Of a stretch of DNA of 64,000 nt, positions 1 through 64,000 are shown piece after piece; positions within the stretch are counted from its first letter, which is position 1; each line of letters opens with the position of its first letter. Position numbers and translations under genes: made by a program. The notes beneath the pieces are model-generated. The model worked only from the letters and a program-made list of their open reading frames with translations, was not told where the DNA came from and made no database searches. The DNA lies in IMG/VR virus record IMGVR_UViG_3300032288_004964, positions 248,001-312,000 of that record. One strand, given 5' to 3'.

Positions 1-3000
1 AATCCATCAACACTTACTGCTACAAGACAAGAAACTGATGATGTCATAGATGTTATAATGATATCATTAGCATGAGCCGTATATTGTCTACTTGCGGTTA
101 TGTTAGATCCTAAAATAGAAGATCCTGTCATACCATTTGTAGTATTATTACATCCACCAATTATAGAACCAAATGGTGCATTTGAAGTATTACAATAACC
201 CCCACCTATAGCAGAATAAGATGAGCAATATCCAGAAATTGTATTTTGTTGACCACCTCCTATTGTTGAAAATGATGAATTAGTACCTGATATTGTATTT
301 GCTATACCACCTCCTATTGTTGAATTAATTGAAGAATACCCAGAGATTGTATTTGAATTACCACCATTTATAGTTGAGTGATACGAATAATAACCTGAGA
401 TTGTATTTTGTTGACCACCACCTATATTTGAGTTATTTGAATATTGACCACTTATTGAGTTTAATGATCCACCATTTATAGTTGAGTTGTATGAGTTGAA
501 TCCAGATATTGTATTTTGTTGACCACCTCCTACTGTTGAACTATATGAATTAAATCCAGATATTGTATTTAATGTACCACCGCTTATAGTTGATCTATAT
601 GAATTTGTACCAGATATTACGTTTTGAACACCTCCGCTTATAGTTGAGCAATGTGAATAAGTACCACATATTTTGTTTAAGCGTCCGCCTCCTATTGTTG
701 AATCTATTGAGCAGTATCCAGATATTTCGTTTTGTCTACCACCAGATATAGTTGATTGATGAGAGAATTGACCTGAGATTGTATTTTGACATCCACCACT
801 TATAGTTGAAGAGTTACTAGTAGCTCCAGAGATAATATTACAAGAACCTCCACTTATTGTTGAATAATATGAAATATTTCCAGAGATTAAATTACAATAT
901 CCACCGCTTATAGTTGAAATAGTAGAAGTATTACCAGAGATTGTATTAAGTTTACCACCACCTATAAATGATTGATATGAGTAAAGACCAGAAACTATAT
1001 TATAATAACCACCACTTATAGTTGAAAAACATGAATTGGTACCAGAAATTGAATTAGATCTACCACCGCTTATAGTTGAATATTCCGAATTAATTCCAGA
1101 TATTATATTGGCGTTTCCTCCTCCTATTGCTGAAAAAAATGAGTTAGAACCAGAGATTGTATTACAAGAACCTCCTCCTATTGTCGAATTATCTGAATTA
1201 GGACCAGATATTGTGTTCGTCTGTCCACCGGATATAGTAGAGTAATATGAATTAATTCCAGAAATTGTATTATCACATCCACCACTTATAGTTGATTGAT
1301 ATGAATTTGTACCTGAAATTTTATTTAATTGACCACCAGATATAGTGGAATAATAAGAAGATTTACCAGAGATTGTATTAGTACTACCACCACCTATAGC
1401 TGAGTAATATGAACATTCTCCAGAGATTGTATTTGTTAGACCACCACTTATTGTAGATCTATATGAATTTGTACCTGAAATTATATTATTATAACCCCCA
1501 CCTATAGTAGAAGAATCTGAATTATATCCTGATATTGTATTAGTACCACCACCACTTATAGTTGATTGATATGAATAACAACCAGAGATTGTATTAGTAC
1601 TACCACCACTTATAGTTGATTTTTGTGAGTAAAAACCAGAGATTGTATTAGTACTACCACCACTTATAGTTGATTTTTGTGAATAATATCCAGATATTGT
1701 ATTTTGCTGACCACCTCCTATAGTTGATAAGCACGCACTGTAGTATGATGAAACTGTATTACAACATCCACCACTTATAGTTGATAAACATGAACTCTCT
1801 ATACAATTACAATAACCACCACTTATAGTTGAACAATTTGAGCTAGATATATAATTAAAATAACCACCACTTATAGTTGATCTATATGAATAAGAGCAGA
1901 TCATATTTGCTTCACCACCACTTATAGTTGATAAGCATGAGTCAGTTATACAATTATTCCAACCGCCGCCTATATTAGAGTAATTTGATGCTCTTATTGT
2001 ATTAGAGACTCCACCACTTATAGTTGATAACCATGAAGAACTACATATTGTATTAAATTGACCACCACCTATAGCAGATCTAAGAGATCCGTCACATATT
2101 GTATTACTAGAACCACCAACTATATTAGATGCTAATGAGTTTGAAATTATATTTTGGCTACCACCTGATATAGTTGAGGTGGAACCTGAACTTGTTCCGC
2201 TTATTACATTAAGTTGACCACCTGATATAGTTGATGATCCTGAATTTGTTCCAGATATTGTATTATTTCTTCCACCACCTATAGTAGACCAACAAGAACT
2301 TGTAGCTGATATTATATTATTACAACCACCACTTATAGTGGATTGACGAGAAGAACTAGATATTGTATTAGAATTACCACCACTTACCGTTGAGCAAGCA
2401 CCAGCTGCACTATTACTTAATCCACATCTTTCAGTAGATCCAAGTCCCGAACCTAAAACAATAATTGCTGATGCTGATAATCCTGGACCAGTTGGACCTT
2501 GTATACCTTGTGGACCTTGTGGACCCGGAGATCCTTGAGATGCTAAAAGTGCCCAACTTATAGTATCAATATCTGGTGATGATGTTGTTGGTCCGACTGG
2601 ACTTAAACAAAACCAAGATGCACTTGCATACCCAACTGCATCATTAATTGAATATGATGCTCCACTTGACCAAGATCCCTGCCAAGTTAAACCAGCAGGA
2701 CCTACTGGACCAGCAACACCTTGAGGTCCTATTGGACCTTGTGCACCAATTGAGCCGCTAGTTCCAGATGTGCCAGTTGTTCCAGATGTGCCAGATGTAC
2801 CTGTTGTACCGGATGTTCCACTCGTACCTGATGTTCCAGTTGTACCGGAAGTACCACTTGTTCCATTACTACCATCAGTACCATCTATACCAGATAATCC
2901 AGATGTTCCTGAAGTACCAGATGTTCCTGAAGTACCAGATGTACCGGAAGTGCCATTAGTACCATTAGTTCCAGTAGCTCCGGTTATGGTAACATAAGCA

Positions 3001-3848
3001 CCTGTTAAATTAACCCACCATTGACTATAAGTATTACCAACAGATTCTGAATAGTTAACTACTATTGCCATTGTTCCTGAAATAGGATCATAAGAATCTA
3101 CTTCACCAATCATATATCCACCATAAGTATCTACAACATAATCATCTATGTATAAACCAGGAAAATAATCAAACATAACGACTGACTGGCCATATGAATA
3201 AGCCAACCCAGGCTGAACTTGAAAATTAACAACATATCCAACACCAGGTACTTCAATAGTTGTACTTGATGTACCTCTATATCTATCACCTACTGGACCT
3301 GTTGCTCCGGTAGGACCTTGTAATCCTATTGATCCTGTAAATCCTTGAGGACCAGTAGGACCAGATATCCAATATCCAGATAGGTTTACATACCATTGAC
3401 TATAGGTGTTACCAACAGATTCAGAATAATTAACAACTAATGATATAGATCCTGTTATTTTATCATAAGAATCTACTTCACCAATAATATATCCACCGTA
3501 AGTATCTACAGTATAGTCATCTACATATAGTCCTGGGAAATAATCAAACATAACAACAGACTGACCATATGTATATGCTAAATCAGGTTGAATATTAAAG
3601 TTAATTACACTACCAACTAAAGGAACTTCTATTGTATTACTTGATGTGCCTCTATATCTATCACCAAATCCAGTTGCTCCCGTGGGACCAATACCACCAC
3701 TAGTAGCAGTTGATCCAATTGGGGTAATAACTCCAAATTGGTCTTTTTGTTTTAAAATATTATCTACATCATATGCAACTAAATAACCAGTTGAAGGTGT
3801 AGCTGCTGTAGTTAAAGACATTGTATTCCCAAAAAGTATAGAACTCAT
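1..3848 (-). CDS. Large tail-fibre/adhesin-like protein, 3'-truncated by the window edge; duplicated ~95-aa domain, collagen-like GxY and GTS repeats, ~18-aa STISGGxxNTISG repeats
   Basis: ATG at 3848 (MSSILFGNTMSL...); frame read as open to the window start, so it is absent from the ORF track; AATATATA motif upstream. Confidence 0.8.
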   Translation of the reverse strand, partial: MSSILFGNTMSLTTAATPSTGYLVAYDVDNILKQKDQFGVITPIGSTATSGGIGPTGATGFGDRYRGTSSNTIEVPLVGSVINFNIQPDLAYTYGQSVVMFDYFPGLYVDDYTVDTYGGYIIGEVDSYDKITGSISLVVNYSESVGNTYSQWYVNLSGYWISGPTGPQGFTGSIGLQGPTGATGPVGDRYRGTSSTTIEVPGVGYVVNFQVQPGLAYSYGQSVVMFDYFPGLYIDDYVVDTYGGYMIGEVDSYDPISGTMAIVVNYSESVGNTYSQWWVNLTGAYVTITGATGTNGTNGTSGTSGTSGTSGTSGTSGLSGIDGTDGSNGTSGTSGTTGTSGTSGTSGTTGTSGTSGTTGTSGTSGSIGAQGPIGPQGVAGPVGPAGLTWQGSWSSGASYSINDAVGYASASWFCLSPVGPTTSSPDIDTISWALLASQGSPGPQGPQGIQGPTGPGLSASAIIVLGSGLGSTERCGLSNSAAGACSTVSGGNSNTISSSSRQSTISGGCNNIISATSSCWSTIGGGRNNTISGTNSGSSTISGGQLNVISGTSSGSTSTISGGSQNIISNSLASNIVGGSSNTICDGSLRSAIGGGQFNTICSSSWLSTISGGVSNTIRASNYSNIGGGWNNCITDSCLSTISGGEANMICSYSYRSTISGGYFNYISSSNCSTISGGYCNCIESSCLSTISGGCCNTVSSYYSACLSTIGGGQQNTISGYYSQKSTISGGSTNTISGFYSQKSTISGGSTNTISGCYSYQSTISGGGTNTISGYNSDSSTIGGGYNNIISGTNSYRSTISGGLTNTISGECSYYSAIGGGSTNTISGKSSYYSTISGGQLNKISGTNSYQSTISGGCDNTISGINSYYSTISGGQTNTISGPNSDNSTIGGGSCNTISGSNSFFSAIGGGNANIISGINSEYSTISGGRSNSISGTNSCFSTISGGYYNIVSGLYSYQSFIGGGKLNTISGNTSTISTISGGYCNLISGNISYYSTISGGSCNIISGATSNSSTISGGCQNTISGQFSHQSTISGGRQNEISGYCSIDSTIGGGRLNKICGTYSHCSTISGGVQNVISGTNSYRSTISGGTLNTISGFNSYSSTVGGGQQNTISGFNSYNSTINGGSLNSISGQYSNNSNIGGGQQNTISGYYSYHSTINGGNSNTISGYSSINSTIGGGIANTISGTNSSFSTIGGGQQNTISGYCSSYSAIGGGYCNTSNAPFGSIIGGCNNTTNGMTGSSILGSNITASRQYTAHANDIIITSMTSSVSCLVAVSVDG
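150..2400 (-). repeat. Degenerate ~54-bp coding tandem repeat (beta-helix/YadA-head-like motif)
   Basis: Recurrent gattgtatt...ccaccacttatagttga with ~54-nt period, e.g. near-identical units at ~1587-1695. Confidence 0.85.
2755..2980 (-). repeat. 9-bp coding repeat encoding (GTS)n
   Basis: gttccagat/gtaccagat units; the + strand VPD ORFs are its shadow. Confidence 0.85.
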
Positions 3849-3928
3849 GTATAAGATTTATTTTATTATAGTGTATATATTATTTTATTAAATCCTTTTT
3901 ATTTTTTATCTTTGTAAAAAGAAATAAA

Positions 3929-4351
3929 ATGGGACATTGTATATCAGTATATTTAATTAAAAAAGAAGATTTAAGAGATGAAAAACTATCTGAAGTATTA
4001 GATGGTAAAAAACAAACAAAGATTGTCTGGACAGAGTTAAAAGAAGGAATTTTAGCTACTCCATTCATACCAGATATTAGAGAATTCGGTAGAGATAAAA
4101 CAATTGCTAAAATTGAAACCGACTATTTTGGAGGACCCGGTTATCAGGAAGCTAAACTATTTGTAAATAATAAGAAAGAATATAATAAGTCTAGTGAGTT
4201 TGACCATTTAGTAAGTCCTATTAATGATGTACTAAAACTAATGGGTATTATTAAAAGGGAAGGTATGGATGAATTTGATACTATTGGGTTAGGAAACTAT
4301 AGATCTAATAGAGATTTTAACCACCAAGAAGCAGAAATTGGAGAATTATAA
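3929..4351 (+). CDS. Hypothetical protein
   Basis: ORF track; TATCTTTG promoter element just upstream. Confidence 0.7.
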   Translation: MGHCISVYLIKKEDLRDEKLSEVLDGKKQTKIVWTELKEGILATPFIPDIREFGRDKTIAKIETDYFGGPGYQEAKLFVNNKKEYNKSSEFDHLVSPINDVLKLMGIIKREGMDEFDTIGLGNYRSNRDFNHQEAEIGEL

Positions 4352-4917
4352 TGAAAAAAGAAGAAATACTAAGTAGTAGAAAAAAATCAATTTATATTTA
4401 TAAAAACACATTTACTACAGGTATAGTAGATGGTCAGTTTATTTTAGATAGAGATTTATTTGATAAACATTGTAGAAAATATGACTTTATACATGGTGAC
4501 ATTAAATCTCCAAATATAATGGGTCAATATTTTTTATATGAGTCTTTAATAGATGGTAGGTTTAAGTCAAATATGTTACACGATCTTGAGTTACATTATC
4601 CAAAATTAGGAGTCTATTTAAACTCTCTTCCATGTGATCAAACAATTGAAGTTGAATGGGTTGATTACAGGAGAACTTGGGAATGGAATATTGAATATGA
4701 TTACAATTACCAGGAAAAGGTATATCAAAATTATATGGCTGAAATTCCAACCGAGATCCAAAGACTACCTCTTTGGTCTGACTCTTTATTAGTTTATGGT
4801 GTTTGGGATTCTAAACCAAATTGGAAACAACTAAAACAAGCTTATGAAAAAACTTGGTGGTTTCATAGAAGTGTAGAAGACCTGAGAGACCTACAATTAG
4901 AAAGATTATTAAAATGA
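4351..4917 (+). CDS. Hypothetical protein (C-terminal RDxxLxxLL motif)
   Basis: ORF track, coupled starts and stops. Confidence 0.7.
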   Translation: MKKEEILSSRKKSIYIYKNTFTTGIVDGQFILDRDLFDKHCRKYDFIHGDIKSPNIMGQYFLYESLIDGRFKSNMLHDLELHYPKLGVYLNSLPCDQTIEVEWVDYRRTWEWNIEYDYNYQEKVYQNYMAEIPTEIQRLPLWSDSLLVYGVWDSKPNWKQLKQAYEKTWWFHRSVEDLRDLQLERLLK

Positions 4918-5207
4918 TTAAAGACTTCAATTACATAAAATATCCAGAAGATAGATTATATCTAAGGGTTGGTAATTTATGTCAAGTTATGAAAGACAAT
5001 CTCCAAGCAAAGAGCTTTACAATATCTTGGGTGTATTTGGCTGAGATTCAAAGAAGAATAAAGTCTGATGTCGATCCCGAAGAAATTAAGAGAATTGAAT
5101 CACATCTTCTTTCACCTGAATTTATTAATCAAAAGTGTTTTAGTGATTCGGATAAACAAAACCTCAAATCAATTATTAGAGAATATAAACTAAAGCAAAT
5201 TCTATGA
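4914..5207 (+). CDS. Hypothetical protein (C-terminal REYKLKQIL)
   Basis: ORF track, ATGA overlap. Confidence 0.7.
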   Translation: MIKDFNYIKYPEDRLYLRVGNLCQVMKDNLQAKSFTISWVYLAEIQRRIKSDVDPEEIKRIESHLLSPEFINQKCFSDSDKQNLKSIIREYKLKQIL

Positions 5208-5479
5208 GTTGGGATGGAATATACGCAAAAGATAGAGTTTATCCACAATTTGAGCCTGGTGATGAAGTATTTACAACTAAAAGTAGTTGGAGAGCAATTA
5301 GTGCCAATAAACCATATCAAGTTGTTAAATGTCACAAGAAACCAGGTATGACCGTTGATATTTGGGTCATTACTTTAATAACCGATGGTGGATATGAAAG
5401 TGATTATGCTTCCTATCAGTTTCAGAAAACAAAAAGACAAATAAGAGAAGATAAAATTAAATCTATACTTAATATCTAG
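5204..5479 (+). CDS. Hypothetical protein (C-terminal REDKIKSIL)
   Basis: ORF track, ATGA overlap. Confidence 0.7.
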   Translation: MSWDGIYAKDRVYPQFEPGDEVFTTKSSWRAISANKPYQVVKCHKKPGMTVDIWVITLITDGGYESDYASYQFQKTKRQIREDKIKSILNI

Positions 5480-5834
5480 GAATTTTCATATCCGTAGTAA
5501 TCTCTATCTTAAATCCAAATCCTGTATCTTCATCTGAACTATATTTAACTTCAGAATCATATCCGTTTCTACCATCAAATGTAGTTGGTCTTGGACCATA
5601 CATTCTTTGTTGTCTTCTCATTTCTTCTTCTTTTAACTTAGCTTCATGTTGGGCAACCATTTCTTCAAATGTTAATCCTTGTTGTTCAACCTGTTGCGGC
5701 TCTTGATGTGTAGAAAATTGTTGAGGTTGATGTCCATATTTTCTTAATAATTGTTCAGCTTCCCAACTATTAATATTAGCTGGTTGAGTATGTTCTTCTT
5801 GACTTTGGACTATTCTTACTTGAGGTCTTTCCAT
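5469..5834 (-). CDS. Hypothetical Q/E-rich protein
   Basis: ORF track. Confidence 0.65.
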   Translation of the reverse strand: MERPQVRIVQSQEEHTQPANINSWEAEQLLRKYGHQPQQFSTHQEPQQVEQQGLTFEEMVAQHEAKLKEEEMRRQQRMYGPRPTTFDGRNGYDSEVKYSSDEDTGFGFKIEITTDMKIPRY

Positions 5835-5843
5835 AATATTAAA

Positions 5844-6320
5844 TTAAGTTTTTATCAAATTAATTCTATTTCCACCAAAGTATTCTAATTTGTAACCAGG
5901 TATAGGATTTCTTTGTAAGTATCTTAAATAAACTTTTGTTCTTTGTGATATATATTCTTTTTCTTGTTCCTTTGGAAGACCAACCATTGTTATTTTTTTA
6001 ACCCAAGATTTTCTTTTTATAAAATCTTTTAATATACCACCAAATATAGTTTCTACCGTTCTATATAAATTAACATTTACAATTTTAGAAACTTCATAGT
6101 ATTCTTTTTCTGGATCATATACAAAATATGACAATTCATATTCTGTTCCTAAATTATTTGATTTAAGTATAGGTATATTTTTAAATTCAACTAGATACCA
6201 ATTATCAATAGTATCTTGAAATCTATATCTTACTTTTTTATCATTATCGGAAGCCAATTCCCAAGAATAAGATTCAACAGATTCTAATAATAAATCATAT
6301 ATAGAATTAATATATTTCAT
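5844..6320 (-). CDS. Hypothetical protein, putative late gene
   Basis: ORF track; TAATATATA motif immediately upstream. Confidence 0.7.
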   Translation of the reverse strand: MKYINSIYDLLLESVESYSWELASDNDKKVRYRFQDTIDNWYLVEFKNIPILKSNNLGTEYELSYFVYDPEKEYYEVSKIVNVNLYRTVETIFGGILKDFIKRKSWVKKITMVGLPKEQEKEYISQRTKVYLRYLQRNPIPGYKLEYFGGNRINLIKT

Positions 6321-6406
6321 AGTATTATATATTAAATTTGAAAATATTTAAATTATTTTTAAAAAATAACAAAACAAAGAATAAATATTTAATATATAGT
6401 ATATAT

Positions 6407-6502
6407 TGCGGGGTAGAGAAGTGGTCAACTCGCTAGGCTCATTTTAGACTATCTAATGAAGAAATAACCTAGAGATCACAGGTTCGAATCCTGTCCCCGC
6501 TA
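6407..6502 (+). tRNA. Initiator-type tRNA-Met(CAT) with 23-nt insertion in the anticodon loop
   Basis: TGCGGGG/CCCCGCT acceptor with 1:72 mismatch; CTAGG-CTCAT[23 nt]AA-CCTAG; GGTTCGAATCC. Confidence 0.8.
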
Positions 6503-6590
6503 CAAAAAGGAAGATTTGAAACCCAACAAAAAAAGATTATATAAACGGGGTTCTTTTGAAATTCATTTCTTCTGAAGAATTAAAAAAATA

Positions 6591-6623
6591 TTTGGTGATT
6601 AATAAAAATCACCTTATATTTGT
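6591..6623 (+). promoter_or_regulatory. Bacteroidota-type sigma promoter (-33 TTTG, -7 TATATTTG) driving leader 1 and tRNA cluster 1
   Basis: tttggtgattaataaaaatcaccttatatttgta. Confidence 0.75.
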
Positions 6624-6656
6624 AAAAGAAAATTAAAACATATTAAAAATTAAAAA

Positions 6657-6737
6657 ATGAACACAACTACTAACATATTGTCTTATTATTATGAGGAGAA
6701 AAACCCTTCTATCAGACAAGTATTGTTTGTGTTGTAA
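6657..6737 (+). CDS. Attenuator leader peptide 1 (Tyr/Glu sensor) MNTTTNILSYYYEEKNPSIRQVLFVL
   Basis: TAT TAT TAT GAG GAG run; followed by a terminator and Tyr/Glu tRNAs. Confidence 0.85.
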   Translation: MNTTTNILSYYYEEKNPSIRQVLFVL

Positions 6738-6758
6738 TTATTATTATAATATTAAATG

Positions 6759-6795
6759 AAACCCAGTCTGATTATCAGACTGGGTTTTTTGTTTT
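6759..6795 (+). terminator. Attenuator terminator 1
   Basis: aaacccagtctga-tta-tcagactgggttt plus U tract; ATCAGAC at 6711-6717 in the leader is complementary to the 5' arm. Confidence 0.85.
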
Positions 6796-6815
6796 ATATA
6801 TGTTCTTTGAAAATT

Positions 6816-6906
6816 GGGAGTATAACGTCAGCGGAATGTAAGCCGCCCCTCGTAAATATATGGCGTATGGCTTGAGGTAACTAGTGTTCGAATCCTGGTA
6901 CTCCCA
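6816..6906 (+). tRNA. Atypical tRNA-Tyr-like gene (irregular anticodon arm containing GTA)
   Basis: GGGAGTA/TACTCCC acceptor identical to tRNA-Tyr at 7660; TTCGAATCC T-loop. Confidence 0.5.
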
Positions 6907-6911
6907 CAAAT

Positions 6912-6983
6912 GGTCTTGTCGACTAATGGTTAGGTCAACACCCTTTCAAGGTGTAGATGCGGGTTCGATCCCCGTCAAGACTA
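6912..6983 (+). tRNA. tRNA-Glu(TTC)
   Basis: Cloverleaf; acacc-CTTTCAA-ggtgt. Confidence 0.9.
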
Positions 6984-6992
6984 CAAATAAAT

Positions 6993-7078
6993 GCTACGGT
7001 ATGCAAACCGGAATAAGCGACCAGACTTTCAATCTGGACATCGAAAGATGTGTGCGGGTTCGAGCCCCGTCCGTAGTA
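6993..7078 (+). tRNA. tRNA with TTC (Glu) anticodon and long variable arm
   Basis: ccaga-CTTTCAA-tctgg; acatc-gaaa-gatgt V-arm; A73. Confidence 0.8.
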
Positions 7079-7081
7079 CAA

Positions 7082-7223
7082 AAATATCAGGAGTACCTGT
7101 CGTAGAAAGTTAATCACTTTCCCTGATATTTATAAAACTCAATGAAGTAAGTGACTTTAGGTAGTACCGACAGGAGGGTGAATTTGATTAAGTTCTTTGG
7201 GGTTCGAATCCCACCATTGAGTT
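7082..7223 (+). ncRNA. Hairpin plus tRNA-like element (acceptor stem and T-arm) with potential mutual pairing
   Basis: actcaatg/cattgagt stem; GGTTCGAATCC; cctgtcg(7096)/cgacagg(7168) complementarity. Confidence 0.45.
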
Positions 7224-7228
7224 GTTTT

Positions 7229-7312
7229 GGGAATGCGCCAACGTTGGAGAGTTGGGCTAGTCTGTAAAACTAGTGGCTTATGCCTGAGTGAGTTCGATTC
7301 TCACCATTCCCA
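7229..7312 (+). tRNA. tRNA-Tyr(GTA)
   Basis: ctagt-CTGTAAA-actag; long V-arm. Confidence 0.85.
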
Positions 7313-7316
7313 CAAG

Positions 7317-7541
7317 ATGAAGATAATAGATTTTTTAATACAAGTAGGTACCTTCAAAAGTAAAGGTGAGGCAATTAGAGCTGTAAAAAACAAAATGACT
7401 TTGAAGATAAGAGGTACTGATGAAAGTAATGTTCAATATAAAGATATCATAATAGATGAAAGTAATATAAATGGTTATATCTATATTGAAAATGAAAAGG
7501 TTTATGTAACAAATTTTGATATAAAAGATTTGGTAGATTGA
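7317..7541 (+). CDS. Small S4-like RNA-binding-domain protein
   Basis: True start likely ATG 7317 after the tRNA; IIDFLIQVGTFKSKGEAIRAV resembles the S4 motif of the TyrRS C-terminus. Confidence 0.55.
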   Translation: MKIIDFLIQVGTFKSKGEAIRAVKNKMTLKIRGTDESNVQYKDIIIDESNINGYIYIENEKVYVTNFDIKDLVD

Positions 7542-7578
7542 ACTTTTTTATTTATCTTTGTAAAACAAATATAAAAAT

Positions 7579-7651
7579 GCACCGTTAGTGAAGCGGCTAA
7601 CACGTCTCCCTTTCACGGAGAAGATCATCGGTTCGAACCCGATACGGTGTA
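7579..7651 (+). tRNA. tRNA-Glu(TTC)
   Basis: tctcc-CTTTCAC-ggaga; own TTTG...TATCTTTG promoter at ~7529-7562. Confidence 0.9.
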
Positions 7652-7659
7652 CAAATTTT

Positions 7660-7739
7660 GGGAGTATCGCATAGCGGCAATTGCAGTAGACTGTAAATCT
7701 ACCCTTTCGAGTTCGAAGGTTCGAGTCCTTCTACTCCCA
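7660..7739 (+). tRNA. tRNA-Tyr(GTA)
   Basis: gtaga-CTGTAAA-tctac. Confidence 0.9.
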
Positions 7740-7743
7740 CAAA

Positions 7744-8373
7744 TTATATATCAGAGTCACTCCTAAGTAATCCACACTTTTGACACTCTTCAAATCCATC
7801 ACCATCTTTATCTCCCCAAATGTGTTCACAATTTCTGTGTTCAAAATATTCATCAATATCCCCATCACCATCAGTATCATATCCGTCATTAACACCATCA
7901 CCATCTTCATCAACTTCAACCTTTTCAAAAACAGGTTTTGACTCGACTGGAATATTAACTACTTCAGTTTTTCTTTTCATTGATGATGTATAGTCAGGCA
8001 TAACTGTTTCTTTCTTTGGTTCATCCGGAAACTCACCTGCTTTTGAAAGTGACATTCCATCCTCTTCATCAACTTTTTGAATTAACATTTTATCTCTATC
8101 TTCTGAATTAAATCAATAATCAATAACTTTATTTAAATTACCAACAAAAGCACCTAATAAAATTAATAACATTTCTTTCCAGTCCTCTCCAATTGATATT
8201 CCAAAAAATACCGCTGAATTAATACCAACAATTATAAGTATAAATATACCTAATACTATGGCGGTTATTCTCCATCTATTTGCCTGCATTTGCTGAAGCA
8301 TATAATAAAATCTATTTTTATCTTCAACTTTTATATAATCTGTTTTACTACTAAAGAATTTTCCCAATCCCAT
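7744..8373 (-). CDS. Two-TM membrane protein with acidic DxDGDG C-terminus, interrupted by an in-frame TGA at 8113-8115
   Basis: ORFs 8113..8373 and 7744..8088 share a frame and are joined by TGA-TTT-AAT-TCA-GAA-GAT-AGA-GAT-AAA. Confidence 0.6.
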
Positions 8374-8476
8374 AATTAATTTTTATTTTTATATATTAAT
8401 TTAAAAATAAAAAAAATAAAAAAATTATTAGGGGGAGTGAAACTTTTTATATATATTTGTATAAGAGATTAAAACT

Positions 8477-8560
8477 ATGAAAAATTTACATAACATATCA
8501 ATAGCGATTATAGCGGGCGGCGCGGGGAGCGACTGTCATTGGCTGAGTTATGTGTTGTAA
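8477..8560 (+). CDS. Attenuator leader peptide 2 (Ile/Ala/Gly sensor) MKNLHNISIAIIAGGAGSDCHWLSYVL
   Basis: ATA/GCG/GGC/GGG codon run; followed by a terminator and Ile/Gly/Ala tRNAs. Confidence 0.85.
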   Translation: MKNLHNISIAIIAGGAGSDCHWLSYVL

Positions 8561-8587
8561 ATAATAAATATATTTATAATAATATTG

Positions 8588-8618
8588 AAACCCAGTCACA
8601 AAATGACTGGGTTTTTTT
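8588..8618 (+). terminator. Attenuator terminator 2
   Basis: aaacccagtca-caaaa-tgactgggttt plus U tract; tggctgagtt (8540-8549) can pair with the 5' arm. Confidence 0.85.
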
Positions 8619-8627
8619 AATTTATAT

Positions 8628-8701
8628 AGGTGAGTAGCTTAGATGGTAAAAGCATGTGTCTTATACACACAAGATAGTGGGATCGTTACCCACCTCACCT
8701 A
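8628..8701 (+). tRNA. tRNA-Ile(TAT)
   Basis: tgtgt-CTTATAC-acaca; T-loop ATCGTTA. Confidence 0.85.
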
Positions 8702-8929
8702 CTGAAAAAAATAAAAATGAAAGGAAAAATGAAAAGTTGAAATTGAATTGTTGGTTTATTTATAGATGTGTTAATAGTAATATCTATTTTCACCGTGTTA
8801 AATAAGAATATTAAATGTCGTATTTATGAAAATGAATATGAGACATGGGTACCTGACTTAAACGGTAACATACAACGTAAAGAAACTAAAACAATTGTTA
8901 TTAACTTCTTAAGAAGATTAGGATAACAA

Positions 8930-9003
8930 GCAATAGTGGTGTTAATGGTTTAGCACATCTGACTTCCAATCAGAAGGTGTCGGTTCGAATCCGGTCTAAT
9001 GCA
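8930..9003 (+). tRNA. tRNA-Gly(TCC)
   Basis: tctga-CTTCCAA-tcaga. Confidence 0.85.
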
Positions 9004-9050
9004 CAAAGTGAGAAAACACTTAAAAACCATCCCACCAGGATGTAAAAATC

Positions 9051-9133
9051 GCGGGTGTAGTATAGTGGAGGCGAAAGCCGTATTATATCGGTCTTCCAAA
9101 CCGAAGATGTGAGTTCGATTCTCATCACCCGCT
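9051..9133 (+). tRNA. tRNA-Gly(TCC) with D-loop hairpin insertion
   Basis: tcggt-CTTCCAA-accga; ggc-gaaa-gcc in the D-loop. Confidence 0.85.
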
Positions 9134-9146
9134 CAAATAATGTAAT

Positions 9147-9222
9147 GGGGTTACATGTACCAAGGCTTAGGCGAGACTGCTTTGCAAGCAATCTGTGGTG
9201 GGTTCGATTCCCACTAGCTCCA
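9147..9222 (+). tRNA. tRNA-Ala(TGC)
   Basis: TTTGCAA loop; G3.U70 pair; atypical D arm. Confidence 0.75.
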
Positions 9223-9234
9223 CAAAAAAAACAA

Positions 9235-9307
9235 GCGAAAGTAGCTCAGTTGGTAGAGCGTAACCTTGCCAAGGTTAAGGTCGCGGGTTCGAGACCCGTC
9301 TTTCTCT
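9235..9307 (+). tRNA. tRNA-Gly(GCC)
   Basis: taacc-TTGCCAA-ggtta. Confidence 0.85.
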
Positions 9308-9308
9308 C

Positions 9309-9452
9309 AAGATAGTAGCAATGTAAGAGTGTTACTTCGTATTTCAAACGACTAGTTCAGGTTCGAATCCTGGGTTCCGCTCAAAATAATATAAGCGGAA
9401 TTAGTGTAACGGCAGCACAGTAAAAACACACTCAGCAAATTTTCTCTATCTT
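9309..9452 (+). ncRNA. YrlA/Y-RNA-like permuted tRNA mimic
   Basis: Long closing stem (agatag/ctatct, gagtgt/acactc, ttact/agtaa) enclosing T-arm, loop-closed acceptor stem, then D-arm. Confidence 0.6.
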
Positions 9453-9456
9453 ATTA

Positions 9457-9529
9457 GGGCCAGATGCCAACGGCAGGTCAACTCGCTTGCACCGAGATTG
9501 TTTGGGTTCGATTCCCACTGTGTCCACCA
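9457..9529 (+). tRNA. Atypical tRNA-Ala(TGC), encoded CCA
   Basis: ctcg-CTTGCAC-cgag; G3.U70; bulged acceptor stem. Confidence 0.65.
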
Positions 9530-9559
9530 ATGTATTTGGACAAGAACCTAAATTAAAAT

Positions 9560-9590
9560 AAAAAAAGCCTCATTTGATGAGGCTTTTTTT
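9560..9590. terminator. Bidirectional intrinsic terminator
   Basis: aaaaaaagcctcat-ttg-atgaggcttttttt between convergent units. Confidence 0.8.
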
Positions 9591-9592
9591 AT

Positions 9593-11056
9593 TTAAGATA
9601 TTTTAATTTTCATTTTTGTTCCGGTGTCTATTTTATCACAGGATAAATCAAATTTGTGTTCTTTTAATATGGCAAAACAGATATTTAGTCCAAGCCCGGA
9701 TTCACTTTCTTTCTCTACTGAATAAGAAGATAATATTTTATCAAATTTATTTTGAGTCAATCCTATACCATTGTCTTCAATAATTAAATATTCATTCTCC
9801 ATGTATATTTTAACTTTTTTACTTTCGCTTTTATTATATTTTAAACCATTTTTTATTAGATTATCAATAGCGTTCCAGAAAAGTGTCTCATTTACTATAG
9901 CATTTGGTAAATCTTCGACTTCTACTTGTGTAGAATATGATGTTGTGAGAATACATCTATTTAATAAATCTTTTAAATTTACATCAGTTTTATCTAACAC
10001 TACATTTTGTTTAACAAGATTGGTAAACTCATATACCGACTTATAAACTTTTTGAGTATGATTAAGTCCTTCTTTAATCATTTTAACTGGTCCATCAATT
10101 TTTAATTTTTGTAATTCTTCTGGAGTAACTCTTTTCTCTAAAGAGTTTATACCTCGAGGAATATAAGTATTTATACCAGAGTGCATATCATGTCTAATAA
10201 TTCTAGCGGCATGTTCTAAATAAGTATTCTTTTTATTAATATCTCTTAGTTGTTTTTCAATTTCTTTATCTTGTACTTTAATTGTTTTTCTTTGTAAAAG
10301 AGCAAGTATAGAAAGCCCCATAATTGAAGCACATATAATTGCCCATATTAAATAAGTTCTTAATTTTGATTTTTGAACTTCTAAATCTTTATTTTCTACT
10401 TGTAACTCTCCTTTAACAACAGTAAGATCTATTATGTCTTTTTCTTTAGATAATGTTTTAATTGTACCTGTCTTAGAATCTATTACTTGTTGATTAGCAT
10501 TAGCCTTTTGTAGTGAATCTTTTTCAAATATTAATTTTTTAATTTTGTTATCAATTTCTTCAGCTACCTTTTTTAAGTCTTCTTTTGATAAATTATCATA
10601 AGATTGTGGAAGATTTTTAATAAAATTTTGGTCATTCTTAACTTGATTAGCTTCATTTTCATCTAATTCTGCAGGAGTAGGTGCGGGTACCATTATCTCT
10701 TTGATAAGATAAATATACTCTTTAGAAGCAGATATTTGTGATTCAATAGGACGTATTTTTGAGTTAATAGACTTGTTGAACCACCAATTAGCTCCCTCAA
10801 ATTCTTTTCTCGAATAAAGAGCCAATCCTATTTCTAAACTAATTGATTTTTCTTCAGGTGATAATTCCGAATTTTCGCTATCTCTGATTTTATAGATATC
10901 AATTTTATCCATAAGATTATTAATGTAATTATCATCTGGGCAAATAGGAACTCCTTGGTCCCAAACAGATTCAACACTTTCTGTTGTATCTATCTTAGTT
11001 TGTGAATAAGAGGCCAAACAGATAAGGCTAAATAATATTAAGAAATATTTTTTCAT
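9593..11056 (-). CDS. Membrane sensor histidine kinase
   Basis: Signal peptide, TM helix, H-box RHDMHSG, N-box NLIKNGLKY, G1 DNGIG, G2 GLGL. Confidence 0.85.
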   Translation of the reverse strand: MKKYFLILFSLICLASYSQTKIDTTESVESVWDQGVPICPDDNYINNLMDKIDIYKIRDSENSELSPEEKSISLEIGLALYSRKEFEGANWWFNKSINSKIRPIESQISASKEYIYLIKEIMVPAPTPAELDENEANQVKNDQNFIKNLPQSYDNLSKEDLKKVAEEIDNKIKKLIFEKDSLQKANANQQVIDSKTGTIKTLSKEKDIIDLTVVKGELQVENKDLEVQKSKLRTYLIWAIICASIMGLSILALLQRKTIKVQDKEIEKQLRDINKKNTYLEHAARIIRHDMHSGINTYIPRGINSLEKRVTPEELQKLKIDGPVKMIKEGLNHTQKVYKSVYEFTNLVKQNVVLDKTDVNLKDLLNRCILTTSYSTQVEVEDLPNAIVNETLFWNAIDNLIKNGLKYNKSESKKVKIYMENEYLIIEDNGIGLTQNKFDKILSSYSVEKESESGLGLNICFAILKEHKFDLSCDKIDTGTKMKIKIS

Positions 11057-11153
11057 AGTGGTTGTATAATTTATTTTTAAAAAACTTCTTCAATCACTAT
11101 ATATATTATTTCAGGATTGAAAAACCTTTATAATATTATAATATATAATTTAT

Positions 11154-11291
11154 ATGAATGAGGAAATTGAAAAAATACTAAAAGAGATTGCTGAGAAAAA
11201 TATAGAAAAATTTGGACCACTTCATGAAGAATGTGGGATGTATCAATATTTCTGTAGATGTAAAACTAATGAAAAAAATCCACTTATATAA
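11154..11291 (+). CDS. Small hypothetical protein (45 aa)
   Basis: MNEEIEKILKEIAEK...; TAATATATA motif upstream, terminator downstream. Confidence 0.5.
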   Translation: MNEEIEKILKEIAEKNIEKFGPLHEECGMYQYFCRCKTNEKNPLI

Positions 11292-11303
11292 GTGGATTTT
11301 TTA

Positions 11304-11690
11304 TTAAAAATCAATAGTGTATTTAACACTAAACTGTTTTACTCCTGGATTATAGTTAAATTTTAATCCATTTATAAATATTGGTTTTAAAACAATTGTC
11401 TTATCTGGTAATATTTCTACATAATCATTTATAAACTTTTCAGGTTCATTAACCTTACCCTTTAAATCTATTTTTAATTCACTAACCGGATCTAAAGTTA
11501 GATTATTTGATTTAACCTTTTTATTAAATTTATAACAAGTATCTACTATTGATAACTTAGGCTGATTAAATTTTATAGATTGTGCTTGCATCTTACTAAG
11601 ACCTAAACTCAAAAATGCAGCTATAGATAATATAATATTTTTGAAGAATCCTTCTTCTTCATTTATAAACTCATCATACTTTTTAATCAT
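11304..11690 (-). CDS. Hypothetical protein with MIKKYDEFINE N-terminus
   Basis: ORF track; late-type motif upstream. Confidence 0.7.
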   Translation of the reverse strand: MIKKYDEFINEEEGFFKNIILSIAAFLSLGLSKMQAQSIKFNQPKLSIVDTCYKFNKKVKSNNLTLDPVSELKIDLKGKVNEPEKFINDYVEILPDKTIVLKPIFINGLKFNYNPGVKQFSVKYTIDF

Positions 11691-11729
11691 AATTGTATAT
11701 ATTATTTTTTTTACATATATTTGTAGACT

Positions 11730-12317
11730 ATGATTAAAATTTTAGGTAAAATCCCAAAAGGTGAGTTTGGTTTAGCATGTTCCGGTGGAGTTGATTCTAT
11801 GGCTATTCTTGATTTCCTTATTACCGGGAATCATATTCCACATATTTTATACTTTAATCACAATACAAAACATGGTGATGATGCTGAAAAGTTTATTACT
11901 GATTATTGTAAAGAAAAAAATCTTAAATTAACAATCGGTAGAACATATCTTAAACCAACTTCAAATAAGGAAAAGATTTGGAGTAATGCTCGTTATGAAT
12001 TCTTTTCAAAATTTGATTTTCCTATCATGACTTGTCACCACTTAGATGATTGTGTAGAAACATATATCTTCTCTTGTCTGAGAGGATTTCAATCTGTTAT
12101 CCCATACTCTAAAGGTAATGTGATTAGACCGTTCTTATTGAATGAAAAATCGGTATTTACTAAATGGTGCATTGATAAGGAAGTTCCATTTATTCAAGAT
12201 GATTCAAATGATTGCTTAGACTATTCAAGAAATAGAATTAGACATCAAATTGTACCTGAGTCTTTATTAGTGAACCCAGGATTGAAAACAGTTGTTAAGA
12301 AAATGGTATCAAAATAA
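11730..12317 (+). CDS. tilS: tRNA(Ile)-lysidine synthetase (short form)
   Basis: PP-loop SGGVDS, HHLDD, IRPFL, DDSN...SRNRIRH motifs. Confidence 0.85.
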   Translation: MIKILGKIPKGEFGLACSGGVDSMAILDFLITGNHIPHILYFNHNTKHGDDAEKFITDYCKEKNLKLTIGRTYLKPTSNKEKIWSNARYEFFSKFDFPIMTCHHLDDCVETYIFSCLRGFQSVIPYSKGNVIRPFLLNEKSVFTKWCIDKEVPFIQDDSNDCLDYSRNRIRHQIVPESLLVNPGLKTVVKKMVSK

Positions 12318-12377
12318 ATTTGATACTTTAATTTATCTTTCTTATATTTGTATAATTAACCACTTAAAAATATTACT

Positions 12378-12494
12378 ATGTCTAAGATGAAAGAAATTTA
12401 TATGGAAATTCAAGAACAATTTCCTAATGGTGAAATCCCTGCAGATTTTAATTTTGATGAGTATATTACTCAAAAAGTCTCTAAAATTAAATAA
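12378..12494 (+). CDS. Small hypothetical protein (38 aa)
   Basis: MSKMKEIYMEIQEQF...; host-type promoter upstream. Confidence 0.5.
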   Translation: MSKMKEIYMEIQEQFPNGEIPADFNFDEYITQKVSKIK

Positions 12495-12590
12495 TGTTAA
12501 TAACTAAGAGAAGGTGTTAATATCTTCTCTTCAACTATGCTTAAAAACTCCGTATATTTGTATAAACAATTAAAAAAAATAATAAACACT

Positions 12591-12923
12591 ATGAAAAATT
12601 TCTATCTATCACTAACTATTATGATTATTGTATTATGTGGTCTCTTCTTTATTACCAATGTCTTATTCGGTAATGGAAGTACATTGAGTCATAAATACAC
12701 TAAATCATATGACAGTCTTCAAGTCGGTAAAACCTATCAAATTTCTACTAAATTGGATAAAGACAATCCTTATGAGAAACCATTGATTGATACAGTTATT
12801 GTAGTTTCTAAAACTAATACTGAGAATGGCGCTTATGTAATGTATGTTCCTTCTGATGATACAACAAGTCATCGATCTGGTAAAGAAGAATTTCTGACTA
12901 CTATAATGAAAAAGATTAACTAA
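12591..12923 (+). CDS. Hypothetical membrane-anchored protein
   Basis: Start moved to 12591 because a promoter motif lies at ~12553; N-terminal TM. Confidence 0.65.
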   Translation: MKNFYLSLTIMIIVLCGLFFITNVLFGNGSTLSHKYTKSYDSLQVGKTYQISTKLDKDNPYEKPLIDTVIVVSKTNTENGAYVMYVPSDDTTSHRSGKEEFLTTIMKKIN

Positions 12924-12972
12924 AATTCTAAACCCACTTAAAAGAGTGGGTTTTTTATTTTATATATATTCT

Positions 12973-13344
12973 ATGTTAAAGATAGACTGGTATTTAGAGC
13001 ATCCAATTGACTTTGAGTATAAAAATTATATTCTACTTGACTATATTTTATCAATAGATAAAAGTTATCAAATTCATAAATTAAGCCCTTATCTTCTTTG
13101 GACAGAAAATCTTGTAAATGAGTTAAAATATTTTGAACTAAAAAGAAGTCAATTTTTAGAAAACACTAAACAAAATAAAATAATATTTACAGATGGTTCT
13201 ATAAGATTAATAAAAAAGACAATAGATGAGCCAGAAAGTATTAAAATAATAAAAGAGATAATTGACTACTCTACACCAATATTAGAATCAAAGATAAAAA
13301 CAGGGTATAAACTATTAGAAAAGTATCCACAAATTTTATTTTAG
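12973..13344 (+). CDS. Hypothetical protein
   Basis: ORF track; ATG at 12973 after a terminator. Confidence 0.65.
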   Translation: MLKIDWYLEHPIDFEYKNYILLDYILSIDKSYQIHKLSPYLLWTENLVNELKYFELKRSQFLENTKQNKIIFTDGSIRLIKKTIDEPESIKIIKEIIDYSTPILESKIKTGYKLLEKYPQILF

Positions 13345-13387
13345 AACATAGATTTACTAATATATACAAGTAAATAAATGTATTACA

Positions 13388-13552
13388 ATGCCAGCTAAAG
13401 ATAAAATGTTTTCTCTTAGAGTACCTGAGAAATTACTTGAAGATTATAAAAAATTCTGTGATGAAAATTCTATCAATATTTCAAAAAGACTAAGAAAGTT
13501 TATGGAAAGAGATATTGAAATTTGGAAATCTAAACAAAAAAATAAAGAGTGA
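13388..13552 (+). CDS. Ribbon-helix-helix-like small DNA-binding protein
   Basis: MPAKDKMFSLRVPEKLLEDYKKFCDENSINISKRLRKFMERDI fits the RHH pattern. Confidence 0.6.
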   Translation: MPAKDKMFSLRVPEKLLEDYKKFCDENSINISKRLRKFMERDIEIWKSKQKNKE

Positions 13553-13800
13553 GTGATAAAATTTGTTATATTTGTTTAAGTGATGATATCTATTATGATG
13601 TTGATGAACCACTTATTTGCGATATGTGTGATGAGTATTACTGTTATGAATGTTCATATACCTACTCAATTCATTATCAACATGAAGGATCAAGATGTTA
13701 TCAATGTGCTGACCAGAGTAGGAGAAAACCTTTAAACAGAAGAGACTATAAAATAGATTACATTTTAAGAAATGAAAAAATTAAAAATATTTTAAAATAA
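13549..13800 (+). CDS. Cys-rich zinc-finger-like protein
   Basis: Four CxxC pairs. Confidence 0.65.
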   Translation: MSDKICYICLSDDIYYDVDEPLICDMCDEYYCYECSYTYSIHYQHEGSRCYQCADQSRRKPLNRRDYKIDYILRNEKIKNILK

Positions 13801-13890
13801 ATTAGGCAGATATAAAACTTTTATCTATATTTGTATAAAATAATGACAAAATAAACAAAAGGGACAAAAACTTTTTAATATATATACACA

Positions 13891-14001
13891 ATGACAACAA
13901 TTAATTTAAATATGAACATGAATACACTGACAGTGGTGAATAATACGTTATGTATTAGACCTTGTGAGGGTTTTGATCTATTTAAAGGATTTGTCAATTA
14001 A
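13891..14001 (+). CDS. Attenuator leader peptide 3 MTTINLNMNMNTLTVVNNTLCIRPCEGFDLFKGFVN
   Basis: First 23 codons use only M,T,I,N,L,V,C,R, the amino acids of the downstream tRNA cluster. Confidence 0.85.
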   Translation: MTTINLNMNMNTLTVVNNTLCIRPCEGFDLFKGFVN

Positions 14002-14029
14002 TGTAACAAATTTTTAATAAAAGATACTC

Positions 14030-14062
14030 AAAACCCTCAGTCAAAAACTGAGGGTTTTTTTA
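14030..14062 (+). terminator. Attenuator terminator 3
   Basis: aaaaccctcagt-caaaa-actgagggtttt; perfect 12-bp antiterminator tgagggttttga(13965)/tcaaaaccctca(14028). Confidence 0.9.
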
Positions 14063-14075
14063 TTATAAGAAATTT

Positions 14076-14148
14076 GGACTGGAAGCTAGTATGGTACAGC
14101 TGCGGCCTGTTAAGCCGAGGATAGTGGGATCGTTACCCACCCAGTCCG
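14076..14148 (+). tRNA. tRNA-Asn(GTT)
   Basis: cggc-CTGTTAA-gccg; T-loop ATCGTTA. Confidence 0.8.
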
Positions 14149-14164
14149 CAAAAAGAAATAAAAA

Positions 14165-14243
14165 CGGTGCGTACCGAGCCACACTGATAATGTGGATATT
14201 CGTAATGGTGTTGCAAATGTAGGTTCAAATCCTATCGTACCGA
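14165..14243 (+). tRNA. D-armless tRNA-like gene with GAT (Ile) anticodon and long variable region
   Basis: cggtgcg/cgtaccg; ccaca-CTGATAA-tgtgg; GGTTCAAATCC. Confidence 0.55.
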
Positions 14244-14249
14244 CAAAAT

Positions 14250-14322
14250 GGTTCCTTCGTTCAACTGGACAGGACATCGGTCTTCTAAACCGAGGATATG
14301 GGTTCGAATCCCGTAGGGACTA
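14250..14322 (+). tRNA. tRNA-Arg(TCT)
   Basis: tcggt-CTTCTAA-accga. Confidence 0.9.
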
Positions 14323-14384
14323 CTGAGAGAGACCGTTTATAGTTTTTAACAGGACACAAGAGTGGAAGCGTAGAAAACTAAAAT

Positions 14385-14468
14385 GCCGGAGTGGCGAAAT
14401 GGTTAATACGCGCTAGCCTTAGAAGCTAGTGTCTATATGACGTGTGGGTTCGAGTCCCACCTCCGGTA
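14385..14468 (+). tRNA. tRNA-Leu(TAG)
   Basis: ctagc-CTTAGAA-gctag; long V-arm. Confidence 0.9.
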
Positions 14469-14500
14469 CTGAAGTGAAACTAAAGTTCACTACTAAAAAT

Positions 14501-14586
14501 TACTGTGTTGCCGTAGTGGCCGAACGGTCCAGACTGTTAATCTGGTGACGAATAGTCCAACGTAGGTTCGAATCCTACCACAGTAG
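14501..14586 (+). tRNA. tRNA-Asn(GTT) with long variable arm
   Basis: ccaga-CTGTTAA-tctgg; G73. Confidence 0.8.
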
Positions 14587-14591
14587 CAAAA

Positions 14592-14664
14592 GCCCCCGTA
14601 GCTTAATCGGGAAAGCACTTGTTTTACATACAAGATAGAGTCGGATCGTAACCGGCCGGGGGTA
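14592..14664 (+). tRNA. tRNA-Val(TAC)
   Basis: cttgt-TTTACAT-acaag; T-loop ATCGTAA. Confidence 0.85.
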
Positions 14665-14671
14665 CAAATAT

Positions 14672-14744
14672 TGTCAGTTAGCTCATTTGGTAGAGCACTT
14701 GTCTGATACACAAGAGGTGGTGGGATCGTAACCCGCACTGACAA
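14672..14744 (+). tRNA. tRNA-Ile(GAT)
   Basis: cttgt-CTGATAC-acaag; T-loop ATCGTAA. Confidence 0.85.
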
Positions 14745-14750
14745 CAAAAT

Positions 14751-14833
14751 GGTACTGTGGCCGAGCGGTGTCGAAAGACGAGAGGCAGTAGTCTGCAAAA
14801 CTACTCACACTGGTTCGAATCCAGTCAGTACCT
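14751..14833 (+). tRNA. tRNA-Cys(GCA) with D-loop hairpin insertion
   Basis: gtagt-CTGCAAA-actac; U73; gtc-gaaa-gac in the D-loop. Confidence 0.85.
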
Positions 14834-14845
14834 CAAAAAGAGTTC

Positions 14846-14917
14846 GCTCTCTAAGCATTAATGGTGATGCGCTAGTCTTGTAAACTAGATAAATCGGATC
14901 GTTACCGGTAGAGAGCT
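14846..14917 (+). tRNA. tRNA-Thr(TGT)
   Basis: ctagt-CTTGTAA-actag; T-loop ATCGTTA. Confidence 0.85.
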
Positions 14918-14922
14918 CAAAT

Positions 14923-15068
14923 CGGTAGGACCCTATATTCTGTGGTAACTTCTAGAGAAGCCACAAGATGAATCGGTCTGGGTTAAAAACCAAACTTGGT
15001 TATTTGATATTCTAGAAATCATCATTTAATTAAGATTGGGAAGGTAGGTTCGAATCCTACCCTACTGT
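14923..15068 (+). ncRNA. 146-nt tRNA-like RNA (acceptor stem and T-arm enclosing a multi-hairpin core)
   Basis: cggtagg/cctactg; gtagg-TTCGAAT-cctac; no recognisable anticodon arm. Confidence 0.5.
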
Positions 15069-15075
15069 CAAATAT

Positions 15076-15147
15076 TGTTCTGTAGCTCAATGGGAGAGCA
15101 CTTCCTTGACATGGAAGAGGTAGTCGGATCGTTACCGACCAGAACAA
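15076..15147 (+). tRNA. tRNA-Val(GAC)
   Basis: cttcc-TTGACAT-ggaag; T-loop ATCGTTA. Confidence 0.85.
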
Positions 15148-15148
15148 C

Positions 15149-15267
15149 TTAATGGATGGTGATTGAAAGAGTTACTTCGTTTAATGGAAAAACAATTGAC
15201 TTCTAATCAGTGCACGGTGGTTCGATTCCACCAGTATAAAACCTCTTTCTACCTTTTCCTCCATTAA
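15149..15267 (+). ncRNA. Y-RNA-like element carrying D, anticodon (TCT, Arg) and T arms on a long closing stem
   Basis: ttaatgga/tccattaa and gaaagag/ctctttc stems; shares GTTACTTCG...AGTA(T)AAAAC with the 9309 element. Confidence 0.55.
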
Positions 15268-15269
15268 AT

Positions 15270-15349
15270 GCTGATGTGGCACAGTGGCGACTGCACCAAC
15301 CTTGTAAGTTGGAACACAAACATCGGGGGTTCGAGTCCCTCCATCAGCT
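15270..15349 (+). tRNA. tRNA-Thr(TGT) with extended variable region
   Basis: ccaac-CTTGTAA-gttgg. Confidence 0.8.
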
Positions 15350-15356
15350 CAAAAAT

Positions 15357-15443
15357 GCTTCTGTGGCGAAATTGGCAGCACGCGAGGGACTTAAAATCCC
15401 TTGGACCGGAAAGTCCGTATCGGTTCGAGTCCGATCAGAAGTA
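15357..15443 (+). tRNA. tRNA-Leu(TAA)
   Basis: aggga-CTTAAAA-tccct. Confidence 0.9.
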
Positions 15444-15449
15444 CTAAAA

Positions 15450-15521
15450 TGCGATATAGCTTAATGGAAGAGCGGCTCCAGACATAGGGAGTTAGTCTTG
15501 GTTCGATTCCAGGTATCGCGA
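15450..15521 (+). tRNA. tRNA-Met-like with 8-nt anticodon loop (AGA-CAT-AG)
   Basis: gctcc-AGACATAG-ggagt; normal D and T arms. Confidence 0.6.
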
Positions 15522-15526
15522 CAAAT

Positions 15527-15596
15527 GGCGTGGCTTAGTGGAAAAGAGCAGTCTCTCATAAGGACTGATAAGTGGGTTCGAACCCCATACACGCTA
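15527..15596 (+). tRNA. Atypical tRNA with CAT anticodon (Met or Ile2)
   Basis: agtct-CTCATAA-ggact; short acceptor/D connector. Confidence 0.6.
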
Positions 15597-16247
15597 CTAA
15601 TTAATTTTATTAGGATATCCTAACTTAGCCTTATTAACTATGTTTATATGTTCAACATTTTTTGGGAATAATCTTGGATGATAATTATCATATTGGTCTA
15701 AAAACTTAAAATCTTCTTTTTTAAGTTTCATTCCATCAAATCTATTTAAGAAGTTTATAAATGATTGTAAAGATTCATCTACTAAACCAAATACAGTATT
15801 ACTTCTATCAAAATTAGAACCATAAGAAGTATATTGAATTACTTTTATTTTATTCGGTTCTTCAATACTAAATTCACAGGTCATGGCATCACCATATGTT
15901 ATATCAATAGTTAATGTTATATTACCATCTTTGTCATCTTTAGCAAAATAAATATCAAATTCTAAAGTATCGGGTGTTCCCCATATCTCTCCTGATTCTT
16001 TACTACCAAGTGGTGTAGAAGCATAAGTTATCTGAACCATGTCAGAGTGTAACATTATATTATCTTTCTTAAATTTATAAAGATTATTGTGATAATTTAT
16101 TGTAATGAATTCTGATAGTTCGTTTTCCCATCTCTTATCATAGATAGTATTTAAAGTATTAGTCTTACTATCTATATTAGGTTTTATATTACCATTAGCT
16201 TTAATTGTAGCTTCAATATCTTCATTAAATCTTCTTAAATATTTCAT
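15597..16247 (-). CDS. Hypothetical protein, paralog of 22092..22820
   Basis: Shared PDxLxFDI...IDxTYGDxMxxEFxIxxPNK motif; MKYLRRFNE start. Confidence 0.75.
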   Translation of the reverse strand: MKYLRRFNEDIEATIKANGNIKPNIDSKTNTLNTIYDKRWENELSEFITINYHNNLYKFKKDNIMLHSDMVQITYASTPLGSKESGEIWGTPDTLEFDIYFAKDDKDGNITLTIDITYGDAMTCEFSIEEPNKIKVIQYTSYGSNFDRSNTVFGLVDESLQSFINFLNRFDGMKLKKEDFKFLDQYDNYHPRLFPKNVEHINIVNKAKLGYPNKIN

Positions 16248-16302
16248 ATTGTATATATTTGTTTTTTAGAATTCTTTTCTTATATTTGTATAAAATAAAA
16301 AT

Positions 16303-16443
16303 ATGTTAGGACTTTGTAAAAAACTGCAAGATAAAACTGGAATTGACCGTTTTTGGTTTAGATTACTTTTTATAATTTGGTTCATCGGTATTGGTGGATG
16401 GGCTATTATTTGGTATATTCTACTCTCGTTTATTATTGATTAA
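16303..16443 (+). CDS. PspC-domain small membrane protein
   Basis: MLGLCKKLQDKTGIDRFWFRLLFIIW...IIWYILL resembles the PspC GVCxGL...GID...RL pattern. Confidence 0.65.
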   Translation: MLGLCKKLQDKTGIDRFWFRLLFIIWFIGIGGWAIIWYILLSFIID

Positions 16444-16464
16444 AAACTTATAAAAAATTATAAA

Positions 16465-17922
16465 ATGAAAAATATTGTAACAAGAATTGCTCCTTCTCCA
16501 ACTGGTAAGTTTGTCCATTTAGGAAACTTAAGAACTTTACTTTATAATTACTTCCTTGCTAAAAGACACGGTGGTAAATTCCTTGTGCGTTTAGAAGATA
16601 CTGACCGTGACCGTTATACTCCAGAATTTCTACAATATTTTAAAGATACTTGTGATTGGTTAGGAATTGTACCTGATAATTCTTTTTGGAATCCAGATCC
16701 ATCAATTGGTTCATTTATTCAATCAGAAAGAGATTATTCTGACAAAGTTAAATTTCTATTAGATAATGGATTGGCTTATTATGCTTTTGATACAAAAGAT
16801 GATTTAGATATTTTAAAGTCTAAAGGTCTTAAATATGATGCAACCACTCGTATGTCTATGAATAACTCATTGACAAGACCTGATACTGATATTAATTCTG
16901 TTCCTTATGTTATTCGTTTTGCTGTTACACCAGATGTAGATATTACTTTTACAGATGCAATCTTAGGTGATATTACTATTAACACAAATACTTTAGATGA
17001 TAAGGTTTTAATTAAATCCAATGGTATTGGTTCTTATCATCTTTGTAATGTTTGTGATGATCATGATATGAAAGTTACTCATGTTCTTCGTGGACAAGAA
17101 TGGGTAAATTCTACTCCTTTTCATATTCTTATGTATAAAGCATTTGGTTGGGATATTCCTACTTTTGCTCACTTACCTCTAATTATGAATCCTGATGGTA
17201 AAGGTAAACTAGCAAAAAGAACGGCTGCTAAATATGGTATTCCTATTGCGCCACTTGGTTATACTGATGATAATGGAGTCTATATCCCAGGTTGGAAAGA
17301 TTTAGGTTATGATCCTAAGGCATTTATCAATTCACTTGCTTTAATTGGTTGGAATCCTGGTAATGATGTTGAAGTTATGTCCTTAGATGATATGATTAAT
17401 TCATTTTCATTAGACAGAGTTCATAAATCAGGTGCTCGTTTTGATATTGATAAAGCAAAATGGATTAACTCACACTATTTAAAGGCTACTGATAATAAAG
17501 ATTTAATTCCTTTTGTTAATATTGTGGATAATAGATATTCTAATGATAAATTAGATAAGATTATTACTTTAGCAAAAGATAGAGCTACTTTTAAGACAGA
17601 CTTAAATAATATTGTTGATTTGTTTTTTGATACACCTGTTATTACAGACTATTCAAAAATTGATGATAACTATATAAAAGTAATGTCTAGTTTTGTTGAT
17701 AATATTGACTCTGTTGATTTCAATGATACTGATAGTATTAAATTAACAATTTCTTCTATCTGTGATGGGTTTGGAATTAAGATTGGTAAAGTAATGCCTG
17801 GTTTGAGAATTGCTTTAGTTGGTGGAATAAGTGGACCAGATTTAATGACCACGATGTCAATTCTTGGTAAAGACCAAGTAAAATTGAGAATTCTTAACTC
17901 TACAAAAACAGTTACTGTATAA
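16465..17922 (+). CDS. gltX: Glutamyl-tRNA synthetase
   Basis: RIAPSPTG, HLGN (HIGH), RLEDTD, DDHDM-VTHVLRG, KLAKR. Confidence 0.92.
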   Translation: MKNIVTRIAPSPTGKFVHLGNLRTLLYNYFLAKRHGGKFLVRLEDTDRDRYTPEFLQYFKDTCDWLGIVPDNSFWNPDPSIGSFIQSERDYSDKVKFLLDNGLAYYAFDTKDDLDILKSKGLKYDATTRMSMNNSLTRPDTDINSVPYVIRFAVTPDVDITFTDAILGDITINTNTLDDKVLIKSNGIGSYHLCNVCDDHDMKVTHVLRGQEWVNSTPFHILMYKAFGWDIPTFAHLPLIMNPDGKGKLAKRTAAKYGIPIAPLGYTDDNGVYIPGWKDLGYDPKAFINSLALIGWNPGNDVEVMSLDDMINSFSLDRVHKSGARFDIDKAKWINSHYLKATDNKDLIPFVNIVDNRYSNDKLDKIITLAKDRATFKTDLNNIVDLFFDTPVITDYSKIDDNYIKVMSSFVDNIDSVDFNDTDSIKLTISSICDGFGIKIGKVMPGLRIALVGGISGPDLMTTMSILGKDQVKLRILNSTKTVTV

Positions 17923-18039
17923 AATTAAAAACCTCTGAATTCTCAGAGGTTTTTAATTTTATAGTAATTTGATTTATATACCCATTTATATCCTTTGTAC
18001 ATAATATTAAAATAGAATAGTCACTTTTTAGCATTATCA

Positions 18040-20271
18040 TTAATTTATTGGATAAGAAGGTAAAAATAATCTTGTGTTAGCATTATCTGCAAAAACTAAG
18101 TATTTAGATGCTTCTCCAATAATAGCCTGATTTAACATCTTATTATGTTCTTCTTTAGGAATAATATCAGTAAATAATCTAATATTAGTCATTTTCATAT
18201 CAGAAGCAAATATTTCAGCATATACACCTTCTAATTGGAATTCAACCGGTGTCATATCTTGAGTATTTTCGTAAACTAATCTAAGTAAAGTATTTGGTAA
18301 GTTTTGAGCATCATCTTCATCATCAACATTTCTCTTATAAATATATTGAGTTATAGTTCTTAGTCTTTGGTCTATATTTAATAAGTAACAATACCAAGTA
18401 TCTTCATCAAAAGCAACTGTATTTGATAAGGTAGCCCCGGTTATATTATAACTATAAGTAGATCCACTTATATTAACTATTAATTCATCATTAATTAAAT
18501 TTGATTTCCATCCTAAATTATTTGTAGAATCATATAAATTAAATAAGTTATAAACATCATCTACAACATAGTTATGTATATTAAACCAAGCCATATATCC
18601 AATATTATCTCCTTTTTTAATATAAGTGTCCATATTTTTGTATCTAACTGCAACTGACCCTAAATCAATTGTTGCTAAATCATAATTTGATTTAGAAATA
18701 ATATTACTTGAATTTTCAATTAATTCTTTATCTATTTGAGCAAAGTAATCCATTCTAATTGGATCCTTTGTTAATGTTGTATATTGTTCTTTGTTAGCTA
18801 CTGCATCTTTATCTTGTTTAACTTCAACACCAAATAATTCTTCAATAGTTGTATTTTTAGTAAGTTCAGCAAGTTTATTTTTAATCTCAGGTGTACCAGG
18901 TTTGACATTTGCTTTCTGAGTGTATTTTTTCAATATCAATTTATAATAGATTGCTGAATTATTAAAATTTCTAAATTGTTGAGCATGTTCTACTTGATAC
19001 ATTCTGTTTAGATCACAGAAGTATAAAAAGTCTTCTTTACTCGGTCTTCTTTGTGGTCCAAATATTTCCTTAAATTGTTGTTTAGTAATATGAGCTTCCA
19101 TTGTTTCAAATAAATTTAAATCAAATTGATTCATAACTATTTGAGAATCAGGGAAATTATTACCTTCTATTGAAACTTTAAGATCACCATTACAAACAAC
19201 ATTATATAATTGATATTCATTTAAAGTATGATCTTGACCCTGTTTATCAGCATCAGTAACAAAATAAGTAACTCTATGACCAAATATTTGTTGAGCATCA
19301 GTGCTTAATTTATTTAATAAATTAATAGCTGTATTTTGTTGATAAGGATTATATAATTGTGATTTATCATTTGATGTTAGACTATATAAAGTATTTGTTG
19401 TGTCACATTGTCCTCCTGAATTTGAAACTCCAGTAGATGATGTATTTGGTATAAAATTACCATTAGCATCATAATAACCAGAAACATTAGATTTACAACA
19501 CTCTCTAATACCATATAAATTAGTTTTGAAATAATCTTTACTAACATTTTGAAAATCACCAATTAAATTAACATCTTGAATTGTTATATTAGATGTTGAA
19601 TTATTCTCTATTGAATATTCAATTTGAAAAAATCTAATAGGGTTTATTCTTAAAGAGGTGATATTCTCTTTAGTAAAGGGTTCCCATCCAGACCAAGTTC
19701 TACTACTATCTTGTGAAAATCTATACTTAATATTAACACCAGTTAGATTAGATGATGAAATAATTTCAATGTCATCTACTTTGAATACTTTATAAATATA
19801 AGGAGCTTTTAATATAGTTGACTCTCCTGCCTTTAGTTTTATAGGCTGATCTCCAGTTTCAATATTTCTTTCAAGTAGTCCACCTAATTTATATTCTAAT
19901 AATCTAATAATACCGATTGTTGATGATCCTTCTCTGGTCCATTTAATATCTATAAATAAAGGATCTTTTGGATCAAATGGTGGAAAATTATCAATATCAT
20001 TTTTTAATTCTTGCCAATCACTCCAAGATGTTGAATTTCTAGATAATCTATAAGTAGTTGTTAAAAATCTTGTATCAGTTGACCCTAAAGTATCATATGA
20101 GAATGTTGTAAGTTTATTAACATCCATTATATCTACAAAACTTATTGTATATTCATCACCTGGTTTAGAAAAAACAGGAGTTGCTTCAGAAGATGAAGTA
20201 GCAGCTGTTATACTAAATTGGTCTGATATAGATAAAGTTCCATTTAGTGTATCTGATATTATTTGTTGCAT
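18040..20271 (-). CDS. Virion protein containing a T4 gp14-like neck/head-closure domain
   Basis: QIFGHRVTYF...QFDLNLFETMEAHITKQQF...RPSKEDFLYF resembles the gp14 family; late motif upstream. Confidence 0.55.
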   Translation of the reverse strand: MQQIISDTLNGTLSISDQFSITAATSSSEATPVFSKPGDEYTISFVDIMDVNKLTTFSYDTLGSTDTRFLTTTYRLSRNSTSWSDWQELKNDIDNFPPFDPKDPLFIDIKWTREGSSTIGIIRLLEYKLGGLLERNIETGDQPIKLKAGESTILKAPYIYKVFKVDDIEIISSSNLTGVNIKYRFSQDSSRTWSGWEPFTKENITSLRINPIRFFQIEYSIENNSTSNITIQDVNLIGDFQNVSKDYFKTNLYGIRECCKSNVSGYYDANGNFIPNTSSTGVSNSGGQCDTTNTLYSLTSNDKSQLYNPYQQNTAINLLNKLSTDAQQIFGHRVTYFVTDADKQGQDHTLNEYQLYNVVCNGDLKVSIEGNNFPDSQIVMNQFDLNLFETMEAHITKQQFKEIFGPQRRPSKEDFLYFCDLNRMYQVEHAQQFRNFNNSAIYYKLILKKYTQKANVKPGTPEIKNKLAELTKNTTIEELFGVEVKQDKDAVANKEQYTTLTKDPIRMDYFAQIDKELIENSSNIISKSNYDLATIDLGSVAVRYKNMDTYIKKGDNIGYMAWFNIHNYVVDDVYNLFNLYDSTNNLGWKSNLINDELIVNISGSTYSYNITGATLSNTVAFDEDTWYCYLLNIDQRLRTITQYIYKRNVDDEDDAQNLPNTLLRLVYENTQDMTPVEFQLEGVYAEIFASDMKMTNIRLFTDIIPKEEHNKMLNQAIIGEASKYLVFADNANTRLFLPSYPIN

Positions 20272-20369
20272 AATCTATATATTAAATTTACCTTTCTATT
20301 TAAATTCCTTCTAAATATTTTTTTATTAACAAAACTGTCCGTATATTTGTAGTATATAATTATAAAGAT

Positions 20370-21617
20370 ATGAACATTAAAGAGAAATTCTTAGAACTAA
20401 CAAGTAGAACTTATCCTCACGGAACTGAAAAGGATATTTTCCCATTACTGAATCCTGAACTAAAAGAGGATGAGTTTGGTAACTTGTTTATTAAAATTGG
20501 TGAAAGTGATGTAATGTTTACTTCTCACTTAGACACTGCTACATCTGCACTTAGTGAAGTTGTACATGTTATTGATGGTGTGAATATCAAAACTGATGGT
20601 AAATCTATTCTCGGTGCTGATGATAAAGCCGGTGTAACTATTATGTTACATATGATTGAAAACAATATCCCTGGTCTTTACTACTTTTTCTTAGGTGAGG
20701 AAGTTGGTTGTGTTGGTTCTAGAAAAGTTGCTTCTAAATATAAAGAAGAAAAAATTGAAGGCATCAACAAAGTAATATCATTTGACCGTAGAGGAACTAC
20801 TTCGATTATTACATTCCAGAGTGGAAGTAGATGTTGTTCAGATAAATTTGGTGATGAACTATCAAAACAATTAAATTCAGCAAATGAGACATTTTCTTAT
20901 AAAAATGACACTACTGGACTTTTAACTGACTCTATTCAGTTTGTTAGATTGTATCCTGAGTGTACTAACATTTCTGTTGGTTATCAAAATGAACACACAT
21001 TTTCAGAGGTTCAAAATATTGAACACTTAGAAAAATTGGCAGAAGCTTGTTTGAAAGTTGATTGGAATAACTTACCTGTTGAGAGAGATCCTTCTAAAAC
21101 TGAATACAGTTATGGTTCTTACGGTGGAGCATGGGGAAGTGAGTATGATTATGACTATGATTATGGTTATAGATCTTGGACTAAACCAAGTGTTCCAGTT
21201 GATAGAACTGAAAAAACTTGGTTTCATGATGCTAAGTTTAACTATGTTTCAAGTGTTGAAATTAACACCTTAACTAAAAAAGTTGTTTCTGTAGACCTTT
21301 GTAAAGAAAGAATTGCTCTTGAGCAAGAAATGATTGATAAATTACTCACTCAACTTGAACTACACTATATTAAATCTGAATGGGATGGATTCAAATTAAA
21401 AGTTTATTATGAATTTGATCATTCATCTGACTGTGATAGAAATGACTTAATTGAATATCTACCAGTTTTAGATTATAAAGAAATTGAGGAGTTAAAGGAT
21501 TATGGAACTGAAGTGTTTTCTAAAGTAGAATCAAAATTAAAACCAACTAATAAACCAACATATAGACCTGTTGATAATGATTCAATGAGTGGATATAGTG
21601 AAGACTTATATGACTAA
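20370..21617 (+). CDS. M20/M28-family metallopeptidase
   Basis: SHLDT, GADDKAG, GEEVG, NEHT metal-ligand motifs. Confidence 0.8.
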   Translation: MNIKEKFLELTSRTYPHGTEKDIFPLLNPELKEDEFGNLFIKIGESDVMFTSHLDTATSALSEVVHVIDGVNIKTDGKSILGADDKAGVTIMLHMIENNIPGLYYFFLGEEVGCVGSRKVASKYKEEKIEGINKVISFDRRGTTSIITFQSGSRCCSDKFGDELSKQLNSANETFSYKNDTTGLLTDSIQFVRLYPECTNISVGYQNEHTFSEVQNIEHLEKLAEACLKVDWNNLPVERDPSKTEYSYGSYGGAWGSEYDYDYDYGYRSWTKPSVPVDRTEKTWFHDAKFNYVSSVEINTLTKKVVSVDLCKERIALEQEMIDKLLTQLELHYIKSEWDGFKLKVYYEFDHSSDCDRNDLIEYLPVLDYKEIEELKDYGTEVFSKVESKLKPTNKPTYRPVDNDSMSGYSEDLYD

Positions 21618-22044
21618 AGAAGTTGAAATATTAAAAATTGGAAGTATCATACCACCAGTAAGAATTAATGGTATGTATGATACTTCCATCAAACCTACCG
21701 CTATGGTAGTTTTTGATGCTGGATCAATATATGATCACTATGTCTCTATTCTTAGAGAAGAATGTAAAAATGATTATAGATTTCTAAAAACAGAAAAGTC
21801 TATTATTTCAGATAGATTCTCAAATAGGGTTGCTGGTAGAATAGGAGAAGGACATTCTTATGTTGGTAAGTTTGATGATGAACCACAAGTTGGTAAATCA
21901 TTTACTCTTGGTAATGGATCTTGGTCTACAACTACAGTTATTAATATAATTGATGAGAATATAATTATCACAAAGAATTCTATATATGCTATTCATGATG
22001 TCTCGAAAATGAGAGATAAAAAATTGAAAGATTTAGGAATATAA
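21610..22044 (+). CDS. Hypothetical protein (C-terminal RDKKLKDLGI)
   Basis: ORF track; ATG at 21610 overlapping the upstream stop is the likely start. Confidence 0.65.
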   Translation: MTKEVEILKIGSIIPPVRINGMYDTSIKPTAMVVFDAGSIYDHYVSILREECKNDYRFLKTEKSIISDRFSNRVAGRIGEGHSYVGKFDDEPQVGKSFTLGNGSWSTTTVINIIDENIIITKNSIYAIHDVSKMRDKKLKDLGI

Positions 22045-22091
22045 ACCCACTTTTGTGGGTTTTTTTATGATACATTTTTAATATATAGAAT

Positions 22092-22820
22092 ATGAAACAT
22101 ATTAAAAAATTCAATGAAAATAAAGTATCAATTTTTGATTCTTCTGAATGGCTAAAACTTCTACCTAAAAAATTAACTATTATTAATCAAAATGGTGAGT
22201 TTACACTAGATGTTAGAGGTTTAGATCCAGAAGATGGTTATTCTGGTGTGTATAATTTGATGAATTCTATTTCTATTTCTTATTCTCAAAATACTATTGA
22301 GAAAGAAGATGATGATCCAACGGCTGATGGTGAACCAGATAGTCTTCAATTTGATATTTCTATTGTTAAAGATAACAAAGGTGATGAAGCAAATCCTTCA
22401 AATTCTTTAAGATTAAATATTGACTTAACATATGGTGACTCAATGATGTATGAGTTTACAATTGATTATCCAAATAAAGTAAATGTTCATCATTATAATG
22501 GTAAAGATTCTTTATATGATCCTGAAACATACTTTGGATTTTCTGATGAGTCATTAAAGGAATTAGTTAATTTTTTCAATAGATTTGGATTCAATACTAC
22601 TACAGATGATTTTAAATTTATAGATAGTGATATAGATAGTTATGATTATAAACATCCTACTGAAAAGTATTTAAAAGACCCTCAAACAATCGGTAATAAA
22701 TTAATACCTATGATTATGGATGATGAGATGAAATCAGAGATTGATACTCTAAAAGGTGGTGATAAGATCAAAAGATATCATGAATTTGATTTTAAAAAGA
22801 AAAATAATTTGGCGGATTAA
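22092..22820 (+). CDS. Hypothetical protein, paralog of 15597..16247
   Basis: MKHIKKFNE start; TAATATATA upstream. Confidence 0.75.
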   Translation: MKHIKKFNENKVSIFDSSEWLKLLPKKLTIINQNGEFTLDVRGLDPEDGYSGVYNLMNSISISYSQNTIEKEDDDPTADGEPDSLQFDISIVKDNKGDEANPSNSLRLNIDLTYGDSMMYEFTIDYPNKVNVHHYNGKDSLYDPETYFGFSDESLKELVNFFNRFGFNTTTDDFKFIDSDIDSYDYKHPTEKYLKDPQTIGNKLIPMIMDDEMKSEIDTLKGGDKIKRYHEFDFKKKNNLAD

Positions 22821-22987
22821 AAAATCTACCTTATATTTGTGAAACAATTGGGATGGGAAACGATTCAGATACAAGTCTCAATTTTTTTTTACAAAAATAA
22901 TTTGGCAGATATAAAACTTTTTTCTATATTTGTATAAAATAAGAACAAATAACAAAAAGAGAGAATAACTTTATAATATATACTGAA

Positions 22988-23086
22988 ATGAAAAACTTAA
23001 ACTTAAATATCGTTAACCCGCAACCTCAAGTTGTAATCGATCAGGATCCTGATACGATAGGGGCTAACTATGTGGTTTTAAGTTAA
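22988..23086 (+). CDS. Attenuator leader peptide 4 (Pro/Gln/Asp sensor) MKNLNLNIVNPQPQVVIDQDPDTIGANYVVLS
   Basis: PQPQ..DQDPD run; followed by a terminator and Asp/Pro/Gln tRNAs. Confidence 0.85.
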   Translation: MKNLNLNIVNPQPQVVIDQDPDTIGANYVVLS

Positions 23087-23110
23087 AGAATAATATTAAC
23101 TATGAAACGT

Positions 23111-23150
23111 AACCCAGTTAGTCGAAAGATTAACTGGGTTTTTTGTTTTT
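23111..23150 (+). terminator. Attenuator terminator 4
   Basis: aacccagttagtc-gaaa-gattaactgggtt plus U tract; ggctaact (23062-23069) pairs with agttagtc. Confidence 0.85.
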
Positions 23151-23223
23151 TATAAATTATAGAAATGAGTATATAAAAATAAAAAGTACTCTTTAGAGAA
23201 TAGAGTAAAAGAATTCTCAAATT

Positions 23224-23297
23224 GGTTCGTTAGTAGAGTTGGTTACAATATCGCACTGTCACTGCGAAGGTCACGGGTTCGAATCCCGTACGAACCG
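23224..23297 (+). tRNA. tRNA-Asp(GTC)
   Basis: tcgca-CTGTCAC-tgcga. Confidence 0.9.
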
Positions 23298-23302
23298 CAA
23301 AA

Positions 23303-23374
23303 GGTCTTGTCGTCCAATGGTAGGATAACCCGTTGTCTGCGGGAAGGTTGTGGGTTCGAATCCCATCAGGACCG
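23303..23374 (+). tRNA. tRNA-Asp(GTC)
   Basis: cccg-TTGTCTG-cggg; G73. Confidence 0.8.
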
Positions 23375-23383
23375 CTAAAATTT

Positions 23384-23456
23384 CGGGGTGTAGCGCAGTT
23401 GGTAGCGCGCCTGGTTTGGGACCAGGAGGTCGTCAGTTCGAGCCTGGCCACTCCGA
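23384..23456 (+). tRNA. tRNA-Pro(TGG)
   Basis: cctgg-TTTGGGA-ccagg. Confidence 0.9.
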
Positions 23457-23469
23457 CAAAAAATTAAAA

Positions 23470-23554
23470 CGAGATGTAGCCTAGAGGTTTCCGTATGGAT
23501 AAAGGCACTTGGTTTGGGACCAAGACGACGCAGGTTCGAATCCTGCCATCTCGA
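23470..23554 (+). tRNA. tRNA-Pro(TGG) with D-loop hairpin insertion
   Basis: cttgg-TTTGGGA-ccaag; tcc-gtat-gga in the D-loop. Confidence 0.85.
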
Positions 23555-23585
23555 CAAAGAAAAAAAATATTAATAAATAGAAATT

Positions 23586-23639
23586 ATGAGAACAACAACA
23601 CAATACCAACAACAACAACAAATTAATCCAACAGATTGA
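23586..23639 (+). CDS. Attenuator leader peptide 5 (Gln sensor) MRTTTQYQQQQQINPTD
   Basis: Six CAA codons; followed by a terminator, two tRNA-Gln and glnS. Confidence 0.9.
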   Translation: MRTTTQYQQQQQINPTD

Positions 23640-23667
23640 TAATGGTATCGTATTGTTTAAACTTTAC

Positions 23668-23702
23668 AAACCCTACTCAATCTGATTGAGTAGGGTTTTT
23701 TT
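23668..23702 (+). terminator. Attenuator terminator 5
   Basis: aaaccctactcaat-ctg-attgagtagggttt plus U tract; cagattga(23632)/tcaatctg(23677) antiterminator. Confidence 0.9.
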
Positions 23703-23704
23703 AT

Positions 23705-23778
23705 TGTCCGGTGGCGAAATTGGTAGACGCACTAAGCTTTGACCTTAGTTTTTGTAGGTTCGAACCCTACCCGGACAG
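23705..23778 (+). tRNA. tRNA-Gln(TTG)
   Basis: ctaag-CTTTGAC-cttag. Confidence 0.85.
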
Positions 23779-23785
23779 CAACAAT

Positions 23786-23857
23786 TGGAAAATAGTATAA
23801 TGGTTATTATTTCTGACTTTGAATCAGAAGATACAGGTTCGATCCCTGTTTTTCCAA
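23786..23857 (+). tRNA. tRNA-Gln(TTG)
   Basis: tctga-CTTTGAA-tcaga. Confidence 0.85.
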
Positions 23858-23876
23858 CTAAAAAAATATAAAAATT

Positions 23877-25511
23877 ATGAATTTCATAGAAGAAAAAATA
23901 TTAGAAAAAGGAAATCTCGATAAGTTAAAACTTCGTTTTCCACCAGAACCAAATGGGGCTATACTAAACGATGGTAGAGTTGTCGGTGGTCTTCACTTAG
24001 GACATGCTAAATCCATTATACTAAATTTTGGATTAGCAGAAAAGTATAATGCTACATGTGTGTTAAGGTTTGATGATACAAATCCAACTACTGAAAGAAA
24101 AGAGTTTGTAGATTCAATGATTGAGGATATCAAATGGCTTGGTTATACTCCAAGTGAAATCAGATACACATCTGATTATTTTGATTTTCTTTATGAATGT
24201 GCTGTTACTTTAATTAAGAAAGGATTAGCTTATGTTGATGATTCAACATCTGAAGAAATTGCTAACTTAAAAGGAACTCCAACTTCAGTTGGTAAAGACT
24301 CACCTTATAAATCTAGAAGTATAGAAGAAAACTTAGACTTATTTAATAGAATGAGATTAGGTGAATTCTATGAAGGTTCTAAAATCTTGAGAGCCAATAT
24401 TGATATGACTTCTCCTAATATGATTTTAAGAGATCCGGTTCTTTACAGAATAATATCTAAGTCACATCACAGAACTGGTGATACTTGGAAGATTTATCCA
24501 ATGTATGACTTTGCTCATCCACTTTCAGATTATAAAGAAGGTATCACTGATTCCCTTTGTACTTTAGAATTTGAAGTTCATAGACCTTTATATATGTGGG
24601 TCTTAGAAAATTGTGATTTAGAAAATTCTTTACCAGAAGAAACTGAGTTTGCTCGTTTGAACATTGACTATACGGTTATGTCAAAGAGAAAACTAAAAAG
24701 ATTAGTTGAAGAAGGATTTGTTGATGGGTGGAATGATCCAAGAATGCCAACTATTTCTGGTTTAAGAAGAAGAGGTTTTACTCCAAACGCTATTAAAGAT
24801 TTCTGCGATAGAATTTCTGTTACCAGAAAAGAATCAGTTGTTTCTTATTTGCTTTTAGAAGAATGTTTAAGAACTGATTTGAATATAGTTACCAATAGAT
24901 TAATGGGTGTTATGGATCCAGTTAAGTTAGTTATTACTAATTGGGATAGCGGAACTGAAATGGTTGAAGTTGAAAATAATCCTGGCGATGAAAGTGCTGG
25001 AGTGAGAATGATTCCTTTTAGTGGTGAATTATTTATTGAAAGAGAAGATTTCAGAGAAGAAGCCAATAAAAAATTTCATAGATTGAAATTAGGTGGAGAA
25101 GTAAGACTAAAAGGAGCTTATGTTATTATGGCTAACGAAGTTATCAAAGATGAATTTGGGGAAATCACTGAGATCAGATGTACTTATGATCCTTTAACAA
25201 GATCGGGTATGACTTTTGAAAGAAAGATTAAAGGAACTATTCACTGGGTATCTGCTGAACACGGAGTTAGAATGGATGTAAATGAATATGATAGATTGTT
25301 CAATGATGAATCACCAGATAAAAATGAAGATGATTTTATCAATTATATCAACCCAGATTCACTTATAATTAATGATAAGGCAATCTTTGAACCTCACGTT
25401 TTAAACGTCAAGGCACCAGTTCAAATGATGAGAAAGGGGTATTATATTTTAGATACTGACGGTAAAAGTTTCAATAAAACGGTAAGTTTGAAAGAAGGTT
25501 GGGTAGGTTAA
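23877..25511 (+). CDS. glnS: Glutaminyl-tRNA synthetase
   Basis: RFPPEPNG, HLGH, RFDDTNP, YPMYDFAH, MSKRK, GWNDPRMPT. Confidence 0.95.
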   Translation: MNFIEEKILEKGNLDKLKLRFPPEPNGAILNDGRVVGGLHLGHAKSIILNFGLAEKYNATCVLRFDDTNPTTERKEFVDSMIEDIKWLGYTPSEIRYTSDYFDFLYECAVTLIKKGLAYVDDSTSEEIANLKGTPTSVGKDSPYKSRSIEENLDLFNRMRLGEFYEGSKILRANIDMTSPNMILRDPVLYRIISKSHHRTGDTWKIYPMYDFAHPLSDYKEGITDSLCTLEFEVHRPLYMWVLENCDLENSLPEETEFARLNIDYTVMSKRKLKRLVEEGFVDGWNDPRMPTISGLRRRGFTPNAIKDFCDRISVTRKESVVSYLLLEECLRTDLNIVTNRLMGVMDPVKLVITNWDSGTEMVEVENNPGDESAGVRMIPFSGELFIEREDFREEANKKFHRLKLGGEVRLKGAYVIMANEVIKDEFGEITEIRCTYDPLTRSGMTFERKIKGTIHWVSAEHGVRMDVNEYDRLFNDESPDKNEDDFINYINPDSLIINDKAIFEPHVLNVKAPVQMMRKGYYILDTDGKSFNKTVSLKEGWVG

Positions 25512-25882
25512 ACTACCTCCCATCTTCCGTCTGATAAAAATTTATAAGAGCCGACAAACTCAAATTTTTTCCATTGGTCTGGAGATATTAAAGAAAGGAA
25601 TTCTTCATTGGATTCCTTTTTATAAAGGTTATATATTTCACCTGTTACTGGTTCAAAATTATGATTAGATTTATATAATCTTTCATTAATTTGAATATCT
25701 TTCATCAGTAGTTCATATTGATTAGCAATTTCTTCAAATTTAGTAGAATAGTATTTCTTTACTTTAGTATTTTTCTCCATTTTAAACAAAGATATATCAT
25801 CTGGTTTAAAATTCTGAGATCCAATTTCGGTTGGATAAGATTTAATTATTTTATCTTCTACAAAGTTATCTGGTCTTTTCAT
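25508..25882 (-). CDS. Hypothetical protein (DUF2452-like)
   Basis: FEPVTGEIYNLY...FLSLISPDQW pattern. Confidence 0.55.
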   Translation of the reverse strand: MKRPDNFVEDKIIKSYPTEIGSQNFKPDDISLFKMEKNTKVKKYYSTKFEEIANQYELLMKDIQINERLYKSNHNFEPVTGEIYNLYKKESNEEFLSLISPDQWKKFEFVGSYKFLSDGRWEVV

Positions 25883-25992
25883 ATTAATTATATAATATAG
25901 TATTTATTAGTTTAAAGTATATCATGATGATACATGAATTTGCTTTTATTAGTTAAATTTTTTTCTTATATTTGTAAATAATATATAATTTA

Positions 25993-26448
25993 ATGACCTC
26001 GGTATTCAAAATAAAATTCGATAAAAATTCTGACTTCTTAAATGATGATTATGAAAGATTGGCAGAGTATGAAAAAGAAGTTATTTCTAATATTGAAGTT
26101 GAATCATTTTTTGATTATGATGATGATGATGATAAATACAACTGTATTTTAATCACAACACACATTGAAATTGAAAAATATATTAGTATATTAAACAATA
26201 ATTTAATTAAATATGAACTAAAAGATTTATCTAAAAGTATATTAAAAGGTAAAATTGATATAGAAGATTTACTAAAAGATAAATATTTACCAACAAGTCA
26301 GATAAAATTTAATATCTTTATGGAAGGTATTAATTACTGGACAATGGAAAATATAGATATTGATACTATACTTGATAGAATATCAGAAGTAGGAATGAAC
26401 AATTTAAAAGAAGTAGAAAAAGATTTTCTCAAAAACTATAAAATATGA
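25993..26448 (+). CDS. Hypothetical protein
   Basis: ORF track; C-terminal IDTILDRISEVGMNNL. Confidence 0.65.
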   Translation: MTSVFKIKFDKNSDFLNDDYERLAEYEKEVISNIEVESFFDYDDDDDKYNCILITTHIEIEKYISILNNNLIKYELKDLSKSILKGKIDIEDLLKDKYLPTSQIKFNIFMEGINYWTMENIDIDTILDRISEVGMNNLKEVEKDFLKNYKI

Positions 26449-26601
26449 AAAATATAATCACTAAAATTTGCCAATCTTTGGCTGATAAAATTATTAAAAA
26501 CATTAAAGAATCTCAGACAGATTTTGAGTATGAGTTTTGGATTTCACAAGGATTAAACCTTGATGATTTCTGTATTAGAAGAGGTATTTATTTAAATTAA
26601 A

Positions 26602-27015
26602 ATGAACTTATTTTTAGACGACATCCGCACTCCGGATATGTCACATAAACCCGGTAAAGGTTTAGGCACAGATTATTCTGATAAAAACAAATGGGTTATT
26701 GCCAGAGATTACTTCCAATTTGTTGATATCATTAATAATCATTTTGATGAAATTGAATTAGTTTCATTTGACCATGACCTTGCTTGTGTTAAAGATGGTA
26801 AAGAATATACTGGTAAAACAGCTGCTGACTACTTAATTAATTACTGTTTAGACAATGATAAAAAGTTTCCAAGTTGGTATGCACATACTGATAATACATC
26901 TGGTCGTCAAAATATAATTGGAGGTATTACTTCTTATTTGAAGAATGTTGAAGGAGTTGATATGTCTAATTTTAGATATTTTCATAATGGAATTTTAAAT
27001 GGTAAAATGGTATGA
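26602..27015 (+). CDS. Cyclic-phosphate-processing receiver-like domain protein
   Basis: LFLDDIR, SFDHDL, TG, HTDN motifs. Confidence 0.65.
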   Translation: MNLFLDDIRTPDMSHKPGKGLGTDYSDKNKWVIARDYFQFVDIINNHFDEIELVSFDHDLACVKDGKEYTGKTAADYLINYCLDNDKKFPSWYAHTDNTSGRQNIIGGITSYLKNVEGVDMSNFRYFHNGILNGKMV

Positions 27016-27326
27016 GTAATTTTATAGCAAGACATATAATAAGTAAAATAGAATCAGAGATAAAAAAGAAACAAGCTATTTTAAAGCATGAAAGTTTCTA
27101 TTACTTTGATGTTCCTGTTAGTAACGGTGTTAAAAAAATTAATAGATTTAATAGATGGAACCCTTATATGACAGAAGAAATATTACCTTATAGTTGGTAT
27201 ACTTTACAAGGTAGTACTCTTATGGAGATTTTAGATAAAATTAAAAACAATAAATTCTACATTTATAAAAAAGTAAATGGTAAAGATTGTAAAACAAGAA
27301 TAAGAAATGAGCAAATTAAAAGATAA
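27012..27326 (+). CDS. Hypothetical protein
   Basis: ORF track. Confidence 0.6.
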   Translation: MSNFIARHIISKIESEIKKKQAILKHESFYYFDVPVSNGVKKINRFNRWNPYMTEEILPYSWYTLQGSTLMEILDKIKNNKFYIYKKVNGKDCKTRIRNEQIKR

Positions 27327-28026
27327 GGATTTTAAAGGATATGGTTTACAATATGAGTATAATACTCAAAGTAATTGTTATGAACATGCTTGTGATGATG
27401 AAGGAATTTGTCGTTGTTCTACAATAGAAAATGCTCGTGTTGAAAATGTTGATGTTAAAATAATTGTAGATAAGATTTATGCTTTATATTTTGATAATTC
27501 AAAATCTACTAAAAGACATAATACTATCAATTCTATTTTATATGGAATGGATAAAGAAATTGACATCTATACTATAGATAGAATTGTTAGAGCTCATAAA
27601 ATTTGGAAAAATGATAATTGGGATATTTCAATTGAAGGTGGTTATTATGGAGAAGAATTAGGAGATATTAAAATAATTGAGTCACTTGCTAAAAGAATTG
27701 AGAGTGATTTAGAATTGGCTTTTGATATTGATGATTTGGATAAAAGAATTGAATTCATTCTAAATGTTGAATATGGATATATTTTACCAGAATTAGTAAA
27801 TTCTAAATATGAAATAGTGGATATTAAAAAATCAGATATTATATTTGGAAGCGATGATCATTATAAAAAAATACAAACAGAAAATTTAGAACATTATTCT
27901 AATAAGAATTATACTGGTATCAGGGGTATTGTTAAGGAAAAAGATAGTAAGTTTAGACTAATAGATGGATATCACCGTGTCTATAAATTTGATGGTGATT
28001 TAATTAAAGTTTTAAAAGCAAAATGA
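27307..28026 (+). CDS. Hypothetical protein with C-terminal ParB-like motif
   Basis: LIDGYHR. Confidence 0.6.
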   Translation: MSKLKDKDFKGYGLQYEYNTQSNCYEHACDDEGICRCSTIENARVENVDVKIIVDKIYALYFDNSKSTKRHNTINSILYGMDKEIDIYTIDRIVRAHKIWKNDNWDISIEGGYYGEELGDIKIIESLAKRIESDLELAFDIDDLDKRIEFILNVEYGYILPELVNSKYEIVDIKKSDIIFGSDDHYKKIQTENLEHYSNKNYTGIRGIVKEKDSKFRLIDGYHRVYKFDGDLIKVLKAK

Positions 28027-28448
28027 TTAATTTTTTTCATCATGGAAATAATATCGGATTCTCCTTTAATGGAGTTTCCGGTTTTATTTTGCTATTTTTT
28101 TTAATATATGAAGTAGGATTTTTTCTTTTTACAAGAACATTTACTATTCATAAAATATACCTTTACATTGTAGTTAGAAGACAATTAAAACAAATGATAC
28201 CTAAATGGTGGGAAATAAACAGTATGAGTTTTGTTTATATTCATAAAAAAAATAAATACTATGAGGTTTATATTAAACTTCGTAGAAAATTTAATGAAGG
28301 ATGGGCAAATGATTTTATTAAAGTAAATTCTATCGGTAAAATAATTAACTCAGATTTTATGAACTATATTAATGAATATGATCAAAAATATCAAAATGAA
28401 ATTAAACAATGGATGAGAAATAAGGCTTTAGAAGATATTGGAATTTAA
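28023..28448 (+). CDS. Hypothetical membrane protein
   Basis: N-terminal TM; C-terminal RNKALEDIGI. Confidence 0.6.
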   Translation: MINFFHHGNNIGFSFNGVSGFILLFFLIYEVGFFLFTRTFTIHKIYLYIVVRRQLKQMIPKWWEINSMSFVYIHKKNKYYEVYIKLRRKFNEGWANDFIKVNSIGKIINSDFMNYINEYDQKYQNEIKQWMRNKALEDIGI

Positions 28449-30319
28449 GACCAAGATTCATTTTCTAACTCTTCAAACCTTTCTGATAATTTATTTAATC
28501 TTTTTCTTACTTTATCTCTGTATTCTTCTTCATTTTCAAATTCTAATTCTAATTTTAATTGACCTGTATAAGATAAAATATCATTTAATCTTTTAATTTC
28601 ATATTTATATCTTGATGTTAATGTCTTTATAACTGGTGCTAAATTTAATTGATATGAAAATTTATCAATATTTATATGAACATCATCTTCTATATCATAA
28701 CCTAAAATATCAGCATCTGACTTAGATAAATATTCAATACCCATTATATCAACAGAATCATCTTTATTTGGCCCAGTTACCAAATATACAGTAGTTGATA
28801 TAGCCTTAGGAATCCAATTGCTCTTACTGTCTTTAGTCATTATTGATTTTAAAATATAAGAATAATCATTCCATTCATTCCATCTATCAGATAATTTTTC
28901 AAACCAATAAGAACTTTCATCTATTCCAACAATATTTGGATCTCCATCATAGTACCAATCCGCCTCATCCCAATCTTCAATACTACCATCTGAATAAACT
29001 TTACTAATTGCTTTTTGAGCATTCTCTTTGTATATATGGTAACCTTTAGCTTCTGAATAAACACAATCATTAACATGTAAATATTCATCAATAGATTCAT
29101 CAAATACTATCTCTTCATAATCATCAGGATACCAACCTCTGTATCTTCTACTTCCCATAGTAACTTGAACTGATTGGTCTCTTAGAAGAAAATCACCAAG
29201 TGGATCAGAATAAACAGATTCATCTTCGGGTATTCTTCTATCATACCATTCAGAATAAACACCACCTTCTATTTCATTATATCCACCAGATGTTGAATCT
29301 AAGATATATTGGCCTTCATTTTCATCTGTATCATCATCATTATAAAAATAACCATCATTTGGATTATATCTTCTGAAAGTATCCATATAAGGATATTTAA
29401 GATAATCATAATCTCCATCTTTAAATGGTTTAACCTTTACAGTCATTCCAACATTTTTGTCTACACCTTCTATATTAACTGTTCCATAGCTGTGGTGATT
29501 GTTATATGACTTATAACACCAACCTTGTTCTTTAGCATAATTTCTAAACTTTTGAACATCAGAATCTTTTATAGTATATTGTCTATCCATAAAATATTCA
29601 ATACCTTCTACTGGTTTACCTAAACTTCTGATAGATGTTAATTTCCAAACAAGAGCTCTTCCTAAAATCTTATCATCTTCTTTTAAGATAACCATTTTAC
29701 ATACTTCAGGATTCATTTCATATATTCTAAATATAGAACTATTTTTCTCAGCCATACAAGAACTACCAAGTGTTCCAGATACTTCAGCATAGTTTTTAGA
29801 ATTATACCAAAATCCAATATCAACACCTTCAACAACTTCAAATTTCTCAGTGGATTTTTCTAAAGCAGCTTTAAATGAATTAACAAAATCTTCTCTTTGT
29901 TTATCATTATATTTACCAGGAAATAATTTATTAATGAATTTGCCTATTGTAATTTGACTTCTTGATTTGGTTGAAACACCACTAGCTCTTGATGATCCTC
30001 TTTTATCTAAATCAAAAAGTTCATCTGCTAAAGCTCTATCAACTTTAGTATCAATATCATCTATATGTGGGAATTTCTCAATAATATTCTTTTTAGCATT
30101 TCTCATAGTTGAGAAACTTAAATACCCTTCTTTGTCTAAATCAACAAAAGTAATATCTGGTTTAATATCAGTAGTTTCTGATCTTCTTAAATCTAAAGCA
30201 ATATCAGAATCTATTTTACCAATAATCTTTCTTAAATCAGGAGAATAATAAAGTATAGACTCATTTATTGCCTTCTCAAGTAATAACTCAGATAAAAAAC
30301 TATTATATTTGCTAATCAT
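28445..30319 (-). CDS. Large acidic hypothetical protein
   Basis: ORF track; MISKYNSFLSE start; late motif upstream. Confidence 0.7.
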   Translation of the reverse strand: MISKYNSFLSELLLEKAINESILYYSPDLRKIIGKIDSDIALDLRRSETTDIKPDITFVDLDKEGYLSFSTMRNAKKNIIEKFPHIDDIDTKVDRALADELFDLDKRGSSRASGVSTKSRSQITIGKFINKLFPGKYNDKQREDFVNSFKAALEKSTEKFEVVEGVDIGFWYNSKNYAEVSGTLGSSCMAEKNSSIFRIYEMNPEVCKMVILKEDDKILGRALVWKLTSIRSLGKPVEGIEYFMDRQYTIKDSDVQKFRNYAKEQGWCYKSYNNHHSYGTVNIEGVDKNVGMTVKVKPFKDGDYDYLKYPYMDTFRRYNPNDGYFYNDDDTDENEGQYILDSTSGGYNEIEGGVYSEWYDRRIPEDESVYSDPLGDFLLRDQSVQVTMGSRRYRGWYPDDYEEIVFDESIDEYLHVNDCVYSEAKGYHIYKENAQKAISKVYSDGSIEDWDEADWYYDGDPNIVGIDESSYWFEKLSDRWNEWNDYSYILKSIMTKDSKSNWIPKAISTTVYLVTGPNKDDSVDIMGIEYLSKSDADILGYDIEDDVHINIDKFSYQLNLAPVIKTLTSRYKYEIKRLNDILSYTGQLKLELEFENEEEYRDKVRKRLNKLSERFEELENESWS

Positions 30320-30395
30320 ATAACTCTATATATTAAAATTTAGTTTTTAATAAATAGATTTAGTATATTTGTATATCAAAAAATAATTTACATTA

Positions 30396-31478
30396 ATGAA
30401 AATAAAAAAGTTTAATCAGTTTAATACATCTGAATGGATTGGTCCTCTTGAAATATTGGATATAAAAGATAATATTGTCTTTACTAACTTTGGTAATTTC
30501 TCTAATAAATCAGGAAATAAACTTACTATTGGTTATTCTTATATTTTAAGAGTTGTTGGTAATGAAATAATTGATACGGGAATGAGTTGTGTGGATTTAG
30601 TTGTTCTAGTTAAATCTACAAAAGGTTATAAAGTTCTTTCTATTAAAAGAGGTAGACCGCCATTTGTAGGTATGTGGGCTAATCCAGGTGGGAATATTGA
30701 TGAAGGTGAGAAACCTTTAGATGCTGCTGTTAGAGAATTAGAAGAAGAAACTGGATTGGTTATACCTGGTAAAAGTTTTAATTATGTTGGATCATTTGAT
30801 AAAGAGTTTAGAGATCCTCGTAATAAAAATTGTGTAAGTCACGCTTTTAGTATTGTTCTTGATGAACAACCTTCTGTTAAAGCAGGTGATGATGCTACAG
30901 AGTGTACTTGGAATGATGTAGATGAAAATGGTAATGTAAAAGTAGATATGGCTTTTGACCATTCTGAAATAATTAAAAAATCTGTAAATATGTTAAATTT
31001 AAAAAATGTTAAAGAACCATTTGTTATTGTCTTGGTTGGACCACCATTATCTGGTAAAACAACTTGGATTAAAAATAATTATCCAACAACTGAGGTGATT
31101 AGTCGTGATGAGATTGTTATGGAAGTTTATGGTTCTAAAAACTATACAGAGGCATTTAAAAATGTTGACCAAAAAGAAGTAGATAAAGTTTTACATGAAA
31201 GACTTGTTGATGCTAACTTGAAAAAGAAAAATGTTATTATTGACATGACTCATATGGCTTCTAAACGCAGAAAACATAATCTAAATTACTTTTCTGATGA
31301 TTATTACAAGATGGCTGTTATTTTCCCTATTCTTTCAGATGATGAATATGAAAGAAGAAATAAAAAAAGAATTGAAGAAGAGAATAAAGATCTTCCAATG
31401 AATATTGTAAAAAGTATGATTTCATCATATCAACCTATCAGTCCAGAGGAAGGCTTTGATAAAGTTATCTCAATTTAA
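30396..31478 (+). CDS. NUDIX hydrolase fused to a P-loop (polynucleotide-kinase-like) domain
   Basis: GGNIDEGE...AAVRELEEETG NUDIX box; GPPLSGKT Walker A followed by ISRD. Confidence 0.8.
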   Translation: MKIKKFNQFNTSEWIGPLEILDIKDNIVFTNFGNFSNKSGNKLTIGYSYILRVVGNEIIDTGMSCVDLVVLVKSTKGYKVLSIKRGRPPFVGMWANPGGNIDEGEKPLDAAVRELEEETGLVIPGKSFNYVGSFDKEFRDPRNKNCVSHAFSIVLDEQPSVKAGDDATECTWNDVDENGNVKVDMAFDHSEIIKKSVNMLNLKNVKEPFVIVLVGPPLSGKTTWIKNNYPTTEVISRDEIVMEVYGSKNYTEAFKNVDQKEVDKVLHERLVDANLKKKNVIIDMTHMASKRRKHNLNYFSDDYYKMAVIFPILSDDEYERRNKKRIEEENKDLPMNIVKSMISSYQPISPEEGFDKVISI

Positions 31479-31558
31479 TAAAAAAATCCAAGATTAATCT
31501 TGGATTTTTTGGTATTTAAGAACATTTATATTATATTTGTCTTAAATATAAGATATAT

Positions 31559-31915
31559 ATGAACAATTTAGATACAACATACTCTTTGAAGCTAAATAAT
31601 CTTAAATTACAAGATGGTGACTATGTAAAATCAAGTAATTGGGATGAAAAGATTTATGAGTCTGGTGGATTCTCAAGAGATGATCAGTTTATGGTTTTTA
31701 ATTGTGATGGTATCGAAGTTGTTGTTGATTTTGAACTTACTGTTGCTGGTAGAGTTAGTTATGATCCAGGTGATTATTGGACTCCACCATATACTGACAT
31801 AGATTTTACCGATATTGAAGTAAAAGTAAAGTCTTTAGTTGTTGATGAATGGGAAGTTGAATTGACCAAGGAAATTGAAGATTTCCTTGTAAAAGAAATA
31901 AAAAATTATTTATAA
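31559..31915 (+). CDS. Hypothetical protein
   Basis: ORF track; GDYWTPP motif. Confidence 0.65.
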   Translation: MNNLDTTYSLKLNNLKLQDGDYVKSSNWDEKIYESGGFSRDDQFMVFNCDGIEVVVDFELTVAGRVSYDPGDYWTPPYTDIDFTDIEVKVKSLVVDEWEVELTKEIEDFLVKEIKNYL

Positions 31916-31916
31916 A

Positions 31917-32255
31917 ATGAATAAAGTCTATTTTGACAAAGAGTTTTATGGATGTTGGGTGGTAAAAGAACTTGATGATATTTACACCTTTAAATACATT
32001 AACATAAAAACAAATGAGGAATTCAATGGAATTCTTACTTGGAAAAAATCAGTTAATAATGAAGATTATGGATTAGATGATAATTGTCGTCTTTATTCAT
32101 TAGATTTAATGGATGAAGAATTTCTATTTTATGGTAAATACATTAATGATAGATTTTTTATCTATTCAATTGATAAAGATAAATTAGAAAAACTTTTTAC
32201 AGAAAAAGATATTGCATTTGTTGGTAGTGAACTAGTAGAAGATGTTAGTAACTAA
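31917..32255 (+). CDS. Hypothetical protein
   Basis: ORF track. Confidence 0.6.
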   Translation: MNKVYFDKEFYGCWVVKELDDIYTFKYINIKTNEEFNGILTWKKSVNNEDYGLDDNCRLYSLDLMDEEFLFYGKYINDRFFIYSIDKDKLEKLFTEKDIAFVGSELVEDVSN

Positions 32256-32529
32256 GGAAGAAGTAATTGAATATACTAAGAATCATCTAAAAATGAGTAG
32301 TGACTTTGGCCCATTTTATAAGATCAAAGATATCAAAATTTTAGAAGTTACTATAAATGATCCATTTGCAGTAGCATATGTTCAATATAAAACAGAAGTC
32401 TATAAAATACATGATGGATTTATTCCAAATGTTGGTAAGTTTGTAGATGGTACTTTAACAATTGATTTAACTGAACCCGAATTTAAAAGAGATATAAAAA
32501 TAAATAGAATATTAAACCCAGATAATTAG
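32242..32529 (+). CDS. Hypothetical protein (C-terminal RDIKINRIL)
   Basis: ORF track. Confidence 0.6.
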   Translation: MLVTKEEVIEYTKNHLKMSSDFGPFYKIKDIKILEVTINDPFAVAYVQYKTEVYKIHDGFIPNVGKFVDGTLTIDLTEPEFKRDIKINRILNPDN

Positions 32530-32559
32530 TCTGGGTTTTTTATTTTAATATATACTCTT

Positions 32560-33411
32560 ATGAAAGTAAGAAAATTAGGAGATAAAAAGCCAAAAGTTTT
32601 AATATTTCAAGGTTCACCAAGAGATAAAGATACTTGTCCTAATATGGATTCTAAAACACATGGTGTTGTAGATCATATGGTTGATAAATGGTCTCCATTT
32701 GTTAATTTCAAAGTTATAGATCTTGCTGTTAATCAATCTAAAAGACCTACAATTCAACCTTGTAAAGGATGTGTATCAACTGCTGGTGGATATCACTGTC
32801 ACTTTCAGTGTTCTTGTTACTATAAAGGTGATAAACAAAAGCCAGATTTGTTAAAAGAATTAGATGTTTATAATTTATTACAAGAGTGTGATGCTTTTAT
32901 TATAGTTTCACCGATTCATTGGCATTCACTTTCCTCACAAATAAAATTATTATTTGACCGTTTAGTTTGTGTTAATCAAACATTGACTATTGAAGATGCT
33001 AGAAAGATAATGGGTGATGGTAATATTAAAAATTCTGAAATAACTGGTAAGTTTGCCCGTTCTGGAAAACATGATGATATGTTAAGAAATCATTTAGAAG
33101 GAAAAGTTGCGGCTTTTTATACACATGGTGATGATGGTGCTGATGATTATGAAGGTAAGGAAATGCCTGAATCATATAATGATGTAATGCATGACCCTTT
33201 CTCTATTGACCCAAAAAGTGTTTTAACACCTTTTATATTACAATTAAAATACTCTGGTATTTTTGTTCCTGATAATTTAGTAGAAGCTTTTTATACTAAT
33301 AAGGGAATGAATTATTATGATGCTAATAAAACATTTAATAAGAATAAAGAGTTCTTTGATAGAGCTGATAACTTATTAGAAAATTTATTAGATTATTTAG
33401 ATACTCTTTAA
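32560..33411 (+). CDS. Flavodoxin-like / iron-sulfur flavoprotein (FMN reductase family)
   Basis: GSPR, PCKGC...CHFQCSC, SPIHW...IKLLFDRL. Confidence 0.75.
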   Translation: MKVRKLGDKKPKVLIFQGSPRDKDTCPNMDSKTHGVVDHMVDKWSPFVNFKVIDLAVNQSKRPTIQPCKGCVSTAGGYHCHFQCSCYYKGDKQKPDLLKELDVYNLLQECDAFIIVSPIHWHSLSSQIKLLFDRLVCVNQTLTIEDARKIMGDGNIKNSEITGKFARSGKHDDMLRNHLEGKVAAFYTHGDDGADDYEGKEMPESYNDVMHDPFSIDPKSVLTPFILQLKYSGIFVPDNLVEAFYTNKGMNYYDANKTFNKNKEFFDRADNLLENLLDYLDTL

Positions 33412-33610
33412 AACTTCCTTTAATTTTTTTATAGAAATTTTACAAAAAATTTGGTGAGATTAAAAATCCTCCTTATCTTTGTATAAGAAATCAGAAATGA
33501 TTTTAGTTCATTGAAATAGTTTATTGAAAATATACCAAAACGGTGAGAGATATTAAAAGTAGTACACTAAGTACGAGCTCATATGGGAGGCTGTCACCGT
33601 CCGCAAATTT

Positions 33611-33695
33611 GAGGAAGTTCCAGAGTGGTCAAATGGGGCTGTGTAGTAACACGGCTGACTTTTAGTCTTCAGAGGTTCAAATCCTTTCTTTCTCA
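33611..33695 (+). tRNA. tRNA-Tyr-like with 8-nt anticodon loop
   Basis: gctgt-GTAGTAAC-acggc; long V-arm; A73. Confidence 0.6.
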
Positions 33696-33785
33696 CAAAA
33701 AATATTTTGAAAAACATTTGGTAGAATAAAAAAAAGTTTCTATCTTTGTAAAACAAAATTAAAAGGTATTATATAAAAAACATAT

Positions 33786-33861
33786 TGCGGGAGGGTGAAA
33801 CGGAAAATCATTCCAGGCTCATAACCTGACGAGATACTTGGTTCGACTCCAAGTCCCGCTA
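33786..33861 (+). tRNA. Initiator-type tRNA-Met(CAT)
   Basis: cagg-CTCATAA-cctg; 1:72 mismatch. Confidence 0.75.
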
Positions 33862-33895
33862 CTAAAAAAAGTTTTTATAAATTTTTTACAAAAGA

Positions 33896-33976
33896 TTTGG
33901 ATAATTAAAAAAAAGTTTCTATCTTTGTAAAACAAAATTAAAAACAAAACTATAAAAATAGTTCTTTAACATATTG
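33896..33976 (+). promoter_or_regulatory. Host-type promoter followed by a boxA-like element
   Basis: tttggataatt...tatctttgta, then gttctttaacatattg; the promoter is nearly duplicated at ~33717. Confidence 0.65.
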
Positions 33977-33979
33977 AAA

Positions 33980-34840
33980 TTACAGAAATAATGACTTCGG
34001 TCATTAAAGTAAGTAGGGCGGCTTATAGTCCATAAATAATCTCTGAAAGGAGGATAAAGTGATCACAAATGCTAAATGTGATTGCGGCTTGACCGAAAGG
34101 TTGAGCTCGGGTAAGCGAGTGGAATACCATTATTCCTGAGTAGCCGAGGGTAACACTGTAGGCGAAATGGTTTAGTGATTAGGCGATGTAGATCGTCTGA
34201 TTGACTTCGGAAGAAGAATAGGAATAATCCATAGGAATCTTTGCAAGAAGTGGTGACCCACCAGTTATCATCATTGCGAATTCCAACTTGAGAGGTATCT
34301 CAAAGTCGAAAGACAATTTAGTGTACAGGTGGTGCTGTTACTAAACACTAAACTGACTACCAAGTCGGTGACCTTGCTAAGGTGAGGTCTGGTGAAGATA
34401 TCTTAAAGAGTTGTGATGGAGGCATCACACGGAGTAGTCTAGTATTCTTGAGGCCAAAAGCTTTGGGAACTAAGAGATAACCACTACTTCGACAAAATCT
34501 ACAGCACTAAAATTTACTTTTTGACGTAAAAATTAAAACTTAAATCGAAAGTGTTATCTAGTTACTGATAGAAAGGTACCTACTTAGTTATGGGTTGTCC
34601 ATAGCCACATAAGTCCGAAAGACTGGTGTGATTTTACCGAAAAGCTTATAGGGGGTCGAATCCCGAACTAGCCTGCGAGGGTTGGATAAGTAGAGTAAGT
34701 AGAGAGTATTCAGTGACTCAAGGGGTGGTTAGTCTAACTAACCGGTACTGACAAGATACCATTCAAAAGATGGTGGATAGATTTGGGAATACATAATCCA
34801 AACAAAGACTTGTCATATTAAGATGTAATCTCAGTCTTTT
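33980..34840 (+). ncRNA. Large structured ncRNA, GOLLD-like
   Basis: ~850 nt with no ORF in the track, higher GC than flanks, many GNRA/UUCG-capped hairpins, flanked by tRNAs; family name is from size and context only. Confidence 0.6.
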
Positions 34841-34844
34841 ATTT

Positions 34845-34920
34845 GGTCAGTTCGTCTAGCGGCATTCAGGACGGATATCTATTCAGATATCAAACATTGG
34901 TTCGAATCCAATACTGACTA
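34845..34920 (+). tRNA. tRNA-Glu-like with 8-nt anticodon loop
   Basis: gatat-CTATTCAG-atatc; normal D and T arms. Confidence 0.6.
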
Positions 34921-34999
34921 CTAAGTTTTCGTAGTGGTTAACTTACTCCGAAAGGGGGGTCTGTCAATGACAGTGTGACTACCTCAAAGTCACACATAT

Positions 35000-35099
35000 G
35001 GCCCGTTAGTCTACAGGACTCGCAAGAGAATCAGATTTATCTGATTAGGACGGTCAACTTTTCGGTTGATAGATATTGGTTCGAATCCAATACGGGCTA
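35000..35099 (+). tRNA. tRNA-Glu-like with 8-nt anticodon loop and two hairpins in the D-loop
   Basis: gtcaa-CTTTTCGG-ttgat; nested in a 10-bp stem 34925/35124. Confidence 0.55.
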
Positions 35100-35133
35100 C
35101 AGAAATCACGGTCTTTTGACCGTCTACGAAAAC

Positions 35134-35162
35134 ACCCACTAATTATTTTAGTGGGTTTTTTG
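35134..35162 (+). terminator. Intrinsic terminator ending the ncRNA operon
   Basis: acccactaa...ttagtgggt plus U tract. Confidence 0.75.
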
Positions 35163-35211
35163 TTTTAAATAAACTTTTTGCTTATATTTGTATATTAAAA
35201 ATAATTAAAAT

Positions 35212-35676
35212 ATGAAAGAGTTATTTGAACTAACACAGGAACTAGAAGTTCTAAAATACATTTTTCCAAAAATTATTGTCGCAACAATCTGTGGTTCTAT
35301 CATCGGATGGGAAAGAGAGCGTAAAAATAAAGTCGCTGGTTTAAGAACCAATGTCTTAATCTGTGTAGGATCTGCGATATTTACCATTGTTTCCTTCTTA
35401 TGTTCTAAATACTACAACATATCTGACCCAACAAGAATTCTATCAACTATAGTTACCGGTATTGGTTTCTTAGGTGGTGGGGTTATTATGAAACATGATG
35501 ATAGAATTGTTGGTATGACATCAGCAGCATTTATTTGGACCATTTCAGCAATTGGTATACTTTGTGGTATGGGTTTTATCATATCACCTATTCTCCTAAC
35601 TATTGGTTTACTAACCGTATCACTTTATTTTGAAAAAGTAGAAAAATATATTAAAAAAGATATAAACAAGAAATGA
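35212..35676 (+). CDS. MgtC/SapB family membrane protein
   Basis: IGWERE...AGLRTN, DPTRI, GIGFLGGG motifs. Confidence 0.85.
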   Translation: MKELFELTQELEVLKYIFPKIIVATICGSIIGWERERKNKVAGLRTNVLICVGSAIFTIVSFLCSKYYNISDPTRILSTIVTGIGFLGGGVIMKHDDRIVGMTSAAFIWTISAIGILCGMGFIISPILLTIGLLTVSLYFEKVEKYIKKDINKK

Positions 35677-36161
35677 AATTAGAAATCGAACGCAAATTCT
35701 TACTAAAGGCTATGCCTGATAAGACACCATCTGAAATTGTTAAAATTGACCAATGGTATTGGAAAAACTCAAAGGGTGTCTGGGAAAGAGCCAGGTCTTG
35801 GGATTCCAATATTAATGGTGTGTCTTGGATACATACTATTAAGAAGTCTGTATCAAAAGGTATTAATATAGAAGATGAGCACAATATTGATAAGGAAGAG
35901 TATGACTTCTTTATTAAAAGATGTAAGACTCCTGGTGAAGATGCTAAATTCATTTCTAAAGAAAGATGGATTTATCCTGATGGTGATCTTAAATGGGAAG
36001 TTGATATATTTAATAGTGGGCATCATTTGATAGTCGCTGAAATTGAAATTCCTAAAAAATCATTTAAGGTTAATATACCTGATTTTATTAAGGATAAACT
36101 TCTTATGGAAGTTACTGAAATTAAACAATTCAGTAATAGAAACTTATCCAACAAAATTTAA
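35673..36161 (+). CDS. CYTH-domain protein
   Basis: EIERKFL...WEVDIF...AEIE. Confidence 0.8.
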   Translation: MKLEIERKFLLKAMPDKTPSEIVKIDQWYWKNSKGVWERARSWDSNINGVSWIHTIKKSVSKGINIEDEHNIDKEEYDFFIKRCKTPGEDAKFISKERWIYPDGDLKWEVDIFNSGHHLIVAEIEIPKKSFKVNIPDFIKDKLLMEVTEIKQFSNRNLSNKI

Positions 36162-36168
36162 ATAAAAA

Positions 36169-36756
36169 ATGAAAAATAAATTAGAGCTTAGGATGATGGG
36201 TTTAGTCCCATATAATATCTCACCAATTCAACAAGCAATCCAATTTGGACATGCTGTTGTTGAATATGGTCAGAATGTAAAATCATATGATGTAATAAAT
36301 AATATTGAATTAAAAAAGTATAATGATTGGGCTGATAGTTGGAAAACATTTATTATACTAAATGGTGGTACATCTAACCACTCTATAAACAGATATCATC
36401 AATCAGATGAACCATTTGTTGGAACAATGGAATCAAATTTAGTTTTATTAGAACAAAATGATATTGAGTTGGCTACTTTTTATGAGCCAGATTTAAATGA
36501 TATGTTATCGGCTATTGTTTTTATTGTGGATGAAAGAGTATTTAATAGAAAAAAATATCCTGACTTTGAAGACTGGGTTATTGATAACTATGGTGATTTA
36601 ATTAGTAGTAGTGGTGATGTTTATCAAATTGCTAAAAGAATAAAAGAATCAACTTCAAAAGAGGATCAAAAAGTTTATCAATCTTGGACTAAATTAGTTG
36701 GTGGTGAAAAGAATATTTTCTTGAGAGATTTCTTAAAAAACTTTAGATTGGCATAA
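36169..36756 (+). CDS. Peptidyl-tRNA hydrolase 2-like phage protein
   Basis: IQFGHA...KTFIIL...FYEPDL pattern. Confidence 0.5.
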   Translation: MKNKLELRMMGLVPYNISPIQQAIQFGHAVVEYGQNVKSYDVINNIELKKYNDWADSWKTFIILNGGTSNHSINRYHQSDEPFVGTMESNLVLLEQNDIELATFYEPDLNDMLSAIVFIVDERVFNRKKYPDFEDWVIDNYGDLISSSGDVYQIAKRIKESTSKEDQKVYQSWTKLVGGEKNIFLRDFLKNFRLA

Positions 36757-37133
36757 TGGGATATATAGCACCACATAAAGAAAATGTTAATTGGATTAAA
36801 ATAGATAATGACCCATTTGATGTTATTGATGTAACGGTTCAATTTTCTATTGGGTCACACACAACAACTTATATAAGTTTTGATTTAAATAAATATCCTA
36901 AATATTTAAATTATATTACTTCATTGTATGAGAATCATCAAAGATTTGAATTAAGTAGTAATAGATTTATAGCTCCTGGATCATATATTAAATCTATTGA
37001 TGTTGACTTTGATACAAAAATGAATGTAACTGTTAAATCAGATATTTTTAATGCTGTTGATACTCAACAAAGGCGGGATGAAATTATAGATGAGTTGTTA
37101 AATAATAAAACTTCTGAAAATAAAACAATATAA
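36756..37133 (+). CDS. Hypothetical protein
   Basis: ORF track. Confidence 0.6.
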   Translation: MGYIAPHKENVNWIKIDNDPFDVIDVTVQFSIGSHTTTYISFDLNKYPKYLNYITSLYENHQRFELSSNRFIAPGSYIKSIDVDFDTKMNVTVKSDIFNAVDTQQRRDEIIDELLNNKTSENKTI

Positions 37134-37156
37134 AATAAATAAACCTAATTGTAACT

Positions 37157-39292
37157 ATGATAAATGAAAAATTAGATGGTAGTGAATACCTAAAAAATCT
37201 TCCTGATGTTAAAGCATCATTAGAAGATGATGAGGACGAAGATAAGTCTTTTAGTTCTAAAAAACCAGACAGTAAGTCTAAGACTCCCGTTTTAGATACT
37301 TATAGCCGTGATTTAACCAAAATGGCTGAAGAAGGAAAACTAGACCCTATTGTTGGTAGAGAAAAAGAAATTGAAAGAGTTTCTCAAATTCTTTCACGTA
37401 GAAAGAAAAACAACCCAATTTTAATTGGTGAACCAGGTGTTGGTAAATCTTCAATTGCTGAAGGATTAGCACTTCGTATTATCCAAAGAAAAGTAAGTAG
37501 AATTCTTTTTAACAAAAGAGTTGTAATGTTAGACTTGGCTTCAATGGTTGCTGGTACTAAATACCGTGGTCAATTTGAAGAAAGAGTTAAGGCTTTAATG
37601 GGAGAACTTGAAAAAGAACCAAATGTAATTCTTTTCATTGATGAGATTCATACTATGATTGGTGCTGGTGGAGCATCAGGATCATTAGATGCCTCTAATA
37701 TGTTCAAACCCGCTTTAGCAAGAGGTGAAATCCAAATCATTGGTGCTACTACTTTGGATGAATACCGTAAACACATTGAGAAAGATGGAGCTTTAGAAAG
37801 AAGATTTCAGAAAGTTATGGTTGAGCCAGCTTCTCCGGAAGAAACTTTACAAATCATTTCTAACATCAAAGACAAGTATGAGTCGCATCACAATGTTACT
37901 TATACTGAAGAAGCTATCAAAGCTTGTGTTGATTTAACTTCTCGTTATATGAATGATAGATTCCTTCCAGATAAAGCTATTGATGCTTTAGATGAGGCTG
38001 GGTCTCGTGTTCATATCTCAAACATTGTAGTTCCTAAAGAAATCACTGATATTGAAAAGAAAATTGTAGATATCAAGGATAAAAAGAATGAAGTAATTCG
38101 TTCTCAAAAGTATGAAGAAGCTGCTAAGTTAAGAGATGTTGAAAGACAATTAAATGAATCTTTAGAATCAGCTAGAAAAGCTTGGGAAGAAGACTCTTCT
38201 AAAAACAGACAAACTGTTACAGAAGATAATGTTGCTGAAGTTGTTTCAATGATGACTGGAATTCCTTTACAAAAAGTAACTCTTAATGAAACTAACAAGT
38301 TAGGTAAAATGCAAGAGTCTATTATTGGTAAGGTAATTGGTCAAGATGATGCTGTTAAAAAGATTGTTAAAGCAATTCAAAGAGGTCGTGTTGGTCTTAA
38401 AGATCCAAACAAACCAATTGGTTCATTTATGTTCTTAGGACCAACTGGTGTAGGTAAAACACAATTAGCTAAGGTATTGGCTAAGTATCTATTTGATTCA
38501 GAAGATTCTTTAATTAGAATTGATATGTCTGAATATATGGAGAAATTCGCAGTATCTCGTTTGATTGGAGCTCCTCCAGGATATGTTGGACATGATGAAG
38601 GTGGTCAATTAACTGAAAAAGTTAGACGCAAACCTTATTCAGTTGTTCTTCTTGATGAGATTGAGAAGGCTCATCCTGAAGTGTTCAACTTATTACTTCA
38701 AGTTTTAGATGATGGTCAATTAACTGATTCATTGGGTAGAAAAGTTAATTTCAAAAACACTATCATTATTATGACTTCTAATACAGGTTCACGTCAATTA
38801 AAAGACTTTGGAACTGGAGTTGGTTTCTCCACTAAGAACAGAGAAAGTAAAGGACAAGAAGAATCAAATGCTGTTATTGATAAGGAATTAAAAAAGAAAT
38901 TCGCACCAGAATTCTTAAACCGTATTGATGATGTGGTTATGTTTAACTCTCTTGTAAAAGAAGATATTAACAAGATTATCTCTATTGAGTTAGAAAAGTT
39001 AGTAGGCCGTGTCCAAGAAATGGAATACAACTTAGATATCACATCAGAAGCTGTTGATTATATTGCATCTGAAGGATTTGACCCAGAGTATGGAGCAAGA
39101 CCTTTGAAGAGAGCAATTCAAAGATTAGTTGAAGATGTTCTAACCGAAGAGATTATTCAAAGTAATCCGGATAAAGGATCTAAACTTTCTTTAAGTTATA
39201 ACAAAGAAGAAGAAAAGATGGTTGTTCAAATTACCCCACCTGAATCTAAAGTTGCTAAGAAAAGAGCACCTAAGAAAAAAGATGATAAGTAA
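37157..39292 (+). CDS. clpC: ClpC-type AAA+ chaperone lacking the N-terminal Clp-repeat domain
   Basis: Two Walker A motifs ([16 protein letters not shown]); UVR middle domain YEEAAKLRD; GVGF ClpP-docking loop. Confidence 0.85.
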
Positions 39293-39388
39293 TCAAATCA
39301 ATGTGAAAAGAGAAAGTTTATACTTTCTCTTTTTTATTTTTAAACTATTAGTATTGTATAAACTATAAGATAAAAAGTATTTTATTAA

Positions 39389-40090
39389 ATGATACATATA
39401 CTATGGTGCACTCTAAGACCAGCACAATTCAAATTCGCTCATTCTGAGTGGATTAAAAGAGCTGACAATCCTCAAAATATTCAAACTTATGTAGCTGTTA
39501 ATTGGCAACAACAAGCAGATGAATTAAGAGAATATTTAAAATCAAATTTCTTAATAACACTTAATACAAATAAGATTGGAGTTTGTTATCCATCTTACCA
39601 ACTAAGTTCTAATTTAGGTATTAAAATGGGTCAATGTAAAGATGATGATATTGTTGTTTTTGCTTCTGATGATTTTATGACTCCTCAAGGTTGGGACACT
39701 TATCTAATTAATAAGATAAATGGTAAAGGAGATGTTGGTTTAATGGTTAGAGATGGTTATCAACTTCCAGATTCTTCTAATATGTTATATCCTGCTATTA
39801 CAATTCCTATTATGACTTATGGTTGTTTGAAGAAATTGAATATGACTATTTATCATCCTGCTTATAATCATATGTTTTCAGATTGTGAGTTATATAATAA
39901 TTTAAAAGACTTAGGATTATTATATGATGATAGAAAAAATGATACTACAGTTTTTGAGCACTTACATCATGCTGCTGGTAAAAGAAATGCTGATGGTGCG
40001 GATCAAGCTTATAATGCTAAATGGAAAGATGATGAAATAACTTGGAATAAAAGAAAGTTATTACCATTAGAAGAAAGAATTAAAGTATGA
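39389..40090 (+). CDS. GT2-like glycosyltransferase
   Basis: ASDD motif; HMFSDCEL; EHLH. Confidence 0.6.
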   Translation: MIHILWCTLRPAQFKFAHSEWIKRADNPQNIQTYVAVNWQQQADELREYLKSNFLITLNTNKIGVCYPSYQLSSNLGIKMGQCKDDDIVVFASDDFMTPQGWDTYLINKINGKGDVGLMVRDGYQLPDSSNMLYPAITIPIMTYGCLKKLNMTIYHPAYNHMFSDCELYNNLKDLGLLYDDRKNDTTVFEHLHHAAGKRNADGADQAYNAKWKDDEITWNKRKLLPLEERIKV

Positions 40091-40914
40091 GAAAAAAGAT
40101 AAAAATTAACTTTACTGATTTTTGGGGAGGTTTTGATAAAACAAATAACTATTTCTATAACTTATTGAAAGATGAGTTTGATATTGAGATATCAAATAAT
40201 CCAGAATATTTATTCTTTTCTTTGTTTGGAAATCAACATCAACAATTTAAATGTAAAAAGATATTTTACACAGGTGAAAATGTTGCTCCACCATTACAAT
40301 ATTGTGATTGGTCATTTTCATTTGACTATTTAGATGATGAAAGGAATTACAGATTACCACATTATTTATTATATGATGGTTACTATGAATTACAAAGAGA
40401 AAAGATAATAGATGAATCTTTTGCTAAAAGAAAGTTCTGCAATTTTGTAGCATCTAATGGTAATTGTAATGATAGAAATCGGTTTTTTACAGAGCTATCA
40501 AAATATAAAAAAGTAGATTCTGGTGGTAGATTTATGAATAACATAGGTCAACCTGTTTCTGATAAAAGAAAATTTCAGTCTGAGTATAAATTTTCAATTG
40601 CTTTTGAAAATAATGCTTATAGACCTCAACAACCTGGTTATACAACTGAAAAGATTATGGAACCAATGACTGTGAATTCTATTCCTTTGTATTGGGGTAA
40701 TCCTTTAATCAATAAAGAATTTAATACTAAATCATTTGTTAACTTTTATGACTTTAATTCTGAAAAAGATATGATTGATTACATAGTAGAGTTAGACAAA
40801 GATGATACTAAATACTTAGAAGTATTAAAACAACCCTGGTTTGAGGAGTATAATATACCAGATAATAATAAGATTGAGAATATAAAATCATTCTTATATA
40901 AAATATTTAATTAA
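40087..40914 (+). CDS. GT10 alpha-1,3-fucosyltransferase-like
   Basis: KFCNFVASN, YKFSIAFEN, YTTEKI, IPLYWG. Confidence 0.85.
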   Translation: MRKKIKINFTDFWGGFDKTNNYFYNLLKDEFDIEISNNPEYLFFSLFGNQHQQFKCKKIFYTGENVAPPLQYCDWSFSFDYLDDERNYRLPHYLLYDGYYELQREKIIDESFAKRKFCNFVASNGNCNDRNRFFTELSKYKKVDSGGRFMNNIGQPVSDKRKFQSEYKFSIAFENNAYRPQQPGYTTEKIMEPMTVNSIPLYWGNPLINKEFNTKSFVNFYDFNSEKDMIDYIVELDKDDTKYLEVLKQPWFEEYNIPDNNKIENIKSFLYKIFN

Positions 40915-40915
40915 T

Positions 40916-41707
40916 ATGGGTAAAAAATGTGCTTTAGTTTTAATAACTGGTGATAGAGTTGATTACATAGACAGTTCTATTAAATCTTGTCTTAATCTTA
41001 TCAATAAGTATAATAGTGAGATTGAAACTGATATATACTTGGTGTCATTTAATGATGTTAAATTAGTATCAAATAATAACATTAAAACTTTATCTTTTAA
41101 TAGACCATCTATAGATTCTGATATTGTTTTAAATTTCCCAAGAAGTGTTCAACAAGTAAATAACTATTCAAATGATATTGAGTTGACTAAAAGAATATCA
41201 TTAGGTCATTTAATTCTATTTGGTCTTGTTCCTGATACAATTTTTAAAAATAAAGACATATTTAGTCAATATGATTATATTTTAAAGTCTAGAGCTGATT
41301 TAGTTTTTGATTTTAATGAAAATGATATATCTAAATTTAATTCAATCAATCAACTATTAACATTTGAATGTTTTTGGGGAGGTTGTAGATATAATCCAAA
41401 CTTTACTAATGACCATTTTGTTTTTGGTGAAAGTTCTGATGTATTAAAATTAATATCATTTCCTATTAGTGAGTGTATTATTAATAAATTCTGGAATCCT
41501 GAGCAATATATGACATATCTTTTCACAAAATCTAATAAAAGTAAAGTTCAAATGAGCACCGATAAATATTATCTTTTATCTAAAGATAGAGATAGTAGAA
41601 AGTGGATTGGATTTCCTTTAGAAAAAATAAATAAAAATGATATTATATTTTTAGAAAATATGAATATAGATATCACAAAAATTAAATTTACAAATGAATA
41701 TGAATGA
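40916..41707 (+). CDS. Putative glycan-modification protein
   Basis: YDYILKSRADL motif; context. Confidence 0.5.
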   Translation: MGKKCALVLITGDRVDYIDSSIKSCLNLINKYNSEIETDIYLVSFNDVKLVSNNNIKTLSFNRPSIDSDIVLNFPRSVQQVNNYSNDIELTKRISLGHLILFGLVPDTIFKNKDIFSQYDYILKSRADLVFDFNENDISKFNSINQLLTFECFWGGCRYNPNFTNDHFVFGESSDVLKLISFPISECIINKFWNPEQYMTYLFTKSNKSKVQMSTDKYYLLSKDRDSRKWIGFPLEKINKNDIIFLENMNIDITKIKFTNEYE

Positions 41708-42335
41708 AAAATTAGAAAGAGTTGAAAAAAAATATAATCAGTTATGTTTAACAAGATCAGATATCAATGAACATTTACCTACATTATTTAAATATGCTAA
41801 GGAATGCGAAAGTATTTTAGAAACCGGTGTTAGGGGAGTTGTATCTTCTTGGGCACTATCATATGGTTTACTTTGTAATAATTCTGAAAATAAAAGAATA
41901 TTATTTAATGATATATCTGAATGTAATATTGGTGAAATCTTAGATTGTTTAAAAGACTTAAATGTTAATACATCTTTTGAGTGGATTAACAATCTAAACC
42001 TTAATCTAAATGAAAGATTTGATATGGTATTTATAGATACATGGCATATCTATGGTCAGTTAAAAAGAGAGTTAAATAAATTTGCTCCTATTACAAATAA
42101 ATATATCATAATGCATGATACTACGGTTGATGAGATTTATGGCGAAACTATAAGATGGATGGGTGGTGAAGGAGTAGCAACTCAACAGTCGCTATCAACT
42201 GGAATTCCTGTTGATGAAATATTAAAAGGATTAGGACCAGCTATCCATGAATTTTTAAATACTAATACTGATTGGGTATTAAAAGAGAAATTCACTAATA
42301 ATAATGGATTAACAATTTTAGAAAAAATATCTTAA
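41694..42335 (+). CDS. Class I SAM-dependent methyltransferase-like
   Basis: LETGVRG, FIDTWH, MHDT. Confidence 0.7.
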   Translation: MNMNEKLERVEKKYNQLCLTRSDINEHLPTLFKYAKECESILETGVRGVVSSWALSYGLLCNNSENKRILFNDISECNIGEILDCLKDLNVNTSFEWINNLNLNLNERFDMVFIDTWHIYGQLKRELNKFAPITNKYIIMHDTTVDEIYGETIRWMGGEGVATQQSLSTGIPVDEILKGLGPAIHEFLNTNTDWVLKEKFTNNNGLTILEKIS

Positions 42336-42338
42336 CTA

Positions 42339-43064
42339 GTGAAGAATATAATAGCATATAGTTTGTGGGGAGATAAACCTATTTACTGGATAGGAGCAAT
42401 TGCTAATATAAATTTAGCAAAGCAATATTTTCCAAATTTTATCTGTAGATTTTATATAGATGAAAATTGCGATTCAAAATTAATTGAAACTATAAAAGGA
42501 GATAATGTTGAAGTTGTTCTTGTTGGTAAAGAAAAAGAATACCAAGGAATGTATTGGAGGTTTGAGGCATCTCAAGATAATGATGTTAATGTGTTTTTAT
42601 CTAGAGACTGTGATTCTAGACTCTCTGAGAGAGAAAGTAAAGCAGTTAGTGAGTGGATTTTATCAAATAAAGATTTTCATATAATGAGGGATCATCCATA
42701 TCATACAGTTCCAATTTTAGGAGGAATGTGGGGATCTAAAAATGGATTAATGCGAAAAATTAACTTATTACAACTAATAGAAGATTGGAGAATAAAAAGA
42801 AATCAAGATATTGTAAGGATATCGGGTCATAGACAACATTCTATTAATGCTTATGGTGATGACCAAGACTTTTTAAGACAAGTTGTTTATCCATTAGTAA
42901 AAGATAATACCATAGAACATTCTGAATTTAATTTAAGATTTGGTGGTGAAATAAAAAATTTTCCATCTATTAGACAAAATTATGAGTTTGTTGGTGATGT
43001 TTTTGATGAAAATGATGTAAGACATCCAGAATATTGGAAAATAATAAAAAATGTAATAGGATAA
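42339..43064 (+). CDS. Putative glycosyltransferase-like protein
   Basis: SRDCDSR, MRDHPYH, LGGMWG, DQDFL. Confidence 0.55.
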   Translation: MKNIIAYSLWGDKPIYWIGAIANINLAKQYFPNFICRFYIDENCDSKLIETIKGDNVEVVLVGKEKEYQGMYWRFEASQDNDVNVFLSRDCDSRLSERESKAVSEWILSNKDFHIMRDHPYHTVPILGGMWGSKNGLMRKINLLQLIEDWRIKRNQDIVRISGHRQHSINAYGDDQDFLRQVVYPLVKDNTIEHSEFNLRFGGEIKNFPSIRQNYEFVGDVFDENDVRHPEYWKIIKNVIG

Positions 43065-43065
43065 A

Positions 43066-43935
43066 ATGAAAATAGTTATTATACAGGAAGCTGGTAGACA
43101 TGAAAAAAATAAAAACTTTAGAGAATCTCTAAATCTACACAGAGCTTTATCCAAAATTGAAGGAGTTGAATCTAAAGTTTGGGGTCTAAATTATCCAGAT
43201 TATTTAATTCCATTTTCTGAAATAGAAAGTTGGGCTGATGTTATATTTATAATTGAGAATTATACATCTGGTTGGTTACCTATTAATGAAATTTCAAATA
43301 GTAAAAAATTAAAAATATTTTGGAGTATAGATAGTCATTGTGTATTAGAACAACACAAAACTCTTTGTAAAATTTTAAATATTGATATATTGTTAAACTC
43401 AACAGAATCATATATACCAAACTTTAATGGTTTGGTTAAAAAATCATATTGGTTTCCTAATTCCTATCCTGATGAGTTAATGTTTCCAAAACAAATAGAA
43501 AAAAATATAGATATTGGATTTTGTGGCAATGTTTTAAATAGAGGTCAGGTAATTAACTCACTTGATAAATATGGTATAAAAAAGGACATTTTTGTTATTG
43601 GTGATGATATGGTAAATGCAATAAACACATATAAAATACACCTAAATTGTAACATATCAAATGATATTAATTATAGAACATTTGAAACAACAGGATGTGG
43701 AACTTTCTTACTTACCAATTATACTCCCGGTCTTGAAAAACTATTTGATATTGGAAAAGAAATTGTTGTTTACAATGATTTAAATGATTTAGATAATAAA
43801 GTAAAATATTATTTAGAGAATGAAGAAGAAAGAGAAGGAATAGCAAAAGCTGGATATGAAAGATCAAAAAAAGATCATACTTACTACGAACGTGCTAAAA
43901 CATTATTAGATATTATAAATAATAATAAAATATGA
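43066..43935 (+). CDS. CgeB/YkvP-like glycosyltransferase
   Basis: NYRTFETTGCG...LFDIGKEIVVY...HTY. Confidence 0.75.
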   Translation: MKIVIIQEAGRHEKNKNFRESLNLHRALSKIEGVESKVWGLNYPDYLIPFSEIESWADVIFIIENYTSGWLPINEISNSKKLKIFWSIDSHCVLEQHKTLCKILNIDILLNSTESYIPNFNGLVKKSYWFPNSYPDELMFPKQIEKNIDIGFCGNVLNRGQVINSLDKYGIKKDIFVIGDDMVNAINTYKIHLNCNISNDINYRTFETTGCGTFLLTNYTPGLEKLFDIGKEIVVYNDLNDLDNKVKYYLENEEEREGIAKAGYERSKKDHTYYERAKTLLDIINNNKI

Positions 43936-45788
43936 AAGTTTTATTTTTTTTCACATCACATCGTCAATCATTTGAATTCTACTATCAATCTAAAATAATA
44001 AATAATTATAAATTATTTAAACCAGATATTTTAGTTTATAATAACAATATTGAAATAGAATATAAGGATTTAGTAAATAAATTCTATCTAAATAATAATA
44101 TTAAATTAGAGATTTATCAAGATTCTGAAAATACTGGTTATGTCACTGGTTTATTTACTGGATTAGTTAAATGCTTTGATAAGTTTGCTAATTATGATTA
44201 TGTGGTGCATCTACATCCTGACGTTTTTTTAATAAATGAGAATAAAATATTTGAAATTTTAAAACAAAATTTGTTTAGTGATGTTGAAATGTTAATTTCA
44301 AAATTTCCAGAAGAATATCCACAAAAATCTTTTTATACTGACTTTTTTATATTTAAGCCTAAGAAAAACTTTTTTATAAATTATAACAAATATAGTCATA
44401 TTGGAGCTGCGGAGCAAATTCTATTTAATTTATGTAAGAGAGAAAATATTACTTTTTTTGAAAGATATAAAGATTCAAATGATTTTAATATTCTTCAAAG
44501 AAGAATTGATAGATTTAATATTTTACACACTCATGATTTAAGAATTTTTCAAAATAACTTGATTCATTGGGATAGAAGTATCAATGATTTAGACTCTATA
44601 GTAAAAAAATTAATCTTTTTAACAAAAGATGAGAATGGAAGAGAGATTGGTATTTACAATTTAAAAGATGTTAAAGTAACTGGTCATAATTTATTCTATC
44701 CAAATGTTTTACTTTATTCGCAAAATAAATTATATAATCCAATCAAAGAACAAACCATGTCTCTAAAATTGGCTGATGTCAATAATGTGTTTGATTACAA
44801 ATATGAAAATGTATTAAATACCGAATATAATCCTGTTTTTTATTTTATTTATAACACTGATAACTATTATCACTTTGTTTATGATACTTTACCATATCTT
44901 ATATCATTTCTTGACATAAGAAGTCAAATTCCAAATATAAAAATTCTTATGAATTATTCAAATCCAACCATGAGTGATTTTTATAAATTTGTTTCCGAGT
45001 TTTTAGATTTACTAGATATTAAAGAAAGTGATATTTTAATAGTTGATAAAAATACTGAGTATAAAAATGTTTTCATATCATCATCTTACACACATGGACA
45101 TGATTCAAATTTACCACCAAGAAAAGAAATATACTCTTTTTATAAAAATATAGTTGATATAGTTAAAAGTAAATATAAATTAGATACACCTAAGAAGATT
45201 TATATTTCTAGAAGAACTTGGTTACATAATAATTTCTCCAATATAGGGACAAATTATACAACTAGAAGAAAACTAAACAATGAAGATGAATTAGTTGACT
45301 TATTAATTAAAAATGGATATGAGGAAATATTTACTGAGAATCTATCAACAATTGAAAAGATTATTACTTTTGCTAATGCTGATGTTATTGTTGGTGCTAT
45401 AGGAGGTGGTATATCAAATGTTTTATTTTCTAAAAAAGAAGCTAAATTAGTAGCTCTTATTTCACCTACCTTTTTAGATATTAATAATAGATTCAGATAT
45501 AGTTTAGATTGTGTTAATACTATTTATTTTAATAAATCATCACATGTTGAAACTGAATATTGGAAAAAATATATGAGAATTAAATCTAATGATATAATTG
45601 GTGAAATAGAAGAAGTTAAAGAAAGGACATTAATAATATCCTATACTGATGAGATGGTAGCTGGGTGGAATAGTAAAATAGAATTTAAAAAAATAGAAAT
45701 AGAAAAGTCTAATTGTAAAGCTTTAGATAACGGATTAAATTCTGCTTGGATAATTGACATAGAAGATTTGAAAAAATATATAAATTAA
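43932..45788 (+). CDS. Fusion protein with GT61-like domain
   Basis: NYYHF, KIYISRR, RKLNNEDE, F.NADVIVG. Confidence 0.7.
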   Translation: MKVLFFFTSHRQSFEFYYQSKIINNYKLFKPDILVYNNNIEIEYKDLVNKFYLNNNIKLEIYQDSENTGYVTGLFTGLVKCFDKFANYDYVVHLHPDVFLINENKIFEILKQNLFSDVEMLISKFPEEYPQKSFYTDFFIFKPKKNFFINYNKYSHIGAAEQILFNLCKRENITFFERYKDSNDFNILQRRIDRFNILHTHDLRIFQNNLIHWDRSINDLDSIVKKLIFLTKDENGREIGIYNLKDVKVTGHNLFYPNVLLYSQNKLYNPIKEQTMSLKLADVNNVFDYKYENVLNTEYNPVFYFIYNTDNYYHFVYDTLPYLISFLDIRSQIPNIKILMNYSNPTMSDFYKFVSEFLDLLDIKESDILIVDKNTEYKNVFISSSYTHGHDSNLPPRKEIYSFYKNIVDIVKSKYKLDTPKKIYISRRTWLHNNFSNIGTNYTTRRKLNNEDELVDLLIKNGYEEIFTENLSTIEKIITFANADVIVGAIGGGISNVLFSKKEAKLVALISPTFLDINNRFRYSLDCVNTIYFNKSSHVETEYWKKYMRIKSNDIIGEIEEVKERTLIISYTDEMVAGWNSKIEFKKIEIEKSNCKALDNGLNSAWIIDIEDLKKYIN

Positions 45789-46567
45789 TGGAAAATGGAT
45801 TATTATACTTTCATCAGGGATATTCTGATATAATTAATTGTTTATCTCTCGTAAATTATTATGCTGAAAAATATACTTCATTAAAAGTTTTAATGAGAGA
45901 TGATTTTAGAGAAACTTTTGATTTTTATATAAAAGGCTTAAACAATGTAGAAGGTTTGTATCTTCCAAAATCACAATTAGATAGGAATAATTTTTCATCT
46001 ATTTCTAATTTATCAATAGACCATGATATTTTATTTCATGGGTATAGTGACTTTTATAGAAGAGATAAATTCAGAGGTTCATTTCATAGTAATATTTTTA
46101 ATGTTAAAGGATTCTATACAATATATGGCATAGACTATATAAATAAAATAAACTATTTTTCATTTGAAAGAAATTTAGAATCAGAGGATGAGTTTTATAA
46201 AAAAATTATTGGAGAAGAAAAGGATTATATAGTTTATCATGAAAATGATGACAATAAAGTAAATATAGATAAAATTAATTATAAGTGTGTAGATTTAAAT
46301 GGCATTTCTAATAATATATTTGAAACTATTAAAGTTCTAGAGATGTCTAAAGAAATACACATAGTTGATTCAATTTGGGCAGCATTTTGTTATTTACTTG
46401 ATTGTAAATATCAAATTTTTCAAAATAAAAAAATATACTTATATCCATTTTATAATAGAAGCGGGTCTTGTTTAGCGGGACCTGATTGTGAAAGATTTAC
46501 TAATAGTAAATATTCGCAAAGTTTAGATCCTATTCATCCAGAAAATTGGACAATAATAAAGTATTAA
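45788..46567 (+). CDS. Putative glycosyltransferase
   Basis: HQGYSD...EIHIVDS; context. Confidence 0.5.
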   Translation: MENGLLYFHQGYSDIINCLSLVNYYAEKYTSLKVLMRDDFRETFDFYIKGLNNVEGLYLPKSQLDRNNFSSISNLSIDHDILFHGYSDFYRRDKFRGSFHSNIFNVKGFYTIYGIDYINKINYFSFERNLESEDEFYKKIIGEEKDYIVYHENDDNKVNIDKINYKCVDLNGISNNIFETIKVLEMSKEIHIVDSIWAAFCYLLDCKYQIFQNKKIYLYPFYNRSGSCLAGPDCERFTNSKYSQSLDPIHPENWTIIKY

Positions 46568-46568
46568 T

Positions 46569-48032
46569 ATGAAAGTAGCATTGCTAATATCAGGATATTT
46601 AAGAACTTTTAAATTAAATATACCGCTTATAAAATCAAAAATTTTAGACCAATTTGATGATGTTGATGTTTATATACACATAACAAAAAATGAATCTAAA
46701 GATGATAGATACTTCAATCTTACAAATGAAATTGAAGATATTACTTATATAAATAATATACTTAACCCTACATCTCTTATATTTGAAGATAATATTGATA
46801 TATCTAAAAATAAAAAGAAGAATGATGTTAGCAATCTTTGGATTAAATATTATAAGTTAAATGAACTTAAAAAAATAAATGAATCTATATCTGGTAAATA
46901 TGATTTGGTTATTAAGTATAGACCAGATTTAAACTTAATATCAGATAATTTATTTACTAATGATATAAATAAGGATATTGTTTATATACCAAAAGATAGT
47001 GTAATTGATAAATCCAAATTAGCTAATATAAATGATAGATACATATGTGATATATTTGCTTATGGTAATACTAATGTGATGAATGAGTATTTCAATGTTT
47101 ATAATAATATTGAAGAAATTGGTGATAAATATGGGTATGTATCTGAAACATTATTATACAACCATTTAACTAAAAATAATATTCAATATGAATTAGTTGA
47201 TATAGAATATAATGTTATTTTATCTATGTGTAATGTTTTTGCTATATGTGGTGACTCCGGTTCAGGTAAAACAACATTAGGTAACATATTAAAAAAATAT
47301 TTTAACAATTCTTTTATGTTAGAATGTGATAGATATCATAAATGGGAAAGAGGAGATGAAAACTGGAAAAAATTTACACATCTAAATCCAGATGCTAATT
47401 ATATAACAAAAATGAATGATGATATTTTTGATTTAAAAATAGGTAAATCAATATATCAAGTTGATTATAATCATAGTAATGGTAAGTTCACAGAAAAAGA
47501 ACAAATAGATAAATCGGATAATATTATTGTTTGTGGGTTACATAGTTTATATTCTAAAAATGATAATGTTTACAACTTAAAAATATTTATAGACACAGAT
47601 GTTAATTTAAAGAAGAAGTGGAAAATAAAAAGAGATATTACCAAAAGAGGATATACAATTGATCAAATATTGAATCAAATTAATAGTAGAGAAGAAGATT
47701 TTCAAAAGTTTATTTATCCTCAAAGAGAAAAATCTGATATAATTATTAATTTTTTCACAAATGTTGAATTTGTTTTAGATGATATAGATAAAGAATCTGA
47801 TATTTACCTAAGGATATTTATTAATAAAAAATACCCACTTATTGATATTTTAAGTAATTTATCAAAAAAAGAAATTGAATTTCAAATAGATTCTGAATCA
47901 GATGAAAATTTTAACAAAATTACTTTTTATAAATATAAAGAATGTGATATATTAGGTGATTATTATCATTTAAATAATTACTATGATTATATAATGTTTT
48001 TTATTCTATCTTTACGACAAACAAATAATTAA
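46569..48032 (+). CDS. Glycan-related domain fused to a phosphoribulokinase/uridine-kinase-like domain
   Basis: ISGYLR and RPDL N-domain; GDSGSGKTT, DRYHKWER, VCGLH. Confidence 0.7.
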   Translation: MKVALLISGYLRTFKLNIPLIKSKILDQFDDVDVYIHITKNESKDDRYFNLTNEIEDITYINNILNPTSLIFEDNIDISKNKKKNDVSNLWIKYYKLNELKKINESISGKYDLVIKYRPDLNLISDNLFTNDINKDIVYIPKDSVIDKSKLANINDRYICDIFAYGNTNVMNEYFNVYNNIEEIGDKYGYVSETLLYNHLTKNNIQYELVDIEYNVILSMCNVFAICGDSGSGKTTLGNILKKYFNNSFMLECDRYHKWERGDENWKKFTHLNPDANYITKMNDDIFDLKIGKSIYQVDYNHSNGKFTEKEQIDKSDNIIVCGLHSLYSKNDNVYNLKIFIDTDVNLKKKWKIKRDITKRGYTIDQILNQINSREEDFQKFIYPQREKSDIIINFFTNVEFVLDDIDKESDIYLRIFINKKYPLIDILSNLSKKEIEFQIDSESDENFNKITFYKYKECDILGDYYHLNNYYDYIMFFILSLRQTNN

Positions 48033-48066
48033 AATATTAGTATAATAGTAAATTACTAATATTTTT

Positions 48067-49125
48067 ATGATAAAGATTGCTTTTTATTCACATGAAATTG
48101 ATTTTGCTGGAACATGGAGATCTCATGAAAGAATAATAGAAGAATTACAAAATTATGATGAGTTCAAAACATATGTCTTATATAGTCCAGATGTGACTAA
48201 TAATCGTCTTGATATTTGTAAAAAAATACTAAATAAAACAGAATTTATTCCATTTAACAGAAGTAAACAAAAAACTGGACCAAATGAGGGATGGACTCCA
48301 ATAGAAACTAACTTTTCAGAAGTTTGTCTAAAATTAGACTTAGATATATTACACTTTGCAAGATCTGGATATTTTGAATGGCCATTTAATAATAGAAACG
48401 CCAAACTACAAATAGAAACAAATATATTTGGATATGATGATAACTCTCCATATTTAGATAGATCAATAGCTATAGCTAATGTTATTCAAAATTTGAAGAA
48501 AAAGAAATCAGATATAATTATCCCAAATCCAATACCATCAGAAACAAATCAATATGAAAGTTTAATTGATATGAGAGATGATTTTGGATTTTTAAAAAGT
48601 GATATAATTCTTGGAAGAATAGGAAGAGCTGCTAATTTTAATCCAATCGCATTAAATGGATACGCAATTGCAAAATCTAAATTTCCAAATTTAAAATATT
48701 TAATTATATCTCCTTGTGATGATACAATAAATTTTGTTAACTCTAACAATATAAAAGATGTTTTTTATATAAATCCTACAAATGATGATACTATTATAGA
48801 AAGATTTCATAAAACAATAGATATTTTTGCACATTATAGATCGGATGGTGAGATACATAGTACCGCAATTGCACAAGCTATGATTTATGGTATTCCAGTT
48901 ATATCGCACTATGCTGGTCTAAATGGTCAAGTAGAAACAATAGGTTTAGGTGGATTTTGTGTATCAAATCCTAATGAATATGCAGAAGCTATAGTAAAGT
49001 TAACAGATATTGACGAGAGAAATAGAATCGGAGAATTAGGTAAAAACTTTACAAAAGAAAGATCAGAACAAAAAAATATTGGATTGATATTATCCAAAAA
49101 ATATAAAGAATGGTTGAATTATTAA
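48067..49125 (+). CDS. GT4-like glycosyltransferase
   Basis: GRIGR, GEIHSTAIAQAMIYGIPVI. Confidence 0.75.
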   Translation: MIKIAFYSHEIDFAGTWRSHERIIEELQNYDEFKTYVLYSPDVTNNRLDICKKILNKTEFIPFNRSKQKTGPNEGWTPIETNFSEVCLKLDLDILHFARSGYFEWPFNNRNAKLQIETNIFGYDDNSPYLDRSIAIANVIQNLKKKKSDIIIPNPIPSETNQYESLIDMRDDFGFLKSDIILGRIGRAANFNPIALNGYAIAKSKFPNLKYLIISPCDDTINFVNSNNIKDVFYINPTNDDTIIERFHKTIDIFAHYRSDGEIHSTAIAQAMIYGIPVISHYAGLNGQVETIGLGGFCVSNPNEYAEAIVKLTDIDERNRIGELGKNFTKERSEQKNIGLILSKKYKEWLNY

Positions 49126-49760
49126 AAATGTCACATTTATTAAGTCCCTATGTTATAGGAGCTGAAGGAAATGTTTCTTGTAAAGTGAATGATGCTTTTT
49201 ATATTAAAGGCAGTGGTAAATCTCTTTCTTCTCTTACTATAGAAGATTTAGTTTTATGTGATATGAGTGGTAATGCACATTCATCTTCAAAAAATAGACC
49301 GAGTATAGAAACTGGATTTCATGCATGGTTACTAAGTAATTTAGATATAAACTTTGTAGCTCATACACATCCAATAAATACATTAAAAATATTATGTAGT
49401 AAAGAAATATATAATTTTTCAAAATTTAGATTATTTCCAGACCAAGTTGTTTTTAATGGACCCGAATCCTGTGTAGTTGACTATTATCACCCAGGTGATG
49501 AGTTATTAGATGGTATCAAAATATCAGTAAATGAATACTTATTAAAATATGGATACCCACCAAAAATTATTTTACTTAAAAATCATGGAGTAATAACTTT
49601 TGGTAAGAGTATAAATGAGTGTATTTTATCAACACAAATGTGTGAAAAATCAGCTGAGATATTTTTAGGATCTTTATTTAATCCTGACTATCTATCAAAT
49701 GATGATATTAATAAAATTATAAATGATAATAAAGAAAAATATAGACAATCGCTATTATGA
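49110..49760 (+). CDS. Class II aldolase/adducin family protein
   Basis: EGNVS, PSIETGFH, HTH, LLKNHG. Confidence 0.85.
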   Translation: MVELLKMSHLLSPYVIGAEGNVSCKVNDAFYIKGSGKSLSSLTIEDLVLCDMSGNAHSSSKNRPSIETGFHAWLLSNLDINFVAHTHPINTLKILCSKEIYNFSKFRLFPDQVVFNGPESCVVDYYHPGDELLDGIKISVNEYLLKYGYPPKIILLKNHGVITFGKSINECILSTQMCEKSAEIFLGSLFNPDYLSNDDINKIINDNKEKYRQSLL

Positions 49761-50050
49761 AAGTTATTTATGTAGACATTGACGAGACAATCTGTGAAAC
49801 TCCTAACCCAAGGAATTATTTTAATGCTAAACCAATAAAAGAAAATATTGAAAAGATTAATAAGCTATATGATGAGGGTAATACAATAGTATATTGGACA
49901 GCCCGTGGTAGTAGAACTCAAATTAATTGGTATGAGTTAACTAAAAAACAACTTATAGAATGGGGAGCAAAACATCATGAATTAAATGTTACTAAACCAT
50001 ATTATGATTTGTTTATAGATGATAAAACATTAAGAATTGAAGAAATATGA
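49757..50050 (+). CDS. Small HAD-family phosphatase
   Basis: VDIDET, WTARG, KP..D.FIDDK. Confidence 0.8.
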   Translation: MKVIYVDIDETICETPNPRNYFNAKPIKENIEKINKLYDEGNTIVYWTARGSRTQINWYELTKKQLIEWGAKHHELNVTKPYYDLFIDDKTLRIEEI

Positions 50051-50535
50051 AACTAATATCACATAGAGGAAATATAATAGGTCCAAATCCAAGTAGAGAA
50101 AACTCACCATCTTATATTGATACCGCTATATCAGCTGGTTATGAAGTTGAGGTTGATATAAACTATAATAATGGTGTTTTCTATTTAGGCCATGATACAC
50201 CTGACTTTGAAATAAGTGAGAAATGGATAACTAAAAGAATAAATAATATCTGGTTTCATTGTAAGAATTTAGAAGCAGCTACTCAGCTTTCTAAGTTGTC
50301 AGATAAATTTGGTGAAGTTAAATTTTTTTGTCATTCTTCAGACTCATATGTTTTAACCAGTACTAATCATATTTGGGTACATGATTTAAGTATGAGACTA
50401 AGTGATAGATGTATAATTCCATTATTAAATGATACTGATATTTTAAAATATGAGGGCAATGTAGTATATGCTGTTTGTACTGACTATATCACACTAGCTG
50501 AATTTAACTTAAAACAAAAAGGACTTTTTAAATAA
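50047..50535 (+). CDS. GDPD-like phosphodiesterase domain protein
   Basis: ISHRGN, EVEVD, LGHD, HCKN, VCTD. Confidence 0.7.
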   Translation: MKLISHRGNIIGPNPSRENSPSYIDTAISAGYEVEVDINYNNGVFYLGHDTPDFEISEKWITKRINNIWFHCKNLEAATQLSKLSDKFGEVKFFCHSSDSYVLTSTNHIWVHDLSMRLSDRCIIPLLNDTDILKYEGNVVYAVCTDYITLAEFNLKQKGLFK

Positions 50536-52109
50536 TGAGAAATATTAAATTAATAATACCAATGTCTGGTATAGGCAAAAGGTTTGTAGATGCGGGTTAT
50601 AAAGATCCTAAACCTTTAATAGAAGTTGATGGTTATCCTGTAATCAAACATGTTGTTGATTTATTTCCTGGTATTACAGATGTTACTTTTATATGTAATG
50701 AATTACATATGAAAGAAACTAATATGAGAGATATTCTTAATAAAATTTGTCCTAATTGTAAAATATTAGAAGTTTCTAATGAGAACAGAAGAGGACCGGT
50801 AGATGCTGTTTTACAAATAAAGGATTATATTAGTGATGAATGTGAGGTAATAGTTAGTTACTGTGACTATGGAACTGTTTGGGACTTTGATAAGTTTTTA
50901 GACAAAACATCATCTGGTGAGTTTGATGGTATGATTCCATGTTATACCGGATTTCATCCACATATGTTAGGAAGTGATAATTATGCTTTTTGTAAAGAAG
51001 ATAATATGAAACTTATTCAGATAAAGGAAAAAGAACCTTTTACTGATAATAAAATGAGTGAGTTTGCTTCTAATGGAACATATTATTTCAAATCTGGAAA
51101 AAATCTTAAAAAGTATTTTCAAGAATTAATGGACCTAGATATAAATCTAAAAGGTGAATTCTATATTAGTTTAGTTTATAATTTGCTTGTTAGAGATGGT
51201 CTAAATGTTGGAATATTTGAAATTGAGAAAATGTTACAATGGGGTACACCTTATGATTTAGAAATCTATAAAGGATGGTCAAGTTATTTTTCAAATATTA
51301 AAAATGTCCAATCAGATATAACAAATCCAAAAAATACAACTCTTATTTTACCAATGGCTGGCAAAGGAAGTAGATTTACTGAAAAGGGATATGAACTACC
51401 AAAGCCACTTTTAGATGTTGATGGATTACCTATGATTATTCAAGCTGTTAATTGTCTACCAAAATCGGATGAAAATATATTTATATGTTTAGAAGAACAT
51501 ATTAAAAATTATAATCTTGTTAGTGAACTTAGTTTTAATTATCCAGGTTGTAAAATTAAAACTATTAGCGAAACAACTCAAGGTCAGGCTTGTACTTGTG
51601 AGATAGGAATAAATGAATTTGATGTGAATTTAGAAAACCCTATAATGATTTCAGCCTGTGATAATGGTGTTTATTATGATAAAGAAGAATATTTAAAATT
51701 AGTAAATGATGAATCTATAGATATAATAGTATGGTCTTTTAGAAATAATCAAACAAGTAAAGTTAATCCAAATATGTATGCTTGGTTAGATGTTGATGAT
51801 GAGAATTTTATAAAGCATGTTTCTTGTAAAAAATTCATCTATGATGATCCTTTAACAACACATGCTATTATAGGAACTATGTTTTTTAGAAAGGCTAAAT
51901 ATTTTATAGATGGATTAAACAAAAACTATACAGAAAATATAAAAACTAATGGTGAGTTTTATGTTGACGATGTTTTAAATCAAAACATAAAAGATGATTT
52001 GAGAGTAAAAGTGTTTGAGGTAAAAAACTATATCTGTTGGGGAACACCAGATGACTACAAAACATATAACTATTGGAAGGAATATTTTAAAAATAAAAAT
52101 ATAAAATGA
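50535..52109 (+). CDS. Tandem two-domain nucleotidyltransferase
   Basis: Two copies of PMxGxGxRF...PKPL...GEFY...WGTP. Confidence 0.8.
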   Translation: MRNIKLIIPMSGIGKRFVDAGYKDPKPLIEVDGYPVIKHVVDLFPGITDVTFICNELHMKETNMRDILNKICPNCKILEVSNENRRGPVDAVLQIKDYISDECEVIVSYCDYGTVWDFDKFLDKTSSGEFDGMIPCYTGFHPHMLGSDNYAFCKEDNMKLIQIKEKEPFTDNKMSEFASNGTYYFKSGKNLKKYFQELMDLDINLKGEFYISLVYNLLVRDGLNVGIFEIEKMLQWGTPYDLEIYKGWSSYFSNIKNVQSDITNPKNTTLILPMAGKGSRFTEKGYELPKPLLDVDGLPMIIQAVNCLPKSDENIFICLEEHIKNYNLVSELSFNYPGCKIKTISETTQGQACTCEIGINEFDVNLENPIMISACDNGVYYDKEEYLKLVNDESIDIIVWSFRNNQTSKVNPNMYAWLDVDDENFIKHVSCKKFIYDDPLTTHAIIGTMFFRKAKYFIDGLNKNYTENIKTNGEFYVDDVLNQNIKDDLRVKVFEVKNYICWGTPDDYKTYNYWKEYFKNKNIK

Positions 52110-52744
52110 GTATAATTACAATATCAGAGCATTCAATATTGCCTGAATTAATAAAAAAAGATGGATGGATATTAGATTTAGGATGTGTGAATTTTACATT
52201 CTCTGTGGAAATGAAAAAATATTGCAATAATATTATTTGCTTAGATCCAAATGATAATATAACTAATATTCCTGATGGGTTAATATATGAAAAAAAAGCA
52301 TTAGTAGATAATAATGATAAAGAAGTAACATTTTATATTTATAATGATATTCAAGGATATTCTACTCTAAATCCAAAAAAAGATTGGTGTAAATTAAATG
52401 AGGTTATAAAAGTCGAAGCTTGTAACTTACAAGATATCATGAATAAATATAACATTAAACAATTTGAATTGATTAAATTTGATATAGAAGGTGCTGAATA
52501 CTCTATTTTAGAAAATATTGATTGGACAATATCAAAGCAGTTTTCTATAGAATTTCATGATTTTAGATTTATGAATCCTTTCTTTCCTAATAATGAAGAA
52601 TATTACAATAATTTGAAAATTAAAATGGAAAAATATTGCGACATTTATCAACATGAATGTACCGACCATGATGGTTTTCCAAAAGGAATGGGTAAAAATT
52701 ATTGGGATAGTCTATTTATTTTGAAAAAAAAATACTGGAAATGA
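52106..52744 (+). CDS. FkbM-family methyltransferase
   Basis: LDLG, KFDIEGAE, IEFH. Confidence 0.8.
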   Translation: MSIITISEHSILPELIKKDGWILDLGCVNFTFSVEMKKYCNNIICLDPNDNITNIPDGLIYEKKALVDNNDKEVTFYIYNDIQGYSTLNPKKDWCKLNEVIKVEACNLQDIMNKYNIKQFELIKFDIEGAEYSILENIDWTISKQFSIEFHDFRFMNPFFPNNEEYYNNLKIKMEKYCDIYQHECTDHDGFPKGMGKNYWDSLFILKKKYWK

Positions 52745-53397
52745 TTATTGGAAATGGATTGATAGCATCTGCATTTTCCAATTTTGAAAATGATGACTAT
52801 ATAATATTTGCATCAGGTGTTTCTTTTTCCTTAGAAAACAGAAAAGAAGAATTTTACCGTGAGGAAAAATTATTAAAAAGTCTGTTTAATACTGATAAAA
52901 AAATAGTTTATTTTAGCACAGTAAACCTATTTGATAATAATAATCCCTATTTTAGTCATAAAAAGAAAATGGAAAAAATAATATGTGATAATTTCAAAAA
53001 CTATCTCATTTTTAGACTTCCACAGGTTATCGGTAAAGGAGGAAATAGTAATAATCTATTTAATTACTTTAAAAATAAAATTATTAATGATGAGTTTATT
53101 TATGTTGAAAAAAATTCCACCAGATCACTCATAGATATTGAAGATGTTAGAGATATATGTTTGTTCTGCTTCAAGTATAACAATAAAATTTTAAACATTT
53201 CAAATATAAATACCATAAAGGTTTATGATATGGTAAATATTATGTATAAATATCTAAATAAAATTAGTAAAATTATACAAATAGATTCTTTACCAAATAA
53301 AATAATTGAAAATTCTTATGAAATTGAAGAATGTATATTATTACTTAATCTGAAAAAAGAAAACTACACTGAAAAAATTATACAAAAATATATATGA
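52741..53397 (+). CDS. NAD-dependent epimerase/dehydratase-like protein
   Basis: IIGNGLIA, FASGVS, YFSHK. Confidence 0.7.
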   Translation: MIIGNGLIASAFSNFENDDYIIFASGVSFSLENRKEEFYREEKLLKSLFNTDKKIVYFSTVNLFDNNNPYFSHKKKMEKIICDNFKNYLIFRLPQVIGKGGNSNNLFNYFKNKIINDEFIYVEKNSTRSLIDIEDVRDICLFCFKYNNKILNISNINTIKVYDMVNIMYKYLNKISKIIQIDSLPNKIIENSYEIEECILLLNLKKENYTEKIIQKYI

Positions 53398-54299
53398 TAA
53401 ATATCTCAGAATTAACACACTCAAATTTATACAGTTATCCTATTGATGATTGTATAGAATACATTAATAAAATACCTGAGGTTAAATATGAAGGTAATGA
53501 AAAAATAAAATTTCATGCTTATTGGTTTATTGGAAAAGAATTTGGTAGAAAACAAACTCTTTTGCTAAAATCATATTTAGCAACACAAAATTTAGAAAAA
53601 ACTGAATTTATTTTGTGGTGTAATGTAGATATAACAGATAATGATTTTCTTAGACCATTTCTACCATATATAACTTTTAAAATTTATAATCCAATTAAAG
53701 AGAGTATAGATACACCAATAGAAGATAGAATTGATATTCTTAGTTTAAATGATGAAAAGAACTGGTCTGGTGGTGACTTGTTTAGACTATTAGTTCTTCA
53801 TAATTATGGTGGTATCTATTTAGATATGGATATGGTTTTACTGAGAGATTTTTCACCACTCTTTTACCAAGAGTTTATGTATAAATGGGGTTGTCTACCA
53901 TTTGATACATCTAGTGATATAAATGGAGCTTGTATGGGTATTTTTAAAAAAAGTAAACTTAGTTTCGATCTTTTACAAACAATCAAATCCTTACCACTTT
54001 CACCTTTAACAACAATGTGGAGTAGTAATTTATATAAAATGGTTAGAAAAAATAATAGTAATTGGTCAGTATTACCAGCAGCCTTTTTTAATCCTGAGTG
54101 GCAAGATGATCCTAATAGAAATTGGGGATCTAATGATAATAATGCGTTTGCTGACAATCCATATAAATTATATGAAGGTGTTTTTTCTTGGCATTGGCAC
54201 AACAGATGGGATAATGATATACATCCAAATTCTAAGTGGAAAAAAATAGAAGATATAATTGAAAATAAATTAAAAAAATTAAATATACCAAATGAATAA
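53394..54299 (+). CDS. GT32-like (DXD) glycosyltransferase
   Basis: DLFRLLVLHNYGGIYLDMD. Confidence 0.8.
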   Translation: MINISELTHSNLYSYPIDDCIEYINKIPEVKYEGNEKIKFHAYWFIGKEFGRKQTLLLKSYLATQNLEKTEFILWCNVDITDNDFLRPFLPYITFKIYNPIKESIDTPIEDRIDILSLNDEKNWSGGDLFRLLVLHNYGGIYLDMDMVLLRDFSPLFYQEFMYKWGCLPFDTSSDINGACMGIFKKSKLSFDLLQTIKSLPLSPLTTMWSSNLYKMVRKNNSNWSVLPAAFFNPEWQDDPNRNWGSNDNNAFADNPYKLYEGVFSWHWHNRWDNDIHPNSKWKKIEDIIENKLKKLNIPNE

Positions 54300-55083
54300 T
54301 GTTATTATAACACAACTAAGAAATCAATCAGGAAGAATTTTAGATTGGATTTTATACCACTACGAAGAAGGATTTGATACATTTATAATATATGACGACT
54401 ATTCTGAAGATAGTACAGTCTCTGAAATAAATAATATTATGTCAAAATATAATATTAGTATTATACTAAAAAATACGGATGGTTTAGGTAAAAAATATAA
54501 TATACTAGATTGTTCTAATTCAGAGTCATATGTTTTTGATAATTCATTAAATAGAAGAATCAAGAGGTCCTATTCAGCTGGTAATTCTATTGTTAAATCT
54601 ATTAATCCAGATGCAATTTGTGCAATTATTGATATTGATGAATTTCTTGTTTCAAATAGTGATAAAAAACTAACAGATATTATTAGAGAAAATCTAATAC
54701 TAAAGAATGTTGATCAGTTAGTAATAAACTCATTCGATGTATATAACAATTATAAATTAGGTGACTGGTACACTACATCTGATGATACATCTAATAGATG
54801 GGACTTTAATGATACTTTTAGAACTCATTTTAAAAATAGATATAAATCTGTGATAATATCAAAGTCTCTTGATGTGTGTAACTCACCACACATACTGAGA
54901 TGGGAAAATGATCCAATAGTTGATAATAAAAATCTAATAGATTCATTTAGAATTTTGGATTTTAATTTATTAAGAATTCATCACTTTAGAAAACCAAATT
55001 TAAAAATTAATATAAATTTTACAAATGACTCTACTTTAATTAATAAAATGAGAATTATTAAAAATAAATATGAAAAATTATAA
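54292..55083 (+). CDS. GT2/GT92-like glycosyltransferase
   Basis: WILYH...YDDYSED, IDIDEF. Confidence 0.7.
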   Translation: MNNVIITQLRNQSGRILDWILYHYEEGFDTFIIYDDYSEDSTVSEINNIMSKYNISIILKNTDGLGKKYNILDCSNSESYVFDNSLNRRIKRSYSAGNSIVKSINPDAICAIIDIDEFLVSNSDKKLTDIIRENLILKNVDQLVINSFDVYNNYKLGDWYTTSDDTSNRWDFNDTFRTHFKNRYKSVIISKSLDVCNSPHILRWENDPIVDNKNLIDSFRILDFNLLRIHHFRKPNLKININFTNDSTLINKMRIIKNKYEKL

Positions 55084-56173
55084 TTATTTAATAGTTGGAT
55101 CAGGTCTTTTTGGATCAGTTTTTGCACATGAGATGACAAAGGCTGGTAAAAAATGCCTTATAATTGAAAAAAGAAATCACATAGGTGGAAATTGCTATAC
55201 TGAAAATAAAGATGATATAAATATACACACTTATGGTCCTCATATTTTCCACACCAATGATAGGGGAATTTGGGAATGGATAAATCAATTTACTGAATTT
55301 CACAATTATAAACACTCTCCTAAAGTTTTTTATGATGGTAATATGTATTCTTTTCCAATTAATTTAATGACTCTACACCAACTATGGGGAGTTAAGACAC
55401 CAAAAGAAGCCGAAGATAAATTAAAAGAAGTTTCTATTCAAAATAGCAATCCCCAAAATTTAGAAGAGTGGATTCTATCTCAAGTAGGTGAAGATATTTA
55501 TAATACTTTTATTAAAGGATATACTCAAAAACAATGGAATAAAGATCCTAAAGATCTACCAACATCTATTATCAAAAGACTTCCTATTAGAACAAATTTT
55601 GATGATAACTATTTTTTTGATAAATATCAAGGAATACCTGTAGGTGGATACACTCAAATATTTGAAAAAATGTTAGAAGGTATAGAAGTTAGAACAGGTA
55701 TAGATTATTTTTCTGATAAAGAATATTATAATTCACTTGCTGAAAAAATAGTATTTACCGGTAAGGTAGATGAATTTTTTGATTATAGATTCGGTGAATT
55801 AGAATATAGATCTTTAAAATTTGTAAATCAAAAGATTGATATAGAAGATTATCAAGGATGTTCAATAGTTAATTATACAGATTATGAAATACCATACACT
55901 AGAATAACAGAACATAAACATTTTGAGGGGTCTAAATCAGATGTAACTTGGATTACCAAAGAATATCCTTTAGATTATAAAAGAGGTGAAACACCTTATT
56001 ATCCAATTAATGATGAAAAGAATAATACTATCTATAATAAGTATAAAGAATTATCTAAAGATTCTAATGTTATATTTGGTGGTAGATTATCCGAATATAA
56101 ATATTATGACATGCATCAAATAATTGGATCGGCTCTTACTAAAGCAAAAAAAGAATTATCAAATGAAAAATAA
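55070..56173 (+). CDS. glf: UDP-galactopyranose mutase
   Basis: VGSGLFG, HIGGNCY, YGPHIFHT, YQGIP, GRLSEYKYYDM. Confidence 0.95.
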   Translation: MKNYNYLIVGSGLFGSVFAHEMTKAGKKCLIIEKRNHIGGNCYTENKDDINIHTYGPHIFHTNDRGIWEWINQFTEFHNYKHSPKVFYDGNMYSFPINLMTLHQLWGVKTPKEAEDKLKEVSIQNSNPQNLEEWILSQVGEDIYNTFIKGYTQKQWNKDPKDLPTSIIKRLPIRTNFDDNYFFDKYQGIPVGGYTQIFEKMLEGIEVRTGIDYFSDKEYYNSLAEKIVFTGKVDEFFDYRFGELEYRSLKFVNQKIDIEDYQGCSIVNYTDYEIPYTRITEHKHFEGSKSDVTWITKEYPLDYKRGETPYYPINDEKNNTIYNKYKELSKDSNVIFGGRLSEYKYYDMHQIIGSALTKAKKELSNEK

Positions 56174-56384
56174 AACAGGAGCTGGTGGTGAAATTTATTC
56201 AAATAAAACCGCCGATAGATTAAGTAAAGATTATGGAATTGATGCAGCTGATGAGTTGAGTAAAATGTTATCTGAGCAAATTGCAAAAGAAATTGATAAA
56301 GAAATTCTAAAAAGTATGGGTATTTATAATAGAAATATAAGAAGAATGAATTCTATTAATAAGATATTTAAATCTTCTGAATAA
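56163..56384 (+). CDS. Small protein resembling a helix of the T4-like major capsid protein
   Basis: YGIDAADELSKMLSEQIAKEIDKEIL. Confidence 0.55.
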   Translation: MKNKTGAGGEIYSNKTADRLSKDYGIDAADELSKMLSEQIAKEIDKEILKSMGIYNRNIRRMNSINKIFKSSE

Positions 56385-56967
56385 TTGTAGGTAGTGATCC
56401 TAATTCTAAAACTTTTCTATTATCTAATAAGAACTCAATATCATAGAAGTTAAACATAAATGTCATTGTAAATTCTTTAGCATTTACTCTCATTTGTGAA
56501 TAGTTAAATGTATTATCAGATAAACCTTTAATTATTAATTGTTTGAAATTAAGTCTATAAATACCATCTCTATGTATATCAACACAAGTTATAGAAAATG
56601 GATGAACATAAAGTTCTTCAACATCTAAGTAGTGTTTTGTAACAATATCAAACATTAGCCAGTAGTTCAAATCAGAATCAACAGATCTAAATGTAACCGT
56701 TAGTTCTCTTGTTGTTATAATATCTTGAACATTCTTTGCTGGCTTGTAGTATTTTTCCTTACCTCTTGGATAAATTTGCTTAACAGATTCAAATCCAATT
56801 CCTGGAAAGTTAACAGACTTTATAGTAGAGTTAAGATAATCAATAATATTTTCATATTGAATATGATTCTTTTCTAAAATAGGAGCATATTGTGGTATAA
56901 TCTCCGCTGGTAAAAAATCTGAAGGAAGATTAAACACAAATTGACTATTCTGACTACTTAATCTCAT
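56368..56967 (-). CDS. Putative tail tube/tail-completion-like protein
   Basis: IKSVNFPGI...LTVTF...NY pattern of T4 gp19/gp3-like folds. Confidence 0.5.
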   Translation of the reverse strand: MRLSSQNSQFVFNLPSDFLPAEIIPQYAPILEKNHIQYENIIDYLNSTIKSVNFPGIGFESVKQIYPRGKEKYYKPAKNVQDIITTRELTVTFRSVDSDLNYWLMFDIVTKHYLDVEELYVHPFSITCVDIHRDGIYRLNFKQLIIKGLSDNTFNYSQMRVNAKEFTMTFMFNFYDIEFLLDNRKVLELGSLPTIIQKI

Positions 56968-56971
56968 TTAT

Positions 56972-58807
56972 TTATCCGCCATTATTTTTTGTGTTAGGAT
57001 TAGCTGTAGTTGTACTTAATACTTTCTTTCTTGTTACAATTGCAGTTTCCTGTTTAGTATTTGGATCATCAATAATTCTAGGATTATCAGATATAGTTGA
57101 TATAGTTGGTATATTTTGATTTAAATCATTAACATTGCTATTAGAATCATACATTTTATATAATCCAGTATAGATAACGGTAGTTACATCATCAGTTGTT
57201 GTTGTAATATAAAATACATTAATTCCACTTTCATATATTTTTCTAATATCTGGAATTTTATTTTTAGCTATTTTGAATACAACTTGGCCAAGTGCTAAAT
57301 TATTTTCAGCATCTCTATAAATAGGAACACTAACATCAATTGTTGGATTTTTAAATTCCATCTTAATATCATTCATATTACTCATATCTAAATACTGAAT
57401 TTGAGATGTTGTGTCAGAAGTTCCTGTAAAGTCAATAGCGATTACAAAATTGATTATATTATCAAATGGAAATACATTTATTAATAACTTACCTATTCCG
57501 TAATATTTATTTTTTTGAAATACTACATTATCTGATTTTCCAATAATATATGTTCTATCTATCATAACTGGGAAAGGAACTTTAATTGTAGACACATTTA
57601 TATTGTTTCCATTGCCCATACCCATACCATTACCCATTCCAAGTCCCGAATTAGCATCTCCGAATCCTGAACCAGATCTAGTATTATAGATTTTAGGCTT
57701 ATTAGCATTTCTTAAATTAATTTTAGAAAGGTTTAAACTATATTTTGATACTTCATCTTGTAACATACCATATGAAGCCATTCTAACTATATAAGAGTCA
57801 TCTACAGCGTCTATCAAACGCATTTCAACATCTATTATAGCTGTAGTTGTTGAATACTTTATAATAGGTCTATATTCTATTTTTTCATTAAAGTCATCAC
57901 TTACTATAACCTTCATTGATTTACCTTTAATATTTTGCTCATATAAAGTAATTGTATATTCTAAATAATATCTATTACCAAGAGCTACCGAATTATCTAA
58001 AAATAGTTTTAATTCAGCAATTGTATCATTATATGTTCCATAAATTTCAAAAAAGTCACCATTTACAGAATGGTCAATTCTTAGACCTAATTGCTCAAAT
58101 TCTGGTGTTTGAGGTACAGTAACAGTTACTTTACTAGATAGTAGATAAGTTGTAACACTATTTAATGTTTGTGATTTATTAATAAAGTAAAAATCAATAA
58201 ATATAGGAGATGTTTGACTTAAACCTATACCACCTGTTAAGTTAGAGTTTATACTATTATTTTTTACAACACCATTAACTCTTTGATTTGCAATTTGATT
58301 AACTGCTGGTATTTCAATAGTTAAATTTTTACCCCATAGTTTTTCTTGAAAGAAAAGTGGTGGAGATGTATAGTTTAATAAGTAGGATTGATTAACATCT
58401 GATATGTCAAAATAAAAATTTGATAATTCATATAATTTTTTATTATCATATCCATATGTATAAACTTTAATATAAGCACCAATGTGTTCACCAAAAGTGT
58501 AATTAATAGGTAAATGTAACTTTATGGTATCATATCTAACTGGAATACCTGCTGAATAATCAGCATCTTTTAGAAATGAATAATAAGATGTGTCAACTTT
58601 TCCAAATTTATTGGTAACTGCATCAATTTTAAATAATTGATTTGTTTTAATATTACCAGTGGCACTTGCATCTCCTGATAGAAAAGAAGATATACTATCC
58701 TTTACATTAGATAGAATTTTATATTTCTCACTTATTAAATTACCATCATTATAAACATATTCTAATAGAACATCTCTATCTACCTTTGCAAATTTTGAAA
58801 TTTTCAT
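56972..58807 (-). CDS. Putative virion structural protein
   Basis: ORF track; beta-rich composition; context. Confidence 0.55.
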   Translation of the reverse strand: MKISKFAKVDRDVLLEYVYNDGNLISEKYKILSNVKDSISSFLSGDASATGNIKTNQLFKIDAVTNKFGKVDTSYYSFLKDADYSAGIPVRYDTIKLHLPINYTFGEHIGAYIKVYTYGYDNKKLYELSNFYFDISDVNQSYLLNYTSPPLFFQEKLWGKNLTIEIPAVNQIANQRVNGVVKNNSINSNLTGGIGLSQTSPIFIDFYFINKSQTLNSVTTYLLSSKVTVTVPQTPEFEQLGLRIDHSVNGDFFEIYGTYNDTIAELKLFLDNSVALGNRYYLEYTITLYEQNIKGKSMKVIVSDDFNEKIEYRPIIKYSTTTAIIDVEMRLIDAVDDSYIVRMASYGMLQDEVSKYSLNLSKINLRNANKPKIYNTRSGSGFGDANSGLGMGNGMGMGNGNNINVSTIKVPFPVMIDRTYIIGKSDNVVFQKNKYYGIGKLLINVFPFDNIINFVIAIDFTGTSDTTSQIQYLDMSNMNDIKMEFKNPTIDVSVPIYRDAENNLALGQVVFKIAKNKIPDIRKIYESGINVFYITTTTDDVTTVIYTGLYKMYDSNSNVNDLNQNIPTISTISDNPRIIDDPNTKQETAIVTRKKVLSTTTANPNTKNNGG

Positions 58808-58855
58808 TAAAGTGTATTCCTTTTGTAGTATATATAAAAAAGAAAAACCTTTCTA

Positions 58856-59245
58856 TTATGAAAGGTTTCTTTTTTTCAACTCATTTTGAATTATTGTTAG
58901 AATTTCTTCATTACTTAATTCAATATAGTTTAACTTTATTTGGTCATATAAAGATTGCTCTTCTTTAACCAACTGCTGTATCTTATCATTAATTGGATCC
59001 ACCATTTTTTGAATCTTTTGAGTTTCTTCTTCTAATTCAAAAATAAATTTTAGAGATTTCTGCTTTGTCTCATCTTCTGTTAGATTGTCAATATTCTTAA
59101 TAATATCCTCTAACCCACCAATTGTGTCTTCAACTTTATTTTTTAGATTCTCAATTAACTTTTTATAGTTATTTGCGTCTCTGTTCAGAGAAAGATATTC
59201 TTTTCTAATGCCTACTGCTCTATCTATGAAAATTTGTGATATCAT
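58856..59245 (-). CDS. Coiled-coil hypothetical protein
   Basis: ORF track. Confidence 0.65.
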   Translation of the reverse strand: MISQIFIDRAVGIRKEYLSLNRDANNYKKLIENLKNKVEDTIGGLEDIIKNIDNLTEDETKQKSLKFIFELEEETQKIQKMVDPINDKIQQLVKEEQSLYDQIKLNYIELSNEEILTIIQNELKKRNLS

Positions 59246-60141
59246 TATCCTATTTCTTTTTTAGTTCTAACCTTTTTAGTTGTTTTTTTACCACCTTCAT
59301 TTATCATCTGTGGTTCCGAAATAATGACTTTAGCTGGATCAATCTGAATAGATTCTTTTTGTTCTACTTTAGTTTTAACTTCAGCACCGTAAACTAACTC
59401 TTTAATCTTTTGCTTAATCATATCTTCTATGATTTGTGGATTTTTAAGTAAGTTATCAGTAAATTCGGATGCCAAGAAATCAATAATACTTGTATTATAT
59501 GAATCTTCCATCATTTCAATAAAGTCAAGTCTAGGAATTTTATTTTTAATCTCAAGAGATATAGAAAATTCTTTAACTCTTTTAACATTTTTAAACATTG
59601 TAATAATAGGATCTTCAACTTTTGGTTGAACATATTGTTGAGGCTCATCTCTTCTAACTTCAACTCTTTGAACTTCTTCTTTAGGTTGAACTGGTAACTC
59701 ATTATCATCTCCTAAAATTTTAGCAAAAGCCTCATTTTGTTTATTGATAGAATTATTATTAGTATTAACTCCGTATTTTCTGGCCAATTCTGCTTTTTCA
59801 TCTTCTTCAGATGTCATAAATACAACTGGTTCATTCATAGCGGGTTTAAATGGATTGTTTAGACTACTACCATCTATACTAATAGATACTTCACCTGATA
59901 CATCATCTCTGATTTTATCAGCTGGTATGCTTTTAATTTTTTCTGCTAAGTTATTATAAGCACCTTGATTGTTGAAAAAATTACTTGGATCTATTTGTTC
60001 TGTATAGAAGTTTATATCCATTAACTTTTTAACATCAACTTTTTGTTTATTCTCAAGAATGGCAATATTTTCAAAAGATCCAATGACCTTTACTATTTCA
60101 CCTGTTTTATTATCCTTGAATGATTTATTTGATAAGTCCAT
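59245..60141 (-). CDS. Hypothetical protein
   Basis: ORF track. Confidence 0.65.
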   Translation of the reverse strand: MDLSNKSFKDNKTGEIVKVIGSFENIAILENKQKVDVKKLMDINFYTEQIDPSNFFNNQGAYNNLAEKIKSIPADKIRDDVSGEVSISIDGSSLNNPFKPAMNEPVVFMTSEEDEKAELARKYGVNTNNNSINKQNEAFAKILGDDNELPVQPKEEVQRVEVRRDEPQQYVQPKVEDPIITMFKNVKRVKEFSISLEIKNKIPRLDFIEMMEDSYNTSIIDFLASEFTDNLLKNPQIIEDMIKQKIKELVYGAEVKTKVEQKESIQIDPAKVIISEPQMINEGGKKTTKKVRTKKEIG

Positions 60142-60191
60142 ATTATTAAAAGTTTTTTATAATGGTTTATACTATAAAAAGTTATATTTGT

Positions 60192-60881
60192 TTAAGTATT
60201 ACCAGAATAAAAATTTACCTTACCTCGTTTAATATTTCTATTAATAATTGAATCCAGTGGTTGTAAATTTAAATAGTGATTTAGTCTAATTACATCCTCC
60301 TCACTAATCGCTGTGCATAATGGAATAATATGGTCTATATCCCAAACATACCCATGATTAGACCAATTCATGTTGTCTGTAAATTTACTCTCAAGGTGAT
60401 TTTTAAATTCTTCAATAGAACATCCAAGTATTTCAATAGTCTTATTACTTTTTAATAATCCTTTCTTCTTAAAAGATTGTCTAATTAGTTTTGATATTGA
60501 TGATTTTAGTTTGAATATAGGATCCGTTTTTCTACGGTTCCTTTGATATGTTGTCTTATACTTTGTTATCTTATCTTTATTCTTTTTTGTATGTTCGGAT
60601 TTATATTTTGCTACTTTTTCCTTATTATTAATGGAGTATTGTCTTTGATATTCTATTTTTTGATCACTATTAGACTCATAGTGTTCTTTTCTTTTCTTTA
60701 GTATATCTTCTCTATTTAAATAGTAATAATCAATTCCTGACTTTCTTAACTTTTCTATATTTTTTATTCTATAGTTTTTCTTATACTCTTTCATACATTC
60801 CTTACAAGAGTTTGTATTAGATACAAATAGAAGACTATCCTTTTCTATATTACACTTTATACATAATTTTTTTGTTATCAT
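60192..60881 (-). CDS. HNH-type homing endonuclease-like protein
   Basis: N-terminal CxxC pairs; WDIDHIIPL...LNHYLNLQPL. Confidence 0.75.
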   Translation of the reverse strand: MITKKLCIKCNIEKDSLLFVSNTNSCKECMKEYKKNYRIKNIEKLRKSGIDYYYLNREDILKKRKEHYESNSDQKIEYQRQYSINNKEKVAKYKSEHTKKNKDKITKYKTTYQRNRRKTDPIFKLKSSISKLIRQSFKKKGLLKSNKTIEILGCSIEEFKNHLESKFTDNMNWSNHGYVWDIDHIIPLCTAISEEDVIRLNHYLNLQPLDSIINRNIKRGKVNFYSGNT

Positions 60882-60958
60882 AAATTATATATTAAATAAA
60901 AATCCCTGAAAAATGACTTCTTCAGGGATTTATAAAATAAATATTTAAAAATATTCAA

Positions 60959-61930
60959 TTAAATATCTTTAAAAAAATCATCTTCTTCTTCAATAGCTGA
61001 TGATTTAGTTGTAGTTTTTTCTGCGAAGTTATCATCAAAATCAAAGTCATCAGATGATGGTTTTGTTTCAGCTTTAGCTCCTGAGAAAGAAGAAGAAGAC
61101 TTACCAGTTAAGAAATTTGTAATTTCTGTAATCTTAGATTGTTGTTCTTCTGTTAACTTCTTAGGTGAAAACTCTTCTAAATCGTGTTCACGATCCATTA
61201 AGAATTCTTTTACTTTACCTTGAACAGATGGGTCAATTTTACCTTCTACAAGTGGTGCATTTTTGAAAACACCTTTCTCTTTGAAATAAATCGGAAGAGA
61301 TGTAGCTTCTGGTTTGAACATACTCATCTTGTAATCAGGATAAGTTTCATCACCGGTTTGGATTTCTTTTACTACTAATACGAAGTCTTTACCTGAATCT
61401 AAAGAGAAAACATTACAACTTACTCCAGAGATTTCTCCGTTTCTTTCAGCTTGAATTTTATCTTTAATAGTTTTACCATATTGCATGATAAGGATTTTAC
61501 CAACTAATTCTGGTTGTTGTTCGTCTTCAATAACTAATACATAAGAGTAGTATTTCTTAGAATATTTTAATTGTTTTGACTTCTCAATTAAAATTGCATT
61601 TTTTGAATTTTGCATTGTGTAGTATAAGTCAGTCAAAGGACACTTCTCATTGAAGTTCTTTGGTGAATCAAACCATCCGCTTAATTCTTTTGGTTGTTTG
61701 ATATCAACATAGTGAGTAATTTTCTCAATAGCTGATTGTCCTACTTTACCATCTTTTGTTAAGTTAGGTAAAAATCTTACTACAGATCTCCAACCTCTTT
61801 TTTTGTCTTTCACTTTAGAAAGATCTACACGGTAGATACCGTCATTGTTTGTTGCCTTTTGTTCATTTAAGAAGTCCATTTTAGTGTCTAAACTGCCATT
61901 AAATAAATCATCGATTTCATTTGCTGCCAT
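60959..61930 (-). CDS. T4 gp32-like single-stranded DNA-binding protein
   Basis: VRFLP, KCP, YSYVLVIED...GK...YGKTIKDKI, GKDF, YPDY; acidic tail EEEDDFFKDI. Confidence 0.8.
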   Translation of the reverse strand: MAANEIDDLFNGSLDTKMDFLNEQKATNNDGIYRVDLSKVKDKKRGWRSVVRFLPNLTKDGKVGQSAIEKITHYVDIKQPKELSGWFDSPKNFNEKCPLTDLYYTMQNSKNAILIEKSKQLKYSKKYYSYVLVIEDEQQPELVGKILIMQYGKTIKDKIQAERNGEISGVSCNVFSLDSGKDFVLVVKEIQTGDETYPDYKMSMFKPEATSLPIYFKEKGVFKNAPLVEGKIDPSVQGKVKEFLMDREHDLEEFSPKKLTEEQQSKITEITNFLTGKSSSSFSGAKAETKPSSDDFDFDDNFAEKTTTKSSAIEEEDDFFKDI

Positions 61931-62046
61931 AATTGCTTTTTATTTTTTTGTTATATCAAATACTTTGTGTATCTGATTATTAGTTATATTAATTGTTTGT
62001 GAAAAAGTTTTAAGATTTGTTGTGTTATTTAAGAAATAATAGTATA

Positions 62047-62748
62047 TTATAAAAAATAATTAATCATTTCAGATGTTTTACCACCATTATTAAAAATCTT
62101 ACAAAGATTCTTATATTCTATATCATTTACTTTATAAAGTTGTAAATCAGCACCATATAAAGTATTAATATCACCTGTATTTTCGTCTAAATAATCTTCT
62201 GACCACATTGATGAGGTTGGTCTAAATCCAGTTACTTCATATAATCTTTTTAGACAATCTATAACTACTGGAAATTTATCTGGATTAAAAAGACCTAAAT
62301 TTAGATAGATAACTGAGTAACCAGGAATGGTATTATTTAATATATTCTCTTGTAGTCTTTCAAGATAACTCTTACCAGATCTATTTTTTGATTCTTCAAC
62401 CTCCGAAAAATAAACATCATTGTAGTTCTTACTAGCCAATTTAATCATATCATTTGATAAAGGTTTAGATAAATCAATAAACATATTTTTCCAAGTATCT
62501 TGAGTGGATTCACATTCTTTATTAATCCAATTCTCTTCAAAACTCATATCATAAAATAATTGATGTCTAATAGGTCTTGTTATATTATCAGTTGTAAAAA
62601 ATTGATATCCAGACTCATATAATTTACACTTAGATAGAGACTCCTCATCTGTTAAATCATAGAATAGTTCTTGAATATCCAATTCAGTCGGAAATTCAGA
62701 TTCGGTAATAACTGATTCAAATAACTTATATGTTTTTAAATATTTCAT
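62047..62748 (-). CDS. Hypothetical protein, MKYLKTYKLFES family
   Basis: ORF track. Confidence 0.7.
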   Translation of the reverse strand: MKYLKTYKLFESVITESEFPTELDIQELFYDLTDEESLSKCKLYESGYQFFTTDNITRPIRHQLFYDMSFEENWINKECESTQDTWKNMFIDLSKPLSNDMIKLASKNYNDVYFSEVEESKNRSGKSYLERLQENILNNTIPGYSVIYLNLGLFNPDKFPVVIDCLKRLYEVTGFRPTSSMWSEDYLDENTGDINTLYGADLQLYKVNDIEYKNLCKIFNNGGKTSEMINYFL

Positions 62749-62751
62749 AAT

Positions 62752-63198
62752 TTAATTTTTAAATTCAGCTCCAAATCCACATTCTACTCCAAAAACTCTA
62801 ACTTTAATTTCCACATATGATATTTTATAGTCTATCATATTGTATTCATCATCCATTAAATTTTCATTATTTATGACAACTTTTTCTTTTTGATTTACAT
62901 GATGTTTTCTTGGAATATAAATCTCCCAACTACATCTACTATCTTTTAAGTAATTATCAACTCTAAGAATAAATTCCTTAATTTCATTTATATCAAAGAG
63001 CTCTTTATATCCTCTAAACTTGTCTATTGTAATTCTAAACTCAGGATAATATCCAAAACTTTTATAATATGTATCTTCGGTATCTTCTACTTTTACTCTG
63101 AATCCAGTATCTTGAAATTCAAGAGACATATCTATAATATCATTTTTAATATTATCTCCTCTAGATTCAAATAACTTATATGTTTTTAAATGTTTCAT
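62752..63198 (-). CDS. Hypothetical protein, MKHLKTYKLFES family
   Basis: ORF track. Confidence 0.7.
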   Translation of the reverse strand: MKHLKTYKLFESRGDNIKNDIIDMSLEFQDTGFRVKVEDTEDTYYKSFGYYPEFRITIDKFRGYKELFDINEIKEFILRVDNYLKDSRCSWEIYIPRKHHVNQKEKVVINNENLMDDEYNMIDYKISYVEIKVRVFGVECGFGAEFKN

Positions 63199-63704
63199 AA
63201 TTTTATCATTAATCTAAAGTTTGTAAAAGAAATATAATCACCAATACCATCAAAATCTTCTTCTTTACTACAACCAGTTAAAAACTCTACGCCACTAGCA
63301 AAAAATCTTAAAGGTGATTTATCTTTATCGGTTCTATATTTAGTTTCTTTATCTATTGGGTCATAAATTGAATATGTTGAATAATACCATTCGGTTAAAC
63401 TAATAATACTATCTTTTATTTCATACCAAAAGAAAAGATTACCTGGATAACCACCTTGTGGATTAACAACTCCTGGTATTTCTCTATTTCCAGCACCCCA
63501 AGGTTTACTAATATAAACTTCTAAATAAATATCAGTTCTTGTCTTATTAAAGTATCTTTCTGGGTCAATCTCTACATCCTTTCTAATTCTACTAATGTTA
63601 ACTTGTAGACCGTTATCTTCCAATTCAAGAAGAATATCATTAACATAATTTTCAAGATCATCAATACTAGATTCAAATATTTTATATGTTTTTAAATATC
63701 TCAT
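63195..63704 (-). CDS. Hypothetical protein, MRYLKTYKIFES family
   Basis: ORF track. Confidence 0.7.
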   Translation of the reverse strand: MRYLKTYKIFESSIDDLENYVNDILLELEDNGLQVNISRIRKDVEIDPERYFNKTRTDIYLEVYISKPWGAGNREIPGVVNPQGGYPGNLFFWYEIKDSIISLTEWYYSTYSIYDPIDKETKYRTDKDKSPLRFFASGVEFLTGCSKEEDFDGIGDYISFTNFRLMIKL

Positions 63705-63705
63705 T

Positions 63706-64000
63706 TTACATTTTATATATTTTTATCATAATAAGACTAGCTTGTCTACCAATCAATTCTATATCTTTATGATCATCAAGATCAATCCATCTGCCATTCT
63801 CATAGAATAATTCAATGTATTCAGGGCCTGAAAATGATATGCTAATACCATATTCTTTTTCAGATATGTATTCTGATATTCTTTCTAATGTGTTTTTAAT
63901 ATTATCTGTTATATCAAATAAATGTGGCCATTTACCATGATCCGATTCTATATCAAAGTATCCTTCACCCCAATGTTTACAAGTTAGCCCTTCATCTTGG
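63706..64000 (-). CDS. Partial CDS entering from the right edge, probable paralog of the adjacent family
   Basis: Open frame QDEGLTCKHW...IKNTLERISEYI...KM* ending at TAA 63706-63708. Confidence 0.55.
   Translation of the reverse strand, partial: QDEGLTCKHWGEGYFDIESDHGKWPHLFDITDNIKNTLERISEYISEKEYGISISFSGPEYIELFYENGRWIDLDDHKDIELIGRQASLIMIKIYKM

Follow-up and report, generated by a model that had tools for sequence, protein, structure and literature searches.

Portable peptide tags are known in phages and bacteria, among them the T4 capsid targeting sequence, encapsulin cargo peptides, degrons and dockerins. In T4, unrelated internal proteins and Alt share a peptide of roughly 10 residues, which is N-terminal and is cut off by the prohead protease, whereas the cargo-loading peptides of encapsulins, also about 10 residues long, are C-terminal and are added to unrelated cargo to bind an HK97-fold shell. 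In AAA+ proteolysis, C-terminal degrons of the ssrA type and the C-terminal tethering peptides of adaptors, such as the ClpX-binding (XB) tail of SspB, direct otherwise unrelated proteins or their cargo to an unfoldase; the ssrA type needs the free non-polar end, and the known tethers bind the unfoldase N-domain. In the dockerin-cohesin system of cellulosomes, one small module, with a duplicated F-hand calcium-binding loop plus helix, plugs many different proteins into a common scaffold. Finally, in type VI secretion, which also has Hcp rings, the N-domain of the Hsp100-type ATPase ClpV recognises a short amphipathic helix of VipB.

Here we describe a C-terminal tag in a 385,333-bp T4-like freshwater jumbo phage (IMG/VR record IMGVR_UViG_3300032288_004964), starting from a 64,000-nucleotide stretch of its DNA (positions 248,001 to 312,000 of the record), which is referred to below as the window. 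About one in ten of the phage proteins (about 42 of 445 genes), almost all small and otherwise unrelated, end in the same ten-residue predicted helix (R-D/N/E-x-K-I/L-x-x-I/L-L), which is far too frequent to be chance and is shared by a clade of huge phages. The initial annotation, made from the letters of the window alone, had pointed out such a tag at the ends of small proteins with unrelated bodies, and that observation is confirmed and is stronger than was first thought: all nine C-terminal strings that it listed are present, although the positions it listed are gene starts and not ends. Its interpretation, a portable helix serving as a docking, localisation or degradation tag, for example for an N-domain-less ClpC, is partly supported, in that the portable helix fits everything measured while ClpC as the partner is neither shown nor excluded. 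Our literature searches found no description of the motif and no report of a C-terminal helical tag spread over so many unrelated, probably early, phage proteins. The features of the window are collected in Table 1.

Table 1. Tags and associated features of the window (nucleotide positions within the 64,000-nucleotide stretch)
Position	Strand	Feature	Details
3839..3928	+	Upstream region of the 3929-4351-4914-5204 gene array	Holds a TAnnTTTG box, the Bacteroidota sigma-A -7 type; the same box precedes 20370, 25993, 31559 and 35212, which head the other window arrays that hold tagged genes and ClpC; promoter function inferred from the consensus
3974..4000	+	N-proximal copy of the motif in gene 3929-4351 (140 aa)	Residues 16-24; this protein has no C-terminal tag
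4885..4911	+	Tag of gene 4351-4917 (188 aa)	Residues 179-187, followed by one residue (K) and the stop
5178..5204	+	Tag of gene 4914-5207 (97 aa)	Residues 89-97; the tag is the very end of the protein
5444..5470	+	Tag of gene 5204-5479 (91 aa)	Residues 81-89, followed by two residues
13741..13794	+	Two tandem tags at the end of gene 13549-13800 (83 aa)	Residues 65-73 and 74-82
22012..22038	+	Tag of gene 21589-22044 (151 aa)	L-G-I-COOH variant
28416..28442	+	Tag of gene 28023-28448 (141 aa)	I-G-I-COOH variant
32488..32514	+	Tag of gene 32242-32529 (95 aa)	Followed by four residues
36756..37133	+	Conserved gene directly upstream of ClpC	Predicted Hcp / tail-tube-like beta body (residues 12-95); low-confidence helix 103-119 with a tag-like motif (nt 37074-37100, no K at position 4) plus a 10-residue tail
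37157..39292	+	Phage ClpC (711 aa), candidate receptor	Aligns with B. subtilis ClpC residues 150-804, including the M-domain UVR motif and the VGF ClpP-docking loop; N-domain replaced by about 35 residues with a conserved short peptide and an acidic run

Compared with the ssrA-type degrons, the phage motif does not require the extreme C-terminus: it ends one residue before the end of the protein in 67 of 125 cases, but 0-6 or more extra residues occur, the last residue is K, I, N, D, S and others, and the protein encoded next to ClpC has a 10-residue tail. The SspB type of tether is likewise not matched, since the phage ClpC starts at the equivalent of B. subtilis ClpC residue 150 and has no Clp_N domain, so that any docking would have to use another surface; the tag sequence is also unrelated to these peptides. 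As for the T4 capsid targeting sequence, the position is reversed, with 1 N-terminal against 33 C-terminal hits, there is no cleavage motif, no head-module protein carries the tag, and the tagged genes lie mostly outside the late/structural module. The encapsulin peptides have a different consensus, as the tag lacks a G-S-L core, and the phage peptide is predicted to be helical rather than extended, in a genomic context that is early-type rather than structural. The dockerins resemble the tag in logic, and the best PDB profile hits of the tag are the dockerin helices of a scaffoldin adaptor protein; however, this match is at chance level (E about 0.5), there are no calcium-binding loops, no duplicated segment and no conservation upstream of position -3, no Pfam dockerin hit was obtained among 147 tagged proteins, and the proteins here are cytoplasmic and belong to a phage. 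With ClpV and type VI secretion there is the parallel that a predicted Hcp-fold protein is encoded next to the phage ClpC, but ClpV uses its N-domain, there is no sheath and there are no other T6SS genes here, and the similarity is in fold only (Z about 11, sequence identity 5-15%). The UVR motif of UvrB/UvrC and the ClpC M-domain, a helix-loop-helix of about 35 residues (PF02151), does not account for the tag either: only 1 of 147 tagged proteins matches UVR, the match is in its body and not in the tag, and the spacing of hydrophobic residues after R-D differs by one residue. The tag does have the properties of a short linear motif, in that it recurs in proteins without detectable homology, more often than chance, and is conserved in orthologues.

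To establish that the motif is in excess, we called 445 genes on the whole genome and scanned them for R[DEN]xx[IL]xx[ILV][LG]. Within the last 25 residues there are 33 hits, against 0.24 +/- 0.59 in whole-protein shuffles (maximum 3 in 100) and 0.48 +/- 0.67 in shuffles of only the last 25 residues (maximum 3 in 1000); an absence of excess over composition-matched shuffles had been named beforehand as the result that would overturn the observation, and it is clearly not what was found. Only 9 hits are internal, corresponding to a 52-fold enrichment per position at the C-terminus, and the reversed motif occurs once at C-termini and the forward motif once at N-termini. The gene calls come from a crude codon-score caller and the motif was defined by regular expressions refined on the same genomes; without any gene calling, however, a scan of all ORFs of 50 aa or more gives 43 C-terminal tags in this genome, whereas three jumbo phages of GC 0.30-0.34 give 0, 0 and 2. 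Within the window, a scan of every ORF of 50 aa or more found no C-terminal copy beyond those in Table 1, the only other match being an internal, probably chance, one in GlnRS. Codons at the motif differ between genes (CTA, TTA, TTG, ATT, ATA; AGA, CGG), as do the downstream sequences, so this is not a repeated DNA element and selection acts on the peptide. The bodies are indeed unrelated by these measures: the 42 bodies with the tag removed give no blastp pair at E <= 0.01, and 147 tagged proteins from five genomes share no Pfam or PHROG family, with three isolated hits only (DUF6011, DUF2158 and UVR). Furthermore, tagged and untagged small proteins do not differ in pI, charge, hydropathy, TM segments or stop codon, apart from a slightly shorter length of the tagged ones.

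The tag is restricted to one clade. Relatives carry 21-48 tags per genome, including two published 634 and 642-kb phages, while six other huge-phage records of similar GC have none or two. In detail, there are 43 tags in this phage (G000), 34, 48, 21 and 5 in the tag-bearing genomes G002, G005, G011 and G015, and 13 per 50 kb in LR745206 and LR756502; against this, there are 0, 0, 2, 0 and 0 in the comparison records G007, G006, G009, G013 and G014, and 0 in the samples of LR756501, LR756504, LR756508 and Lak-B4. Of 127 cross-genome orthologues, 100 keep the strict tag and 114 a loose one at a median body identity of 41%, with R1 invariant, which points to purifying selection, and of 120 metagenomic homologues of the 188-aa protein 112 keep it. 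The 123 homologues of this protein point to contigs of 250-640 kb. The tag is also modular, since in a 28-member paralogous family of G011 6 members end in the tag and at least 17 in a different ending.

The consensus is K or hydrophobic at -3, then R1, D/N/E2, x, K4, I/L5, x, x, I/L8, L/I9 (or G9 followed by I/L), then 0-2 further residues. On a helical wheel, positions -3, 1, 2, 4, 5, 8 and 9 all fall within a 160-degree arc, and the variable positions 3, 6, 7 and 10 face away. When the search was anchored only on R[DEN]xK near the C-terminus, position 5 was I or L in 83 of 88 and position 8 was I, L or V in 83 of 88, with hardly any F, W or M, which suggests a specific pocket rather than general amphipathicity. 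AlphaFold2 models the tag as a terminal helix, at residues 175-187 with pLDDT about 82 in the 188-aa protein, for which a fold search returned no PDB match at E <= 0.001, and at residues 103-119 with pLDDT 59-66 in the protein encoded upstream of ClpC, the latter suggesting a mobile helix. This second model has pLDDT 79.6 overall, and VIA-align gives Z 11.5-10 to Hcp and tail-tube proteins; synteny and the tag-like motif are conserved in 17 relatives.

Analysis of upstream sequences revealed two putative promoter classes. Structural genes (MCP, portal-like, gp24-like) have AATATATA[CAG] about 25 nt upstream (P1), whereas most tagged genes of the window, and the phage ClpC, sit in operons with the TAnnTTTG box (P2). 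Tagged genes split P2:P1 = 21:7, against 23:79 for the structural half of the genome (Fisher p = 5e-7). These classes are consensus-based, the P2 box has low information (643 genome-wide matches), no RNA run was found that holds the region, and tagged genes do not differ significantly from untagged small genes of the same region (p = 0.18); the assignment to early expression is an inference.

Several lines bear on ClpC as the potential receptor. Every tag-bearing genome examined has an N-domain-less ClpC with the ClpP-binding VGF loop, and most carry the conserved N-terminal peptide, whereas most tagless phages have full-length ClpC. Also, ClpC shares an early-type operon with tagged genes, and its conserved neighbour carries the tag-like helix. 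These points are confounded by common descent and by ascertainment, because all IMG/VR tag-bearing genomes were reached through a ClpC search, and the tag and the N-less ClpC may simply be two traits of one clade. G013, a 137-kb fragment about 53% complete, has an N-less ClpC and no tags, and G011 has 21 tags but no detectable Hcp-like neighbour. The residues that separate the ClpCs of tag-bearing and tagless phages are few (16) and scattered, with no patch, and ClpC adaptors and degrons known from the literature use the N-domain, which is missing here. Complex prediction of full-length phage ClpC with the last 34 residues of the 188-aa protein returned a score of 0.00, without controls and with a monomeric ClpC and a short peptide that may be unsuitable, which is no evidence either way; no method showed binding. 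Searches of the phage for a C-terminus reader or protease found no ClpP, S41 tail-specific protease or PDZ. Phyletic profiling for a gene present only in tag-bearing genomes mostly returned clade-specific core genes (DnaK, topoisomerase II, gp32, RNase H, NusG-like, DUF2201 peptidase-VWA, a GHKL ATPase), with no single candidate standing out, as the tagless comparators that share ClpC share only 40-60 genes with this phage.

We therefore favour, tentatively, the interpretation that the motif is a portable C-terminal docking helix attached to about 40 otherwise unrelated small accessory proteins per genome in one clade of freshwater huge phages. In this view the helix would present one conserved face (Arg, Asp/Asn, Lys and three aliphatic side chains) to a single shared receptor pocket, and the tag would tether these probably early proteins to one hub early in infection, the most likely hub being the phage ClpC working with host ClpP. 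The tag would then act either as a degron that limits the life of early proteins, or as the tether of adaptors that deliver host targets. The analysis itself establishes that the tag is real, selected, modular, helical in the models and clade-specific; that it docks to one receptor and that the genes are early is inferred, and ClpC as the receptor is speculative, being the leading candidate on circumstantial evidence only.

The best surviving alternative, although a doubtful one, is that the tag is a host-takeover address label which docks the small proteins onto a conserved host hub, such as RNA polymerase, the ribosome, the sliding clamp, ClpP or another protease, or the nucleoid. The tagged genes are ORFan, fast-turnover small genes in arrays with host-type promoter boxes, the usual place for host-takeover genes, the tag consensus is nearly constant across phages whose own proteins have diverged to 40-60% identity, as expected if the receptor is a slowly evolving host protein, and no phage protein could be singled out by phyletic profile. 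However, related huge phages that presumably infect similar hosts (LR756501, LR756504, Lak) lack the tag in the samples taken, which fits a clade-specific phage receptor somewhat better.

It is unlikely that the helix is instead a self-association or stabilising element, for example a short zipper that makes the small proteins oligomerise with themselves or with each other, or a cap that packs on each body. In the 188-aa protein the helix follows only about 5 residues after invariant core-like W-W-x-x-R residues and is modelled with fair pLDDT, so it may pack on the body, and the tandem duplication in gene 13549 would suit a zipper. But a cap that packs on unrelated folds would not need an invariant Arg and the same seven positions in 147 different bodies, the helix looks mobile in the Hcp-like protein, and its presence in only 6 of 28 paralogues shows that the fold does not need it.

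Slightly less likely still is a virion-packaging signal, the functional counterpart of the T4 capsid targeting sequence or of encapsulin cargo peptides, that would load many small proteins into the large head for co-injection. T4-like head genes are present (gp23-like MCP) and a huge capsid has room, but 39 of 42 tagged genes lie outside the structural half of the genome and tagged genes mostly lack the AATATATA box that precedes the head genes, in addition to the differences from the T4 signal given above. A membrane-targeting amphipathic helix like the C-terminal helices of MinD or FtsA is also improbable: the tag is C-terminal and amphipathic, has hydrophobic residues at i, i+3 and i+4, as in the B. 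subtilis MinD tail, and is flanked by Lys and Arg, but there are only three aliphatic residues, acidic residues are favoured at positions 2 and 6, the Arg is invariant, I/L is strictly preferred with almost no F, W or M, whereas lipid-binding helices tolerate such swaps, and the bodies are soluble with no other membrane features (3 of 42 have TM-like segments, as in untagged proteins). An artefact, whether AT-rich low-complexity coding bias in a 29% GC genome where K, I, N and L are common, hidden homology of the proteins, or a DNA element such as a terminator or promoter read through in frame, is refuted by the shuffles, the phages of the same GC, the reversed motif, the differing codons and downstream sequences and the dissimilar bodies.

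A more far-reaching possibility, which the evidence does not rule out but which we consider unlikely, is that the phage carries its own targeted-proteolysis system, consisting of a deregulated N-domain-less ClpC that captures host ClpP, a hexameric Hcp-fold ring encoded next to it that stands in for the missing N-domain ring, and about 40 interchangeable small proteins, each of which would bind a different host (or early phage) target with its body and plug into the unfoldase with the common C-terminal helix. This would be a viral library of degradation adaptors comparable in logic to the F-box or BC-box proteins of eukaryotic viruses, and would be of great interest if true.

Huge phages are known almost only from metagenomes, and most of their small genes have no annotation at all. 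The motif is simple enough to be used now as a genome-mining marker for this phage clade, and the short tag could also be useful as a transferable module. If the receptor is the phage ClpC, this would be a virus-encoded substrate-selection system for a bacterial AAA+ protease. A single address label on about 10% of the proteome gives a handle on roughly 40 dark-matter proteins per genome at once, and finding the one receptor would say where all of them act.

The 385,333-bp IMG/VR virus record analyzed here is estimated to be 95% complete, has a GC content of 22-34% in the window, and gives the expected long ORFs with the standard bacterial code. The genome is that of a T4-like jumbo phage, with a gp23-like major capsid protein (MCP), gp32, RNase H, both topoisomerase II subunits and RNA ligase. 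It also carries many cell-like genes, including GluRS and GlnRS, which lie next to tRNA clusters, as well as ClpC, DnaK, a full DnaJ and a second J-protein, a NusG-like factor and adenylate kinase. In the window alone, 29 tRNAs are predicted in four clusters, with duplicates (three Glu-UUC, two Tyr, two Asp and two Gln) and three with irregular anticodon loops. A large ORF of at least 1282 aa, running off the window, has long collagen-like G-x-y and G-T-S repeats and a duplicated module of about 150 aa, and is probably a fibre protein. In addition, a very AT-rich island (GC 0.22-0.27) holds about 18 co-oriented genes, including a GT61 glycosyltransferase and a nucleotidyl transferase, and looks like a sugar or polysaccharide modification cluster. 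Near-identical DNA occurs in freshwater, groundwater, plankton and aquatic metagenomes from about ten studies, and the closest public phage records are the unannotated 634-kb LR745206 and 642-kb LR756502. The coordinates of the features discussed here are collected in the table.

Coordinates of features in the phage genome (G000) and in a related, tag-bearing record (G011); window positions run over bases 248,001-312,000 of the G000 record
Feature	Record	Coordinates	Strand
gp23-like major capsid protein	G000	30982-32664	
Tagged protein with a UVR motif	G000	194227-194529 (locus L011:14227-14526)	+
402-aa protein and DUF2201 metallopeptidase-VWA protein, a pair	G000	372232-375462	+
Large ORF, probable fibre protein	window	3-3848	-
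188-aa tagged protein	window	4351-4917	+
tRNA clusters	window	6912-9308, 14076-15599, 23224-23858, 33611-34921	
Glutamyl- and glutaminyl-tRNA synthetases	window	16465-17922 and 23877-25511	+
Small protein just upstream of ClpC, predicted Hcp / tail-tube fold	window	36756-37133	+
AT-rich island	window	about 39400-56200	+
gp32	window	60959-61930	
Paralogous family with alternative C-terminal endings (examples)	G011	3423-6086, 58357-60736, 65284-67609, 87358-89095 (loci L192-L201)	
DnaK homologue in two pieces	G011	63104-65245	+

The initial annotation had noted a shared C-terminal motif on small, apparently unrelated proteins, and this observation is confirmed: every C-terminal string that it listed is present, although the positions it assigned to these gene ends are those of gene starts. 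A scan of all window ORFs found exactly the same eight tagged genes, one of them with two tandem tags, together with an N-proximal copy in gene 3929 and one internal, probably fortuitous, match in GlnRS. To assess the frequency of the motif, 445 genes were called over the whole genome with a simple, and admittedly crude, codon-score caller, and the pattern R[DEN]xx[IL]xx[ILV][LG] was counted. In total, 33 hits lie in the last 25 residues and 9 elsewhere, a 52-fold enrichment per position. Shuffling each protein gave 0.24 +/- 0.59 C-terminal hits, and shuffling only the last 25 residues gave 0.48 +/- 0.67, with a maximum of 3 in 1000 shuffles; thus the absence of any excess over composition-matched shuffles, which had been set beforehand as the condition for rejection, was not observed. 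The reversed pattern occurs once at C-termini and the forward pattern once at N-termini. With a slightly wider pattern, 42 genes (9.4%) are tagged. The codons that encode the motif differ from gene to gene, and so does what follows the stop, which may be an overlapping start, a terminator hairpin or a plain spacer. The conserved entity is therefore the peptide and not a DNA element.

With the tags removed, the 42 proteins gave no blastp pair at E <= 0.01, and Pfam and PHROG scans of 147 tagged proteins from five genomes returned Pfam hits for only three, with no family shared. One tagged protein, a 100-aa product, contains a UVR motif 60-67% identical over about 30 residues to the M-domain of the phage ClpC, and an orthologue is seen in LR745206. 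Another, the 188-aa product, has more than 120 metagenomic homologues and is modelled with high confidence (pLDDT 87.8) as a beta-rich body that ends in helix 175-187, which is the tag; the model has no PDB neighbour and may represent a new fold. Across genomes, 100 of 127 best body-homologues keep the strict tag and 114 keep a loose version, at a median body identity of 41%, with R1 identical in all pairs, K4 in 79% and position 5 in 77%. In the metagenomic family of the 188-aa protein, 112 of 120 members keep the tag, down to about 42% identity. Furthermore, a 28-member paralogous family of 120-570-aa proteins in G011 has two alternative C-terminal endings, with 6 members ending in the tag and at least 17 in a quite different, conserved ...E-L-P-E-K-I-E-G-Y-T-Y-I. 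The tag can therefore be present or absent on the same fold.

The anatomy of the tag was derived from 125 tagged ORFs. Position -3 is K or hydrophobic; R1 is fixed by the search pattern, but is also invariant in orthologue pairs; position 2 is D more often than N, and N more often than E; position 4 is K in 83 of 125; position 5 is I or L; position 6 is N, D, K or E; position 7 is K or Q; position 8 is I more often than L; and position 9 is L, then I, then G. When position 9 is G, the next residue is I or L, giving the L-G-I-COOH variant. The motif is followed by 0-2 residues in 98 of 125 cases, and by exactly one in 67, and nothing is conserved further upstream. Since the patterns had been refined on the same genomes, we also anchored only on R[DEN]xK close to the end in order to avoid circularity. 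This gave 88 cases in the four tag-bearing genomes, against 10 in four tagless ones, with position 5 being I or L in 83 of 88 and position 8 being I, L or V in 83 of 88, and with almost no F, W or M. On a helical wheel, positions -3, 1, 2, 4, 5, 8 and 9 fall within 300-100 degrees, whereas positions 3, 6, 7 and 10 fall at 140-240 degrees, so that there is one conserved face and one free face. This is the signature of a helix that inserts into a defined pocket, not of a generic amphipathic or lipid-binding helix.

To establish how widely the tag is distributed, whole related records were retrieved and C-terminal tags were counted in all ORFs of 50 aa or more. Tag-bearing genomes comprise this phage (G000, 43 tags) and the related records G002 (34), G005 (48), G011 (21 in 183 kb) and G015 (5 in 95 kb), as well as LR745206 and LR756502, with 13 each in a 50-kb sample. 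In contrast, three jumbo phages of GC 0.30-0.34 (G006, G007 and G009) have 0, 0 and 2, respectively, G013 and G014 have 0, and G012 has 3 odd ones. No tags were found in the samples of LR756501 (two 50-kb samples) or of LR756504, LR756508 and Lak-B4 (one each). A profile HMM of the tag gave the same split. The tag is thus a trait of one clade of freshwater huge phages, and the tagless genomes serve as natural composition-matched controls which, like the HMM and the anchor test, guard against circularity. In G011, the DnaK homologue matches in two pieces separated by about 300 nt, with one in-frame TAA, and may reflect an intron, an intein or a broken gene.

Of the 42 tagged genes, 39 lie in the 180-385 kb half of the genome, which holds replication, translation and chaperone genes, and only three lie in the 0-180 kb half, which holds the structural genes; no head-module protein carries the tag. 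The most tag-rich region (368-377 kb) contains the pair formed by a 402-aa protein and a DUF2201 metallopeptidase-VWA protein, which, of the eleven genomes compared, is found only in the tag-bearing ones. An unbiased 8-mer count on upstream regions revealed two boxes. The first, P1, AATATATA[CAG], occurs in 75 of 211 upstream regions against 3.2 expected, and lies about 25 nt before the MCP, portal-like and gp24-like genes and, in the window, about 30 nt upstream of 13388, 22092 and 32560, for example. From this we infer that it is probably the late-type promoter of this phage, analogous to T4 TATAAATA. The second, P2, TAnnTTTG (often TATATTTGTA), lies 15-25 nt before the first gene of the early-looking arrays, at window genes 3929, 11730, 20370, 25993, 30396, 31559 and 35212, and matches the -7 element of Bacteroidota sigma-A promoters. 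In the window, the arrays 3929-4351-4914-5204, 20370-21589, 25993...28023 and 31559...32242 all start with P2, as does 35212...36756-ClpC, and only 13388-13549 starts with P1. Genome-wide, tagged genes split P2:P1 = 21:7, against 23:79 for the structural half (p = 5e-7), but they are not significantly different from untagged small genes of their own region (50:34, p = 0.18). So tagged genes look like ordinary members of the early, host-RNAP-read accessory arrays, and the host is probably a Bacteroidota, although both statements are inferences from consensus matches.

The window ClpC (711 aa) aligns with B. subtilis ClpC from residue 150 to 804 (E 4e-239), including the M-domain UVR motif and the VGF loop that docks ClpP, but it has no N-domain, and the phage has no ClpP of its own. 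Among 80 ClpC-bearing viral loci, all those with tags have an N-less ClpC of about 700-730 aa, the closer ones beginning with a conserved short peptide followed by an acidic run, whereas most tagless ones have a full-length ClpC of 820-860 aa with the N-domain. LR745206 and LR756502 also have the N-less form. The gene just upstream of ClpC is syntenic in 17 related contigs, and its most conserved stretch is a tag-like R-R-D/E-x-I-x-D/E-I/L-L followed by about 10 residues. Although it lies far from the structural genes, its product is modelled as an Hcp / tail-tube-fold beta body (Z 11.5, rmsd 1.8 over 81 residues to a staphylococcal Hcp-like protein, and Z 10-11 to T6SS Hcp and phage tube proteins) that ends in a helix of low confidence, that is, probably mobile. 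Hcp-fold proteins form hexameric rings, which would match a hexameric unfoldase, but this is suggestive only. Several findings weigh against the ClpC lead: the genomes were found through ClpC, which introduces ascertainment bias; G013 has an N-less ClpC and no tags; G011 has tags but no detectable Hcp-like gene; and no ClpC surface was found that distinguishes the two groups.

The initial annotation had suggested a portable docking, localisation or degradation tag, for example for the N-domain-less ClpC, and this interpretation is partly supported, in that the portable tag holds up whereas the partner is only a lead. The enrichment, modularity, conservation and clade restriction of the tag come directly from the sequence comparisons; its docking to a receptor and the early class of the genes are inferred, and any tag-dependent degradation is speculative. 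We are confident that the tag is real, selected and portable, and consider it likely that it docks to a common receptor. That this receptor would be the N-less ClpC, with host ClpP, and that the tag would act as a degron or adaptor tether, is a tentative proposal, less likely than not. A host hub as receptor is possible, if somewhat more doubtful still. A self-association or capping helix is unlikely, a virion-packaging signal slightly more so, and a membrane-targeting helix less likely again. An artefact can be all but dismissed.

In logic the tag resembles adaptor tethers and degrons of AAA+ proteases, the T4 capsid targeting sequence, encapsulin cargo peptides and dockerins, but it is a member of none of them, since in each case the position, sequence, required partner domain or context fails the defining features. 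Literature searches found no description of this motif in phages. Portable targeting peptides are already known, and this one is unusual in how much of the proteome it covers: in our reading, it is a docking helix that would bring about 40 diverse early accessory proteins per genome to one shared receptor.

Follow-up and report, generated by a model that had tools for sequence, protein, structure and literature searches.

The initiator tRNA gene at positions 6407–6502 of the analyzed DNA (bases 248001–312000 of the IMG/VR virus record IMGVR_UViG_3300032288_004964; this whole stretch of 64,000 nucleotides is referred to as the window) is interrupted in its anticodon loop by 23 nucleotides. Judging from sequence comparison, this insert is on balance probably an orphan member of a family of optional inserts of 18–31 nt that are linked to an endonuclease at the DNA level and are excised at the RNA level by proteins that rejoin the tRNA. 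On the DNA level, comparison with related phages suggests that the insert travels with a gene for a free-standing GIY-YIG homing endonuclease adjoining the tRNA gene: By disrupting the homing site of this endonuclease, the insert would spare its carrier, in analogy to the 50-nt insert in the T4 MobA/gene 60 system. On the RNA level, proteins would cut out the insert and rejoin the two tRNA halves.

The virus record (385,333 bp; label G000) has an estimated completeness of 95%. Its nearest relatives with respect to the window are two genomes of 634 and 642 kb deposited as 'uncultured phage', which belong to a clade of huge phages that includes the Lak phages and for which Bacteroidetes are the predicted hosts (PMC7162821). 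Metagenome runs containing the stretch are mostly labeled as freshwater, aquatic, plankton or groundwater. With a G+C content of 28.5%, the window constitutes a translation island that harbors about 30 tRNA genes, a GOLLD RNA, GluRS, GlnRS, and a TilS-like PP-loop protein. The GOLLD RNA is full-length (34430–34837, plus strand; Rfam RF02032, 270 bits, E 6.8e-76) and is flanked by tRNA or tRNA-like genes at 33611–33862, 34845–34921 and 35000–35100. Several of the tRNA genes are peculiar in themselves: tRNA-Glu(TTC) at 6993–7079, tRNA-Asn(GTT) at 14501–14587 and tRNA-Thr(TGT) at 15270–15350 (all on the plus strand; 81–87 nt) carry long variable arms, which is unusual for these isotypes, and each has a twin of normal length nearby. 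ARAGORN moreover assigns eight-membered anticodon loops (acat, agta, attc) to the genes at 15450–15522, 33611–33696 and 34845–34921 (plus strand), which could be four-base anticodons or mispredictions.

The identity of the interrupted gene follows from two programs. The sequence matches the Rfam tRNA model end to end with 54.8 bits, with 27 bases replacing four loop positions, and ARAGORN, if introns are allowed, calls a tRNA-Met(CAT) with a 23-nt intron. This agrees with the original prediction, made from the letters of the window, of an initiator-type tRNA with a 23-nt insertion in the anticodon loop; likewise, removal of 23 nt does restore CTAGG-CTCATAA-CCTAG, the cut given at that time (6443–6465) being the 36/37 placement of the insert. 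The mature sequence contains U1.U72, A11:U24 (GAGA/ACTC), G30:C40, G31:C39, and A73, and the 1:72 mismatch is kept in all orthologues as either U.U or C.U. Three consecutive G:C pairs at 29–31:39–41 are not found, as 29:41 is A:U, a pair that is also typical of most uninterrupted orthologues. Despite this A:U pair, the gene is by its sequence a bacterial-type initiator tRNA-Met. Its 5′ half is exactly common to 39 IMG/VR phage contigs, all of which are uninterrupted, and the gene of L013 nearly matches the window gene in its spliced form. Because an identical insert-bearing stretch (6135–6586) is present in an independent plankton metagenome, the insert is real and not an assembly artefact. 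Another sample (run X5) contains a variant of the window gene that is one base longer; an insert-less form of the window strain was not seen among the DNA contigs compared.

The features of the locus are compiled in the table below. Upstream of the tRNA lies the motif TAATATATA, which occurs 16 times in the window versus 7.65 times expected, mostly 5–30 nt before gene starts (sites include 3874–3882 and 11696–11704 on the minus strand as well as 22079–22087, 25979–25987 and 32546–32554 on the plus strand). Due to this enrichment and placement, it is a plausible phage promoter element with very short leaders; a late-type motif upstream had been noted originally. The motif also precedes the orthologous tRNA in relatives. 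Downstream, the hairpin element at 6509–6573, which has no Rfam family, differs from its counterpart in LR756502.1 by one two-sided pair change. It is found in L001, L047, L048, and L055 and is missing in L045; since it also follows uninterrupted tRNAs, it is independent of the insert. For the same reason, and because the element folds on itself, we rejected a pairing of GAAGAAAT in the insert with ATTTCTTC in this element as well as a connection via the repeated TGAAGAA. The terminator at 6594–6623 likewise also follows uninterrupted tRNAs. Behind it follows a block at 6659–6788 (plus strand) that all relatives share in conserved form; it starts with ATGAACAC..ACTAACATA and includes a strong terminator at 6758–6788, and its possible readings are a micro-protein of about 30 amino acids (in relatives: MNT.TNI..YYYE...SVRRI.SMS) and a small RNA. 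A low-depth groundwater contig (run X4) joins position 6400 to 6609 with 31 other letters in between and may stem from a relative without this tRNA and its 3′ element.

Table. Features of the interrupted initiator tRNA locus and of associated genes in the window.
Feature	Position	Strand	Basis
Conserved neighbor gene, synteny anchor	5844–6320	−	40 homologues
Promoter-like motif TAATATATA, ending 8 nt before tRNA position 1	6390–6398	+	16 copies vs 7.65 expected
5′ exon, tRNA positions 1–34 (acceptor, D arm, 5′ anticodon half-stem, C32 U33 C34)	6407–6440	+	Rfam, ARAGORN
Intervening sequence, 23 nt, between C34 and A35 of the anticodon	6441–6463	+	ARAGORN; homologous inserts at same site
Hairpin within insert: TTAGA, loop CTA, TCTAA (6444–6448 with 6452–6456)	6444–6456	+	Fold
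3′ exon, tRNA positions 35–73 (A35 U36 A37 A38, 3′ anticodon half-stem, T arm, acceptor, A73)	6464–6502	+	Rfam, ARAGORN
Conserved hairpin element 3′ of tRNA (GGAAGA ... TCTTCT)	6509–6573	+	Conserved, covarying with L001
Intrinsic-terminator-like hairpin GGTGA..TCACC with T-rich tail, closes tRNA unit	6594–6623	+	Terminator scan; conserved in all relatives
NUDIX and P-loop polynucleotide-kinase-like protein	30396–31478	+	Pfam NUDIX 69 bits, AAA_33 68 bits; PHROG polynucleotide kinase E 1.3e-14
Second initiator-like tRNA(CAT), uninterrupted, U1.U72, same anticodon arm, unusual D arm	33786–33862	+	ARAGORN

For a comparison across phages, orthologous initiator tRNA genes were gathered via the neighbor protein encoded at 5844–6320, via the GIY-YIG endonuclease described below, and via a DNA pattern; a protein-pattern scan of IMG/VR for the neighbor gene gave no match, and several other pattern scans likewise came back empty. 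In the alignment with homologs, which had been proposed as a check, the insert recurs in 12 sequence variants of 18–31 nt, all of them placed at one site of the orthologous gene in related huge phages, namely in the window (23 nt), its X5 variant (24), L001 (= LR756502.1; 31), L052 (18), L055 (22), L061 (24), L063 (22), L065 (24), L069 (23), L073 (28), L205/L206 (23), and L207 (23). Uninterrupted orthologues are found in L002, L045, L047, L048, L054, L058, L066, L071/72, and L074. The inserts fall into two sequence types, one with an RTTTT.GA start and a GAAGAR end, to which the window belongs, and one with an AGTCA start (L055, L063). When 185,579 prokaryote genomes, one per species, were searched for the insert pattern, 15 matches came up, none of which is a tRNA. 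A mini-ORF in the insert (ATG AAG AAA TAA in the window, similar in L001) was dismissed, as L052, L061, L065, L055, and L063 have no ATG.

The variants also bear on the position of the junction. In the window gene alone, a cut at 34/35 (6441–6463), 35/36 (6442–6464) or 36/37 (6443–6465) gives an identical product. All variants but one share the arrangement CTC-insert-ATAA, L063 having TTAA instead, and a junction between C34 and A35 restores CAT in all variants but L063; in L001, L065, and L207 it is the only junction that does so, because a G follows CTC there. In L063, CAT is restored at 35/36 only, while 34/35 gives CTT, so that no single junction fits all variants. Taken as a sequence argument, the comparison with relatives favors 34/35 for the window gene.

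The link to an endonuclease is illustrated by a pair of close relatives, L052 and L054. Their neighbor proteins are identical, and the 18-nt insert of L052 is the only difference between the two sequences (otherwise 100% identity) from the first tRNA base to about 335 nt downstream, with 94–97% identity elsewhere. Upstream, the match breaks off directly at the tRNA; on this side, L052 carries two additional genes, one of which encodes the endonuclease. The aligned sequences thus characterize the insert as optional and its borders as exact. The L052 endonuclease comprises 185 amino acids and scores 29.4 bits for GIY-YIG, with NUMOD3 below its cut-off; the two ORFs that were scanned with Pfam reach 29.4 and 26.5 bits against a GIY-YIG cut-off of 22.6, and one of them, the L055 orthologue, also exceeds the cut-off for HTH_7. 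Orthologues with 55–64% identity adjoin the interrupted tRNA in L055 and L001, the L001 protein (L001:2460–3014) being a 'homing endonuclease' according to PHROGs, and a profile of 30 family members matches the I-TevI catalytic domain (structures 1mk0 and 1ln0) as well as T4 endonuclease II. The ORF beside the tRNA in relatives is hence classified as a predicted free-standing GIY-YIG homing endonuclease. The tRNA array of L052 holds two more nuclease genes, PD-(D/E)XK_5 and HNH_3 with NUMOD4 (1150–1449 and 2205–2654), and is apparently a hotspot for endonucleases of the homing type.

Together with the contexts of eight further lineages, L052, L055, and L001 make up 11 lineages with this endonuclease, and in all 11 its gene adjoins the initiator tRNA gene. 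In relatives it lies between the side of the neighbor gene and the tRNA; its start is located 75–110 nt upstream in divergent orientation in nine lineages and 261 nt away in one, and in L065 the gene abuts the 3′ end of the tRNA. The distribution at this fixed site is sporadic, with six syntenic loci lacking the gene, and no member of the family is located near any of the 39 other uninterrupted phage initiators. An insert is present in eight of the 11 endonuclease-bearing lineages and in none of the six syntenic endonuclease-free loci. The endonuclease occurs without an insert in L066, L071/72, and L074, the endonucleases of L071 and L074 forming one clade; conversely, the insert occurs without an endonuclease gene in the window, L205/L206, and L207. 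As no family member is found near the tRNA at 6407 in G000 either, the window phage has the insert and no endonuclease gene, which makes its insert an orphan. Restricted to loci that were found regardless of either trait, the association between insert and endonuclease gives a table of 3/1/0/6 (Fisher p = 0.033); over all lineages, where ascertainment is mixed and lineages are not independent, it is not significant (p = 0.17). We therefore regard the association as suggestive and the position of the endonuclease gene together with the L052/L054 pair as the firm points.

In the seven interrupted genes that were counted, pairing in the four cloverleaf helices amounts to 96–100%, and ten pairs show two-sided changes; all T stems and anticodon stems differ between these genes and yet stay complementary, and an intact cloverleaf is kept in all 12 variants. 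In the X5 variant, C6433A and G6472T convert C27:G43 into A:U, accompanied by one change in the D loop and the additional base in the loop of the insert hairpin. In the insert itself, the small hairpin that had been proposed (TTAGA/TCTAA) is present and is kept in relatives by a two-sided change to TTTGA/TCAAA. Two of the three differences between the inserts of the window and L069 affect the paired hairpin positions 6 and 14 (A:T to T:A), and L055 and L063 differ in one hairpin pair (C:G against G:C). In an attempt at one consensus structure for six type-A inserts, the hairpin register shifts between them. Readable in all variants is an architecture that leads from the anticodon stem via a 4-nt bulge (A35–A38) to a short helix, formed by U33–C34 of the exon (sometimes with C32) and the last G-A-R of the intron, and further via an internal loop to the hairpin. 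Both the intact, covarying tRNA and this common architecture favor a functional RNA and, by implication, excision of the insert. Since the tRNA body is kept intact, excision of the insert and rejoining of the halves by proteins is the most likely course.

The alternative that survives best, and that we nevertheless hold to be rather unlikely, is a disabled gene: The repair of an endonuclease break may have left the insert behind, which would have inactivated a dispensable initiator tRNA that is never spliced, the gene being young or refreshed by recombination. Several observations are in line with this. The phage has no gene for a known splicing nuclease and the insert no bulge-helix-bulge (BHB); the second, uninterrupted initiator-like tRNA at 33786–33862, which has orthologues behind the first initiator in L001, L048, and L055, makes the interrupted gene potentially dispensable; and the junction of L063 misfits the other variants. 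Moreover, the actual insert confers no greater stability on the extended anticodon arm than shuffled ones do (z −1.6 to +0.4, most cut-outs including extra 5′ bases), and the stretch is absent from all runs on record as RNA. Exon integrity could also in part be refreshed by recombination with intact alleles instead of being selected on this copy. Against a disabled gene stand the preservation of the cloverleaf across the variants with its many two-sided stem changes, including the compensatory 27:43 change that the window's own lineage shows after acquisition of the insert, and the retention of the CTC and ATAA flanks, L063 aside, despite strong divergence of the inserts in both length and sequence. 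Finally, orphan inserts persist in three lineages with intact tRNAs.

An unspliced tRNA-like RNA with a function of its own, for example a decoy that diverts a host anticodon nuclease or toxin directed at initiator tRNA, or a regulator whose anticodon is masked, appears improbable to us. The conservation of both the tRNA body and the insert hairpin would suit such a role, and so would the large set of tRNA repair and maturation genes, which suggests a conflict over tRNAs; VapC-type toxins cut initiator tRNA in the anticodon arm and would constitute a matching opponent. The wide variation of the insert (18–31 nt, two types) argues against it, as do near-identical phages without an insert and the link to the endonuclease gene, which would be left unexplained. 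The masked anticodon in particular, which the original prediction had based on a pairing of ATGA in the insert with TCAT, is confined to the window: The pairing does occur in the minimum-energy fold of the window gene and, like the mini-ORF, is not conserved in homologous inserts, because several relatives lack an ATG in the insert.

Preferring removal of the insert by proteins, we turn to the enzymes that might perform it. As had been foreseen, the insert cannot self-splice, because 18–31 nt cannot hold a ribozyme core, which amounts to about 200 nt or more in group I introns, and the window gene has no Rfam intron match. Neither a BHB motif nor a group I core nor a hammerhead-like core fits the insert. 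Among the three options initially offered (protein-spliced intron, masked anticodon, intron remnant), the protein-spliced intron is best supported: Cleavage and ligation are likely if the insert is removed at all, while no known splicing nuclease is encoded. A search of the phage record for RNA ligase and endonuclease genes was successful for the former. It revealed a T4 Rnl1-type RNA ligase (G000 C1:330569–331963; PF09511, 67.8 bits; phrog_562, E 1.7e-54) next to a small ligase-like nucleotidyltransferase; EndA (PF01974) and RtcB (PF01139) are absent from the 95% complete record, and family searches of it found no RNase III, Thg1 or PNK3P. By its domains, the product of the gene at 30396–31478 is a candidate RNA end-healing enzyme. 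In relatives, one or two RNA-ligase genes (PF09414) are located within a few kb of the tRNA gene or array. Relatives also have Thg1-like, HisRS-like, and AlaRS-fragment genes near the tRNA array (L047 185–1009; L045, L047, L048, L049, L050), so that, as far as gene content tells, the array is a dense neighborhood of tRNA repair and maturation.

The proposed route starts with two cuts beside the short helix, which a phage or host nuclease would introduce, and ends with the sealing of the loop by a repair ligase; candidates for the joining step are the Rnl1-type ligase and the PNK-like kinase of the phage. A precedent for such resealing is T4, in which an anticodon loop cut by PrrC is healed by Pnkp and sealed by Rnl1. 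In principle, the Rnl1-type ligase and the PNK-like kinase of the window phage could reseal a broken anticodon loop in the same way. The T4 reaction differs in that one nick is rejoined and nothing is removed, whereas the phage insert requires two cuts 18–31 nt apart. That huge phages possess a protein-dependent tRNA splicing of their own, by which a homing mini-intron is excised and the loop is resealed by T4-type Rnl1/PNK, is put forward tentatively, as possible rather than probable.

Two further origins of the insert deserve little credence. In cyanobacteria, the anticodon loop of tRNA-fMet harbors a group I intron with the endonuclease I-Ssp6803I (PMC11622646), and free-standing endonucleases can target intron insertion sites, including collaborative homing with an ORF-less intron (PMC3984707). 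The phage locus resembles these cases in that the initiator anticodon loop serves as a putative homing site and the endonuclease is encoded outside the intron, and the cyanobacterial example could be taken to support the view that the insert is the remnant of such a group I intron. The cyanobacterial introns are ribozymes of at least 200 nt, in contrast to phage inserts of 18–31 nt; a longer intron at the site is found in no relative examined, which removes the basis for the originally considered intron remnant, and no Rfam intron match exists. Furthermore, the 5′ exon must end in C in L001, L065, and L207, where group I splicing would need a U. Splicing would be impossible for a remnant, and yet the genes are intact, so that we judge this origin to be very improbable. 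Still less credible is a tRNA intron of the archaeal and eukaryal type, cut by an EndA-family endonuclease at a BHB, which shares with the insert the small size, the location in or near the anticodon loop, and removal by cleavage and ligation (here only proposed), and from which the insert departs in its site (34/35, not 37/38), its helix of 2–3 bp with a 4-nt bulge as read from the sequences, the lack of EndA and RtcB in the phage, and the Bacteroidetes predicted as hosts of the relatives of the phage (PMC7162821). The tRNA introns of archaea and eukaryotes have a 3-4-3 BHB, are cut by the nuclease EndA, and are located mostly at 37/38. All three characteristics are missing from the phage insert.

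ARAGORN also calls 'introns' at other places. One of 265 nt in L001 consists of two tRNA genes read as one, and those called at G000 245608–245738 and at 35000–35100 of the window are different, larger tRNA-like oddities. At G000 C1:245608–245738 and L002:9884–10007, acceptor, D, and T arms are intact, and 50–60 extra bases replace the anticodon and variable region; judged by sequence, these genes differ in kind from the interrupted initiator. Elsewhere in the record, a tRNA with the anticodon CTA (amber suppressor type; G000 C1:370132–370204) is located about 500 nt from an ORF of 245 amino acids (370707–371405), which matches GIY-YIG weakly and is 35–37% identical in its C-terminal domain to the initiator-linked endonuclease family. 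This ORF may encode another endonuclease beside a tRNA gene.

The closest parallel to the proposed DNA-level behavior is provided by phage T4. According to the account of MobA in a preprint (10.1101/2022.08.31.505936, citing Bonocora et al. 2011), a 50-nt insert in gene 60 protects its carrier and moves with the nuclease gene, and lineages without the nuclease exist. In terms of that account, both systems combine a short insert that is not self-splicing in a conserved gene with a free-standing homing endonuclease gene beside it; lineages with remnants and no endonuclease are known there, and the window corresponds to them as an insert without endonuclease. As expected for such a cassette, L052 and L054 have insert and endonuclease jointly present or absent with exact borders. 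An adjacent endonuclease gene is not found in the window and is found in eight related insert-bearing lineages. Protection of the carrier is described for T4, whereas it is a prediction by analogy here. As far as the account goes, the systems further differ in that gene 60 is a protein gene in which the ribosome skips the insert and the nuclease is of the HNH type, while here a tRNA, handling at the RNA level, and a GIY-YIG enzyme would be involved. A second parallel is SegB, a free-standing GIY-YIG endonuclease encoded in the T4 tRNA cluster, which cuts tRNA genes of relatives and thereby favors inheritance of its own region (PMC2330249). Both are free-standing GIY-YIG endonuclease genes among phage tRNA genes. 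The T-loop motif that SegB recognizes is common to many tRNA genes, and a protective insert is not part of its description, whereas here the endonuclease gene always flanks one particular tRNA gene.

Inserts in megaphage tRNA genes have been reported before: For Lak megaphages, Devoto et al. describe 'enigmatic introns' in Phe, Gly, Thr, and Tyr tRNA genes that are optional between genomes, and suggest that large phages may commonly have them (10.1101/356790). As described there, these introns share with the inserts discussed here the occurrence in huge phages of the same broad clade, their optional presence in tRNA genes, and their conservation where present. Compared at the level of this description, they differ in that some are tRNA-like in length, and no initiator tRNA, fixed 34/35 site or endonuclease link is described for them. 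A literature search brought up neither an interrupted initiator tRNA of this kind nor a fixed 34/35 site nor a link to a homing endonuclease. While megaphage tRNA introns are thus already known, the endonuclease link to tRNA inserts appears to be new, and the window contributes an orphan from this context.

To our knowledge, tRNA-gene introns of bacteria and their viruses are thought to be self-splicing only, and tRNA introns that proteins splice are characteristic of archaea and eukaryotes. Small mobile introns incapable of self-splicing are not known from bacteria or their viruses. The interrupted initiator gene thus points either to a new splicing route in phage-infected bacteria or to selfish DNA that has long been tolerated in a disabled gene. 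The link to an endonuclease provides the 'enigmatic' tRNA introns of megaphages with a concrete hypothesis on their origin. If the preferred reading of a homing insert removed by proteins is true, it would join T4 gene 60 as the second natural case in which a short insert secures immunity to a nuclease at the cost of a special expression trick, and, should the phages indeed splice it by a pathway of their own, it would constitute the first non-self-splicing tRNA intron system of the bacterial world, an RNA-level counterpart of the gene 60 bypass. It would also suggest a second role for the Rnl1/PNK repair enzymes of phages.

Follow-up and report, generated by a model that had tools for sequence, protein, structure and literature searches.

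Why should a huge bacteriophage set a short open reading frame and a strong terminator directly before its tRNA genes? The question is raised by the window analysed here, 64,000 nt of the record IMGVR_UViG_3300032288_004964 (positions 248,001-312,000), in which five modules (W1-W5) share one order: a leader ORF of 17-36 aa, a strong hairpin followed by a U tract, and behind these the tRNA genes (Table 1). The initial annotation had proposed all five, and each is present at or beside the place that it gave. In our judgement it is likely that these modules are ribosome-mediated (leader-peptide) transcription attenuators that regulate the tRNA genes and, in one case, also a glutaminyl-tRNA synthetase (GlnRS).

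Table 1. Coordinates of the module features within the 64,000-nt window.
Module	Feature	Positions	Strand	Basis
W1	Promoter motif, operon 1	6591..6622	+	motif search
W1	Leader ORF, 26 aa, MNTTTNILSYYYEEKNPSIRQVLFVL	6657..6737	+	
W1	Region 2 (antiterminator strand); predicted partner 6758-6772 with a ribosome on the sensor codons, region 1 (6675-6690) without	6711..6724	+	predicted folding
W1	Intrinsic terminator, 14-bp stem, U tract to ~6797	6758..6788	+	terminator scan
W1	tRNA group 1	6818..7311	+	
W1	Degenerate Tyr-like unit	6818-6908	+	
W1	Glu-UUC	6912-6983	+	
W1	Glu-UUC with long variable arm	6993-7078	+	
W1	tRNA-like unit	~7141-7225	+	
W1	Tyr-GUA	7229-7311	+	
W1	Internal leaderless promoter (of 7529..7739)	7529-7560	+	motif search
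W1	Ungated Glu-UUC, then Tyr-GUA	7579-7651; 7660-7739	+	
W2	Promoter motif, operon 2	8428..8459	+	motif search
W2	Leader ORF, 27 aa, MKNLHNISIAIIAGGAGSDCHWLSYVL	8477..8560	+	
W2	Region 2; predicted partner 8589-8598, without ribosome 8497-8507	8540..8549	+	predicted folding
W2	Intrinsic terminator	8587..8615	+	terminator scan
W2	tRNA group 2	8628..9307	+	
W2	Ile-UAU; Gly-UCC; Gly-UCC with D-loop insert	8628; 8930; 9051	+	
W2	Ala-UGC; Gly-GCC	9147-9221; 9235	+	
W2	Operon 2 end terminator	9563-9587		
W3	Promoter motif, operon 3	13802..13833	+	motif search
W3	Second conserved motif, operon 3, AACTTTTTAATATATA	13869-13885	+	
W3	Leader ORF, 36 aa, MTTINLNMNMNTLTVVNNTLCIRPCEGFDLFKGFVN	13891..14001	+	
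W3	Region 2, GAGGGUUUUGAUC; perfect complement of terminator 5' arm 14030-14043	13964..13977	+	predicted folding
W3	Intrinsic terminator	14030..14058	+	terminator scan
W3	tRNA group 3	14076..15596	+	
W3	First part: Asn, Arg-UCU, Leu-UAG, Asn, Val-UAC, Ile-GAU, Cys-GCA (14751-14832)		+	
W3	Second part: Thr-UGU, Val-GAC, Thr-UGU, Leu-UAA, CAU tRNA with 8-nt anticodon loop, Met-CAU		+	
W4	Promoter motif, operon 4	22901..22932	+	motif search
W4	Second motif, operon 4	22967-22983	+	
W4	Leader ORF, 32 aa, MKNLNLNIVNPQPQVVIDQDPDTIGANYVVLS	22988..23086	+	
W4	Region 2; predicted partner 23112-23123, without ribosome 23007-23018	23062..23073	+	predicted folding
W4	Intrinsic terminator	23109..23142	+	terminator scan
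W4	tRNA group 4: Asp-GUC x2, Pro-UGG, Pro-UGG with D-loop insert (23470-23553)	23224..23553	+	
W5	Leader ORF, 17 aa, MRTTTQYQQQQQINPTD, nested in operon 4, without own promoter	23586..23639	+	
W5	Region 2, overlaps stop codon, pairs with 23670-23684	23632..23646	+	predicted folding
W5	Intrinsic terminator	23668..23698	+	terminator scan
W5	Two tRNA-Gln (UUG)	23705..23857	+	
W5	GlnRS gene	23877..25511	+	Pfam tRNA-synt_1c 3e-93 and both C-terminal domains

The five terminators (-17 to -21 kcal/mol, U6-8) are the five best plus-strand matches of an independent scan, which found 22 terminators against 6.4 expected. As had been claimed, a promoter motif precedes four of the leaders: the 32-nt TT[TA]GG-N19-TAnnTTTG, in fixed form, which is a Bacteroidota-type promoter. 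The motif search found none for the nested W5. The U tracts end ~9 nt (W2), ~14 nt (W3) and 2-6 nt (W5) before the first tRNA, and since these gaps of ~2-15 nt leave no space for a further promoter, the tRNAs concerned would be obtainable solely by read-through. A terminator-free gap of 19 nt separates the second tRNA-Gln from the GlnRS gene, which closes the Gln-leader operon. Leaderless tRNA promoters also occur in the window, at 7529, 33450 and 33717; because of the first of these, the Glu and Tyr tRNAs at 7579 and 7660 bypass the gate.

It could be argued that such an arrangement involves no regulation, the ORFs being micro-protein or sRNA genes with ordinary terminators, or the terminators leaky insulators that fix a low tRNA level, with any codon match incidental. 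AT-rich DNA often contains short ORFs and terminators, and a ~26-codon open frame has a ~10% chance here, as estimated from base composition. Against this reading, the first tRNA begins within 2-15 nt of the U tract, and there is no other promoter to serve it.

The leader codons themselves name the downstream tRNAs, as the initial annotation maintained. W1 carries the run TAT TAT TAT GAG GAG (6684-6698), W2 the run ISIAIIAGGAG (ATA three times, ATT, GCG three times, GGC twice, GGG), W4 the sensors PQPQ and DQDPD, and W5 Q Y QQQQQ, in which every Gln codon is CAA; in W3, all 22 consecutive codons directly after the ATG are decodable by downstream tRNAs. The Ser in the W2 leader has no Ser tRNA in group 2, and the Arg-UCU of group 3 is barely represented in its leader (one AGA codon). 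The Ala tRNA at 9147-9221 and the Cys tRNA at 14751-14832, neither of them called by ARAGORN, both match leader codons. An ARAGORN call of Ser(gga) at 23470 was rejected: the gene is the second Pro(TGG) and carries an insert in its D-loop. Group 3 includes further tRNA-like units, and odd ones follow group 2 up to 9526.

When seven leader classes were compared with seven tRNA sets, the true pairing alone of the 5040 permutations reached the observed score. Across 30 leaders, the homologous ones among which are not statistically independent, 219 residues were matched at the amino-acid level against 89.4 expected (Z = 15), and the synonymous choice, given the amino acid, was decodable by the downstream anticodons in 63 cases against 39.7 (Z = 5.5). 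A Leu leader (L016), for instance, uses CTA, TTG and CTT twice each before Leu tRNAs with the anticodons TAG, CAA and GAG, and avoids TTA, which makes up 62% of the Leu codons in long ORFs. Codons ending in G or C abound in the leaders, whether or not the position is a sensor, a bias that may reflect structural constraint rather than sensor tuning. The matching is hard to reconcile with an absence of regulation.

In predicted ribosome-free folds (z = -4.0 to -5.4 for all five leaders) the beginning of the ORF is paired with its end, which bears out the proposed 5'/3' self-complementarity, and the terminator forms. Region 2 begins 8-12 nt past the last sensor codon and is complementary to the terminator 5' arm. 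Folding with and without a ribosome footprint, the check suggested with the original proposal, gave the expected change: with the footprint on the sensor codons, pairing with upstream sequence adds -8 to -16 kcal/mol at the terminator 5' arm (12 leaders), and in 12/12 leaders this gain drops to ~0 within 1-3 codons past the last sensor codon. Pairing is stronger between a leader and its own terminator arm than in mixed leader-arm combinations (permutation p = 5e-5), and stronger than for shuffled leaders (Stouffer Z = -10, 29 leaders). The claimed complementarity is thus present in all five modules, but in W1, W2 and W4 the helices (7-11 pairs) are individually no better than shuffles (z ~ -1 to -1.4), a point in favour of those who would see no regulation here. 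That of W3 stands out from shuffles (z = -4.3); its antiterminator is favoured even without a ribosome (-9.7 kcal/mol), making the off state of this module less clear.

The same design is found in ~14 related huge phages (LR756502.1, LR745206.1 and 12 IMG/VR contigs of 130-640 kb), whose GlnRS identity falls to 57% and whose terminator sequences are unrelated. At these loci, at least 130 of 183 tRNAs lie behind a leader-terminator module. Further leader classes appear there: K/H/F before Phe/His/Lys tRNAs, S/R before Arg/Ser, H/S/R before Ser/His/Arg, L-rich before three Leu tRNAs, and one with F, C, W, P and Y codons before a Trp tRNA. In two relatives such leaders precede synthetase genes: in L011 a Gln leader stands before GlnRS without tRNAs, and in L100 the gene of a class IIb aminoacyl-tRNA synthetase follows a leader rich in Asn and Arg. 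Covariation of leader composition with tRNA content in homologous loci had been set beforehand as a test and proved positive: a change of tRNA group is accompanied by a change of leader composition, His codons, for example, tracking the leader that precedes a His tRNA. The Q runs mix CAA and CAG and the Pro codons vary synonymously (CCG/CCT), which indicates that the reading frame is under selection. In the Gln leaders, the position of region 2 is constant while its sequence changes in step with the terminator arm. With the design kept in this way across phages with unrelated terminators, and with peptides conserved in composition and not in sequence, which argues against a functional micro-protein, a wholly unregulated arrangement appears very improbable. 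Among 77 cellular glnS loci, mostly of Bacteroidota, none had a Q-rich ORF or a tRNA-Gln upstream, so the device was not inherited along with glnS.

The sequence-level predictions of ribosome-mediated attenuation that are testable here all found support, and from them we infer that the leaders are translated, that ribosome and polymerase are coupled, and that read-through responds to the charged-tRNA supply. A host-type RNA polymerase would start at the Bacteroidota-type promoter and a ribosome would begin to translate the short ORF. With all sensor tRNAs charged and plentiful, the ribosome would pass through region 2, the ORF ends would re-pair behind it, and the 3:4 hairpin with its U tract would form, ending transcription ahead of the tRNAs. 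Were a sensor-codon tRNA scarce, the ribosome would stall, covering region 1 and leaving region 2 free to capture the nascent terminator 5' arm; with no terminator formed, the polymerase would enter a tRNA group decoding the very codons that stalled the ribosome. The new tRNAs, once charged, would relieve the stall. If this is true, each tRNA group has a negative-feedback homeostat, and leaders that combine sensor codons of different kinds act as OR gates. Its putative purpose, as the initial annotation proposed, would be to counter starvation or host tRNA-cleaving defences.

The phage thus configured probably expresses each tRNA group only in response to a shortage of those tRNAs at the ribosome. 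The attenuation geometry of the initial annotation holds at the sequence level, but its statement that only tRNAs with low pools are transcribed is too strong, because some promoters are constitutive and because the N-terminus common to all leaders (M-[KNRT]-[NT]-x-x-N-I-like, rich in Asn/Thr/Ile/Leu/Lys) would also trigger read-through, lowering specificity. That shared start, together with a fold profile in which the antiterminator can form wherever the ribosome sits ahead of region 2, on the sensor codons or not, could suggest a general timer of translation status, in which any slowing on the leader opens all gates together; host shut-off, late ribosome shortage or stalls on the shared Asn/Thr/Ile/Leu codons would be the triggers, and the specific runs a minor bias. 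We consider this unlikely: a timer gives no reason for sensor runs that match the tRNAs to the synonymous level and change with them across phages. Each run, moreover, ends just 8-12 nt ahead of region 2, where a stall is most effective.

Sensing might also be independent of translation, the codon runs binding anticodons directly and uncharged tRNA stabilising the antiterminator. T-box riboswitches, the known tRNA-sensing leaders, work in this manner: they bind tRNA directly and without translation, using Stem I, one specifier codon and the T-box bulge. They read the condition of one particular tRNA and thereby decide between termination and antitermination ahead of translation-related genes, as the phage modules would too, so that the output logic is the same. 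However, Rfam searches and folds of the phage leaders revealed none of these three features, no Stem I-like element being evident, and no T-box or other Rfam match exceeded about half of any gathering score, permissive thresholds included. Moreover, the runs comprise many codons rather than one specifier, vary synonymously and are in every case in frame, bounded by a conserved ATG and a stop. We regard this reading as very improbable, and retain ribosome-mediated attenuation.

Phage tRNA arrays are viewed as codon-usage compensation or as making good host tRNAs that degradation or defence nucleases have removed. The cargo is the same in the Bacteroidota-infecting huge phages with many tRNAs and synthetases (Al-Shayeb 2020, PMC7162821), whereas expression control is not addressed in such accounts; the words attenuat-, leader and terminator are absent from the text of that paper. 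As the initial annotation anticipated, we could not find leader-peptide attenuation of phage tRNA genes described in Rfam, annotation or the literature, so that applying the classical switch to them would be, as far as our literature search shows, a new use.

In E. coli, pheST/pheM exemplifies leader-peptide attenuation of aminoacyl-tRNA synthetase genes. In bacilli, a His leader precedes hisS paralogues (PMC2965389). Similarly, W5, L011 and L100 place a cognate-codon leader before a synthetase gene; W5 differs in having tRNA genes between the two, and in the other four window modules tRNAs are the sole targets. In mycobacteria, the polycysteine leaderless short ORFs are reported to be Cys-responsive attenuators, in which a run of one codon type senses amino-acid supply and controls a downstream operon, their targets being Cys-related protein genes of a bacterium (bioRxiv 10.1101/834739).

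With the classical attenuators the phage modules share a short leader (translated there, and putatively here), clustered regulatory codons, exclusive 1:2, 2:3 and 3:4 pairings and an intrinsic terminator. Those systems, trpL, hisL, leuL, thrL, ilvL/ivbL and pheL, control amino-acid biosynthetic operons, and the multi-amino-acid leaders of thr and ilv parallel W2-W4. An Rfam search gave no sequence or family relationship between them and the phage leaders, and the context here is a phage genome with a Bacteroidota-type promoter. The phage stop codon also lies well past region 2 (12-24 nt in W1-W4), so that, unlike in trp, region 2 would stay uncovered when a ribosome reaches the stop, and the off state must therefore use region 1:2 re-pairing, or kinetics; it is probably set by closure of the ORF 5' and 3' ends, not by a ribosome parked on region 2. 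Finally, whereas the classical attenuators regulate enzyme genes, the regulated product here is a tRNA, which would therefore feed straight back on the sensor.

Each of the five tRNA groups that the initial annotation had placed behind short leader ORFs is indeed preceded by an ORF of 17-36 aa with both a start and a stop codon, and a strong hairpin (stems of 12-14 bp, then U6-8) separates this ORF from the regulated genes. These modules, W1 to W5, were located by reading the sequence and with a script for ORFs and hairpins (Table); their terminators are the top + strand matches in an independent terminator scan, which gave 22 terminator-like sites against 6.4 expected. The reading frame of the leader ORFs is preserved in more than 30 homologues. 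Four of the ORFs (W1-W4) lie 18-58 nt downstream of a promoter motif and W5, inside the W4 transcription unit (operon 4), has none, both as previously described.

Table. Leader modules and other features, in window positions unless a locus is named
Feature	Position	Leader peptide	Region 2	Terminator	Genes behind, or remark
W1 leader ORF	6657-6737	MNTTTNILSYYYEEKNPSIRQVLFVL	6711-6724	6758-6788	Glu, Glu, Tyr (then Glu, Tyr)
W2 leader ORF	8477-8560	MKNLHNISIAIIAGGAGSDCHWLSYVL	8540-8549	8587-8615	Ile(TAT), Gly(TCC) x2, Ala(TGC), Gly(GCC)
W3 leader ORF	13891-14001	MTTINLNMNMNTLTVVNNTLCIRPCEGFDLFKGFVN	~13964-13977	14030-14058	Asn, Arg(TCT), Leu, Asn, Val, Ile, Cys, Thr, Val, Thr, Leu, Met
W4 leader ORF	22988-23086	MKNLNLNIVNPQPQVVIDQDPDTIGANYVVLS	23062-23073	23109-23142	Asp x2, Pro x2
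W5 leader ORF	23586-23639	MRTTTQYQQQQQINPTD	23632-23646	23668-23698	Gln x2, then GlnRS
GlnRS gene	23877-25511				class I synthetase
GluRS gene	16465-17922				class I synthetase
Promoter motif, starts (+)	6591, 7529, 8428, 13802, 22808, 22901, 31508, 33450, 33717, 33896
Second conserved motif	13869-13885, 22967-22983, 6383-6399, 22072-22088
Leaderless promoter	7529-7560				Glu 7579, Tyr 7660
tRNAs without leader	6407, 33611, 33786, 34845				first is initiator-like
GOLLD RNA with its promoter motif	33896-34840				RF02032 model 1-416 at 34430-34837; promoter motif 33896-33927
PP-loop ATPase	11730-12317				195 aa
ORF in Glu/Tyr operon	7317-7541				74 aa
tRNAs with D-loop insertion	9051-9132, 14751-14832, 23470-23553				Gly-UCC, Cys-GCA, Pro-UGG
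tRNA missed by ARAGORN	9147-9221				Ala(TGC)
tRNAs with long variable arm	6993-7078, 14501-14585, 15270-15348; L001 5096-5365				79-89 nt
tRNA-like, 8-nt anticodon loop	15450-15520, 33611-33694, 34845-34919				ARAGORN acat, agta, attc
Initiator-like tRNA-Met(CAT)	6407-6501				23-nt insertion
Other tRNA-like units	6818-6908, ~7141-7225, 9310-9526, 14165-14242, 14923-15067, 15173-15236, 35000-35098				up to 145 nt

The window is AT-rich (GC of 22-41% per 2-kb segment, mostly 25-32%), and a sigma-70 consensus scan of it, with 115 sites against 116 expected, is uninformative here. The promoter that matters here is of the Bacteroidota type (TAnnTTTG motif): a regular-expression search for TT[TA]GG-N19-TAnnTTTG (32 nt, fixed spacing) finds ten + strand copies, four of them directly ahead of W1-W4 and the rest at leaderless tRNAs, at the GOLLD RNA and at two further sites. 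Nearly all copies precede tRNA or non-coding RNA units and not protein genes. One of the leaderless copies drives a tRNA-Glu and a tRNA-Tyr. The W4 promoter has an extra copy 90 nt ahead of it, followed some 40 nt later by a T9 run that lacks a strong hairpin; this copy may yield a very short transcript (22808-22890). In W3 and W4 a second conserved motif (AAAGGGA...AACTTTTTAATATATAC) stands between the leader ATG and the host-type promoter; it is also found ahead of the initiator tRNA and in two loci of related huge phages (L001 and L002). Possibly it acts as a phage-specific promoter from which nearly leaderless mRNAs arise, and the window as a whole shows no significant enrichment of it (6 matches against 3.7 expected). 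The GOLLD RNA itself (Rfam RF02032, 270 bits), which probably starts near 33960, has its own copy of the promoter motif upstream and is flanked by tRNA and tRNA-like genes.

The central claim of the initial annotation was that the codon runs of each leader, here called sensor codons, name the amino acids of the tRNAs behind the terminator. This was scored under wobble rules, with 45 long ORFs of the window supplying the background codon usage, by permuting seven leader classes (the five of the window plus K/H/F and S/R from the related phage LR756502.1) over their seven tRNA sets, and the claim holds: among the 5040 permutations the true pairing alone scored highest. The W3 leader opens, after its ATG, with 22 codons in a row that are decodable by the downstream tRNAs, which as a set read only 34% of ordinary codons. 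Over 30 distinct leaders, 219 residues are matched against 89.4 expected (Z = 15), and the synonymous codon, conditional on the amino acid, is one that the downstream anticodons can decode in 63 cases against 39.7 (Z = 5.5); these two figures are inflated because homologues share ancestry, which leaves the class-level permutation unaffected. The choice of synonymous codons may be illustrated by two leaders. W2 has three GCG codons, two GGC and one GGG; each of these codons has a 3% share of its synonymous family among the long ORFs and can be decoded by one of Ala-UGC, Gly-GCC and Gly-UCC. In a Leu-rich leader from another phage locus (L016), CTA, TTG and CTT occur twice each ahead of Leu anticodons TAG, CAA and GAG, and TTA is absent, though it accounts for 62% of Leu codons. 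Rare-codon tuning as a feature specific to the sensors was considered and rejected, the non-sensor leader codons being equally rich in G/C endings.

The labels given by ARAGORN proved not to be reliable throughout. The window has at least 29 tRNA genes, all on the + strand, and examination of T-arm, acceptor and anticodon stems led us to correct three assignments, all of which improved the leader/tRNA match. The ‘Ser(gga)’ called by ARAGORN at 23470 shares its anticodon stem-loop with the neighbouring Pro(TGG), has a D-loop insert in addition, and is a tRNA-Pro; a Cys(GCA) and an Ala(TGC) gene had been missed by ARAGORN. Several of the window's tRNAs are peculiar in other respects. Three carry a D-loop hairpin insertion of about 10 nt and are mislabelled or missed by ARAGORN. 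Long variable arms, in bacteria normally limited to Leu, Ser and Tyr tRNAs, are found here and in locus L001 with Glu, Asn, Thr or Lys anticodons. In the initiator-like tRNA-Met the insertion directly follows the anticodon, as read by ARAGORN in intron mode, and a AATATTTAATATATA motif lies upstream. Three tRNA-like genes with 8-nt anticodon loops, to which ARAGORN gives four-base anticodons, may be involved in quadruplet decoding or frameshift suppression, or may be degenerate. Further units combine good T-arm and acceptor pairing with aberrant or greatly expanded cores, and could be pseudo-tRNAs, intron-containing tRNAs or something else; one of them (14165-14242) is also conserved in LR756502.1. 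Near the CAU tRNAs is a TilS-like PP-loop ATPase (Pfam ATP_bind_3, 5e-28), possibly a tRNA-Ile lysidine synthase. The 74-aa ORF within the Glu/Tyr operon has a weak, below-cut-off match to a TyrRS C-terminal (S4-like) domain (PF22421, E = 0.006).

Attenuation would require that the leader RNA can adopt alternative pairings of its four segments: 1:2 (protector), 2:3 (antiterminator) and 3:4 (terminator). From the ATG to the U tract, the W1-W5 leaders fold with z = -4.0 to -5.4 relative to shuffled sequences, none of 200 shuffles being as good. The predicted ribosome-free minimum-energy fold joins the two ends of the ORF by long-range pairing and forms the terminator, in agreement with the self-complementarity noted earlier; this is the 1:2 pairing predicted to sequester region 2, and it is weakest in W3, where 2:3 remains favourable. 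To mimic a translating ribosome, transcripts cut just past the terminator 5' arm were folded with a 27-nt footprint kept single-stranded at each A-site position. With the ribosome on or before the sensor codons the arm gains -8 to -16 kcal/mol of upstream pairing in 12/12 leaders, and this falls to about zero within 1-3 codons past the last sensor codon in all 12. Without a ribosome the gain is just -0.7 to -5.5 kcal/mol, with the exception of W3 (-9.7) and a W3 homologue (-8.9). Region 2, the partner segment, starts some 8-12 nt past the last sensor codon, just outside a stalled ribosome. The in-silico folding thus predicts an antiterminator that is incompatible with the terminator and whose position would leave it free to form when a ribosome halts on the sensor codons.

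The proposed complementarity between leader and arm is strong in W3, where region 2 and the arm are perfectly complementary over 12 nt, in W5 and in many relatives, but in W1, W2 and W4 it is short and individually non-significant (z of about -1 to -1.4 against dinucleotide shuffles). Over 29 leaders it clearly exceeds such shuffles (Stouffer Z = -10), and a leader pairs better with its own arm than with the arms of others (permutation p = 5e-5). In the Gln leaders the position of region 2 is constant, overlapping the stop codon, and its sequence varies along with that of the arm, as in the region 2/arm pairs of the window (CAGATTGA/TCAATCTG) and of two related loci, L009 (GGGTTCCGG/CCTGGAACT) and L015 (AACTCAAGCTT/AAGCCTGGGTT). 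Covariation analysis of ten Gln leaders with MAFFT and RNAalifold recovered no antiterminator and a terminator piece of only 6 pairs, because the sequences are too divergent and indel-rich; per-sequence duplex predictions, the own-arm against other-arm permutation and shuffles were used in its place. In W1-W4 the stop codons are 12-24 nt beyond region 2, so that the off state would have to depend on the ORF closing up again once the ribosome has passed, or on kinetics, and not on a ribosome masking region 2.

A 21.6-kb stretch has a GlnRS that is 100% identical to the one on the 385-kb IMG/VR contig IMGVR_UViG_3300032288_004964. The closest GenBank records to the window are two ‘uncultured phage’ genomes, LR756502.1 (642 kb) and LR745206.1 (635 kb), the only homologous records among GenBank phages and both without annotation. 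Both are among the huge phages for which Al-Shayeb et al. 2020 (PMC7162821) give Bacteroidetes hosts; the nearest cellular GlnRS sequences (51-57% identity) are mostly from Bacteroidota. Both genomes have homologues of W1-W5. It had been suggested that leader composition should co-vary with tRNA content among related phages, and this is what we find. In LR756502.1, MRTINKHKHFSKLNKWFSNHRFEAKAFC stands ahead of Phe-His-Phe-Lys-Lys-Lys and MKTTIKNTSSRSRSSKSGEVRLYS ahead of Arg-Ser-Arg. An IMG/VR search anchored on GlnRS gave 15 loci, with Gln-rich leaders ahead of tRNA-Gln in nine further phages whose GlnRS identity is as low as 57% and whose terminator sequences are unrelated. There are also new leader classes: H/S/R ahead of Ser-His-His-Arg-Ser; an L-rich leader ahead of three Leu tRNAs; MKNICRNTINNNLIINNNTLCVIRVGMGLNRQV ahead of Leu, Ile, Arg, Val, Asn, Thr and Cys tRNAs; and one with F, C, W, P and Y ahead of Trp, where the contig ends. 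When the His tRNA moves from the K/H/F to the S/R group, the His codons move along with it. Moreover, CAA and CAG are mixed in the Q runs, Pro codons show synonymous variation, and homologous peptides are reshuffled (ISIAIIAGGAG, ISVGVIAIGAG, ISIAVIGNGAG) with their composition retained, which is the mark of selection on codon content in a fixed frame and not on the peptide. By a strict detector at least 130 of the 183 tRNAs in the studied loci sit behind a module, part of its misses being real modules with weaker hairpins. One locus (L012) has Gln tRNAs without a leader.

Synthetase genes can be placed behind such leaders too. In the window GlnRS starts 19 nt after the second tRNA-Gln with no terminator between them, and is thus part of the W5 operon. 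In another locus (L011 379-500) a Gln leader, MSQTQTHIQQLQQQFDTKG, and a terminator are followed by an ORF and GlnRS and by no tRNA, and in LR745206.1 (6176-6280 of the locus) an Asn/Arg-rich leader, MKTMTINNRNRLTDII, and a terminator stand, again with no tRNA, ahead of a class IIb synthetase (Pfam tRNA-synt_2, 5e-29). Since leaders precede tRNAs and synthetases alike, this lineage uses one device for both, which ties the modules to the pheST/hisS type and supports the leaders as real sensors of charged tRNA. A host origin of the Gln leader was rejected, as none of 77 cellular glnS loci has either a Gln leader or an upstream tRNA-Gln. The GluRS gene of the window was likewise dismissed as leader-controlled: upstream there are only a promoter and a hydrophobic 46-aa ORF (16304-16442), with no terminator.

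In view of their sequence features, the interpretation of these modules as attenuators is the best supported and in our opinion probably correct. Their purpose may be either the homeostasis of a phage-run translation supply or the replacement of tRNAs destroyed by host defences. A bolder proposal, which we regard as rather unlikely, is that together the attenuators detect attacks of the host's anti-phage defences on tRNAs and replace what is lost, as a distributed alarm-and-replace circuit. Particular isoacceptors would be removed by an anticodon nuclease or by host shut-off, and ribosomes would stall on the matching leader; only then would the phage's own copies of the lost tRNAs, possibly nuclease-resistant, be turned on and, in the Gln case, the synthetase too. 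In that event the translation supply of huge phages would be demand-driven, resolved to the level of codons and not subject to the stringent control of the host. If the modules do work as predicted, a textbook mechanism would be extended to a new target class, the amino-acid grouping of huge-phage tRNA genes would be explained, and phage tRNA expression would follow demand instead of being constitutive. There would be more than ten natural codon-specific sensors, usable as reporters of charged-tRNA pools in Bacteroidota, and the debated role of phage tRNAs would become directly testable with one reporter, since the conditions that induce it should differ according to whether the role is codon compensation, counter-defence or replacement of lost host tRNAs.

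The control of tRNA genes is generally attributed to the promoter, through growth rate and the stringent response, and to processing. We know of no case, and the literature searched contained none, in which the supply of a tRNA is measured by the translating ribosome and fed back onto that tRNA's own transcription; leader peptides ahead of tRNA genes are likewise undescribed in the open-access full texts searched, an absence that is no proof. A T-box riboswitch, with its Stem I, specifier loop and T-box sequence, would be another way of sensing the state of a tRNA, but RF00230 has no match in the window at the gathering score, nor in three leaders at E <= 1. The Rfam His_leader, Thr_leader, Phe_leader, Trp_leader and Leu_leader models, run at permissive thresholds too, also gave nothing above their gathering scores, the best values (Phe_leader 24.8 bits, cut-off 55; His_leader 18.9, cut-off 49; Thr_leader 17.8, cut-off 55) all being driven by the terminator hairpin. 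The ribosome-mediated attenuation originally proposed is borne out as regards the ORF, the codon cluster, the terminator and the predicted 2:3 and 1:2 pairings. It departs from precedent in what is regulated: known attenuators control biosynthetic enzymes or a synthetase, whereas four of the modules have tRNAs only and W5 has two tRNA-Gln plus GlnRS. The proposed mechanism is the same as in the trp, his, leu, thr, ilv and phe leaders and the pheST and hisS synthetase leaders, but here the sequences differ, the carrier is a phage and the targets are tRNA genes; the novelty of W1-W5 lies in the target, not in the mechanism.
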